Positions 1-64,000 of a stretch of DNA of 64,000 nt are shown here, piece by piece. Both the position numbers and the translations under genes were made by a program. The stretch's first letter is position 1; each line of letters begins with the position of its first letter. Source of the stretch: Eledone cirrhosa (Eukaryota); assembly GCA_964016885.1 (NCBI GenBank), contig OZ024742.1, positions 337,404,001 to 337,468,000 of the forward strand, read 5' to 3'. The notes under the pieces were generated by a model, which was given only the letters and a program-made list of their open reading frames with translations, did not search any database and was not told where the DNA came from.

Positions 1-246
1 GTTGTGAGTTCAATTCTCAGACCGGGTGATGTGTTGTTTCCTTGAGCAAGACACTTTATTTCACATTGCTCCAGTTTACTCAGCTGTAGAAATGAGATGA
101 TAGGGAGTGGGGTCCATATCATTCCACTGCAAAGTGGAATGATATGGACCCCACCCCTATCATTCCACTGCAAAGTGGTTGTGGAGGTGCCACGGCAAAA
201 AAGCACTCAGCACTCACTGTAAATGAGGTTGGTGTTAGGAAGGGCA
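1..246 (+). mobile_element. tRNA-derived SINE with CORE-like central domain, 5' part; head cut by window edge, interrupted at 246/247 by an RTE LINE
   Basis: B-box-like gagttcaattc, central ccttgagcaagacactttatttcacattgctccagt, then a 48-mer-related unit and gttggtgttaggaagggca. Colinear with the uninterrupted minus-strand copy at 53839-54178. Confidence 0.85.
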
Positions 247-3200
247 ACCTTAAAAGGTCGCTCTAACGAGGTTGTAGAAATGCTTGAACGTAAGGAGATT
301 GATGTTTGCTGTATCCAAGAGACCAGGTGGAGGGGCGGGTCTGCTAGATTCATTGTGGGTAAAAAACGATGCTATAAGCTTTTCTGGGTGGGAAATGACA
401 ATGGGCTGGGTGGGGTAGGAATCATGTTAGCAGAAAAATGGGTGGATAAGATAATAGACGTAAATAGAGTGAACGACAGAATAATTAAAATAAGACTTAT
501 TCTAAATAGAACTACTGTGACAGTAATATCTGCATACACACCCCAATCCAGACTGCCTGGCGCTATAAAAGACAGATTCTATGAGACACTGATGCTCACT
601 ACTTCCCAAATAACCGACAGTGACTATATAATTATTGCTGGCGACCTAAATGGTCACATTGGACAACATTGTGATGTCTATGATGGAATCCATGGAGGCT
701 ATGGGTTTGGTACTAGAAATGAGGAAGGCTCCAGAATCCTGGAATTCTGTGACGCAAATAACCTAACTATCTGTAACACTAACTTCAAAAAACGAGACAA
801 TCACTTGATCACCTACAGATCAGGGGAACATACCAGCCAGGTAGATTATATCATTACAAGAAGACGTGACAGAGTGTCTGTTGTAAACACTAAATCCCTC
901 CCCCATGAAGAATGCACCTCTCTACATAGACTCATAATTAGCGACCTCATAGTCAGGATGAGACGTACTCGACAACAGAAGAGGACTATCCTCAGGAGAA
1001 AAATATGGAAGCTAAAGGACCCCACAGCCAGTAATAAATTTAAAAGCATATTACTTGATGCTTTCGACAGTAAGGAAGAGCAATTAGAGTCGTACAATAT
1101 AGAGGAACAGTGGGAATTCCTGAAAGCAAACCTGCTGATGCCGTCAGATGAAGTCTGGGGCTGGAGTAGGCCTATAGGCAGGAGGAGTGTAACGTGGTGG
1201 TGGAACACTAAGGTGGAGGAGTCAATTAAGGCCAAAAAGCAGGCTTGGAAAGTATGGCGGGATGGGGGAAGTAGAGAAGACTATCAAGTGGCCAGGAGGG
1301 AAGCTAGGAGACAAGTGTACTTCGCAAGAAGGGAAGCAGAGGAAAGAAAGTTCAAGCATGTTCTACAACGCGAGGACCAAAAACGTGAGGTGTTCAGGAT
1401 TGCTAGGCAATGTGTCAAGGAAAACCGTGATATTGTTGGGGAGAAGTGTGTCCTTAATGATGATGGTGTACTTGCCATCACTGACGCTGATAAGAAGGTA
1501 GCTTGGAAGTGTCACTACAAAAGGCTACTAAATGAGGAGAATAAATGGGAGAAAGACAGTCTTCCCCACATCGATCCAATAGAGGGACCAGCAGTGTTAG
1601 TTGAAGGTAGTATAATAAGTAAGGCAATCAAAGATATGAAGACGGATAAGGCGGCTGGGCCTTCGGAAATAGTTGCTGAAATGCTGAAAGCTTCTGGAAC
1701 GGTGGGACACACTATGGTCACCCGGATAGTAAACCAAGTCATACAGAATGGGGTCATACCAAATGACTGGCGTAGCAGCATCATCATTAACTGCTACAAG
1801 AGTAAAGGAGATGCCCTAGATAGGGGTAACTATAGAGGCATTAAATTAATCGACCAGGTCATGAAGGTCACAGAAAAAGTAATAGCGCAACTAATCAGAG
1901 AGCAAATTGATCTAGATGAAATGCAGTTCGGGTTTGTGTCAGATAAAAGTACCACAGACGCTCTTTTCATTGTACGACAACTACAGGAGAAGTACCTAGC
2001 TAAAAGTAAACCCCTATACTTAGCTTTTGTCAACTTGGAGAAAGCCTTTGATAGAGCCCCCCGTTCCATTATCTGGTGGGCTCTTAGAAAACTAGGTGTT
2101 GATGAATGGCTTGTGAGAGCTATACAAGCCATGTATAAAGAAACAGTCAGCAAGGTTAGAATTAACAACGAATATAGTGAAGAGTTTAGCATAAAAGTTG
2201 GTGTTCATCAGGGTTCCGTTCTTAGCCCCCTACTATTTATCATTGCCCTTCAGGCTATAACAGAGGAGTTCAAGACCGGCTGCCCATGGGAACTCCTATA
2301 TGCAGATGATCTAATGCTCATAGCTGAATCAATGGCTGAACTAGAGAAGAAATTCCAAACATGGAAGCATGGCCTAGAATCAAAAGGCCTTAAAATTAAC
2401 CTGGCTAAGACTAAAGTTCTAGTTTGTAGGAAGGAAAATAGGGCACCGGTCCCATCCGGGAAATGGCCATGCTCAGTGTGTAGGAAAGGAGTAGGCAGAA
2501 ACTCCATTTTATGTACCAAATGCAAAGTATGGGTGCATAAAAGATGTATTGGGATCACAGGTAAGCTAACTAAGAATATAGATTTTATATGTGGCCGGTG
2601 CTCTGGTGCAATAAGTAGCAGCAAGTGCCCACAGAATACCAGCTCATTCCATTGCACAGATGGTTCTATAGAAATAGTGGACACCTTCCGTTACTTGGGT
2701 GACAAAATCAGCAGTGGTGGAGGGTGCTCTGAAAGTACAGTAGCTAGAGTCAGAACTGGATGGAAAAAGTTCAGAGAGCTTATACCACTATTAGCTGCTA
2801 AAGGGTTGTCTCTAAAAATGAAAGGCAGGCTGTATGATGCCTGCATACGAACAGCAATGTTACATGGCAGTGAGACCTGGGCATTGTGTGCAGAGGATAT
2901 ACGCAGACTGGAGAGAAACGAAGCTTGCATGCTCCGCTGGATGTGTAATAGTAATATGCGTGAACGACAAAGCATAAACGAACTAAGGGAAAAATCAGAA
3001 ATAAGAGGGATCAGATGTTGTTTACTCGAGAGAAGACTACATTGGTACGGTCACGTGATGCGCATGAAAGACGACAGCTGTATAAAAAAGTGCAGGGCAA
3101 TAAAAATAGACGGTAGCCACGGAGTAGGCAGACCCAGAAAAACCTGGGACGACTTGATAAATTCCGACCTCACACACTTACACCTCTCCAAGACAATGTC

Positions 3201-3255
3201 ACTGGACCGAGATCTTTGGCGCTACACAGTAATACAGAAGACCCGCCTTACCTAA
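223..3255 (+). CDS. RTE LINE ORF (1010 aa): APE endonuclease, reverse transcriptase and PHD-type finger; probably catalytically dead
   Basis: APE motifs CIQETRW, SAYTPQ, GDLNGH, VDYI. RT motifs NYRGIKL, QFGF, NLEKAFD (D expected at the N), GVHQGSVLSP, LLYADD. Cys/His cluster CSVC..CTKC..HKRC..CGRC at 2470-2601. RTE C-terminus WYGHV..GRPRKTW. Confidence 0.9.
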   Translation: MRLVLGRATLKGRSNEVVEMLERKEIDVCCIQETRWRGGSARFIVGKKRCYKLFWVGNDNGLGGVGIMLAEKWVDKIIDVNRVNDRIIKIRLILNRTTVTVISAYTPQSRLPGAIKDRFYETLMLTTSQITDSDYIIIAGDLNGHIGQHCDVYDGIHGGYGFGTRNEEGSRILEFCDANNLTICNTNFKKRDNHLITYRSGEHTSQVDYIITRRRDRVSVVNTKSLPHEECTSLHRLIISDLIVRMRRTRQQKRTILRRKIWKLKDPTASNKFKSILLDAFDSKEEQLESYNIEEQWEFLKANLLMPSDEVWGWSRPIGRRSVTWWWNTKVEESIKAKKQAWKVWRDGGSREDYQVARREARRQVYFARREAEERKFKHVLQREDQKREVFRIARQCVKENRDIVGEKCVLNDDGVLAITDADKKVAWKCHYKRLLNEENKWEKDSLPHIDPIEGPAVLVEGSIISKAIKDMKTDKAAGPSEIVAEMLKASGTVGHTMVTRIVNQVIQNGVIPNDWRSSIIINCYKSKGDALDRGNYRGIKLIDQVMKVTEKVIAQLIREQIDLDEMQFGFVSDKSTTDALFIVRQLQEKYLAKSKPLYLAFVNLEKAFDRAPRSIIWWALRKLGVDEWLVRAIQAMYKETVSKVRINNEYSEEFSIKVGVHQGSVLSPLLFIIALQAITEEFKTGCPWELLYADDLMLIAESMAELEKKFQTWKHGLESKGLKINLAKTKVLVCRKENRAPVPSGKWPCSVCRKGVGRNSILCTKCKVWVHKRCIGITGKLTKNIDFICGRCSGAISSSKCPQNTSSFHCTDGSIEIVDTFRYLGDKISSGGGCSESTVARVRTGWKKFRELIPLLAAKGLSLKMKGRLYDACIRTAMLHGSETWALCAEDIRRLERNEACMLRWMCNSNMRERQSINELREKSEIRGIRCCLLERRLHWYGHVMRMKDDSCIKKCRAIKIDGSHGVGRPRKTWDDLINSDLTHLHLSKTMSLDRDLWRYTVIQKTRLT

Positions 3256-3606
3256 GTACAAAGTGAAACCTACTACAGTCAGTAGGCACCTCTAACAAAA
3301 ATACACCCCCGTCCCACTACCCCCACCCCATCCACAACACCCCTTTCAATGTAAAGTTATGTTGGTTCCACAACATCCAGTCCAAAACAAATGAAGTTGT
3401 GTAGTTGTCACGACAAAAAAACACACAGTCCACGCTGTAATGTGGCCGTGTAGGTAACACGGTAAAAACCTCCCAGTCCACACTGTAAACGTGGTTGGTG
3501 TTAGGAAGAGCATCCAGCCGTAGAAAACCCGCCAGACAACCACTCTTGCCTCAAGTGGGAAAACTCCCGTGCAAACCCATGCAATCGTGGAAGATGGACA
3601 TTAAAC

Positions 3607-3638
<32 letters not shown>
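247..3638 (+). mobile_element. RTE-clade non-LTR retrotransposon (family A), slightly 5'-truncated, with 3' UTR and (GAT)n tail
   Basis: Single APE+RT ORF ending at 3255, C-rich spacer 3300-3345, ~3 degenerate 48-mer units 3346-3490, conserved tail, (GAT)n at 3607-3639. Confidence 0.95.
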
Positions 3639-3639
<1 letters not shown>

Positions 3640-3724
3640 CCAGCTGTAGAAATCAAGCCAGAATCAGTTCCCGTCCCACCCTTGCAAGCAGGGAAAAAGC
3701 GGACGTAAAATGAAATGATGATGA
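3639..3724 (+). mobile_element. 3' remainder of the SINE interrupted by the LINE
   Basis: tccagctgtagaaatcaagccagaatcagttcccgtcccacccttgcaagc...gacgtaaaatg continues the 1-246 sequence, as in the intact copy at 53839-54178. Confidence 0.85.
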
Positions 3725-3780
3725 CAACATTTATACACTGTTCAAAAAAGTCTTAATGCATACATACCAGCATATAATTG

Positions 3781-3796
3781 TGTGGGTGTGTGTTTG

Positions 3797-3883
<87 letters not shown>
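3781..3883. repeat. (GT)n microsatellite
   Basis: Directly visible. Confidence 0.95.
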
Positions 3884-3885
<2 letters not shown>

Positions 3886-3959
3886 TACACATGTTTTGCT
3901 CATGTATTCTTCTTCTCCTCCTCCTTAGGAAGGTCCTGGGAGGGGGGGGGGGGGAGAAT

Positions 3960-4390
3960 GCTCAAACACTCCAGCATGTCCTGTCAGAAGCAACTGTCTA
4001 CATTTGATTCGGCTGGATCCCCAAACGAGATCAGCCAAGCTCATGGATGTTATCTAACCCTCTACTCCTGGGTCTCCTACCAGCTGATTTTTACCAATAA
4101 AATCTGTCCAGAAATTCTTTCCTGACACATTCTAACCACATGTCTGTAGTATCGGAGCTGTGATCTCTAATTCGGTTAAGTAGTGCCTTTACCTGGAGTG
4201 GCTCTCTGATCTCTGAGCTACACCCTTTATCAAGTAAGGTTACTCCAAAGACCCTTTGGTGGAATCCCATTTCAGCTGCTTGCATTTGCAATCGTATTCT
4301 TTTGGTCATTACCCAAGATTCATTACCATAGGTAAGCATTGGCACGAATACCAAATTGAAGATAGTGAATTTGTTTTGTTTTGCTCCTGA
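3960..4390 (-). mobile_element. Degenerate RTE (Expander/Rex3-like) 3' ORF fragment
   Basis: Minus ORF LTYGNESWVMTKRIRLQMQAAEMGF..EIRE; a related fragment lies at 61030-61355. Confidence 0.75.
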
Positions 4391-4460
4391 AAATAAAAAA
4401 AAATCCATTTTCTTTCTTTTCTCTTGATTTTTTTCTATTTCTTCTTCTCTCTCCATTCTA

Positions 4461-4496
4461 TTTTCTGATGAAGGACTAACATCTGAAACGTCAAGA
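4461..4496 (+). ncRNA. Minimal type I hammerhead ribozyme-like motif in a probable Penelope-like terminal remnant
   Basis: tttt CTGATGA a gga ctaaca tct GAAAC GTC aaga: core, short stem II, loopless palindromic ACGT stem III, GUC site, weak 4-bp stem I. Confidence 0.55.
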
Positions 4497-4595
4497 CTCT
4501 TTTCCTACTATATCGTTAAACTAATATATATCATTGTACAATATCATTCTCCAATGTGGCTTTTTTTCTTGTTGACTTTTGTCACCCCCCCCCCC

Positions 4596-4785
4596 CACAC
4601 ACACACACATAAACACACACGGACACACACACACATACACACATGCACACACGTGCACTCACACACACATGCACACATACACACGCACACACACATGCAC
4701 ACATACACACGCACACACACATGCACACACACGGACACACACACACAGACACACACAGACAAACATATACATATATATATATATA
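4596..4785. repeat. Compound (CA)n/(TA)n microsatellite
   Basis: Directly visible. Confidence 0.9.
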
Positions 4786-4919
4786 CTATCAGGCCCGTCC
4801 GGCTGGCGCCCGGCTAGGTATACCTGTCCCACCACTCCACTGCAAAGATACCACAACCCTCCCGTGTCACATTGTCCTTCCGACTCTCTCTCTCTCTGAA
4901 TAACTAACACTTTAATTGT

Positions 4920-5119
4920 NNNNNNNNNNNNNNNNNNNNNNNNNNNNNNNNNNNNNNNNNNNNNNNNNNNNNNNNNNNNNNNNNNNNNNNNNNNNNNNNN
5001 NNNNNNNNNNNNNNNNNNNNNNNNNNNNNNNNNNNNNNNNNNNNNNNNNNNNNNNNNNNNNNNNNNNNNNNNNNNNNNNNNNNNNNNNNNNNNNNNNNNN
5101 NNNNNNNNNNNNNNNNNNN
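4920..5119. other. Assembly gap (200 N)
   Basis: Run of N. Confidence 0.99.
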
Positions 5120-5186
5120 TGTATGTGCATGTGTGTGTCTTGATGTTATCCAGCAATTGGCAAAATCAGGTGTGAAAATATGTGTA

Positions 5187-5225
<39 letters not shown>

Positions 5226-5269
5226 CTACAGAAAAAGTGAGTGGGATACATACATTATTATATTTGTCT

Positions 5270-5356
5270 GTATTTTCGTTCTGCAACCATTATATTATGA
5301 TATTTGTATCCAAATGATTTTAGATGTATGTATTACCTTCTTGCCCGTCCCTCTGT

Positions 5357-5448
<92 letters not shown>

Positions 5449-5707
5449 AGATGTGTGTGTGTGTGTAGATTTCCTAATCTGTCTCTTTCACTCTCTGTCT
5501 CTCTAAGAGGGTTGCTTTTGATGTATGTATTACCTGCTTGTGTGTTGACCGAATTTGAAGGAGGTTATCCGTTTGAAATAACCATACATAAGACGCTCAT
5601 CTCTATGTTGACATATTGAAGGTAGATACGGAAAGTAAAAGAGTGTTGTCATATAGAGAGTGAAGAGAGACAGAGAGTAAAGCAGTTAAATTATAGAGAG
5701 GGTGAAA

Positions 5708-5768
<61 letters not shown>

Positions 5769-6033
5769 GACGATCAGCTTTATAATATTAGAGAGTGAAG
5801 AGCGACAGAGAGAGTAAAGCAGTTAAATTATATAGAGGGGGAATGGTCTATTATAGAGAGAGGGAAGAGCGACGGAGGGAGTAAAGCTAAGAAACTATAG
5901 GGAGGTGTGTAGGATACATACGTGTTGACCGAATTTACATACGACGCTCATCTCTACGGAAAGTAAGAGTGTTGTCATATAGAGAGTGAAGAGAGACAGA
6001 GAGTAAAGCAGTTAAATTATAGAGAGGGTGAAA

Positions 6034-6115
<82 letters not shown>

Positions 6116-6298
6116 CGACGCTCAACTTTATAATTTTTGAGAGTGAAGAGCGAGAGAGAGTAAAGCAGTTAAATAATAGAGAAGGGGAATGATCTATTAT
6201 AGAGAGAGGGAAGAGTAACGGAGAGAGTAAAGCTAAGAAACTATAGGGAGGTATGTAGGATACATACACACGACACTCAGCTTTATAATATTATAGAT
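5270..6298 (+). mobile_element. Probable Helentron/Helitron-type non-autonomous element with (CT)n/(GA)n tracts and an internal tandem duplication
   Basis: Block ~5543-5921 is repeated at ~5922-6268 (gtgttgaccgaattt...aggatacatac). Ends in cagctttataatattatagat, resembling HINE/DINE-1 3' ends. Boundaries approximate. Confidence 0.5.
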
Positions 6299-6649
6299 AT
6301 ATATCATCATGATCGTTTTATCACTACTTTTCTATAAGAGCTTCTGCTATGACTCAGCTATATGCAAATTTAAACACTTCAGTAGTTTAGTCTTATGGAA
6401 AATTACAGAAAGCAACGATAAGTTTGATTGAAATTTTCTCCAAATTGACTCTAAATCGTGAAACTGTTGTGTGTTTTGTACAGTCACTCACTCCAAGTAT
6501 TATGTTGGATATAAAATATTATGATGCAGAAATTAATGTGGTTGTGGTAAATAAATATATATATATTAGGTCTGAACATAAAGGAATCAAATTCCCATTG
6601 TCACTACCTCCATCTCTCTTGCTCTCCCTATCTCTCACTATTATAAACA

Positions 6650-6850
6650 AATGGGTCCCATGTGTTGGCCGCGCTGTGACCCCAGCAGACAGAATAGGAA
6701 GGTGTTTCCCCAGAGGATGGTGAGGGAGACGCGTTGGAAGAGCTATTCCAGCTCACGAGGCTTACACCTGTGGGTAACCAACTCCGTGCCAATAGTGATT
6801 AGGGAGGTGGTCCTAGAGACTAGGACACTAATGGCACAAACCTGTACAAT
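6650..6850 (+). repeat. Old interspersed repeat, possibly a LINE 5' UTR; homologous to 56910-57100 (-)
   Basis: Shared blocks gacagaat..ccagag..gctattcca..ggct(t/c)ac(a/t)cctgt..aactc between the two loci. Confidence 0.45.
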
Positions 6851-7266
6851 GTAGAAAGATTTCTCTAGAACAACAACCTATGTTATATTATACATCATAT
6901 AGAGAGTTGGGAGAAGATTTGGTTTTGGTCAATGTGGGGTTATGGGCGGTGTGGGGGAAATAGCAGGAGTGACATTAGGTGGGCAGAAAGGGAAGTGGAC
7001 TGGCAACTCAGCAACTGGAGTGAGAAAAATCTAGTGAAGATGGTCAAGGTAATATTGTTCAGACTGATCTGTATGGTAGATAAGAACTAAGATGATGTAA
7101 TGACTATGTTGGCAAAGGTCATTTAGAAATGGAGTGAGTAGAAGTTATAGCTGAAAGTAAATCTAAGGAAAGGAATAGTAGTCAGTAATGGCAGCGGAAT
7201 GAGTTGATTAGCTACTACCTTCCACCAGAGAAAAATGTGTAAAAATATGTTAGGGTAAAGTGTAAT

Positions 7267-7595
7267 GACCCTACTTCGGTCATGAATGACCATGGGATAT
7301 ACACCTAGAAAGATCCCCCTCCAAGGCACAGGGGCAAGGTGTGTTTGTGGAAGACCAGCAGTCGCCATAGCATACCAGTATCCTTTCTCCACACCTCAAA
7401 TATTGCCCAAGGGAAAGGCAATGGCCAAAACAGCTTGGCACCAGTGACATTGCAACTCATTTCTATAGCAGAATAAACTGGAGTAATGTGAAATAAAGTG
7501 TCTTGAACACAACACAAAGCCCGGTCCAAGAAACAAACTCATAACCTCACGATTGTAAGCTTGACGCTCTTACCACTAAGCTATGTGCCTTCACA
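7267..7595 (-). mobile_element. tRNA-derived SINE with CORE-like domain and a different 3' tail (resembles cephalopod OK-type SINEs)
   Basis: Reverse complement has an A-box-like tagcttagtgg, a degenerate B box and caagacactttatttcacattactccagt shared with the SINEs at 1-246 and 53839-54178. Confidence 0.75.
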
Positions 7596-7644
7596 TAAAA
7601 ATATGTTTATGTTATAATATAAAAGTCTAAAAATGGAAATAAGT

Positions 7645-10600
7645 TCAGACAAAGGAAACATTGGGCTTTCCATTGCTGATACTATCACCCAGTTGCAAAC
7701 TCAGGCAAAAGATATGATGCAGGACTGTGATCTCTGGTATTATGCAGGAATACAGAAGACTCACCTTCTCATGTGCATGGACTGAGGCATACATTAAGTA
7801 TGTGCCACCTAACCCATCACCCCTCCCATAGACCTCACATGTAACACCCAACACACGTATTACCACCCCCCGCCCTCACCTATGCCCCTATATCTACCTA
7901 CCCAATCCCCTTGCACCTCCCCACATCCAAGTCCCCCAGTCCCTCACTGTAAAGTGGTTGTTTTGGAGCCACAACAATGAGCGTCCAGTCCACAATGTAA
8001 AGTGGTCAACACAAAAGTGGCTAGTGCACACTGTAAAGTGGTTTTGTAGGTGTCACAACAAAAGTGGCTAATGCACATTGGAAAGTGGTTTTGTAGGTGT
8101 CACAACAAGAAGCACCCAGTCGACAATGTAAAGTGGCCATGTAGGTGTCACAACAAAAAGCACCCAGTCCACACTGTAAAGTGGTCATGTAGGTGTCACA
8201 AAAAAAAGCACCCAGTCCACACTGTAAAGTGGTCATGTAGGTGTCACAAAAAAAAGCACCCAGTCGACAATGTAAAGTGGTCATGTAGGTGTCACAACAA
8301 AAAGCATCCAGTCCACACTGTAAAGTGGTCATGTAGGTGTCACAACAAAAAGCACCCAGTCCACACTGTAAAGTGGTTTTGTAGGTGTCACAAAAAAAGT
8401 GGCTAGCGCACACTGTAAAGTGGTTTTGTAGGTGTCACAACAAAAAGCACCCAGTTCACACTGTAAAGTGGTCATGTAGGTGTCACAACAAAAAGCACCC
8501 AGTCCACACTGTAAAGTGGTTTTGTAGGTGTCACAACAAAAAGCATCCAGTCCACACTGTAAAGTGGTCATGTAGGTGTCACAACAAAAAGCACCCAGTC
8601 CACACTGTAAAGTGGTTTTGTAGGTGACACAACAAAAAGCACCCAGTCCACACTGTAAAGTGATCATGCAGGTGTCACAACAAAAAGCACCCAGTCCACA
8701 CTGTAAAGTGGTTTTGTAGGTGTCACAAAAAAAAGCACCCAGTCCACACTGTAAAGTGATCATGCAGGTGTCACAACAAAAAGCACCCAGTCCACACTGT
8801 AAAGTGGTCATGTAGGTGTCACAACAAAAAGCACCCAGTCTACACTGTAAAGTGGTCATGTTGGTGTCACAAAAAAAAGCACCCAGTCCACACAGTAAAG
8901 TAGTAGTGTAGGTGTCACAACAAAAAGCACCCTGTCCACACTGTCAAGTGGTCATGTAGGTGTCACAACAAAAAGCATCCAGTCCACACTGTAAAGTGGT
9001 CATGTAGGTGTCACAACAAAAAGCACCCAGTCCACACTGTAAAGTGGTTTTGTAGGTGACACAACAAAAAGCACCCAGTCCACACTGTAAAGTGATCATG
9101 CAGGTGTCACAACAAAAAGCACCCAGTCCACACTGTAAAGTGGTTTTGTAGGTGTCACAAAAAAAAGCACCCAGTCCACACTGTAAAGTGATCATGCAGG
9201 TGTCACAACAAAAAGCACCCAGTCTACACTGTAAAGGGGTCATGTAGGTGTCACAACAAAAAGCACCCAGTCTACACTGTAAAGTGGTCATGTTGGTGTC
9301 ACAAAAAAAAGCACCCAGTCCACACAGTAAAGTAGTAGTGTATGTGTCACAACAAAAAGCACCCAGACCACACTGTAAAGTGGTCAATGTAGGTGTCACA
9401 ACAAAAAGCACCCTGTCCACACTGTCAAGTGGTCATGTAGGTGTCACAACAAAAAGCATCCAGTCCACACTGTAAAGTGGTCATGTAGGTGTCACACCAA
9501 AAAGCACCCAGTCCACACTGTAAAGTGGTCATGTAGGTGTCACAACAAAAAGCACCCAGTCTACACTGTAAAGTGGTCATGTTGGTGTCACAAAAAAAAG
9601 CACCCAGTTCACACTGTAAAGTGGTCATGTAGGTGCCACAACAAAAGAGGCTAGCGTACACTGTAAAGTGGTCATGTAGGTGTCACAACAAAAAGCACCC
9701 AGTCCACACTGTAAAGAGATCATGTAGGTGTCACAACAAAAAGCACCCAGTCCACACTGTAAAGTAGTAGTGTAGGTGACAAAACAAAAAGCACCCAGTC
9801 CACACTGTAAAGTGGTCATGCAGGTGTCACAACAAAAGAGGCTAGCGTACACTGTAAAGTGGTCATGTAGGTGTCACAACAAAAAGCACCCAGTCCACAC
9901 TGTAAAGTGGTCACGTAGATGTCACAACAAAAAGCACCCTGTCCACACTGTAAAGTGTTCATGTAGGTGTCACAACAAAAAGCACCCAGTCTACACTGTA
10001 AAGGGGTCATGTAGGTGTCACAACAAAAAGCACCCAGTCTACACTGTAAAGTGGTCAATGTAGGTGTCACAACAAAAAGCACCCAGTCCACACTGTAAAG
10101 TAGTAGTGTATGCGTCACAACAAAAAGCACACAGTCCACACTGTAAAGTGGTCAATGTAGGTGTCACAACAAAAAGCACCCAGTCCACACTGTAAAGTAG
10201 TAGTGTATGTGTCACAACAAAAAGCACGCAGTCCACACTGTAAAGTGATCATGCAGGTGTCACAACAAAAAGCACCCAGTCCACACTGTAAAGTGGTCAT
10301 GTAGGTGTCACAAAAAAAAGCACGCAGTCCACACTGTAAAGTAGTATTGTATGTGTCACAACAAAAAGCACCCAGACCACACTGTAAAGTGGTCAATGTA
10401 GGTGTCACAACAAAAAGCACCCTGTCCACACTGTCAAGTGGTCATGTAGGTGTCACAACAAAAAGCATCCAGTCCACACTGTAAAGTGGTCATGTAGGTG
10501 TCACAACAAAAAGCACCCAGTCCACACTGTAAAGTGGTCACGTAGGTGACACAACAAAAAGCACCCAGTCCACACTGTAAAGTGGTCATGTAGGTGTCAC

Positions 10601-13600
10601 AACAAAAAGCATCCAGTCCACACTGTAAAGTGGTCATGTAGGTGTCACAACAAAAAGCACCCAGTCCACACTGTAAAGTGGTCACGTAGGTGACACAACA
10701 AAAAGCACCCAGTCCACACTGTAAAGTGGTCATGTAGGTGTCACAACAAAAAGCACCCAGTCTACACTGTAAAGTGGTCATGTTGGTGTCACAAAAAAAA
10801 GCACCCAGTTCACACTGTAAAGTGGTCATGTAGGGGCCACAACAAGAGGCACCCAGTCCACACTGTAAAGTGGTCATTTAAATGTCACAACGAAGAGCAC
10901 CTAGTCCACACTGTAAAGTGGTCATGTAGATGTCACAACAAAAAGTACCCAGTCCACACTGTAAAGTGGTCATGTAGGTGTCACAAAAAAAAGCACCCAG
11001 TCCACACTGTAAAGTGGTCATGTAGGTGTCACAAAAAAAAGCACCCAGTCCACACTGTAAAGTGGTCAATGTAGGTGTCACAACAAAAAGCACCCTGTCC
11101 ACACTGTCAAGAGGTCATGTAGGTGTCACAACAAAAAGCATCCAGTCCACACTGTAAAGTGGTCATGTAGGTGTCACACCAAAAAGCACCCAGTCCACAC
11201 TGTAAAGTGGTCATGTAGGTGTCACAACAAAAAGCACCCAGTCTACACTGTAAAGTGGTCATGTTGGTGTCACAAAAAAAAGCACCCAGTTCACACTGTA
11301 AAGTGGTCATGTAGGTGCCACAACAAAAGAGGCTAGCGTACACTGTAAAGTGGTCATGTAGGTGTCACAACAAAAAGCACCCAGTCCACACTGTAAAGAG
11401 ATCATGTAGGTGTCACAACAAAAAGCACCCAGTCCACACTGTAAAGTAGTAGTGTAGGTGACAAAACAAAAAAGCACCCAGTCCACACTGTAAAGTGGTC
11501 ATGCAGGTGTCACAACAAAAGAGGCTAGCGTACACTGTAAAGTGGTCATGTAGGTGTCACAACAAAAAGCACCCAGTCCACACTGTAAAGTGGTCACGTA
11601 GATGTCACAACAAAAAGCACCCTGTCCACACTGTAAAGTGTTCATGTAGGTGTCACAACAAAAAGCACCCAGTCTACACTGTAAAGGGGTCATGTAGGTG
11701 TCACAACAAAAAGCACCCAGTCTACACTGTAAAGTGGTCAATGTAGGTGTCACAACAAAAAGCACCCAGTCCACACTGTAAAGTGGTTTTGTAGGTGTCA
11801 CAAAAAAAAGCACCCAGTCCACACTGTAAAGTGATCATGCAGGTGTCACAACAAAAAGCACCCAGTCCACACTGTAAAGTGGTCATGTAGGTGTCACAAC
11901 AAAAAGCACCCAGTCTACACTGTAAAGTGGTCATGTTGGTGTCACAAAAAAAAGCACCCAGTCCACACAGTAAAGTAGTAGTGTATGTGTCACAACAAAA
12001 AGCACCCAGACCACACTGTAAAGTGGTCAATGTAGGTGTCACAACAAAAAGCACCCTGTCCACACTGTCAAGTGGTCATGTAGGTGTCACAACAAAAAGC
12101 ATCCAGTCCACACTGTAAAGTGGTCATGTAGGTGTCACAACAAAAAGCACCCAGTCCACACTGTAAAGTGGTCATGTAGGTGTCACAACAAAAAGCACCC
12201 AGTCTACACTGTAAAGTGGTCATGTAGGTGTCACAACAAAAAGCATCCAGTCCACACTGTAAAGTGGTCATGTAGGTGTCACAACAAAAAGCACCCAGTC
12301 CACACTGTAAAGTGGTTTTGTAGGTGACACAACAAAAAGCACCCAGTCCACACTGAAAAGTGATCATGCAGGTGTCACAACAAAAAGCACCCAGTCCACA
12401 CTGTAAAGTGGTTTTGTAGGTGTCACAAAAAAAAGCACCCAGTCCACACTGTAAAGTGATCATGCAGGTGTCACAACAAAAAGCACCCAGTCCACACTGT
12501 AAAGTGGTCATGTAGGTGTCACAACAAAAGAGGCTAGCGTACATTGTAAAGTGGTCATGTAGGTGTCACAACAAAAAGAACCCAGTCCACACTGTAAAGT
12601 GGTCACGTAGATGTCACAACAAAAAGCACCCTGTCCACACTGTAAAGTGTTCATGTAGGTGTCACAACAAAAAGCACCCAGTCTACACTGTAAAGGGGTC
12701 ATGTAGGTGTCACAACAAAAAGCACCCAGTCTACACTGTAAAGTGGTCATGTTGGTGTCACAAAAAAAAGCACCCAGTCCACACAGTAAAGTAGTAGTGT
12801 ATGTGTCACAACAAAAAGCACCCAGACCACACTGTAAAGTGGTCAATGTAGGTGTCACAACAAAAAGCACCCTGTCCACACTGTCAAGTGGTCATGTAGG
12901 TGTCACAACAAAAAGCATCCAGTCCACACTGTAAAGTGGTCATGTAGGTGTCACACCAAAAAGCACCCAGTCCACACTGTAAAGTGGTCATGTAGGTGTC
13001 ACAACAAAAAGCACCCAGTCTACACTGTAAAGTGGTCATGTTGGTGTCACAAAAAAAAGCACCCAGTTCACACTGTAAAGTGGTCATGTAGGTGCCACAA
13101 CAAAAGAGGCTAGCGTACACTGTAAAGTGGTCATGTAGGTGTCACAACAAAAAGCACCCAGTCCACACTGTAAAGAGATCATGTAGGTGTCACAACAAAA
13201 AGCACCCAGTCCACACTGTAAAGTAGTAGTGTAGGTGACAAAACAAAAAGCACCCAGTCCACACTGTAAAGTGGTCATGCAGGTGTCACAACAAAAGAGG
13301 CTAGCGTACACTGTAAAGTGGTCATGTAGGTGTCACAACAAAAAGCACCCAGTCCACACTGTAAAGTGGTCACGTAGATGTCACAACAAAAAGCACCCTG
13401 TCCACACTGTAAAGTGTTCATGTAGGTGTCACAACAAAAAGCACCCAGTCTACACTGTAAAGGGGTCATGTAGGTGTCACAACAAAAAGCACCCAGTCTA
13501 CACTGTAAAGTGGTCAATGTAGGTGTCACAACAAAAAGCACCCAGTCCACACTGTAAAGTAGTAGTGTATGCGTCACAACAAAAAGCACACAGTCCACAC

Positions 13601-16600
13601 TGTAAAGTGGTCAATGTAGGTGTCACAACAAAAAGCACCCAGTCCACACTGTAAAGTAGTAGTGTATGTGTCACAACAAAAAGCACGCAGTCCACACTGT
13701 AAAGTGATCATGCAGGTGTCACAACAAAAAGCACCCAGTCCACACTGTAAAGTGGTCATGTAGGTGTCACAAAAAAAAGCACGCAGTCCACACTGTAAAG
13801 TAGTATTGTATGTGTCACAACAAAAAGCACCCAGACCACACTGTAAAGTGGTCAATGTAGGTGTCACAACAAAAAGCACCCTGTCCACACTGTCAAGTGG
13901 TCATGTAGGTGTCACAACAAAAAGCATCCAGTCCACACTGTAAAGTGGTCATGTAGGTGTCACAACAAAAAGCACCCAGTCCACACTGTAAAGTGGTCAC
14001 GTAGGTGACACAACAAAAAGCACCCAGTCCACACTGTAAAGTGGTCATGTAGGTGTCACAACAAAAAGCACCCAGTCTACACTGTAAAGTGGTCATGTTG
14101 GTGTCACAAAAAAAAGCACCCAGTTCACACTGTAAAGTGGTCATGTAGGGGCCACAACAAGAGGCACCCATTCCACACTGTAAAGTGGTCATTTAAATGT
14201 CACAACGAAGAGCACCTAGTCCACACTGTAAAGTGGTCATGTAGATGTCACAACAAAAAGTACCCAGTCCACACTGTAAAGTGGTCATGTAGGTGTCACA
14301 AAAAAAGCACCCAGTCCACACTGTAAAGTGGTCATGTAGGTGTCACAAAAAAAAGCACCCAGTCGACCATGTAAAGTGGTCATGTAGGTGTCACAACAAA
14401 AAGCACCCAGTCCACACTGTAAAGTGGTCACGTAGGTGACACAACAAAAAGCACCCAGTCCACACTGTAAAATGGTCATGTAGGTGTCACAACAAAAAGC
14501 ACCCAGTCTACACTGTAAAGTGGTCATGTTGGTGTCACAAAAAAAAGCACCCAGTTCACACTGTAAAGTGGTCATGTAGGTGTCAGAACAAAAAGCACCC
14601 AGTCCACACTGTAAAGTGGTCACGTAGGTGACACAACAAAAAGCACCCAGTCCACACTGTAAAGGGGTCATGTAGGTGTCACAACAAAAAGCACCCAGTC
14701 TACACTGTAAAGTGGTCATGTAGGTGTCACAACAAAAAGCATCCAGTCCACACTGTAAAGTGGTCATGTAGGTGTCACAACAAAAAGCACCCAGTCCACA
14801 CTGTAAAGTGGTTTTGTAGGTGACACAACAAAAAGCACCCAGTCCACACTGTAAAGTGATCATGCAGGTGTCACAACAAAAAGCACCCAGTCCACACTGT
14901 AAAGTGGTCATGTAGGTGTCACAACAAAAAGCACCCAGTCCACACTGTAAAGAGATCATGTAGGTGTCACAACAAAAAGCACCCAGTCCACACTGTAAAG
15001 TAGTAGTGTAGGTGACAAAACAAAAAAGCACCCAGTCCACACTGTAAAGTGGTCATGCAGGTGTCACAACAAAAGAGGCTAGCGTACACTGTAAAGTGGT
15101 CATGTAGGTGTCACAACAAAAAGCACCCAGTCCACACTGTAAAGTGGTCACGTAGATGTCACAACAAAAAGCACCCTGTCCACACTGTAAAGTGTTCATG
15201 TAGGTGTCACAACAAAAAGCACCCAGTCTACACTGTAAAGGGGTCATGTAGGTGTCACAACAAAAAGCACCCAGTCTACACTGTAAAGTGGTCAATGTAG
15301 GTGTCACAACAAAAAGCACCCACTCCACACTGTAAAGTGGTTTTGTAGGTGTCACAAAAAAAAGCACCCAGTCCACACTGTAAAGTGATCATGCAGGTGT
15401 CACAACAAAAAGCACCCAGTCCACACTGTAAAGTGGTCATGTAGGTGTCACAACAAAAAGCACCCAGTCTACACTGTAAAGTGGTCATGTTGGTGTCACA
15501 AAAAAAAGCACCCAGTCCACACAGTAAAGTAGTAGTGTATGTGTCACAACAAAAAGCACCCAGACCACACTGTAAAGTGGTCAATGTAGGTGTCACAACA
15601 AAAAGCACCCTGTCCACACTGTCAAGTGGTCATGTAGGTGTCACAACAAAAAGCATCCAGTCCACACTGTAAAGTAGTCATGTAGGTGTCACAACAAAAA
15701 GCACCCAGTCTACACTGTAAAGTGGTCATGTAGGTGTCACAACAAAAAGCATCCAGTCCACACTGTAAAGTGGTCATGTAGGTGTCACAACAAAAAGCAC
15801 CCAGTCCACACTGTAAAGTGGTTTTGTAGGTGACACAACAAAAAGCACCCAGTCCACACTGTAAAGTGATCATGCAGGTGTCACAACAAAAAGCACCCAG
15901 TCCACACTGTAAAGTGGTTTTGTAGGTGTCACAAAAAAAAGCACCCAGTCCACACTGTAAAGTGATCATGCAGGTGTCACAACAAAAAGCACCCAGTCCA
16001 CACTGTAAAGTGGTCATGTAGGTGTCACAACAAAAGAGGCTAGCGTACATTGTAAAGTGGTCATGTAGGTGTCACAACAAAAAGCACCCAGTCCACACTG
16101 TAAAGTGGTCACGTAGATGTCACAACAAAAAGCACCCTGTCCACACTGTAAAGTGTTCATGTAGGTGTCACAACAAAAAGCACCCAGTCTACACTGTAAA
16201 GGGGTCATGTAGGTGTCACAACAAAAAGCACCCAGTCTACACTGTAAAGTGGTCAATGTAGGTGTCACAACAAAAAGCACCCAGTCCACACTGTAAAGTA
16301 GTAGTGTATGTGTCACAACAAAAAGCACGCAGTCCACACTGTAAAGTGATCATGCAGGTGTCACAACAAAAAGCACCCAGTCCACACTGTAAAGTGGTCA
16401 TGTAGGTGTCACAAAAAAAAGCACGCAGTCCACACTGTAAAGTAGTATTGTATGTGTCACAACAAAAAGCACCCAGACCACACTGTAAAGTGGTCAATGT
16501 AGGTGTCACAACAAAAAGCACCCTGTCCACACTGTCAAGTGGTCATGTAGGTGTCACAACAAAAAGCATCCAGTCCACACTGTAAAGTGGTCATGTAGGT

Positions 16601-19600
16601 GTCACAACAAAAAGCACCCAGTCCACACTGTAAAGTGGTCACGTAGGTGACACAACAAAAAGCACCCAGTCCACACTGTAAAGTGGTCATGTAGGTGTCA
16701 CAACAAAAAGCACCCAGTCTACACTGTAAAGTGGTGATGTTGGTGTCACAAAAAAAAGCACCCAGTTCACACTGTAAAGTGGTCATGTAGGGGCCACAAC
16801 AAGAGGCACCCAGTCCACACTGTAAAGTGGTCATTTAAATGTCACAACGAAGAGCACCTAGTCCACACTGTAAAGTGGTCATGTAGATGTCACAACAAAA
16901 AGTACCCAGTCCACACTGTAAAGTGGTCATGTAGGTGTCACAAAAAAAAGCACCCAGTCCACACTGTAAAGTGCTCATGTAGGTGTCACAAAAAAAAGCA
17001 CCCAGTCCACACTGTAAAGTGGTCAATGTAGGTGTCACAACAAAAAGCACCCTGTCCACACTGTCAAGAGGTCATGTAGGTGTCACAACAAAAAGCATCC
17101 AGTCCACACTGTAAAGTGGTCATGTAGGTGTCACACCAAAAAGCACCCAGTCCACACTGTAAAGTGGTCATGTAGGTGTCACAACAAAAAGCACCCAGTC
17201 TACACTGTAAAGTGGTCATGTTGGTGTCACAAAAAAAAGCACCCAGTTCACACTGTAAAGTGGTCATGTAGGTGCCACAACAAAAGAGGCTAGCGTACAC
17301 TGTAAAGTGGTCATGTAGGTGTCACAACAAAAAGCACCCAGTCCACACTGTAAAGAGATCATGTAGGTGTCACAACAAAAAGCACCCAGTCCACACTGTA
17401 AAGTAGTAGTGTAGGTGACAAAACAAAAAAGCACCCAGTCCACACTGTAAAGTGGTCATGCAGGTGTCACAACAAAAGAGGCTAGCGTACACTGTAAAGT
17501 GGTCATGTAGGTGTCACAACAAAAAGCACCCAGTCCACACTGTAAAGTGGTCACGTAGATGTCACAACAAAAAGCACCCTGTCCACACTGTAAAGTGTTC
17601 ATGTAGGTGTCACAACAAAAAGCACCCAGTCTACACTGTAAAGGGGTCATGTAGGTGTCACAACAAAAAGCACCCAGTCTACACTGTAAAGTGGTCAATG
17701 TAGGTGTCACAACAAAAAGCACCCAGTCCACACTGTAAAGTGGTTTTGTAGGTGTCACAAAAAAAAGCACCCAGTCCACACTGTAAAGTGATCATGCAGG
17801 TGTCACAACAAAAAGCACCCAGTCCACACTGTAAAGTGGTCATGTAGGTGTCACAACAAAAAGCACCCAGTCTACACTGTAGAGTGGTCATGTTGGTGTC
17901 ACAAAAAAAAGCACCCAGTCCACACAGTAAAGTAGTAGTGTATGTGTCACAACAAAAAGCACCCAGACCACACTGTAAAGTGGTCAATGTAGGTGTCACA
18001 ACAAAAAGCACCCTGTCCACACTGTCAAGTGGTCATGTAGGTGTCACAACAAAAAGCATCCAGTCCACACTGTAAAGTGGTCATGTAGGTGTCACAACAA
18101 AAAGCACCCAGTCCACACTGTAAAGTGGTCATGTAGGTGTCACAACAAAAAGCACCCAGTCTACACTGTAAAGTGGTCATGTAGGTGTCACAACAAAAAG
18201 CATCCAGTCCACACTGTAAAGTGGTCATGTAGGTGTCACAACTAAAAGCACCCAGTCCACACTGTAAAGTGGTTTTGTAGGTGACACAACAAAAAGCACC
18301 CAGTCCACACTGTAAAGTGATCATGCAGGTGTCACAACAAAAAGCACCCAGTCCACACTGTAAAGTGGTTTTGTAGGTGTCACAAAAAAAAGCACCCAGT
18401 CCACACTGTAAAGTGATCATGCAGGTGTCAATACAAAAAGCACCCAGTCCACACTGTAAAGTGGTCATGTAGGTGTCACAACAAAAGAGGCTAGCGTACG
18501 TTGTAAAGTGGTCATGTAGGTGTCACAACAAAAAGCACCCAGTCCACACTGAAAAGTGGTCACGTAGATGTCACAACAAAAAGCACCCTGTCCACACTGT
18601 AAAGTGTTCATGTAGGTGTCACAACAAAAAGCACCCAGTCTACACTGTAAAGGGGTCATGTAGGTGTCACAACAAAAAGCACCCAGTCTACACTGTAAAG
18701 TGGTCATGTTGGTGTCACAAAAAAAAGCACCCAGTCCACACAGTAAAGTAGTAGTGTATGTGTCACAACAAAAAGCACCCAGACCACACTGTAAAGTGGT
18801 CAATGTAGGTGTCACAACAAAAAGCACCCTGTCCACACTGTCAAGTGGTCATGTAGGTGTCACAACAAAAAGCATCCAGTCCACACTGTAAAGTGGTCAT
18901 GTAGGTGTCACACCAAAAAGCACCCAGTCCACACTGTAAAGTGGTCATGTAGGTGTCACAACAAAAAGCACCCAGTCTACACTGTAAAGTGGTCATGTTG
19001 GTGTCACAAAAAAAAGCACCCAGTTCACACTGTAAAGTGGTCATGTAGGTGCCACAACAAAAGAGGCTAGCGTACACTGTAAAGTGGTCATGTAGGTGTC
19101 ACAACAAAAAGCACCCAGTCCACACTGTAAAGAGATCATGTAGGTGTCACAACAAAAAGCACCCAGTCCACACTGTAAAGTAGTAGTGTAGGTGACAAAA
19201 CAAAAAGCACCCAGTCCACACTGTAAAGTGGTCATGCAGGTGTCACAACAAAAGAGGCTAGCGTACACTGTAAAGTGGTCATGTAGGTGTCACAACAAAA
19301 AGCACCCAGTCCACACTGTAACGTGGTCACGTAGATGTCACAACAAAAAGCACCCTGTCCACACTGTAAAGTGTTCATGTAGGTGTCACAACAAAAAGCA
19401 CCCAGTCTACACTGTAAAGGGGTCATGTAGGTGTCACAACAAAAAGCACCCAGTCTACACTGTAAAGTGGTCAATGTAGGTGTCACAACAAAAAGCACCC
19501 AGTCCACACTGTAAAGTAGTAGTGTATGCGTCACAACAAAAAGCACACAGTCCACACTGTAAAGTGGTCAATGTAGGTGTCACAACAAAAAGCACCCAGT

Positions 19601-22600
19601 CCACACTGTAAAGTAGTAGTGTATGTGTCACAACAAAAAGCACGCAGTCCACACTGTAAAGTGATCATGCAGGTGTCACAACAAAAAGCACCCAGTCCAC
19701 ACTGTAAAGTGGTCATGTAGGTGTCACAAAAAAAAGCACGCAGTCCACACTGTAAAGTAGTATTGTATGTGTCACAACAAAAAGCACCCAGACCACACTG
19801 TAAAGTGGTCAATGTAGGTGTCACAACAAAAAGCACCCTGTCCACACTGTCAAGTGGTCATGTAGGTGTCACAACAAAAAGCATCCAGTCCACACTGTAA
19901 AGTGGTCATGTAGGTGTCACAACAAAAAGCACCCAGTCCACACTGTAAAGTGGTCACGTAGGTGACACAACAAAAAGCACCCAGTCCACACTGTAAAGTG
20001 GTCATGTAGGTGTCACAACAAAAAGCACCCAGTCTACACTGTAAAGTGGTCATGTTGGTGTCACAAAAAAAAGCACCCAGTTCACACTGTAAAGTGGTCA
20101 TGTAGGGGCCACAACAAGAGGCACCCATTCCACACTGTAAAGTGGTCATTTAAATGTCACAACGAAGAGCACCTAGTCCACACTGTAAAGTGGTCATGTA
20201 GATGTCACAACAAAAAGTACCCAGTCCACACTGTAAAGTGGTCATGTAGGTGTCACAAAAAAAAGCACCCAGTCCACACTGTAAAGTGGTCATGTAGGTG
20301 TCACAAAAAAAAGCACCCAGTCGACCATGTAAAGTGGTCATGTAGGTGTCACAAAAAAAAGCACCCAGTCCACACTGTAAAGTGGTCACGTAGGTGACAC
20401 AACAAAAAGCACCCAGTCCACACTGTAAAATGGTCATGTAGGTGTCACAACAAAAAGCACCCAGTCTACACTGTAAAGTGGTCATGTTGGTGTCACAAAA
20501 AAAAGCACCCAGTTCACACTGTAAAGTGGTCATGTAGGTGTCAGAACAAAAAGCACCCAGTCCACACTGTAAAGTGGTCACGTAGGTGACACAACAAAAA
20601 GCACCCAGTCCACACTGTAAAGTGGTCATGTAGGTGTCACAACAAAAAGCACCCAGTCTACACTGTAAAGTGGTCATGTAGGTGTCACAACAAAAAGCAT
20701 CCAGTCCACACTGTAAAGTGGTCATGTAGGTGTCACAACAAAAAGCACCCAGTCCACACTGTAAAGTGGTTTTGTAGGTGACACAACAAAAAGCACCCAG
20801 TCCACACTGTAAAGTGATCATGCAGGTGTCACAACAAAAAGCACCCAGTCCACACTGTAAAGTGGTCATGTAGGTGTCACAACAAAAAGCACCCAGTCTA
20901 CACTGTAAAGTGGTCATGTTGGTGTCACAAAAAAAAGCACCCAGTCCACACAGTAAAGTATTAGTGTATGTGTCACAACAAAAAGCACCCAGACCACACT
21001 GTAAAGTGGTCAATGTAGGTGTCACAACAAAAAGCACCCTGTCCACACTGTCAAGTGGTCATGTAGGTGTCACAACAAAAAGCATCCAGTCCACAATGTA
21101 AAGTGGTCATGTAGGTGTCACAACAAAAAGCACCCAGTCCACACTGTAAAGTGGTCACGTAGGTGACACAACAAAAAGCACCCAGTCCACACTGTAAAGT
21201 GGTCATGTTGGTGTCACAACAAAAAGCACCCAGTCTACACTGTAAAGTGGTCATGTTGGTGTCACAAAAAAAAGCACCCAGTTCATACTGTAAAGTGGTC
21301 ATGTAGGTGCCACAACAAAAGAGGCTAGCGTACACTGTAAAGTGGTCATGTAGGTGTCACAACAAAAAGCACCCAGTCCACACTGTAAAGTGATCATGTA
21401 GGTGTCACAACAAAAAGCACCCAGTCCACACTGTAAAGTAGTAGTGTAGGTGACAAAACAAAAAGCACCCAGTCCACACTGTAAAGTGGTCATGCAGGTG
21501 TCACAACAAAAGAGGCTAGCGTACACTGTAAAGTGGTCATGTAGGTGTCACAACAAAAAGCACCCAGTCCACACTGTAAAGTGGTCACGTAGATGTCACA
21601 ACAAAAAGCACCCTGTCCACACTGTAAAGTGGTCATGTAGGTGTCACAACAAAAAGCACCCAGTCTACACTGTAAAGTGGTCATGTTGGTGTCACAAAAA
21701 AAAGCACCCAGTTCACACTGTAAAGTGGTCATGTAGGGGCCACAACAAGAGGCACCCAGTCCACACTGTAAAGTGTTCATTTAAATGTCACAACGAAGAG
21801 CACCCAGTCCACACTGTAAAGTGGTCATGTAGATGTCACAACAAAAAGTACCCAGTCCACACTGTAAAGTGGTCATGTAGGTGTCACAAAAAAAAGCACC
21901 CAGTCCACCCTGTAAAGTGGTCATGTAGGTGTCACAAAAAAAAGCACCCAGTCTACAATGTAAAGTGGTCATGTAGGTGTCACAACAAAAAGCACCCAGT
22001 CCACACTGTAAAGTGGTCACGTAGGTGACACAACAAAAAGCACCCAGTCCACACTGTAAAGTGGTCATGTAGGTGTCACAACAAAAAGCACCCAGTCTAC
22101 ACTGTAAAGTGGTCATGTTGGTGTCACAAAAAAAAGCACCCAGTTCACACTGTAAAGTGGTCATGTAGGTGCCACAACAAAAAGCACCCAGTCCACACTG
22201 TAAAGTAGTCATTTAAATGTCACAACGAAGAGCACCCAGTCCACACTGTAAAGTGGTCATGTAGGTGTCACAACAAAAAGCACCCAGTCCACACTGTAAA
22301 GTGGTTTTGTAGGTGTCACAACAAAAAGCACCTAGTCGACACTGTAAAGTAGTAGTGTAGGTGTCAAAACAAAAAGCACCCAGTCTACACTGTAAAGTGG
22401 TTAATGTAGGTGTCACAACAAAAAGCACCCAGTCCACACTGTAAAGTAGTAGTGTATGTGTCACAACAAAAAGCACACAGTCCACACTGTAAAGTGGTCA
22501 ATGTACGTGTCGCAACAAAATGCACCCAGTCCACACTGTAAAGTAGTAGTGTATGTGTCACAACAAAAAGGACCCAGTCCACACTGTAAAGTGATCATGC

Positions 22601-25600
22601 AGGTGTCACAACAGAAAGCACCCAGTCCACACTGTAAAGTGGTCATGTAGGTGTCACAACAAAAAGCACCCAGTCTACACTGTAAAGTGGTCATGTTGGT
22701 GTCACAAAAAAAAGCACCCAGTCCACACTGTAAAGTAGTATTGTATGTGTCACAACAAAAAGCACCCAGACCACACTGTAAAGTGGTCAATGTAGGTGTC
22801 ACAACAAAAAGCACCCTGTCCACACTGTCAAGTGGTCATGTAGGTGTCACAACAAAAAGCATCCAGTCCACACTGTAAAGTGATCATGTAGGTGTCACAA
22901 CAAAAAGCACCCAGTCCACACTGTAAAGTGGTCATGTAGGTGTCACAACAAAAAGCACCCAGTCCACACTGTAAAGTAGTAGTGTAGGTGTCACAACAAA
23001 AAGCACCCAGTCTACACCGTAAAGTGGTCATGTTGGTGTCACAAAAAAAGCACCCAGTTCACACTGTAAAGTGGTCATGTAGGTTCCACAACAAAAAGCA
23101 CCCAGTCCACACTGTAAAGTGGTCATTTAAATGTCACAATGAAGAGCACCCAGTCCACACTGTAAAGTGGTCATGTAGGTGTCACAACAAAAAGCACCCA
23201 GTCCACACTGTAAAGTAGTAGTGTAGGTGTCAAAACAAAAAGCACCCAGTGCACACTGTAAAGTGGTCATGCAGGTGTCACAACAAAAGAGGCTAGCGTA
23301 CACTGTAAAGTGGTCATGTAGGTGTCACAACAAAAAGCACCCAGTCCACACTGTAAAGTGGTTTTGTAGGTGTCACAACAAAAAGCACCCAGTCGACACT
23401 GTAAAGTAGTAGTGTAGGTGTCAAAACAAAAAGCCTCCAGTCCACACTGTAAAGTGTTCATGTAGGTGTCACAACAAAAAGCACCCAGTCCATACTGTAA
23501 AGTGGTCACGTAGGTGTCACAACAAAAAGCACCCAGTCCACAGTGTAAAGTGGTCACGTAGGTGTTACAACAAAAAGCACACAGTCCACACTGTAAAGTG
23601 GTCATGTAGGTGTCACAACAAAAAGCACCCAGTCTACACTGTAAAGTGGTCAATGTAGGTGTCACAACAAAAAGCACCCAATCCACACTGTAAAGTAGTA
23701 GTGTATGTGTCACAACAAAAAGCACCCAGTCGACACTGTAAAGTAGTAGTGTAGGTGTCAAAACAAGAAGCATCCAGTCCACACTGTAAAGTGTTCATGT
23801 AGGTGTCACAACAAAAAGCACCCAGTCCACACTGTAAAGTGGTCACGTAGGTGTCACAACAAAAAGCACCCAGTCCACACTGTAAAGTGGTCATGTAGGT
23901 GTCAAAACAAAAAGCACCCAGTCCACACTGTAAAGTGGTCATGTAGGTGACACAACAAAAAGCACCCAGTCCACACTGTAAAGTGGTCATGTAGGTGTCA
24001 CAACAAAAAGCACCCAGTCCACACTGTAAAGTAGTAGTGTAGGTTACAAAACAAAAAGCACCCAGTCCACACTGTAAAGTGGTCAATGTAGGTGCCACAA
24101 CAAAAAGCACCCTGTCCACACTGTCAAGTGGTCATGTAGGTGTCACAACAAAAAGCACCCAGTCCACACTGTAAAGTGGTCATGTAGGTGTCACAACAAA
24201 AAGCACCCAGTCCACACTGTAAAGTAGTAGTGTAGGTGACAAAACAAAAAGCACCCAGTCCACACTGTAAAGTGGTCATGTTGGTGTCACAAAAAAAAGC
24301 ACCCAGTTCACACTGTAAAGTGGTCATGTAGGTTCCACAACAAAAAGCACCCAGTCCACACTGTAAAGTGGTCATGTAGGTGTCACAACAAAAAGCACCC
24401 AGTCCACACTGTAAAGTGGTCATGTAGGTGTCACAACAAAAAGCACCCAGTCTACACCGTAAAGTGGTCATGTCGGTGTCACAAAAAAAAGCACCCAGTT
24501 CACACTGTAAAGTGGTCATGTAGGTGCCACAACAAAAAGCACCCAGTCCACACTGTAAAGTGGTCATTTAAATGTCACAACGAAGAGCACCCAGACCACA
24601 CTGTAAAGTGGTCATGTAGGTGTTACAACAAAAAGCACCCAGTCCACACTGTAAAGTAGTAGTGTAGGTGTCAAAACAAAAAGCAGCCAGTGCACACTGT
24701 AAAGTGGTCATGCAGGTGTCACAACAAAAGAGGCTAGCGTACACTGTAAAGTGGTCATGTAGGTGTCACAACAAAAAGCACCCAGTCCACACTGTAAAGT
24801 GGTTTTGTAGGTGTCACAACAAAAAGCACCCAGTCGACACTGTAAAGTAGTAGTGTAGGTGTCAAAACAAAAAGCATCCAGTCCACACTGTAAAGTGTTC
24901 ATGTAGGTGTCACAACAAAAAGCACCCAGTCCACACTGTAAAGTGGTCACGTAGGTGTCACAACAAAAAGCACCCAGTCCACACTGTAAAGTGGTCATGT
25001 AGGTGTCACAACAAAAAGCACCCAGTCCACCGTGTAAAGTGGTCACGTAGGTGTTACAACAAAAAGCACACAGTCCACACTGTAAAGTGGTCATGTAGGT
25101 GTCACAACAAAAAGCACCCAGTCTACACTGTAAAATGGTCAATGTAGGTGTCACAACAAAAAGCACCCAGTCCACACTGTAAAGTAGTAGTGTATGTGTC
25201 ACAACAAAAAGCACCCAGCCCACACTGTAAAGTAGTAGTGTAGGTGTCAAAACAAAAAGCACCCAGTCCACACTGTAAAGTGGTCATGTAGGTGACACAA
25301 CAAAAAGCACCCAGTCCACACTGTAAAGTGGTCATGTAGGTGTCACAACAAAAAGCACCCAGTCCACACTGTAAAGTAGTAGTGTAGGTTACAAAACAAA
25401 AAGCACCCAGTCCACACTGTAAAGTGGTCAATGTAGGTGCCACAACAAAAAGCACCTGTCCACACTGTCAAGTGGTCATGTAGGTTTCACAACAAAAAGC
25501 ACCCAGTCCACACTGTAAAGTGGTCATGTAGGTGTCACAACAAAAAGCACCCAGTCCACACTGTAAAGTAGTAGTGTAGGTGACAAAACAAAAAAGCACC

Positions 25601-28600
25601 CAGTCCACACTGTCAAGTGGTCATGTTGGTGTCACAAAAAAAAGCACCCAGTTCACACTGTAAAGTGGTCATTTAGGGGCCACAACAAGAAGCACCCAGT
25701 CCACACTGTAAAGTGTTCATTTAAATGTCACAACGAAGAGCACCCAGTCCACACTGTAAAGTGGTCATGTAGATGTCACAACAAAAAGCACCCAGTCCAC
25801 ACTGTAAAGAGGTCATGTAGGTGACACAACAAAAAGCACCCAGTCCACACTGTAAAGTGGTTTTGTAGGTGTCACAACAAAAAGCACCTAGTCGACACTG
25901 TAAAGTAGTAGTGTAGGTGTCAAAACAAAAAGCAACCAGTCCACACTGTAAAGTGGTCATGTAGGTGTCACAAAAAAAAGCACCCAGTCCACACTGTAAA
26001 GTGGTCATGTAGGTGTCACAAAAAAAAGCACCCAGTCGACAATGTAAAGTGGTCATGTAGGTGTCACAAGAAAAAGCACCCAGTCCACACTGTAAAGTAG
26101 TCATTTAAATGTCACAACGAAGAGCACCCAGTCCACACTGTAAAGTGGTCATGTAGGTGTCACAACAAAAAGCACCCAGTCCACACTGTAAAGAGGTCAT
26201 GTAGGTGACACAACAAAAAGCACCCAGTCCACACTGTAAAGTGGTTTTGTAGGTGTCACAACAAAAACCACCTAGTCGACACTGTAAAGTAGTAGTGTAG
26301 GTGTCAAAACAAAAAGCACCCAGTCCACACTGTAAAGTGGTCATGTAGGTGTCACAACAAAAAGCACCCAGTCCACACTGTAAAGTAGTAGTGTAGGTGT
26401 CAAAACAAAAAAGCACCCAGTCCACACTGTAAAGTGGTCATGCAAGTGTCACAACAAAAGAGGCTAGCGTACACTGTAAAGTGGTCATGTAGGTGCTACA
26501 ACAAAAAGCACCCAGTCCACACTGTAAAGTGGTCATGTAGGTGTCACAACAAAAAGCACCCAGTCCACAGTGTAAAGTGGTCACGTAGGTGTCACAACAA
26601 AAAGCACCCAGTCCACACTGTAAAGTGGTCATATAGGTGTCACAACAAAAAGGACCCAGTCTACACTGTAAAGTGGTCAATGTAGGTGTCACAACAAAAA
26701 GCACCCAGTCCACACTGTAAAGTAGTAGTGTATGTGTCACAACAAAAAGCACCCAGTCCACACTGTAAAGTAGTAGTGTAGGAGTCAAAACAAAAAGCAC
26801 CCAGTCCACACTGTAAAGTGGTCATGTAGGTGACACAACAAAAAGCACCCAGTCCACACTGTAAAGTGGTCATGTAGGAGTCACAACAAAAAGCACCCAG
26901 TCCACACTGTAAAGTAGTAGTGTAGGTGACAAAACAAAAAGCACCCAGTCCACACTGTAAAGTGGTCATGCAGGTGTCACAACAAAAGAGGCTAGCGTAC
27001 ACTGTAAAGTGGTCATGTAGGTGTCACAATAAAAAGCACCCAGTCTACACTGTAAAGTGGTTAATGTAGGTGTCACAACAAAAAGCACCCAGTCCACACT
27101 GTAAAGTAGTAGTGTATGTGTCACAACAAAAAGCACACAGTCCACACTGTAAAGTGGTCACTGTACGTGTCGCAACAAAATGCACCCAGTCCACACTTTA
27201 AAGTAGTAGTGTATGTGTCACAACAAAAAGGACCCAGTCCACACTGTAAAGTGATCATGCAGGTGTCACAACAAAAAGCACCCAGTCCACACTGTAAAGT
27301 GGTCATGTAGGTGTCACAACAAAAAGCACCCAGTCTACACTGTAAAGTGGTCATGTTGGTGTCACAAAAAAAAGCACCCAGTCCACACTGTAAAGTAGTA
27401 TTGTATGTGTCACAACAAAAAGCACTCAGACCACACTGTAAAGTGGTCAATGTAGGTGTCACAACAAAAAGCACCCTGTCCACACTGTCAAGTGGTCATG
27501 TAGGTGTCACAACAAAAAGCATCCAGTCCACACTGTAAAGTGGTCATGTAGGTGTCACAACAAAAAGCACCCAGTCCACACTGTAAAGTGGTCACGTAGG
27601 TGAGACAACAAAAAGCACCCAGTCCACACTGTAAAGTGGTCATGTAGGTGTCACAACAAAAAGCACCCAGTCTACACCGTAAAGTGGTCATGTTGGTGTC
27701 ACAAAAAAAAGCACCCAGTTCACACTGTAAAGTGGTCATGTAGGTGCCACAACAAAAAGCACCCAGTCCCCACTGTAAAGTGGTCATTTAAATGTCACAA
27801 CGAAGAGCACCCAGTCCACACTGTAAAGTGGTCATGTAGGTGTCACAACAAAAAGCACCCAGTCCACACTGTAAAGTGGTCATGTAGGTGTCACAACAAA
27901 AAGCACCCAGTCCACACTGTAAAGTAGTAGTGTAGGTGTCAAAACAAAAAGCACCCAGTGCACACTGTAAAGTGGTCATGCAGGTGTCACAACAAAAGAG
28001 GCTAGCGTACACTGTAAAGTAGTCATGTAGGTGTCACAACAAAAAGCACCCAGTCCACACTGTAAAGTGGTTTTGTAGGTGTCACAACAAAAAGCACCCA
28101 GTCGACACTGTAAAGTAGTAGTGTAGGTGTCAAAATAAAAAGCATCCAGTCCACACTGTAAAGTGTTCATGTAGGTGTCACAACAAAAAGCACCCAGTCC
28201 ACACTGTAAAGTGGTCACGTAGGTGTCACAACAAAAAGCACCCAGTCCACACTGTAAAGTGGTCATGTAGGAGTCACAACAAAAAGCACCCATTCCACAG
28301 TGTAAAGTGGTCACGTAGGTGTTACAACAAAAAGCACACAGTCCACACTGTAAAGTGGTCATGTAGGTGTCACAACAAAAAGCACCCAGTCTACACTGTA
28401 AAGTGGTCAATGTAGGTGTCCCAACAAAAAGCACCCAGTCCACACTGTAAAGTAGTAGTGTATGTGTCACAACAAAAAGCACCCAGTCCACACTGTAAAG
28501 TAGTAGTGTAGGTGTCAAAACAAAAAGCACCCAGTCCACACTGTAAAGTGGTCATGTAGGTGACACAACAAAAAGCACCCAGTCCACACTGTAAAGTGGT

Positions 28601-31600
28601 CATGTAGGTGTCACAACAAAAAGCACCCAGTCCACACTGTAAAGTAGTAGTGTAGGTTACAAAACAAAAAGCACCCAGTCCACACTGTAAAGTGGTCAAT
28701 GTAGGTGCCACAACAAAAAGCACCCTGTCCACACTGTCAAGTGGTCATGTAGGTGTCACAACAAAAAGCACCCAGTCCACACTGTAAAGTAGTAGTGTAG
28801 GTGTCACAACAAAAAGCACCCAGTCCACACTGTAAAGTGGTTTTGTAGGTGTCACAACAAAAAGCACCTAGTCGACACTGTAAAGTAGTAGTGTAGGTGT
28901 CAAAACAAAAAGCACCCAGTCCACACTGTAAAGTGGTCATGTAGGTGTCACAACAAAAAGCACACAGTCCACACTGTAAAGTGGTCATGTAGGTGTCACA
29001 ACAAAAAGCACCCAGTCCACACTGTAAAGTAGTAGTGTAGGTGTCAAAACAAAAAGCACCCAGTCCACACTGTAAAGTGGTCATGTAGGTGTCACAACAA
29101 AAAGCACCCAGTCCACACTGTAAAGTGGTCATGTAGGTGTCACAACAAAAAGCACGCAGTCCACACTGTAAAGTGGTCATTTAGGTGTCACAACAAAAAG
29201 CACCCAGTCCACACTGTCAAGTGGTCATGTATGTGTCACACCAAAAATCATCCAGTCCACACTGTAAAGTGTTCATGTAGGTGTCACAACAAAAAGCACT
29301 CAGTCCACACTGTAAAGTGGTCACGTAGGTGTCACAACAAAAAGCACCCAGTCCACACTGTAAAGTGGTCACGTAGGTGTCACAACAAAAAGCACCCTGT
29401 CCACACTGTAAAGTGGTCAAGTAGGTGTCACAACAAAAAGCACCCAGTCTACACTGTAAAGGGGTCATGTAGGTGTCACAACAAAAGGCACCCAGTCTAC
29501 ACTGTAAAGTGGTCAATGTAGGTGTCACAACAAAAAGCACCCAGTCCACACTGTGAAGTAGTAGTGTATGCGTCACAACAAAAAGCACACAGTCCACACT
29601 GTAAAGTGATCAATGTAGGTGTCACAACAAAAAGCACCCAGTCCACACTGTAAAGTGGTCATGTAGGTGTCACAACAAAAAGCACCCAGTTCACACTGTA
29701 AAGTGGTCATGTAGGTGCCACAACAAAAAGCACCCAGTCCACACTGTAAAGTAGTAGTGTATGTGTCAAAACAAAAAGCACCCAGTCCACACTGTAAAGT
29801 GGTCATGTAGGTGCCACAACAAAAAGCACCCAGCCCACACTGTAAAGTGGTTTTGTAGGTATGACAACAAAAAGCACCCAGTCCACATTGTAAAGTAGTA
29901 GTGTATGTGTCACATCAAAAAGCACACAGTCCACACTGTGAAGTAGTAGTGTATGCGTCACAACAAAAAGCACACAGTCCACACTGTAAAGTGATCAATG
30001 TAGGTGTCGCAACAAAAAGCACCCAGTCCACACTGTAAAGTGGTCATGTAGGTGTCACAACAAAAAGCACCCAGTCCACACTGTAAAGTAGTAGTGTAGG
30101 TGACAAAACAAAAAGCACCCAGTCCACACTGTAAAGTGGTCATGCAGGTGTCACAACAAAAGAGGCTAGCGTACACTGTAAAGTGGTCATGTAGGTGTCA
30201 CAACAAAAAGCACCCAGTCCACACTGTAAAGTGGTCACGTAGATGTCACAACAAAAAGCACCCTGTCCACACTGTAAAGTGGTCATGTAGGTGTCACAAC
30301 AAAAAGCACCCAGTCTACACTGTAAAGGGGTCATGTAGGTGTCACAACAAAAAGCACCCAGTCCACACTGTAAAGTGGTCATGTAGGTGTCACTACAAAA
30401 AGCACCCAGTCTACACTGTAAAGTGGTCATGTTGGTGTCACAAAAAAAAGCACCCAGTTCACACTGTAAAGTGGTCATGTAGGGGCCACAACAAGAGGCA
30501 CCCAGTCCACACTGTAAAGTGGTCATTTAAATGTCACAACGAAGAGCACCCAGTCCACACTGTAAAGTGGTCATGTAGATGTCACAACAAAAAGTACCCA
30601 GTCCACACTGTAAAGTGGTCATGTAGGTGTCACAAAAAAAAGCACCCAGTCCACACTGTAAAGTGGTCATGTAGGTGTCACAAAAAAAGCACCCAGTCGA
30701 CAATGTAAAGTGGTCATGTAGGTGTCACAACAAAAAGCACCCAGTCCACACTGTAAAGTGGTCACGTAGGTGACACAACAAAAAGCACCCAGTCCACACT
30801 GTAAAGTGGTCATGTAGGTGTCACAACAAAAAGCACCCAGTCTACACTGTAAAGTGGTCATGTTGGTGTCACAAAAAAAAGCACCCAGTTCACACTGTAA
30901 AGTGGTCATGTAGGTGCCACAACAAAAAGCACCCAGTCCACACTGTAAAGTAGTCATTTAAATGTCACAACGAAGAGCACCCAGTCCACACTGTAAAGTG
31001 GTCATGTAGGTGTCACAACAAAAAGCACCCAGTCCACACTGTAAAGAGGTCATGTAGGTGACACAACAAAAAGCACCCAGTCCACACTGTAAAGTGGTTT
31101 TGTAGGTGTCACAACAAAAACCACCTAGTCGACACTGTAAAGTAGTAGTGTAGGTGTCAAAACAAAAAGCACCCAGTCCACACTGTAAAGTGGTCATGTA
31201 GGTGTCACAACAAAAAGCACCCAGTCCACACTGTAAAGTAGTAGAGTAGGTGTCAAAACAAAAAAGCACCCAGTCCACACTGTAAAGTGGTCATGCAAGT
31301 GTCACAACAAAAGAGGCTAGCGTACACTGTAAAGTGGTCATGTAGGTGCTACAACAAAAAGCACCCAGTCCACACTGTAAAGTGGTCATGTAGGTGTCAC
31401 AACAAAAAGCACCCAGTCCACAGTGTAAAGTGGTCATGTAGGTGTCACAACAAAAAGCACCCAGTCCACACTGTAAAGTGGTCATATAGGTGTCACAACA
31501 AAAAGCACCCAGTCTACACTGTAAAGTGGTCAATGTAGGTGTCACAACAAAAAGCACCCAGTCCACACTGTAAAGTAGTAGTGTATGTGTCACAACAAAA

Positions 31601-34600
31601 AGCACCCAGTCCACACTGTAAAGTAGTAGTGTAGGTGTCAAAACAAAAAGCACCCAGTCCACACTGTAAAGTGGTCATGTAGGTGACACAACAAAAAGCA
31701 CCCAGTTCACACTGTAAAGTGGTCATGTAGGTGTCACAACAAAAAGCACCCAGTCTACACTGTAAAGTGGTCAATGTAGGTGTCACAACAAAAAGCACCC
31801 AGTCCACACTGTAAAGTGGTCATGTAGGTGTCACAACAAAAAGCACCCAGTCTACACTGTAAAGTGGTCAATGTAAGTGTCACAACAAAAAGCACCCAGT
31901 CCACACTGTAAAGTGGTCATGTAGGTGTCACAACAAAAAGCACCCAGTCTACACTGTAAAGTGGTCAATGTAGGTGTCACAACAAAAAGCACCCAGTCCA
32001 CACTGTAAAGTGGTCATGCAGGTGTCACAACAAAAGAGGCTAGCGTACACTGTAAAGTGGTCATGTAGGTGTCACAACAAAAAGCATCCAGTCCACACTG
32101 TAAAGTGGTCATGTATGTGCTACAATAAAATGCACCCAGTCCACACAGTAAAGTGGTCATGTAGGTGTCACAACAAAAAGCAGCCAGTTCACACTGTAAG
32201 GTGGTCATGTAGGTGTCACAACAAAAAGCACCCATTCCACATTGTAAAGAGTTCATTTAATTGTCACAACAAAGAGCACCCAGTCCACACTGTAAAGTGG
32301 TCATCTAGGTGTCACAACAAAAAGCACCCAGTCCAAACTGCAAAGAGGTCATGTAGGTGACACAACAAAAAGCACCCAGTCCACACTGTAAAGTAGTAGT
32401 GTAGGTGTCAAATCAAAAAGCACCCAGTCCATACTGTAAAGTGGTGATGCAGGTGTCACAACAAAAAGCACCCAGTCCACACTGTAAAGTAGTAGTGTAG
32501 GTGTCACAACAAAAAGCAACCAGTCCACACTGTAAAGTGGTCATGTTAGGTGTCATAACAAAAAGCACCCAGTCCACACTGTAAAGTGGTCATGTAGGTG
32601 TCACAACAAAAAGCACCCAGTCCACACTGTAAAGTGGTCATGCAGGTGTCACAACAAAAGAGGCTAGCGTACACTGTAAAGTGATCATGTAGGTGTCACA
32701 ACAAAAAGCACCCAGTCCACACTGTAAAGTGGTCATGTAGGTGTCACAACAAAAAGCATCCAGTCCACACTCTCAAGTGGTCATGTAGGTGTCACAAGAA
32801 AAAGCATCCAGTCCACACTGCAAAGTGGTCATGTTAGGTGTCATAACAAAAAGCACCCAGTCCACACTGTAAAGTGGTCATGTAGGTGTCACAACAAAAA
32901 GCACCCAGTCCACACTGTAAAGTGGTCATGCAGGTGTCACAACAAAAGAGGCTAGCATACACTGTAAAGTGATCATGTAGGTGTCACAACAAAAAGCACC
33001 CAGTCCACACTGTAAAGTGGTCATGTAGGTGTCACAACAAAAAGCACCCAGTCTACACTGTAAAGTGGTCAATGTAGGTATGACAACAAAAAGCAACCAG
33101 TCCACACTGAAAAGTAGTAGTGTATGTGTCACAACAAAAAGCACCCAGTCCACACTGTAAAGTAGTGATATAGGTGTCACAACAAAAAGCACCCAGTCCA
33201 CGCTGTAAAGTAGTAGTGTAGGTGTCAAAACAAAAAGCACCCAGTCCACACTGTAAAGTGGTCATGCAGGTGTCACAACAAAAGAGGCTAGCGTACACTG
33301 TAAAGTGGTCATGTAGGTGTCACAACAAAAAGCACCCAGTCCACACTGTAAAGTGGTCATGTATGTGTCACAACAAAAAGCACCCAGTCCACACTGTAAA
33401 GTAGTCATGTAGGTGTCACAACAAAAAGCACCCAGTCCAACACTGTAAAGTGGTTTTGTAGGTGTCACAACAAAAAGCACCCAGTCCACACTGTAAAGTG
33501 GTCATGTAGGTGTCACAACAAAAAGCACCCAGTCTACACTGTAAAGTGGTCAATGTAGGTGTCACAACAAAAAGCACCCAGTCCACACTGTAAAGTAGTA
33601 GTGTATGTGTCACAACAAAAAACACCCAGTCCACACTGTAAAGTAGTAGTGTAGGTGTCAAAACAAAAAGCACCCAGTGCACACTGTAAAGTGGTGCTGT
33701 AGGTGACACAACAAAAAGCACCCAGTCCACACTGTAAAGTGGTCATGTAGGTGTCACAACAAAAAGCACCCAGTCCACGCTGTAAAGTAGTAGTGTAGGT
33801 GTCAAAACAAAAAGCACCCAGTCCACACTGTAAAGTGGCTTTGTAGGTGTCACAACAAAAAGCACCCAGTCCACACTGTAAAGTAGTAGTGTAGGTGTCA
33901 CAACAAAAAACACCCAGTCCACACTGTAAAGTGGTCATGTAGGTGTCACAACAAAAAGCACCCAGTCTACACTGTAAAGTGGTCAATGTAAGTGTCACAA
34001 CAAAAAGCACCCAGTCCACACTGTAAAGTGGTCATGTAGGTGTCACAACAAAAAGCACCCAGTCTACACTGTAAAGTGGTCAATGTAGGTGTCACAACAA
34101 AAAGCACCCAGTCCACACTGTAAAGTGGTCATGCAGGTGTCACAACAAAAGAGGCTAGCGTACACTGTAAAGTGGTCATGTAGGTGTCACAACAAAAAGC
34201 ATCCAGTCCACACTGTAAAGTGGTCATGTATGTGCTACAATAAAATGCACCCAGTCCACACAGTAAAGTGGTCATGTAGGTGTCACAACAAAAAGCAGCC
34301 AGTTCACACTGTAAAGTGGTCATGTAGGTGTCACAACAAAAAGCACCCATTCCACATTGTAAAGAGTTCATTTAATTGTCACAACAAAGAGCACCCAGTC
34401 CACACTGTAAAGTGGTCATCTAGGTGTCACAACAAAAAGCACCCAGTCCACACTGCAAAGAGGTCATGTAGGTGACACAACAAAAAGCACCCAGTCCACA
34501 CTGTAAAGTAGTAGTGTAGGTGTCAAATCAAAAAGCACCCAGTCCATACTGTAAAGTGGTGATGCAGGTGTCACAACAAAAAGCACCCAGTCCACACTGT

Positions 34601-37600
34601 AAAGTAGTAGTGTAGGTGTCACAACAAAAAGCAACCAGTCCACACTGTAAAGTGGTCATGTTAGGTGTCATAACAAAAAGCACCCAGTCCACACTGTAAA
34701 GTGGTCATGTAGGTGTCACAACAAAAAGCACCCAGTCCACACTGTAAAGTGGTCATGCAGGTGTCACAACAAAAGAGGCTAGCGTACACTGTAAAGTGAT
34801 CATGTAGGTGTCACAACAAAAAGCACCCAGTCCACACTGTAAAGTGGTCATGTAGGTGTCACAACAAAAAGCATCCAGTCCACACTCTCAAGTGGTCATG
34901 TAGGTGTCACAACAAAAAGGACCCAGTCCACACTGTAAAGTGGTCATGTAGGTGTCACAACAAAAAGCACCCAGTCTACACTGTAAAGTGGTCAATGTAG
35001 GTGTCACAACAAAAAGCACCCAGTCCACACTGTAAAGTAGTAGTGTATGTGTCACGATAAAAAGCACCCAGTCCACACTGTAAAGTAGTAGTGTAGGTGT
35101 CAAAACAAAAAGCACCCAGTCCACACTGTAAGGAGGTCATGTAGGTGACACAACAAAAAGCACCCAGTCCACACTGTAAAGTGGTCATGTAGGTGTCACA
35201 ACAAAAACACCCACTCCACGCTGTAAAGTAGTAGTGTAGGTGTCAAAACAAAAAGCACCCAGTCCACACTGTAAAGTGGTCATGCAGGTGTCACAACAAA
35301 AGAGGCTAGCGTACACTGTAAAGTGGTCATGTAGGTGTCACAACAAAAAGCACCCAGTCCTCACTGTAAAGTGGTCATGTAGGTGTCACAACAAAAAGCA
35401 CCCAGTCCACACTGTCAAGTGGTCATGTATGTGTCACAACAAAAAGCATCCAGTCCACACTGTAAAGTGGTCATGTAGGCGTCACAACAAAAAGCATCCA
35501 GTCCACACTGTAAAGTGGTCACGTAGGTGTCACAACAAAAAGCACCCAGTCCACACTGTAAAGTGGTCATGTAGGTGTCACAACAAAAAGCACCCAGTCT
35601 ACACTGTAAAGTGGTCAATGTAGGTGTCACAACAAAAAGCACCCAGTCCACACTGTAAAGTAGTACTGTATGTGTCACAACAAAAAGCACACAGTCCACA
35701 CTGTAAAGTGGTCAATGTAGGTGTCACAACAAAAAGCACCCTGTCCACACTGTAAAGTCGTCATATAGGTGTCACAACAAAATGCACCCAGTTCACACTA
35801 TAAAGTGGTCACGTATGTGCTACAATAAAAAGCACCCAGTCCACACTGTAAAGTGGTCATGTAGGTGTCATAACAAAAAGCACCCAGTTCACACTGTAAA
35901 GTGGTCATGTAGGTGCCACAACAAAAAGCACCCAGTCCACACTGTAAAGAGGTCATTTAATTGTCACAACAAAGAGCACCCAGTCCACACTGTAAAGTGG
36001 TCATCTAGGTGTCACAACAAAAAGCACCCAGTCCACACTGTAAAGAGGTCATGTAGGTGACACAACAAAAAGCACCCAGTCCACACTGTAAAGTGGTTTT
36101 GTAGGTGTCACAACAAAAAGCACCCAGTCCACACTGTAAAGTAGTAGTGTAGGTGTCAAAACAAAAAACACCCAGTCCATACTGTAAAGTGGTCATGCAG
36201 GTGTCACAACAAAAAGCACCCAGTCCACACTGTAAGTTAGTAGTGTAGGTGTCAAAACAAAAAGCACCCAGTCCACACTGTAAAGTGGTCATGTTAGGTG
36301 TCAACAAAAAGCACCCAGTCCACACTGTAAAGTGGTCATGTAGGTGTGGCAACAAAAAGCACCCAGCCCACACTGTAAAGTAGTAGTGTAGGTGTCAAAA
36401 CAAAAAGCACCCAGTCCACACTGTAAAGTGGTCATGCAGGTGTCACAACAAAAGAGGCTAGCATACACTGTAAAGTGGTCATGTAGGTGTCACAACAAAA
36501 AGCACCCAGTCCACACTGTAAAGTGTTCATGTAGGTGTCACAACAAAAAGCACCCAGTCCACACTGTAAAGTGGTCATATAGGTGTCACAACAAAAAGCA
36601 CCCAGTCCACACTGTAAAGTAGTAGTGTACATGTCACAACAAAAAGCACCCAGTCCACACTGTAAAGTAGTCATATAGGTGTCACAACAAAAAGCACCCA
36701 GTCCACACTGTAAAGTAGTAGTGTAGGTGTCACAACAAAAAGCAACCAGTCCACACTGTAAAGTGGTCATGCAAGTGTCACAACAAAAGCACCCAGTCCA
36801 CACTGTAAAGTAGTAGTGTAGGTGTCAAAACAAAAAGCAACCAGTCCACACTGTAAAGTAGTCATGTAGGTGTTACAACAAAAAGCACCCAGTCCAACAC
36901 TGTAAAGTGGTTTTGTAGGTGTCACAACAAAAAGCACCCAGTCCACACTGTAAAGTGGTCATGTAGGTGTCACAACAAAAAGCACCCAGTCTACACTGTA
37001 AAGTGGTCAATGTAGGTGTCACAACAAAAAGCACCCAGTCCACACTGTAAAGTAGTAGTGTATGTGTCACAACAAAAAGCACCCTGTCCACGCTGTAAAG
37101 TGGTCATATAGGTGACACAACAAAAAGCACCCAGTCCACACTGTAAAGTGGTCATGTATGTGCTACAATAAAAAGCACCCAGTCCACACTGTAATGTGGT
37201 CATGTAGGTGTCACAACAAAAAGCACCCAGTTCACACTGTAAAGTGGTCATGTAGGTGCCACAACAAAAAGCACCCAGTCCACACTGTAAAGTAGTAGCG
37301 TAGGTGTCAAAACAAAAAGCACCCAATCCACACTGTAAAGAGGTCATGTAGGTGACACAACAAAAAGCACCCAGTCCACACTGTAAAGTGGTTTTGTAGG
37401 TGTCACAACAAAAAGCACCCAGTCCACACTGTAAAGTAGTAGTGTAGGTGTCAAAACAAAAAGCACCCAGTCCATACTGTAAAATGGTGATGCAGGTGTC
37501 ACAACAAAAAGCACCCAGTCCACACTGTAAAGTAGTAGCGTAGGTGTCAAAACAAAAAGCACCCAGTCCACACTGTAAAGTGGTCAAGTACGTGTCACAA

Positions 37601-40600
37601 CAAAAAGCACCCAGTCCACACTGTAAAGTAGTGGTGTAGGTGTCAAAACAAAAAGCACCCAGTCCACACTGTAAAGTGGTCATGCAGGTGTCACAACAAA
37701 AGAGGCTAGCGTACATTGTAAAGTGGTCATGTAGGTGTCACAACAAAAAGCATCCAGTCCACACTGTCAAGTGGTCATGTAGGTGTCGCAAGAAAAAGCA
37801 TCCAGTCCACACTGTAAAGTGGTCATGTAGGTGTCACAACAAAATGGACCCAGTCCACACTGTAAAGTGGTCATGTAGGTGTCACAACAAAAAGCACCCA
37901 GTCTACACTGTAAAGTGGTCAATGTAGGTGTCACAACAAAAAGCACCCAGTCCACACTGTAAAGTAGTAGTGTATGTGTCACAAGAAAAAGCACCCAATC
38001 CACCCTGTAAAGTAGTAGTGTAGGTGTCAAAACAAGAAGCACCAAGTCCACACTGTAAAGTGGTCATGCAGCTGTCACAACAAAAGAGGCTAGCGTACAC
38101 TGTAAAGTGGTCATGTAGGTGTCACAACAAAAAGCACCCAGTCCACACTGTAAAGTGGTCATGTAGGTGTCACAACAAAAAGCACCCAGTCCACACTGTC
38201 AAGTGGTCATGTATGTGTCACAACAAAAAGCATCCAGTCCACACTGTAAAGTGGTCATGTAGGTGTCACAACAAAAAGCATCCAGTCCACACTGTTAAGT
38301 GGTCACGTAGGTGTCACAACAAAAAGCACCCAGTCCACACTGTAAAGTGGTCATGTAGGTGTCACAACAAAAAGCACCCAGTCTACACTGTAAAGTGGTC
38401 AATGTAGGTGTCACAACAAAAAGCACCCAGTCCACACTGTAAAGTGGTCATGCAGGTGTCACAACAAAAGAGGCTAGCGTACACTGTAAAGTGGTCATGT
38501 AGGTGTCACAACAAAAAGCATCCAGTCCACACTGTAAAGTGGTCATGTATGTGCTACAATAAAATGCACCCAGTCCACACAGTAAAGTGGTCATGTAGGT
38601 GTCACAACAAAAAGCAGCCAGTTCACACTGTAAAGTGGTCATGTAGGTGTCACAACAAAAAGCACCCATTCCACATTGTAAAGAGTTCATTTAATTGTCA
38701 CAACAAAGAGCACCCAGTCCACACTGTAAAGTGGTCATCTAGGTGTCACAACAAAAAGCACCCAGTCCACACTGCAAAGAGGTCATGTAGGTGACACAAC
38801 AAAAAGCACCCAGTCCACACTGTAAAGTAGTAGTGTAGGTGTCAAATCAAAAAGCACCCAGTCCATACTGTAAAGTGGTGATGCAGGTGTCACAACAAAA
38901 AGCACCCAGTCCACACTGTAAAGTAGTAGTGTAGGTGTCACAACAAAAAGCAACCAGTCCACACTGTAAAGTGGTCATGTTAGGTGTCATAACAAAAAGC
39001 ACCCAGTCCACACTGTAAAGTGGTCATGTAGGTGTCACAACAAAAAGCACCCAGTCCACACTGTAAAGTGGTCATGCAGGTGTCACAACAAAAGAGGCTA
39101 GCGTACACTGTAAAGTGATCATGTAGGTGTCACAACAAAAAGCACCCAGTCCACACTGTAAAGTGGTCATGTAGGTGTCACAACAAAAAGCATCCAGTCC
39201 ACACTCTCAAGTGGTCATGTAGGTGTCACAACAAAAAGGACCCAGTCCACACTGTAAAGTGGTCATGTAGGTGTCACAACAAAAAGCACCCAGTCTACAC
39301 TGTAAAGTGGTCAATGTAGGTGTCACAACAAAAAGCACCCAGTCCACACTGTAAAGTAGTAGTGTATGTGTCACGATAAAAAGCACCCAGTCCACACTGT
39401 AAAGTAGTAGTGTAGGTGTCAAAACAAAAAGCACCCAGTCCACACTGTAAGGAGGTCATGTAGGTGACACAACAAAAAGCACCCAGTCCACACTGTAAAG
39501 TGGTCATGTAGGTGTCACAACAAAAACACCCACTCCACGCTGTAAAGTAGTAGTGTAGGTGTCAAAACAAAAAGCACCCAGTCCACACTGTAAAGTGGTC
39601 ATGCAGGTGTCACAACAAAAGAGGCTAGCGTACACTGTAAAGTGGTCATGTAGGTGTCACAACAAAAAGCACCCAGTCCTCACTGTAAAGTGGTCATGTA
39701 GGTGTCACAACAAAAAGCACCCAGTCCACACTGTCAAGTGGTCATGTATGTGTCACAACAAAAAGCATCCAGTCCACACTGTAAAGTGGTCATGTAGGCG
39801 TCACAACAAAAAGCATCCAGTCCACACTGTAAAGTGGTCACGTAGGTGTCACAACAAAAAGCACCCAGTCCACACTGTAAAGTGGTCATGTAGGTGTCAC
39901 AACAAAAAGCACCCAGTCTACACTGTAAAGTGGTCAATGTAGGTGTCACAACAAAAAGCACCCAGTCCACACTGTAAAGTAGTACTGTATGTGTCACAAC
40001 AAAAAGCACACAGTCCACACTGTAAAGTGGTCAATGTAGGTGTCACAACAAAAAGCACCCTGTCCACACTGTAAAGTCGTCATATAGGTGTCACAACAAA
40101 ATGCACCCAGTTCACACTATAAAGTGGTCACGTATGTGCTACAATAAAAAGCACCCAGTCCACACTGTAAAGTGGTCATGTAGGTGTCATAACAAAAAGC
40201 ACCCAGTTCACACTGTAAAGTGGTCATGTAGGTGCCACAACAAAAAGCACCCAGTCCACACTGTAAAGAGGTCATTTAATTGTCACAACAAAGAGCACCC
40301 AGTCCACACTGTAAAGTGGTCATCTAGGTGTCACAACAAAAAGCACCCAGTCCACACTGTAAAGAGGTCATGTAGGTGACACAACAAAAAGCACCCAGTC
40401 CACACTGTAAAGTGGTTTTGTAGGTGTCACAACAAAAAGCACCCAGTCCACACTGTAAAGTAGTAGTGTAGGTGTCAAAACAAAAAACACCCAGTCCATA
40501 CTGTAAAGTGGTCATGCAGGTGTCACAACAAAAAGCACCCAGTCCACACTGTAAGTTAGTAGTGTAGGTGTCAAAACAAAAAGCACCCAGTCCACACTGT

Positions 40601-43600
40601 AAAGTGGTCATGTTAGGTGTCAACAAAAAGCACCCAGTCCACACTGTAAAGTGGTCATGTAGGTGTGGCAACAAAAAGCACCCAGCCCACACTGTAAAGT
40701 AGTAGTGTAGGTGTCAAAACAAAAAGCACCCAGTCCACACTGTAAAGTGGTCATGCAGGTGTCACAACAAAAGAGGCTAGCATACACTGTAAAGTGGTCA
40801 TGTAGGTGTCACAACAAAAAGCACCCAGTCCACACTGTAAAGTGTTCATGTAGGTGTCACAACAAAAAGCACCCAGTCCACACTGTAAAGTGGTCATATA
40901 GGTGTCACAACAAAAAGCACCCAGTCCACACTGTAAAGTAGTAGTGTACATGTCACAACAAAAAGCACCCAGTCCACACTGTAAAGTAGTCATATAGGTG
41001 TCACAACAAAAAGCACCCAGTCCACACTGTAAAGTAGTAGTGTAGGTGTCACAACAAAAAGCAACCAGTCCACACTGTAAAGTGGTCATGCAAGTGTCAC
41101 AACAAAAGCACCCAGTCCACACTGTAAAGTAGTAGTGTAGGTGTCAAAACAAAAAGCAACCAGTCCACACTGTAAAGTAGTCATGTAGGTGTTACAACAA
41201 AAAGCACCCAGTCCAACACTGTAAAGTGGTTTTGTAGGTGTCACAACAAAAAGCACCCAGTCCACACTGTAAAGTGGTCATGTAGGTGTCACAACAAAAA
41301 GCACCCAGTCTACACTGTAAAGTGGTCAATGTAGGTGTCACAACAAAAAGCACCCAGTCCACACTGTAAAGTAGTAGTGTATGTGTCACAACAAAAAGCA
41401 CCCTGTCCACGCTGTAAAGTGGTCATATAGGTGACACAACAAAAAGCACCCAGTCCACACTGTAAAGTGGTCATGTAGGTGTCACAACAAAAAGCACCCA
41501 GTTCACACTGTAAAGTGGTCATGTAGGTGCCACAACAAAAAGCACCCAGTCCACACTGTAAAGAGTTCATTTAAGTGTCACAACAAAGAGCACCCAGTCC
41601 ACACTGTAAAGTGGTCATCTAGGTGTCACAACAAAAAGCACCCAATCCACACTGTAAAGAGGTCATGTAGGTGACACAACAAAAAGCACCCAGTCCACAC
41701 TGTAAAGTGGTTTTGTAGGTGTCACAACAAAAAGCACCCAGTCCACACTGTAAAGTAGTAGTGTAGGTGTCAAAACAAAAAGCACCCAGTCCATACTGTA
41801 AAATGGTGATGCAGGTGTCACAACAAAAAGCACCCAGTCCACACTGTAAAGTAGTAGCGTAGGTGTCAAAACAAAAAGCACCCAGTCCACACTGTAAAGT
41901 GGTCAAGTACGTGTCACAACAAAAAGCACCCAGTCCACACTGTAAAGTAGTGGTGTAGGTGTCAAAACAAAAAGCACCCAGTCCACACTGTAAAGTGGTC
42001 ATGCAGGTGTCACAACAAAAGAGGCTAGCGTACATTGTAAAGTGGTCATGTAGGTGTCACAACAAAAAGCATCCAGTCCACACTGTCAAGTGGTCATGTA
42101 GGTGTCGCAAGAAAAAGCATCCAGTCCACACTGTAAAGTGGTCATGTAGGTGTCACAACAAAATGGACCCAGTCCACACTGTAAAGTGGTCATGTAGGTG
42201 TCACAACAAAAAGCACCCAGTCTACACTGTAAAGTGGTCAATGTAGGTGTCACAACAAAAAGCACCCAGTCCACACTGTAAAGTAGTAGTGTATGTGTCA
42301 CAATAAAAAGCACCCAATCCACCCTGTAAAGTAGTAGTGTAGGTGTCAAAACAAGAAGCACCAAGTCCACACTGTAAAGTGGTCATGCAGCTGTCACAAC
42401 AAAAGAGGCTAGCGTACACTGTAAAGTGGTCATGTAGGTGTCACAACAAAAAGCACCCAGTCCACACTGTAAAGTGGTCATGTAGGTGTCACAACAAAAA
42501 GCACCCAGTCCACACTGTCAAGTGGTCATGTATGTGTCACAACAAAAAGCATCCAGTCCACACTGTAAAGTGGTCATGTAGGTGTCACAACAAAAAGCAT
42601 CCAGTCCACACTGTAAAGTGGTCACGTAGGTGTCACAACAAAAAGCACCCAGTCCACACTGTAAAATGGTCATGTAGGTGTCACAACAAAAAGCACCCAG
42701 TCTACACTGTAAAGTGGTCAATGTAGGTGTCACAACAAAAAGCACCCAGTCCACACTGTAAAGTAGTACTGTATGTGTCACAACAAAAAGCACACAGTCC
42801 ACACTGTAAAGTGGTCAATGTAGGTGTCACAACAAAAAGCACCCTGTCCACACTGTAAAGTCGTCATATAGGTGTCACAACAAAATACACCCAGTTCACA
42901 CTATAAAGTGTTCATGTATGTGCTACAATAAAAAGCACCCAGTCCACACTGTAAAGTGGTCATGTAGGTGTCATAACAAAAAGCACCCAGTTCACACAGT
43001 AAAGTGGTCATGTAGGTGCCACAACAAAAAGCACCCAGTCCACACTGTAAAGAGGTCATTTAATTGTCACAACAAAGAGCACCCAGTCCACACTGTAAAG
43101 TGGTCATCTAGGTGTCACAACAAAAAGCACCCAGTCCACACTGTAAAGAGGTCATGTAGGTGACACAACAAAAAGCACCCAGTCCACACTGTAAAGTGGT
43201 TTTGTAGGTGTCACAACAAAAAGCACCCAGTCCACACTGTAAAGTAGTAGTGTAGGTGTCAAAACAAAAAGCACCCAGTCCATACTGTAAAGTGGTCATG
43301 CAGGTGTCACAACAAAAAGCACCCAGTCCACACTGTAAGTTAGTAGTGTAGGTGTCAAAACAAAAAGCACCCAGTCCACACTGTAAAGTGGTCATGTTAG
43401 GTGTCACAACAAAAAGCACCCAGTCCACACTGTAAAGTGGTCATGTAGGTTTGGCAACAAAAAGCACCCAGTCCACACTGTAAAGTAGTAGTGTAGGTGT
43501 CAAAACAAAAAGCACCCAGTCCACACTGTAAAGTGGTCATGCAGGTGTCACAACAAAAGAGACTAGCATACACTCTAAAGTGGTCATGTAGGTGTCACAA

Positions 43601-44394
43601 CAAAAAGCACCCAGTCCACACTGTAAAGTGTTCATGTAGGTGTCACAACAAAAAGCACCCAGTCCACACTGTAAAGTGGTCATATAGGTGTCACAACAAA
43701 AAGCACCCCTACACACTGTAAAGTAGTAGTGTACATGTCACAACAAAAAGCACCCAGTCCACACTGTAAAGTGGTCATGTAGGTGTCACAACAAAAAGCA
43801 CCCAGTCCACACTGTAAAGTGGTCATATAGGTGTCACAACAAAAAGCACCCAGTCCACACTGTAAAGTAGTAGTGTAGGTGTCACAACAAAAAGCAACCA
43901 GTCCACACTGTAAAGTGGTCATGCAAGTGTCACAACAAAAGCACCCAGTCCACACTGTAAAGTAGTAGTGTAGGTGTCAAAACAAAAAGCACCCAGTCCA
44001 CACTGTAAAGTAGTCATGTAGGTGTCACAACAAAAAGCACCCAGTCCAACACTGTAATGTGGTTTTGTAGGTGTCACAACAAAAAGCACCCAGACCACAC
44101 TGTACAGTAGTAGTGTAGGTATCACAACAAAAAGCACCTGGTCTACACTGTAAAGTGGTCATGTAGGTGTCACAACAAAAAGCACCCAGTCCACACCGTA
44201 AATGTGGTTGGTGTTGGGATGAGCATCCAACTGTAGATACCAAGCCAAAATCAGTTCTGTATTGGCAAGATATTGTCATCTAACCTGGCTTGTCTCACAA
44301 TGGGACAGCTTGTTTAGCCCATGCTAGAGTGGTAAATGGACATTAAATGGTGGTGATGACGACGACAACGAGAACAATGATGAGGATGATGATT
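7645..44394 (+). mobile_element. 5'-truncated, decayed RTE LINE 3' end hosting the 36-kb satellite in its 3' UTR
   Basis: 7645-7770 aligns with the family A ORF end (cagacaaaggaaacattggg vs cagacccagaaaaacctggg; gactgtgatctctggtattatgcaggaatacagaagac vs gaccgagatctttggcgctacacagtaatacagaagac). C-rich spacer 7800-7935. After the array, tgtggttggtgttgggatgagcatccaactgtaga...cccatgctag...tggacattaaat plus a degenerate (GAT)n. Confidence 0.85.
7935..44202 (+). repeat. 48-bp tandem satellite, ~750 monomers; consensus cactgtaaagtggtcatgtaggtgtcacaacaaaaagcacccagtcca
   Basis: Head-to-tail repeat with recurrent 47-49-bp variants and degenerate edge units. No inversion or foreign insertion noticed. 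Confidence 0.99.
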
Positions 44395-44469
44395 TAATCT
44401 CGCATACTTAAGCATTGAGTACACTTCGCTTTGTCTTATGATATATGACTCATATTTTGATATATATAT

Positions 44470-44660
44470 TTACAATTTAATATCTATTTTCCATGCCTGC
44501 ATGGGTGAGATGGATTATCATGTTATGAGCTAGAGAGATCAGGTGATCACATCTTGTTCATATTATCCATTTTGGGCTTGGTTTTCTATAGCTAGATTCT
44601 CTTCCAAATGCCAATCACCTTACAGGGTGGACTGGATCCTCTTTTTCATGGTGTCAGTAT
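44470..44660 (-). mobile_element. Old RTE-type 3' tail fragment
   Basis: tttaatatctattttccatgcctgcatggg...ggcttggttttctatagctagattctcttccaaatgccaatcaccttacag matches the reverse complement of the RTE tail. Confidence 0.6.
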
Positions 44661-44668
44661 GATTCCCT

Positions 44669-44705
<37 letters not shown>

Positions 44706-44765
44706 CTGGTGTTTTATATTGAATAATATACGAAATGCTCATGTAAATAAACATTTAAATATATA

Positions 44766-44799
<34 letters not shown>

Positions 44800-44800
44800 A

Positions 44801-44831
<31 letters not shown>

Positions 44832-44869
44832 CATGTATGAACAAGACTTGGTCACCTGACCCATCTGAC

Positions 44870-45605
44870 TTTATCAAGTGACAGTAAGGTTGTTGAAATT
44901 GGACGATAGCAGGAAGAAAAATTAGGAATTCTTTGAGTCAATCTGTTGAAAGTCACAGACCAGGATTTCAATTGGAACAAGGTCCCTGCAAATGGAGAGT
45001 TGTAGCAGCGTTGTTTCATGGCTCGTAACAATAATCTTTTTTCATGCGTGATTTAGTTACTTCGCCCAAAGAAGAAATTTCGCGCTTCTTTGTTGACTAG
45101 ACTCTAGTTGCTGCTTTGACATCAAGAAGCTAACATCCATTTTTCTTTGCCGTGTCAACACCTAGCAAAAATGTAATGGTAAATTAGAACTTCAGCCCAG
45201 TCGGTGATATGTCGGCTAGGGACAGCTTTCTTTGCATATAACACTTAATTTTGTTTATTCACTTTTATTGGCAGCCCACCACAACATTTTGTAAACCTGT
45301 TTCGGCTGTAAATAAATCATGTAAAATGTTATAAAGTCTTATAATATTTCTGCCATCAACGAATCTTGCATACACACATAAAACTATAACATTGGATGTG
45401 ATATGGGAAAATCCTTTTCCCAAGGTTCTATCATTTTCCACAATAACAAGTGAGTATACCATTTGACTTAGCTAACGCACTTGCCAACAAGTCTTCTCAC
45501 TCTATAACTGTGTTACAGATTCTCTCCTTTCATGGCGACAAGACAACCTTTCATCTGAATACAACCAAACTTCTACATTACATTCACTTTCGGCTATCAT
45601 TGCCA
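44870..45605 (-). mobile_element. Possible highly decayed hAT (Charlie/Buster-like) transposase remnant
   Basis: Minus-strand peptides KFGCIQ and ITSNVIVLCVYARFVDGRNII resemble hAT KFGFI and DxSNxAQLLVYVRF motifs; many stops and frameshifts. Confidence 0.3.
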
Positions 45606-45654
45606 CATAACAAAACCAACATTTTCTCTTGCTAGTACAACAAAACCTTTTAAC

Positions 45655-46850
45655 TGCTATAGAGTGACATGGTGGTGGAATGATAAGATAGATAGTGACA
45701 TAAAAGGTAAAAAAAAGACAAGCTTGTGAAGATGAAGTAAAAGGAGAGACAAAGAGCAATACCAAATAGCTGGAAGAGAGGCAAATCAACAGGTATACCT
45801 AGCTAAGGGAGAAACAAAAGTAGAAGTTTGCTCATGCTCCATTCTGAAAGGATCAGAAGCAGGAATTTTTCCAGATTGCAAGACAGCGAGTTAGAGAAAA
45901 CTGAGAGATGGCTGGAGAAAATTGTGTCTGAAATGATAGTGGAACAGTTGCTCTAACTGATGCTGAAAAGAAAGAGGCACTATTAGAGACTGCTGAATGA
46001 TAGTAAATCCAACTGGTGGATTATCCATAAAAGTTAACAGCAGTGTGATAGACAAAGCAGTTAAGAATATGACATTAAGGCAGGCAGCTGGACCATCTAA
46101 TAGTGTTGCCAAAATGCTAAAAACACTGAGCAAGGTAGGCTCTGCACTAGTCACATGCCTAATTAATCCAGTAGTACAGGATGGTGCCACACCCAATGAC
46201 TGGTACAGTATTAATATTGCTATAAAAGCAAAGGAAAAACACTAGAGAGAGTTAACTATAGAAGCAGCAAGTTGATGGACTAGATCATGGAATTTACTGT
46301 TAGGATTATAGCACAACTAATTAGAGATGTAGTTCAGCTTTATGCTAGGCAGGGGTACTACAGATACCCTCTTTCTGGTGAGAGAGCTGCAGGGTTAAGG
46401 TTAGCTAAGAGTAAGCCAATGTACCTGGTATATGTGGATCCAGAGAAGGCCTTTGACAGGATCCCATTCCGTGTAATTTAGTGAGTGCTAAGGCAGCTAG
46501 GTGTAGATGAATGATTCATGAAGGCAGAGTGAGAGTTGGCAATGAGTACAGTGATGAATTTGAAGTGCATGTGGGAGTTCAGTAGAGCTTGGTCCTCAGT
46601 CTATTTCCATTTATCTTTGTTCTTCAGGCCATAACTGAGGAGTTTATGTCTGACACTACATGGGGATGCCTGTATGCTGATGATTTTGTCCAAATATCCA
46701 AATCCATGGAAGAGTTTAAGGTGAAATTCTAGATATGGAAGAAAATCTAGAACCGAAAGTAAACCTAGCCAAAAATATAGTCTTAATAAGTAGGGAAGAA
46801 GACAGAACCTGATGCAATAAAGAAGTGGCCTTATTTGATGTAACACTGTG
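45655..46850 (+). pseudogene. Heavily degenerate RTE LINE internal fragment (RT region)
   Basis: VTWWWN, AAGPSNSVAKMLK, PNDW, KSKPMYLVYVDPEKAFDR and tatgctgatgat (YADD) in shifting frames. Confidence 0.85.
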
Positions 46851-47054
46851 TCATGCTGAATCTCCCTGAGAATTACATTAAGAATACATTTATCTTTGGA
46901 ATACTCAGCCACTTACATATTAACTTTAGGAGTAGGCTGTTTCATTGACAAAAAAAAAAAAACTGTAATACTCATCCTTGAACCTAATGAAGATCTATTC
47001 TATTCTGTGTGTGTAGTGAGCCAGATATTGTGGCAGTTTACTTCAGGTAGTGCC

Positions 47055-47170
47055 ATGGGACTGAACCATTGACTTCACAGATGATACGCTGCCAAAGATG
47101 GGACTGAACCATTGACTTCACAGGTGATACGCTGCCAAAGATGGGACTGAACCATTGACTTCACAGATGA
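47055..47170. repeat. 43-bp minisatellite, ~2.7 copies
   Basis: atgggactgaaccattgacttcacag(a/g)tgatacgctgccaaag starts at 47055 and 47098; partial copy at 47141. Confidence 0.9.
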
Positions 47171-48090
47171 CAGACTCACACATTATCAACTCAGCAAATA
47201 TTCAATTAATTACAGATGAAAAAAAAGCATAATTTAATAATTAGACACAAGCAGTTATGCTAAAGCAACTGCAGGATATGAAGCCAAAGTGCAAATCCCT
47301 ACCCACATATATCCATTAAAGAATGTTTCTTTTTCAATGGTCTTTAATTAAAATTATAAATCAAGTACCTTTTTTCATAAAATTGTTCAACAATTTAACT
47401 ATTTCCAGGCCATAAGTTCAACACAACATAAACGAGCTGCTTTTGTATTACTATAAATGGAAAGTTAAAAAGTTAATTAAAAGATGAGAAGTTACTAACA
47501 TAAGAAAATGTCAGAGGGACCTGTCAATGACAGGTATAAATTAAATCCTCTACCCTTAGGGGCTAAATTTTATCCTCTACCCTTAGGGGCTTTTTGACAG
47601 AATTTCTGTTACATAATTTTTTACAAATGAAACTTAAACTTCACAGATTTCCAGATTTTATTTCTTTTGTGCTATTAGCAAAAAATATATATATATATAT
47701 ATTTATACATAAATATATATCTTGCTGGCCCCTCTTCTTATAGATAATTTTATGTGATATAAATATATATATGAATATAAATATATGTGATATAAATATA
47801 TATATGAATATAAATATATGTATACATGATGATGATGATATATATATTGTCATTATCATTATCTCTTTTTAATGTCTATTTGCCATATATATCGATATTC
47901 ATATTCATATATTTAATTATATATACATTAGTGTCTGCAGTTCTGTTTACATGCCAACACAAGAGCAAGAATGAGGGGCTCATTCTACTAACATGGCTTT
48001 AAAAATGAGGCTTGTTTGCATAATTGCAAACGAATCAAATATTATTATTAATATTCGAAAAACTCAGATTACATATATATATATATATAT

Positions 48091-48332
48091 GTGATGGCTG
48101 CAACTCGATTTCAAGTAATGCCATCGCTTGATACTTAAGCATGAGCATCATGGACGTGTTTTTTTAGTCCTGCTAGGGGCTTGCCTATGGCCAGCAATAC
48201 CATGCATTGCAAAAAATGTCATATATCAAGTGATGTTTGTGTTTGAAGCTTTTTTAAGTGAGGAAAGGCTATGCACGGGGCCAATCCCACTCTCTGAACA
48301 TTAAATGTATTTTCCCAAAAAGAACTGGTCTA
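48091..48332. repeat. Unclassified interspersed element next to (TA)n; shorter relative of 54202-54806
   Basis: Shared terminus tggctgc(c)aactcg..ttc.agta and shared block gaagctttt..agtgag.aaaggc..tgcac...gcca.tcccactctc. Confidence 0.6.
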
Positions 48333-48339
48333 AATCATA

Positions 48340-50990
48340 TATCATTATCATCATCATTTTACGTCTGCTTTTCCTTGCTTGCAAGGGTGGGACAGGTCTT
48401 ATTAATCACAGCATCTCTCCACTCGTCATGGACCTTTGTGAGCTTCAGTGATCTGAGGTCTGCTCTCACCCCCTCCACCCATGTCTTTCGTGATATTTTT
48501 CGACTGCCTCTTCCTTCTACTGGGATTTCTTTGCACTTCTTTACCCAATGGTCATCCTCCATGCACATCATTGTCCATACCAACACAGTCTTCTCTCCCG
48601 CACACTACAGCCTATCCCTCTTATACACAGTTTCTCTCTCAACTCATCTATACTTGGTCGTTCAAGCACATTGACATTGCACATCCAACGGAACATGCTT
48701 GCTTCATTTCTCTCCAGCCGTCACATATCTTCCACAGTTGCTGCCCATGTCTCACTACCATGCAGCATCGCGCATATCACACAGGCATCATACAACCTAC
48801 TTATCAACACCTTTGTCTCAGCTAGGTTTACTCTCAGTCCTCTTGATTCCAGCTGCTGTTTCTATAGCCAGAATTTATTCTCTAGCTCTTCTACTGATTC
48901 TGCTATAAGTACCAGATTGTCAACATAGAGAAGTTCTAATGAGCAGCCAGTCTTAAACTCCTCTGTTATGGCTTGGAGGACTATAATGAACATGAGCAGG
49001 CTGAGGACCGAACCCTGATGTACTCCTACTTGTATCTGGAATTCCTCACTAAACTCCATTCCTACTCTCACTTTACTGACAGCACCTCTGTACAAAGCTG
49101 GCACTGTCCTCACAAGCCATTCCTCAACAGCTAGTTTCCTTAGGGACCACCAGATGACAGATTGGGGTACCCTATCAAAGGCCTTCTTTAGGTCAACAAA
49201 AGCTAAATATAGTGGTTTATTCTTCTCTAAGAACTTCTCTTGTAGTTGTCTCACTAAGAAGAGGGCATCTGTTGTACTTTTCCCAGGCACAAAACCAAAC
49301 TGCATCTCATCTAATTTAACGCTTTCTCTAATTAGTTGCGCTAGTATTCTCTCTGCCACTTTCATAACCTGATTCATCAGTTTTATGCCTCTGTAATTGT
49401 TCCTTTCTAGAGCCTCCCCATTACCCTTGTAGCAATTTGTAAGGATACTACTGCACCAGTCTTTGGGTATGAGCCCTCTATATATAGCTTGGTTGACGAT
49501 GCGTGCAACCAGTTTAGTTCCTACTTCTCCTGATGCCTTCAGCATCTCAGCAACTATCCCCAATGGTCCAGTGGCCTTACCATTTTTAATTTCCTTAATT
49601 GCCTCTTGGACCCTATAGTTGTCAATCTCAATAGCTGGTCCCTCTGTTAGGTCTATAGGGGGTAGTTTCTCTCTCTCCCATTCTTTCTCAACATTCATCA
49701 GTCTCTCATAATGACATTTCCAGGCCTCCTTTTTCTGAGCATCAGTGACACTAAGTGCACCCACATCATTTCGGACACACTTATCTCCAACAACATCTTG
49801 ATTTACATTGACAGACTGCCTTGCAATGTGGAACATTGGCAAACCTTCTACTCTCAGCTTCCCTGTGTGCTAAGTACACCTGATGTCTAGCTTCTCTTTT
49901 AGCGGCTGAGTATCTGTCTCTACTCCCACCATTTTTCCAATCCTTCCATGCTAGTCTTTTGTCTCTAATGGCCCTATCTACTGTGCTGTTCCACCACCAG
50001 ATCACCCTCTGTCTGGTCAGAGCTCTGCTCCAGCCACAAGTTTCTTCAGTAGCCTGCAGTAAGTTGTCGCATAGGAAATTCCAGTTATCATCTAAGTCAT
50101 ACGATTCTAACTCATCTTCTTTTTCGTCATACATAACTTGAAGGGCTTTCCTAAATTTATATTTTAGTAAAAGGTCTTTTAGCTTCCAGACCTTTCTTTT
50201 CCACACCTTCCTGTATGTCTCATTTTGTCTCTTGCATATTGAGATGTCAATAACGACTAACCTATGCTGAGGTGTACATTCTTCCCCAGGGTATGCCTTA
50301 GTATTTGACACCATCTGTCTATCTCCTTGCCTAACTAGCAAGAAGTCAATCTGGCTTATGTGCTTGCCTGATTGGTAGGTTATTAGGTGGTTGGTAGGTT
50401 TCTTGACGTTAGTGTTGCAAATGGTTAGTGCACTTGCATCACAAAATTCAAGAAGCCTAATTCGTTCTTCATTTCTTGAGCCATAACTGTGCCCACCATA
50501 TACCCCAGTGTATCCATCCTGGAGCTGTCCAACAAGACCATTGAAGTCCCCGACTAGTATAACTATGTCTCTGTCCTCTGTCATTGTGGTTGTTTCTAAA
50601 AGTTGCTCGTAAAAGCAGCCTTCCTGGGGAGCATAGGCAGAGATAATTGTCAGTAGTCTCTTGCCTACAACTAATCTAATCGTAATAATTCTGTTACTGA
50701 CTCTAACTACCTCTATTGTCTTATTGATCCACGTCTCGGCCAATAAAATGCCTACCCCACCTAACCCACCATCATTTACTACGCAGAAAAGCTTATAGCT
50801 AAGATGTTTGCCTGCGATTAGTCTTGTTGAGGCACCTCTCCATCTCACCTCTTGCACGCAGCACACATCCACATGTCTTCTCTCTAGCATTTCCACTATC
50901 TCACCACCAGATCTACCTGTCAGGGTGCCAACATTAAGTGTGGCAACTCTGAGATGCGATGTCTTTCTTTGAAATTTTTTCCTTTTCTGC
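48340..50990 (-). mobile_element. RTE LINE (family B), near full-length, frameshifted and internally deleted
   Basis: APE ORF 49781-51013 (LRVATLNVGTL, CVQEVRW, GDFNG); RT ORF 48862-49842 (AFVDLKKAFD, GVHQGSVLS, YVDN); C-terminal pieces 48359-48800; (ATG)n tail at 48340-48357. Confidence 0.92.
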
Positions 50991-51089
50991 AAATAAAAAT
51001 TGTTTATAATCATATTCTTGTTATATATATGTTATATATATGCTATATATATGTTATATATATGCTATATATATGTTATAATCATGTTC

Positions 51090-51120
<31 letters not shown>

Positions 51121-51123
<3 letters not shown>

Positions 51124-51893
51124 AGAAGTCTTCTTGTGAACGTGACCTGGGCATTACGGTCAGCAGCGATTTGCGTTGGACGAAACACGTCTCTAAAATT
51201 GTCAAGAAGGCTGAGGGTGTCTTAACATCACTCAGCAAGACCTTTGTCAGCCGCTCTCCAGCTATCTATTTAAAGCTGTATATAGCTATGGTGCGGCCAC
51301 ACTTAGAATTTGCATCACCAGTCTGGAACTCCTATCTTGCTCAGAACATTGACCTCCTGGAAACGTTCAGAGACGTGTAACCAAGTGAATACCCTCCATC
51401 AGGCATCTACCATACTCTGAACGCCTTGCTTCCCTGGGCATGGATACATTAAAGCTCCCACGTCTGGCAACTGACTTGGTAAACACCCACAAAATTATTA
51501 ACCATCTTGCCAACAACAACCTTGAGCACCTTTTTGATTTCCATGTGTCTAGCACACGTGGGCATACCTACAAAGTCAGAAAACAGCATAGCTCCCATGA
51601 CTTTCGGAAACATTTTTTTTTTCACGTTCAGAATTACTGAAGCATGGAACAAACTACCTGCATCAGTTGTTAGCTGTTGAGACACTGCATCCTTTAAAAC
51701 CTCCATGCTTCCTGAAATTCGCCAACACTGCACCTGATATCCCCTCTCCATACACACACACACACATGTATTTTATGACTCATACACTGTTCATTTTCCT
51801 GGCATTTGAACATTATTCTATGTACTATACATGCATCTTTGATGAGTTGTAGTGCACCTGAGCACTGTACACAATAATTTCATTATTATTCAT

Positions 51894-51897
<4 letters not shown>
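51121..51897 (+). mobile_element. CR1-group LINE 3' fragment between (TA)n tracts
   Basis: ERDLGITVSSDLRW..LYIAMVRPHLEFASPVWN..TRGH..WNKLP, 3' UTR and (ATT)n-like tail; paralogous to 59179-60380. Confidence 0.88.
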
Positions 51898-51940
<43 letters not shown>

Positions 51941-51944
<4 letters not shown>

Positions 51945-52485
51945 ATCAAAAGATGGTTAAAAGAGTTCCAAGTATTTTATTATGCGCATTTCAAAAACAA
52001 GTATCATCATGAGATGATATCTGAGTTTTCATCAGATAAAATAGGGATACATGATATGAAGGTTAAAAAACACTTGTGAATAGTGAAGTTTTAAATCAAC
52101 ATATGAAAAATAATTTAAGATTGATGTGTGATATTGGGAAAAAAGAGGGGGGGGGGGGAGTGGAAAGGGTAAGCAAGAGGAGGAGATGAGAGTAAAGAAT
52201 GGTGGGGGAGGAGTATAAGAAGGAAGGATAAGAGAGGAGGAGAGATGGGTGATAGAGAGAGAGAGAGATAGCCTTTACAACTGAGAAAAATATATATTGT
52301 CTCACAGAGAGAAGTTAAATCATATGTTGATTTAAAACTTCACTATTCACAAGTGTCTTTTAACCTTCATATCATGTATCCCTATTTTATCTGATGAAAA
52401 CGCAGATATCATCTCATGATGATATTTGTTTTTGAAATGTGCATAATAAAATACTTGGAACTCTTTTAACCATCTTTTGATCTTA
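51941..52485. mobile_element. MITE/foldback element with 166-bp terminal inverted repeats
   Basis: 51941-52106 is the near-perfect reverse complement of 52320-52485; purine-rich spacer; TA context. Confidence 0.85.
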
Positions 52486-52574
52486 TATTATTTATACTCC
52501 AGTCCTACAAACTGTAGAGTGCTACTTATCCGATATTTGCATTGCTTCATTGTGCTACAATAAAACTCACCTCC

Positions 52575-52627
<53 letters not shown>

Positions 52628-53048
52628 ACTAGCAGTGGTACCCGGCGTTGCATGGGATAAGATATTTTGGAATGCGGGCCGCCAGCAGACCTAATCGTGG
52701 AAAAACTGCATGCCAGGACAATATGTAAAGAAAATAAACCGAATACTCTGATGGCTGGATAATCTAAGATTTTCCTCGATGAAGCAGGAAAAGGGCAGGT
52801 TTTCACCTAATGCGGGCCCTAGGGGATCAAGGAAATGAAATTTTTTTATGTGCATAATATGCCTTGAAATTTCGGGAAAATCGGCTAGACGTAATGCCTC
52901 AAAAAAGCCCTAAAAAGCTGGAAACGCAGTTTTTCACCTAATGCGGGCCCTAGGGGATCAAAAAGTTGAATTTTATGTGCACAACACTCCCTGAAATATA
53001 AGTAATACACATGTAAAGTTTGAAAAAGATCGGTTGGGTACTTCTTGG

Positions 53049-53118
<70 letters not shown>

Positions 53119-53160
53119 TACATACATCCTTCCTCAGTTTTATATATATACATATATAGA
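52628..53160 (+). mobile_element. Helentron-associated (HINE/DINE-1-like) non-autonomous element
   Basis: Starts actagcagtggtacccggcgttgcatggg; internal duplication of ttttcacctaatgcgggccctaggggatcaa (~52799, ~52931); (CA)n, then cagttttatatata end. Confidence 0.7.
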
Positions 53161-53640
53161 TTAAAATAACAGATTAAAGTTTAAGCAAAGAATCGTTGCT
53201 TTCACCCTTAACGGGATCTTCTGAAACTAAAAAAATCAATCTGTGAACGCAGAAGTAAATATTTCGAAAAACGTTGCAACCGAAGGAAAACAGGAAGACG
53301 ATACTTTGGTTCGTGAAGATGTTCCTTGGCAATGAACGGAAAATAGCGAACATAATACGTCATCATAGTTTGTCATAATGTCGTAATGCAGACATCAGGC
53401 ATACAGACAGATATTATAAGAGCGCGATAGAGATGGATAACCGGCGCCTAACACCCATTTAACAACAGAAAAATGAAAATAAAAGCTGCAGTTAATATCT
53501 TTAGACCGCAAGGAATATATAAATGCAAGTTTGAAGTCAATCGGAGTAGAAATGTGGATTTGTATAGACGTTGCAAAAATGAGGACACACACACACATAC
53601 ACACAGACAACATCAGTTTTATATATATATATATATCTAA
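53161..53640 (+). mobile_element. Second HINE-like element, 3' portion
   Basis: atgcaagtttgaagtcaatcgg..(CA)n..catcagttttatatat has the same terminal layout as the preceding element. Confidence 0.5.
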
Positions 53641-53838
53641 CAAAACTTATTATAGCGACACATACTCTTATTTGTTATAATGGAATGGTTAGTATACTTA
53701 ATATATTCTTTTTATTTATTTATATTCACCATTCCTTCCGTAGGTAATATGTTTGTCACTGGTGGTTTTTGATCCCCTATGATTGAACGCATATCTCTAT
53801 GTGTACTTCTCTCTATATATTAATTTATATATATATAT

Positions 53839-54178
53839 ATCATCATCATCATCATCATCATTTTACGTCCGTTTTTCCCTGCTTGCAAGGGTGGGAAGGG
53901 AACTGATTCTGGCTTGATTTCTACAGCTGGATGCCCTTCCTAACACCAACCTCATTTACAGTGAGTGCTGGGTGCTTTTTTTGCCGTGGCACCTCCACGA
54001 CCACTTTGCAGTGGAATGATAGGGACCCCAGTCCTATCATCTCATTTCTACAGCTGAGTAAACTGGAGCAATGTGAAATAAAGTGTCTTGCTCAAGGACA
54101 CAACACATCACCTGGTCTGAGAATTGAACTCACAACCTTTTGATTGCAATGCTCTACCCACTAAGCCATGTGCCTCCA
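53839..54178 (-). mobile_element. Complete tRNA-derived SINE with CORE-like domain and RTE-derived 3' tail
   Basis: A box tggcttagtgg, B box gagttcaattc, CORE-like block, one 48-mer-related unit, tail cccacccttgcaagcagggaaaaacggacgtaaaatgatg shared with RTE family B. Confidence 0.9.
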
Positions 54179-54201
54179 TATATATATATATATATATATA
54201 T

Positions 54202-54806
54202 GGTGGCTGCCAACTCGTTTTCGAGTACGGCCACTACTTTATATCCATGTAGGAGAACCTCTACCGATGCGCTGAACGAGTGTGACTTTTTAGTCCAGCC
54301 AGCGACTTGAAAACTCTGGTACAAACACTACACTTGTGACAATTATTGACACATAGTGCTGGGCCCATGGTACCATGTGACGACAAGTGCAGAGAGATCT
54401 CCAGATATAAAGCAATGCCTGTACCGTGAAGCTTTTATAGTGAGCAAAGGCACTGCACAAAGCCAGTCCCACTCTCTTAACCAAGATGATATTTACCAAA
54501 AAGAAGAACAAGTCAACATCATTGGATACCATCAGGGTTGCAGGTGTTATATCAGAGTTTTCCTTCTCCTAGAATTCTTCCTTGAGAAAGGCTAAGGGGT
54601 CATCTCTCCCGATGATTTTGGATGGCCTTTGACTCTTAAGAGCTCCTTTGCCTTTTGACAGGTTTTGTTTTTAGTCCTGCAGGATGTCCAAAGTCACCCT
54701 CCTCACCAAGAAACCTTGGTGGGGTTGCCAGTTTAGTCGCCAACGACCCGACCATGAGACAGGTTGTACTAGGATATATGTTACCAGTACCACCAACTGG
54801 TGACCT
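54202..54806. repeat. Unclassified ~600-bp element flanked on both sides by (TA)n
   Basis: Sharp boundaries with TA tracts; homologous to 48091-48332; terminal hairpin. Confidence 0.6.
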
Positions 54807-55039
54807 GACATGAATCTATATATATATATATATATATATAAACACACATATATATAAATATATCTTTTACACACACACGCACGCACACATACATATATAT
54901 ACACATGTATATATATGTATATTCGTATATATGTATATATATAACTTTCTTTTTATTTGCCACCAGGGCATCAAAGAGTGGGACAAGTACAATGTGGGGA
55001 GTTTACATAAAAAGGCGTCCTCACTAAGGAGGAGGCAAT

Positions 55040-56211
<1,172 letters not shown>

Positions 56212-56243
56212 ATATATGTATATATACATATACATATATATAG

Positions 56244-56535
56244 CATCATCATCATCATCATCGTTTTACGTCCGCTCTTCCACACTAGCATGGGTTAGAT
56301 GGGTTGTCCTGTTGTGGGCACTGTCCAGTTAGCTGACCTTATCTTGCTCATACAGGAACTGATTCTGGCTTGATTTCTACAGCTGGATGCCCTTCCTAAC
56401 ACCAACCTCATTTACAGTGAGTGATGGGTGCTTTTTTTCGTGGCGCCTACACGTCCACTTTACAGTGTGGGATGGGTGCGTTTTTGCCGTGGCACCTCCA
56501 CGACCCCTTTGCAGTGGTAGGGTGTGGGGACATAT
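56244..56535 (-). mobile_element. RTE-type 3' end with 2-3 48-mer-related units; same tail type as the satellite host
   Basis: Reverse complement cagttcctgtatgagcaagataaggtcagctaac..cacaacaggacaac..cccatgctagtgtgg aligns with 44252-44335; units at 56405-56520; (GAT)n tail. Confidence 0.8.
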
Positions 56536-56909
56536 TGTCTATATGCTTGTCTATATCAATGAATTTTGGCTATCTTTAAAACACCTAACTACTTATGAGT
56601 GATTTATTTCAATTTTAAAATAATAGTGAATGTTTTGATAATTTGTGGCACTGAGACAACAAGTAAACATAAATTGAATGCAAAATATGGACATTTGAAA
56701 TGGAAAGGAGGTTGGTAATGTCATTCGCAAAGGTAACTTTATTGCTAGTTGCATTTTTCAATTATATTTACAGTAGTTGAATCAGAGTATTGATCAGGTT
56801 CACAAAATTGGGACATGCCTTTGGTAACAGACTCAAAGTGAAATTCACAAGCTGTTGAATTATTGGCTGCTAATGATGAGGATTTTCCATAGGTTTGTCA
56901 CTGAACCTA

Positions 56910-57180
56910 TAGTGGTGGAGTCATCAAGTATCCTTGGTCCCCAAACCACCTTACCCACTGCTATCAGGGCAGAGTTTGCCACCGACAGGAGTGAGCCCCA
57001 CAAGTTGGAATAGCTATTTCAACATATCTTCCTTGCTATGCTCTGGAGTAATGCTTTCTCAATTCTGTCCATTGAGACCATGCGTCAGCTTGCACCTAGG
57101 GTTCTGCATGTCAGAGAGCCATCTCCCACACTGTCTGGGTGTGATCACTAGGGGTAGTGATGGTATTGGTTGCTGATATC
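56910..57180 (-). repeat. Old interspersed repeat homologous to 6650-6850
   Basis: Shared blocks listed under 6650-6850. Confidence 0.45.
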
Positions 57181-57816
57181 TACAACATCTATCAACACAT
57201 ACATGGTATTTAAATCACAATAATTTTCTTTCATATTTTTTGCAAATTATTGTAGTTTGAGATTTCGTTTTCTTTTCTATTTAGTCAGGGCCCCTGAGAC
57301 TGATGGAAAAATGGAAACAAGATATCCCCAGTATGGAGAATGAACCCAATGCTTGTGAGGTTAAACCAGGTGATGGATTAAGCCTACCATCTAAGCAGGT
57401 CATAGTGAAATTCAAACTAAGAACACAAAGAGACTGAACAAATGCTGTAAGACATCTCATTCAATGCTCTAAAAATTCCATCAACCCTGAAAGGATGAAA
57501 GTTATAGTTAACTCCAATGAAATTTGAACTAAAAATTCAGACAACTGGGAGAAATACTGATTTAATGATTCTGCCAATTCACCAACTTAGTATAAAGAAA
57601 TGTTTGACTTTCATTTTAAAATATGAAGTGAGCCGAGTCAGAATTCTGATTTATGAGTCCCTTAGCCAGGGAAAGATTCTAACTATTGGAAAAGATAACT
57701 GAAAGAGGTTAATAAAACAAGTTGGTGCTACCAGATTATATTTCTGCAATATGCATATGCTCCTCTAATAAAAAACAAACAAATGTAGACTGAATATCTT
57801 TCTAAATATTCAAAAC

Positions 57817-57880
<64 letters not shown>

Positions 57881-57881
<1 letters not shown>

Positions 57882-57952
57882 AGACCCGTCCCACCCTTGC
57901 AAGCAGGGAAAAGCGGACGTAAAATGATGATGATGATGATGATGATGATGAT
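57881..57952 (+). mobile_element. Extremely 5'-truncated RTE family B 3' end
   Basis: aagacccgtcccacccttgcaagcagggaaaagcggacgtaaa followed by (ATG)n, directly after (TA)n. Confidence 0.8.
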
Positions 57953-58251
57953 ATAAACGTTTGTATATGTAAAATAAAGCCAAAACAATGCAGGTATGGA
58001 CATAGAATAAAGAATGCAAATGCAAAAGATATTGTTGACAATTAGTCTTTTACCTTAGATTTATTTAAGTGTCCTTAATTTTCGAGATAATATCTCTTCT
58101 TCGGAGGGAAGTAACGCGGTTAAACCAGTGTTCTAAATAGCTTGCCAAGTCATGCTGACAGGAAATGGTATAGAGTATCTGTTCTATCTCTAATGTCAAA
58201 GAGTTAAGGTTAGGTGGATAAAGAGTAGTCTCCCTTTAAAAGGTTTTTTTT

Positions 58252-58296
<45 letters not shown>

Positions 58297-59178
58297 CACA
58301 TTAAACCTAAGCCAAAATCTCGATTTGGGAGGATATAAGCTAGACTGACTAAATAATTCAGTTTTACTCATATAGTTCCCCAACCATGGTTTCTGGAATT
58401 CAAGAAACAATATTAATTATTTCAAAACATTAGAACAATCAATATTGAAAGAATTTGAATTCCGTCTTCAGGGGTAGAATTCTTTCAAATAAGAAGAGAT
58501 ATTGAATATATACCATACATACCATGTTAATGCCGAACTGCATGAATTCAAAATAGGAGATACACAGGACAATGGAAAAGACAATGGAAAGAATAACGGA
58601 AAAACAGATGGATCCATCTCCTGAGTCAACCTCTGTAAATCCCTATGGTTTCAGTTTATTAAGGCTGATACCATTTATTCCAGTGCACACTGGGACATAA
58701 AAAAACAGGTAGAGACAAGTTATGCCTTTTGGTGACTTACACAAATGTAGATGAAAAAGTATCCCAAGTATGTCAATTGATAAAGAATGGAGAGAATGGT
58801 GTGCGAGGGCCAAAGGAGAAGAAATATAGAAAAAAAGAGAAACAGTAAAACAGAAGAGAATACTATGGGCTGTAATTTAATGTGCAGACAAAGAATAATG
58901 TTACTGGGGCATAGAAAATGTAAGAAGGGAAAATAGAGGAAGACAGACCAGGTGATATCTATTATATGATAGTTTCAAAAAAAGTCCACATGACTAAGTC
59001 TTTAGTACATGAATTCACAATAGGGGTGCATTGGAATGAATGGTACAACATTAATGCACCAAAATTGTAGTGATTTCCAGAGGTTGACTGAGGAGATGGG
59101 ACTGTCCGACTATCTGTTGTTTTTTCCTTTGCCTTTGTCCTGTGCATGCCCTCTTTTCTGCTTTTTCTTCTTCATCTT

Positions 59179-60380
59179 TGATATAGTGGCATATATTAAT
59201 GACATAGATATTAATGACATTGATATAGTGGCATATATTAATGACATAGATGCCAACTTACAGAATGCCATGGTACTAAAATATGCAGATGACATCAAGC
59301 TGTACCTTGAAATCAAAAGGACTGATCCTGAAATTTACAATTCTTTCCTACAGTCAGACCTGGACACAATGCAGCAATGGATCACAGACTCGCAACTGAA
59401 GCTGGCTGTGGACAAGTGTACCACCATGCATTTTGGAAGGAAAAATCCAGCGTCCACATACTCCCTCCACAACACTGACATCATAAAGTCCTCTTGTGAA
59501 CGTGACCTGGGCATTACTGTCAGCAACGATTTGCATTGGACAAAGCATGTCTCTAAGATTGTCAAGAAGGCCGAGGGTGTCTTGGCATCACTCAGCAAGA
59601 CCTTTGTTAGCCGCTCGCCAGCCATCTATTTAAAACTGTATACAGCTATGGTGCGACCACACTTGGAATTCGCATCATCAGTCTGGAACCCCTATCTTGC
59701 TCGGAACATTGACCTCCTGGAAACTGTTCAGAGACGTGCAACCAAGCGCATACCCTCCATCAGACACCTACCATACTCTGAACGCCTTGCTTCCCTGGGC
59801 ATGGATTCATTGAAGCTCCGACGTCTGGCAATGGACTTGGTGAATACCCACAAAGTTTTTAACCATCTCGCCAACTGCAACCCTGAGCGCCTCTTTGATC
59901 TCCATGTGTCTAACACGTGGACATGCCTACAAGATAAGAAAACAGCACAGCTCCCATGACTTTCGCAGACATTTTTTCACGCTCAGAGTTGCTGAAGCAT
60001 GGAACAAACTGCCTGCGTCAGTTGTTAGCTGCCGAGACACTGCATCCTTTAAGACACTCATGCTTCCCAAAATACGCCAAAACTACACCTGATGTACCCC
60101 TTCCATACACATGCACACATGTGTGTATCATGACTGGTGCACAGTTCATTTTACTGATGTTTGTGCATTGCCCTATGTACTGAACATGCACTTTTTTGAT
60201 GAGTTGTGGTGCACCTGGGCACTGTACACAATATTTCATTATTGTTATTGTTATTATATCATGACTCATACACTGTTCATTTTCCTGACATTTTTACATT
60301 ATTCTATGTACTATACATGCACCTTTGATGAGTTGTAGTGCACCTGAGCACTGTACACAATAATTTCATTATTATTATTA
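59179..60380 (+). mobile_element. CR1-group LINE 3' fragment with RT end and doubled 3' UTR
   Basis: AYINDID..LKYADDIKLY..LQSDLD..KCTTMHFG..ERDLG..VRPHLEFASSVWNPY..VQRRATK; two successive 3' ends. Confidence 0.92.
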
Positions 60381-61029
60381 TAGCTGAAGTGTCCTCCCAA
60401 CCCTTTGTTTGCCATTTTTTCTATGGCTGAAATCCCTTCCACTTTACAGAGTGTGCGAGGTGTGTTTATTGTGTGAATCATCAACACTAGAGAAGTTGTT
60501 CTGCTCTTGATACAATTGGAGAATCCTTTCAACAGTTCCTATTGATCCAGCAGGATTCCCAGTTGCTACTACCAACCACATTACAGGGCATACTGGGTGC
60601 ATTGCTTATGGCACGAACATTAGAGAAATACACACACACAGTCTCTTTCTCAGCTTATTCAAGCTTTGTCATTCATGCATATTAAATTAAACTATAAGTA
60701 CAGGAGAAATTGATTTGTGGTAGAATATGTCCTTGAGCAAGACACTTTATTTCACATTGCGCCAATCCACTTTGTTAAAGTGTAAACATTATTCACAAAC
60801 TTAACGTCCTCAAATACACAATGTCTTTCATCTTCCAGAAGCAGATAAAATACATTCCAATCTCTATTGGGTAGTAAGGGAATGCTAACACAATTTTGAG
60901 AACCAATCAAGTTTAATTATTTAAGATTAAGGAAAAAATAATTACGATGTATTCTGCTCAAGAAGTAAAGTCAGGGGAGAGAACTTACAAATATTTATTG
61001 ATTTAAATTAATAAAAAATATCTTCTTCG

Positions 61030-61355
61030 CCCACTTATTCCTGAGAGAGTCATGGAGGCAGAGCCCTCAAACATTCCTTCTAGCGGTTTCTGTCAGAGGG
61101 CAACCATCTCCAACTGATCCAACTGGATTCTCAGGCGAGACAATCCAAGCTTATGAATATCTTGCTCGTGGTCTACCCCTGGGTCTCCTGCTGGCTGGTT
61201 TTGCGTATCGAATCTGTTCAGTGATTCTTACCTGAGACATTCTAACCACATGCCCAGAGTATTGGAGCTGTGATCTCTCAATTCAGAGAAGTAGCGGCTC
61301 TACCTGGCGTGACTCTCTCATCTCCAAGCTACACACTCTATCAAGTAACGTTACC
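61030..61355 (-). mobile_element. Degenerate Expander/Rex3-like RTE 3' fragment
   Basis: Colinear with 4040-4240 (cattctaaccacatg..ggagctgtgatctct..tatcaagtaa.gttac). Confidence 0.7.
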
Positions 61356-61374
61356 TAGTCCAAATATTTTATTA

Positions 61375-61615
61375 GTTTTATTTGTGTACACGAAAGTGAG
61401 AAGTTCTAAAAGTATTTATGTCCCTAGTTAAATTATTTTGGAAATTGTTGGGGTATTCATCGAATTTAATATTAGCTAAGTCTAGAAAGGCTACTTCAAA
61501 AGGAGAAAGGTCATTTATTCTGGGTGGGCAGTTCCTGGTTTTGAGGTTGTAGTGCTTGGCTGTTCCTGTGACTTTCCCTGTCAAAGACAAATGCTTTCTA
61601 TCCCAAATTTGAATT
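61375..61615 (-). mobile_element. Penelope-like element ORF fragment, upstream of RT
   Basis: HYNLKTRNCPPRINDLSPFEVAFLDLANIKF..NNFQNNLTRDI resembles the YGFKSxxxPP..LxxFExDL..NIKF..FQxxLxxDI pre-RT motif of Penelope-like elements. Confidence 0.6.
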
Positions 61616-61624
61616 ATATCTTAC

Positions 61625-61937
61625 ACTTTCTGCACTTGGGTTTAAGAGGATTCTGCGGTGGTGTGCAGGAGAGAAGATTGTGTTTGTATGGACATGTGAT
61701 GCACATGGGCACTAATTGTTGAGTGAAGGAGTGCCAGGAAATGCCAGTGGAATGAAGCTGTGGTAGAAGTAAATCAAGAAAGACCTGGGCAGAGGCGTTG
61801 AGAGCATATGACAAAGGAACGAGATGAGTGGAGAGATGCCATGCTGAGGAGGACCTGTCCAACCCTTGCAAACGTGGAAAAGCGAACGTAAAAATGATGA
61901 GGATGATGATGATGATGGTGATGATGATGATGATGAT
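61625..61937 (+). mobile_element. RTE family B 3' fragment with (GAT)n tail
   Basis: ERRLCLYGHVM..KTW..WRDA-like sequence, cctgtccaacccttgcaaacgtggaaaagcgaacgtaaaatgatga. Confidence 0.8.
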
Positions 61938-62316
61938 CTTAGAGTAGTATTGGTTGGAGGGTGTAGAAATGTTTTGAATTGACTAGCCAATTTCATGAGG
62001 AAATAGTTCAGGAATATGTAGCATGCTCCACAGAAGGTGAATAGATTGCCAATCATATGTGTGAATAGAATATATAGAATCTGAGATCATAGGGAAACAT
62101 GTGTTGGCACTGATTAAGTGTGTATTTGTATGGACCCATAACTCCTGGTGAAGTTGTAGGGTCAATCATAAAATACAGTGATTTTTTTAAACCTGATGGA
62201 TCTCATTCCCTTTCTGGGTTTGAACACAACTAATTTCTTATAGAGATGGAAGTGAGAGGAGGGAAGAGAGGGGGAAGAGGGAGGAGAGTGGTAAGAGGGA
62301 GAGGGGAAATAAATAA

Positions 62317-62347
<31 letters not shown>

Positions 62348-62390
62348 TTTTTTTTTTTCTTAAATAGAGGTGTAACACATGAGTTGTGAT

Positions 62391-62629
62391 ATATTGGTAA
62401 AAGGAAAAGAAAATGCTGACAAATTTTTTTTTGCTCTAATCTAGATTAGAGCAAACATCACGAGCGCTCTATCTCAAAATTATTTTTGAAAAGCATTAGA
62501 AATGCGCAACCGGTAAAAACTTAAAACTAAAACTGAATACTAACCAATACTTATTACTAATTTATACTTATTCCTAATTAAACTATTTTTCACTGGGAAA
62601 AATTTGTCAGCATTTTCTTTTCCTTTTTA

Positions 62630-62636
<7 letters not shown>
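62391..62636. mobile_element. Small MITE-like element with ~37-bp TIRs and an internal 26-bp palindrome
   Basis: atattggtaaaaggaaaagaaaatgctgacaaattttt pairs with aaaaatttgtcagcattttcttttcctttttactaatat; palindrome at 62430-62455. Confidence 0.7.
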
Positions 62637-62663
<27 letters not shown>

Positions 62664-62666
<3 letters not shown>

Positions 62667-63270
62667 TCATCATCATCATCATCATCATCGTTTAACGTCC
62701 GTGTTCCACGCTTGCATGGGTTTGGACGGGGGTTTTCCCACTTGAGGCAAGAGTGATTGTCTTGCTCGCATAGGACTGTCTGGCAGGTTTTCTACAGCTG
62801 GATGCCCTTCCTAACACCAACCACATTTACAGTGTGGGTCTGGGAGGTTTTTACCGTGTTGCCTACACAGCCACATTACAGCGTGGACTGTGTGTTTTTT
62901 TGTCGTGACACCTACACGATCTCATTTGTTTCGGCCTGGATGGTGTGGCACCAACATAACTTTACATAGAAGGGGGGCGGTGTGGATGGGGTGGGGGGGG
63001 GGTGTATTTTGTTAGAGATGCCTACTGACTGTAGTAGGTTTTACTTTGTATTTAGGTAAGGCGGGTCTTCTCTATTACTGAGTACCGCCAAAGGTCTCGG
63101 TCCAGTGACATTGTCTTGGAGAGGTGTAAGTGTGTGAGGTCGGAGTTTATCAGCTCGTCCCAGGTTTTTCTGGGTCTGCCTATTCCGTGGCTACCGTCTA
63201 TCTTTATTGCCCTGCACTTTGTTATACAGCTATCATCCTTCATGCGCATCACGTGACCATACCAACGTAG
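62664..63270 (-). mobile_element. RTE family A 3' fragment (ORF end, ~3 48-mer units, tail)
   Basis: Peptide nearly identical to the C-terminus of the 223-3255 ORF; UTR colinear with 3256-3638. Confidence 0.93.
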
Positions 63271-63349
63271 ATTTAGCTTGCACCAAATCCCTCACCTGCA
63301 TGAAGAATTGATGAGCATGGCATCAATTGGGTGTAGATTCTAAGCCTAA

Positions 63350-63419
<70 letters not shown>

Positions 63420-63761
63420 CATTGCCACAACCCAGTACTGGACTGGTAATTTTTTAACAATCTCAATATGATGATAGTCTAAATTAACCTCAGCGGGGGA
63501 ATGCAGAGAACCGGAACAAATACTGTAAACCATTCCATTTGATGTTTTAATGACTCTGCAAATTCGCTGCTATTAATGAATTAGAATATTCAAAAGTGAG
63601 GAGAGAACTTTATCTTGAATTCACTTACATGAAAGTTTTAGTAAAAAAACTGTCAAATAATGCATTGATGTAACTTGTTTTAGGCTTAGAATCTACTCCC
63701 AATTGATGCCATGCTCATCAATTCTTCATGCAGGTGAGGGATTTGGTGCAAGCTAAATCTA
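63268..63761. mobile_element. 88-bp inverted repeat pair enclosing (GA)n and a probable SINE remnant (MITE-like or inverted duplication)
   Basis: 63268-63355 is the reverse complement of 63674-63761 with one mismatch seen. Confidence 0.75.
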
Positions 63762-63788
63762 TTTGTGCCCATATACTTATGTGTTCAG

Positions 63789-64000
63789 ATCATCATCATC
63801 ATAATTTAATATCCATTTTCCACATTAGCATGAGTTAGAGGTAAGTTGGGTCAGGTGACCATGTCTTGCTCATATAGAACTGTTTCTGGCTTGGTTTCTA
63901 TGGTTGGATGCCCTTACTAATACCAACCACATTTACAGTGCGTGCTGGATGCTTTTTGTTGTGACACCTACATGACCACTTTACAGTGTGGGCTGAGTGC
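63789..64000 (-). mobile_element. RTE-type 3' tail with a unit matching the satellite monomer; continues past the window edge
   Basis: Reverse complement contains cacactgtaaagtggtcatgtaggtgtcacaacaaaaagcatccag, then actgtaaatgtggttggtattagtaagggcatccaacc and an (ATG)n tail. Confidence 0.85.

Follow-up and report, generated by a model that had tools for sequence, protein, structure and literature searches.

Array architecture and flanking sequences

The window analyzed here, a 64,000-nucleotide stretch of chromosome C3 in an Eledone cirrhosa assembly of 2,995,841,428 bases and 1796 contigs (C1, C2 and C3, 443, 416 and 379 Mb; C24, C25 and C27, 22-31 Mb), contains a head-to-tail satellite array of 36 kb on the forward strand (7939-44213), where a core scan found 755 unit matches, corresponding to about 755 copies of a 48-bp unit. 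TRF called the array at 8023-44208 with a period of 48, 753.4 copies and 88% matches. The 751 tiled units were mostly 48 bp long (624 units, with 74 of 49 bp and 52 of 47 bp) and comprised 233 distinct monomers with a mean identity of 94.2% to the majority unit. An identical twin elsewhere in the array was found for 641 of 752 units, and the first five units were the most diverged (16.7%). Nested block duplications were identified at offsets of 4319 (21 mismatches in 4304 bases), 5957 (9 in 3289) and 3459 (0 in 1414). Both the length of tens of kilobases and the local homogenization with array-specific variants that mark satellite DNA are therefore present at this locus. No fixed single higher-order period was detected in the array (best lags, 90 and 124), and a period derived from these lags was rejected as each reflects a single block duplication. 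A special DNA hairpin driving array growth was also rejected, as DNA folding did not exceed that of shuffled sequence (z between -0.86 and -1.80). RNA folding, to which we attach no weight, produced z-scores of -2.60 for one A-rich dimer and -0.50 and -0.41 for LINE stretches.

The array is enclosed by the two parts of one LINE 3' end, all on the forward strand. To its left, the 3' remnant of an RTE-type ORF (7706-7773), the translation of which resembles the final residues of the intact ORF, is followed by a C-rich 3' UTR spacer of subfamily B (7774-7938). To its right, the last unit leads into a motif (44203-44243), a linker with the true RTE 3' end (44244-44346) and a decayed (GAT)n terminus (44347-44394). 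A genome search with the left flank retrieved 598 candidates, 40 of which were scored; the 39 non-self matches were 70-80% identical to the flank and all began at or after query position 62 (window position 7706). The original prediction had started the element at 7645, which has to be moved to about 7706, the 5' truncation point of the array-bearing LINE. The LINE ORF match continued into the left-flank stretch in 26 of 29 fetched relatives, and the spacer reached a profile score of 192.8 bits, the 23 relatives behind the profile having themselves been selected with this flank. The intact LINE of the window aligned to the left flank over only 46 bp (76%), and its connection to the LINE is made through an older sister subfamily with copies across the genome. 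The same tail directly followed the units in 24 of the 29 relatives retrieved by the left flank alone, and a tail profile made from these relatives scored 165.1 bits on the right flank of the array, indicating that both flanks belong to one subfamily in one orientation, as had been claimed. The placement of the satellite within the 3' UTR of one RTE-type LINE copy was likewise largely upheld, and the passage of the last unit into the tail can be seen in the sequence as described. A search for target-site duplications around the array-bearing copy, the flanks of which are 11-14% decayed, gave none of at least 7 bp; the best candidates were 6 bp and GAT-like.

Continuity of the locus was assessed using public contigs. 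The left junction was bridged by a 498-nt contig of set X1 without differences (7477-7974) and in set X2 with two differences (7749-7974), while set X3 ended at 7758; these contigs have a depth of 3-4 and probably derive from the same sample as the assembly, and RAD-seq set X4 did not cover the junction. Summed contig depth was ~250,000 over the unit and 3-4 on the unique flank, a ratio that does not represent a copy number. Contig linkage covers the left junction (two of three contig sets), with the right junction known from the assembly, and array length depends on the assembly, where near-identical blocks of 1.4-4.3 kb could be erroneous duplicates. An assembly artefact, in which unrelated pieces were joined through a collapsed or inflated repeat, would account for the 1414-base block repeated without mismatch. 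We give this explanation a slim chance, as the array is free of N bases, holds its many distinct monomers and private variants from edge to edge, and separates flanks of one subfamily that remain in register, with the left junction bridged as above. The only gap in the window is a 200-N scaffold gap at 4920-5119, 2.6 kb upstream of the array-bearing LINE copy.

The carrier LINE family and its composite 3' end

A young copy of sister subfamily A lies at 241-3639 (+) and, despite loss of its 5' end, retains an open single ORF, about three units, the tail and (GAT)11. Its frame (223-3255, stop to stop) spans 1010 aa with Pfam matches to Exo_endo_phos (endonuclease), RVT_1 (reverse transcriptase, RT) and a PHD finger. 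A single ORF with an endonuclease followed by an RT is the layout of RTE-type LINEs. One ORF with an apurinic-type endonuclease before the RT was observed here (downstream of the ~520-base 5' region of full copies) and in relatives of 1040-1100 aa, together with (GAT)n ends and ragged 5' ends, i.e., the short tandem-repeat 3' terminus and 5'-truncated copies of the RTE clade. Based on this architecture, the family is assigned as putatively RTE-type. The young copy shares 95-98% identity with 39 genomic copies, and the family was probably active recently. A shared short block of units preceded the tail in all 29 fetched non-self young copies, in agreement with the proposal that the 3' module spreads seed repeats.

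The predicted order of ORF end, C-rich spacer, units, tail and (GAT)n was recovered at 3130-3639 (+) and in a 5'-truncated subfamily A copy at 62663-63270 (-; 87.9% identity to 3130-3639 over 618 columns), each with about three diverged units. Related short ends were retained at 53839-54015 (-), at 56244-56520 (-; a short 3' module with two units) and at 63789-64000 (-; a module running off the window end). The end listed at 165-246 was reassigned, as it is the left half of a SINE split by a LINE: positions 1-243 and 3637-3724 form one SINE interrupted by the young LINE at 241-3639, and the second half picks up in the intact SINE-like element at 53839 to about 54170 (-) where the first leaves off. 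Two more distant RTE-type LINE copies (48330-50960, -; 45900-46830, +) are 66-71% identical to the young copy, with no unit block seen. The window also contains 3' fragments of another LINE family, which we take to be CR1/L2-like, at 51122-51890 and 59250-60380, the second ending in a 131-bp duplication.

The "conserved tail" of the original prediction does follow the units in relatives; however, it is a composite of an RTE 5'-UTR-type motif and the true RTE 3' end. A profile of the post-unit motif matched 200-330 bases upstream of the ORF in eight distant RTE-type elements, and gave no matches on reversed sequences. The distant relatives (79 metagenome loci) have, where examined, short 3' UTRs without the unit, which points to acquisition of the unit block, and have the final 60 bases and a (GAT)n-type end in common with the array family. 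Neither unit nor motif was found in the ~520-base 5' region shared by the LINE family (24 copies); four upstream unit or motif matches lie beyond this region. As the motif sits upstream of the ORF in distant elements and is absent from the family's own 5' region, the LINE 3' UTR resembles a bipartite body captured from an RTE element or a SINE, and given the composite tail the seed repeat may have come to the LINE from a SINE-like partner. The SINE-like element (53839-54165, -) shares units, motif and 3' end with the LINE and is a candidate Ceph/CORE-type SINE, a type made up of a tRNA head, a CORE-like domain, an RTE 5'-UTR piece and an RTE 3' end, of which the two RTE pieces were demonstrated. 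Its head is presumably of tRNA origin, with a CORE-like domain; ARAGORN returned no tRNA matches, and an Rfam search of window positions 1-9000 returned none. The 48-bp unit itself may have arisen by duplication of the adjoining motif: the last unit passes into the motif without interruption, and the likeness between them is weak, with 30 and 95 of 2000 shuffles scoring equally high.

Growth of the array at this locus

Private sequence variants were used to trace the source of the array. A variant 30-mer had 31 matches in the 3.0-Gb assembly, all within window positions 9638-42425 and none on the other strand, which argues that most growth was local, and a related private variant is spread from 8019 to 42407. 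Among 752 monomers, 369 carry at least three changes from the majority; 290 of these recur in the array and none was present among 2432 monomers of other arrays. None of 513 variant monomers was common to another locus, and the longest exact match between different loci was 321 bases vs 3167 bases inside the array. The claim of amplification in situ thus holds for the bulk of the array, which, with private variants and nested block duplications throughout, was copied from itself. Overall, a single RTE-type LINE copy, truncated at its 5' end, has the array in its 3' UTR, and the most probable origin of the array is growth at this site from the small number of units carried by the LINE family.

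A long array could also have been retrotransposed whole, as the cDNA of a satellite-bearing master copy. Many arrays of 1-4 kb do show a tail and an abrupt 5' end, like 5'-truncated insertions. As the private variants recur inside the array and at no second locus, however, this route is very unlikely for the 36-kb array, to the point of being barely credible; the short exact matches between loci and the presence of long-array tails in both main tail clades also speak against it.

Divergence from the family majority was 13.6% for the left flank (221 columns) and 10.7% for the tail (150 columns) vs 5.7% for the monomers, consistent with the predicted contrast between decayed flanks and a homogenized array. 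The monomers carry no fixed change, and under a neutral in-place model divergence at half that of the flanks has P 0.02-0.09, so that an early import or conversion may have accompanied local growth.

Taken together, growth in place would begin with LINE and SINE 3' modules, which deposit 0-7 units at thousands of sites; core matches in the 29 left-flank relatives numbered 0-7 in 28 and at least 30 in one. Self-copying of the array bulk, seen at this locus, would then proceed by unequal exchange between sister chromatids or homologues or by repair-associated tract duplication, a process that would also trim or delete the flanks of other arrays. Host function would not be required.

Long arrays elsewhere in the genome

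Exact matches to the first 43 bases of the unit numbered 9009 genome-wide, and contrary to the notion that one seed had amplified, dozens did, in several subfamilies. Intermediates were observed: copies of subfamily A' each amplified different units of their own, to 8, 8, 17, 19 and 19 core matches, and the 65 units of an array at C3:93.2 Mb, which retains both flanks, are marked by two fixed private changes. A single insertion was copied by segmental duplication to C25:19.14, 19.30 and 19.60 Mb, and these paralogues, with 5' flanks that are 96-97% identical, contain 21, 8 and 8 units, respectively. Among sampled arrays that keep both flanks, none is longer than the 36-kb array. Three sampled arrays are longer, namely C1:432.65 Mb (1410 units, 69 kb, with a remnant of the tail), C1:2.3 Mb (926 or more units, at least 45 kb) and C25:18,426,744-19,124,300 (~697 kb, ~14,500 units), in the last of which all 24 sampled stretches (172 kb, partly overlapping) were array. 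This C25 array is a candidate centromeric or large heterochromatic block. Its 5' end adjoins a Helitron fragment (Pfam Helitron_like_N, E 1.7e-15) and on the 3' side it terminates in a short fold-back formed by the unit, on a chromosome of 29 Mb.

A LINE tail terminated 17 of 28 arrays with at least 25 units, vs 9 of 400 in the random background and none in any row of the wrong-end control; C27:19.38 Mb, which has a tail with a short flank, is left out of the tail count, and C24:10.87 Mb, found by its tail, is left out of the pooled counts. Six further long arrays had the tail in four cases. The 5' flank was kept in 5 of the 28 arrays and both flanks in 5 of 26. Short arrays in dispersed elements are thus accompanied by long arrays that keep the element's flanks, as expected for a satellite derived from a repeat internal to a transposable element. 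The original prediction had named long arrays that lack LINE flanks and are basal in a monomer tree as evidence against it, and the first part of this is seen: the tail was absent from 11 of 28, the 5' flank from 23 of 28, and both from the 697-kb array. As most long arrays were retrieved through their similarity to the 36-kb array, the sample is biased towards the majority unit.

The flankless C25 array, together with the unit-free 3' UTRs of distant relatives, could be read as a satellite that predates the seeds and was captured by the LINE or its SINE partner. We consider such capture unlikely, as the unit (weakly) resembles the motif that follows it with no break between them, the giant array carries a variant that is rare in seeds, and loss of flanks occurs in short arrays as well. 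Even if capture took place, the 36-kb locus would still have grown where it lies.

In these similarity-chosen samples, long arrays are found preferentially towards the ends of chromosomes and on the small chromosomes. On C1, the terminal 20 Mb at either end contain 8 of 10 arrays vs none of the 32 short copies (Fisher p 4e-7; the short copies were found by likeness to elements of the window, a possible positional bias), and array matches crowd on C24-C28 whereas flank matches crowd on C1-C5 (both samples chosen by similarity). This bias may be linked to recombination rate. Both settings, chromosome ends and small chromosomes, would favor growth, and arrays there would exchange sequence; the interior 36-kb array would be older and mostly isolated from such exchange.

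Exchange between loci

At unit position 44, one variant predominates in 20 of 38 long arrays vs 3 of 41 generic short-copy units, and reaches 1% in the 36-kb array. The seven variant-dominated arrays with a usable tail sit in both tail clades, and their grouping in one clade was rejected (p-AU 1.7e-5) in a tree of 41 rows and 154 columns with rough supports, for which 20 of the 38 long arrays gave no usable tail. Dominance of the variant in arrays whose tails do not form one clade implies that pure growth in place is not the full explanation. The pattern hints at exchange between loci; alternatives are recurrent mutation and preferential expansion of the variant.

Following this reasoning, LINE seeds could serve as homology for ectopic conversion, with a first tract imported into a seed and local growth thereafter. 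The distribution of the position-44 variant fits such import, as does a paralogue 19 kb from the giant C25 array that changes to the unit type of the giant after unit 6. The best case is C27:16.86 Mb, where young flanks 90-98% identical to A' siblings enclose 91 generic units, the majority of which differs from 82 sibling units at a median of 8 of 48 sites. One sibling unit is, however, just 3 sites from that majority, the position-44 variant could arise repeatedly or be favored in expansion, and the 36-kb array has little of this variant and shares no variant monomer with another locus. Import of the first tract is therefore a genuine but minority possibility, and growth from the LINE's own seed units remains our preferred reading for the 36-kb array. 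A broader and rather speculative picture is that a duplicated regulatory motif of the LINE became a genome-wide satellite network, in which retrotransposed copies act as landing pads that ectopic conversion overwrites with the dominant variant where they lie at a chromosome end or on a small chromosome, one array of ~700 kb forms a candidate centromere, and interior arrays drift in isolation.

Relation to known systems

Satellites born from internal repeats of mobile elements are known mainly for LTR and DNA elements. In B1-derived VNTRs, a tandem repeat was likewise seeded by a non-LTR retroposon and then expanded, but its unit is 6 bp and formed from a dimer within the SINE; these arrays are far smaller than the 36-kb array. 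The origin of satellites from repeats internal to transposable elements is thus a known kind, of which an RTE LINE as carrier is a variant without a description that we could find: no published account of the 48-bp repeat or of an RTE LINE-derived case was found (Repbase or Dfam may contain the unit), and the term RTE does not occur in the accessible text of a satellite review (PMC9659126). That text lists the cetacean L1 3' satellite, chicken CR1 HinfI and Drosophila HeT-A 18HT as LINE-related satellites. These are alike in their kinship to a LINE 3' part, but the monomers listed there are fragments of the element itself, whereas here a tandem seed is already part of the LINE and the 36-kb array is still framed by both flanks. 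In the accessible part of a paper on Octopus vulgaris repeats, 80 satellite and 176 RTE families are described without being linked, and the Zenodo library of that study may contain the unit (PMC13282606).

Tandem repeats in the 3' UTR of Ogre LTR retrotransposons expand to satellites in Lathyrus sativus (PMC7004042). Short 3'-UTR arrays, dispersal by the element, expansion of some arrays in place and a bias in chromosome position are common to both systems; Ogre, in contrast, is a plant LTR element that expanded mainly at primary constrictions, whereas here an animal non-LTR element expanded at chromosome ends and on small chromosomes. Internal repeats also gave rise to kilobase-size animal satellites in Tetris TIR-220 of Drosophila virilis (PMC4079207) and from the central repeats of DINE/Helitron elements (PMC9659126), although, as described there, these are DNA transposons with other monomer sizes and links to heterochromatin. 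As for the composite tail, bipartite RTE-derived SINE bodies, including cephalopod ones, and the Ceph-domain have been described (PMC5786205). As in the array-bearing family, an RTE 5'-UTR motif is joined to an RTE 3' end, with a CORE-like body ahead in the SINEs; here, motif and 3' end together make up the 3' UTR of a LINE that is autonomous, with tandem units ahead, and the motif may correspond to the published domain.

The 36-kb array clearly illustrates, in an animal, a known route by which satellites are likely to arise, and with dozens of such arrays genome-wide, of up to ~700 kb, it is not unique. Satellite and LINE annotations overlap in this genome, which calls for caution. A single assembly presents the full LINE series, from about three units in young copies through 755 with both flanks to ~14,500 without. 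As the flanks supply the ancestry and a clock for each array, rates of expansion, effects of position and exchange between loci become directly measurable.
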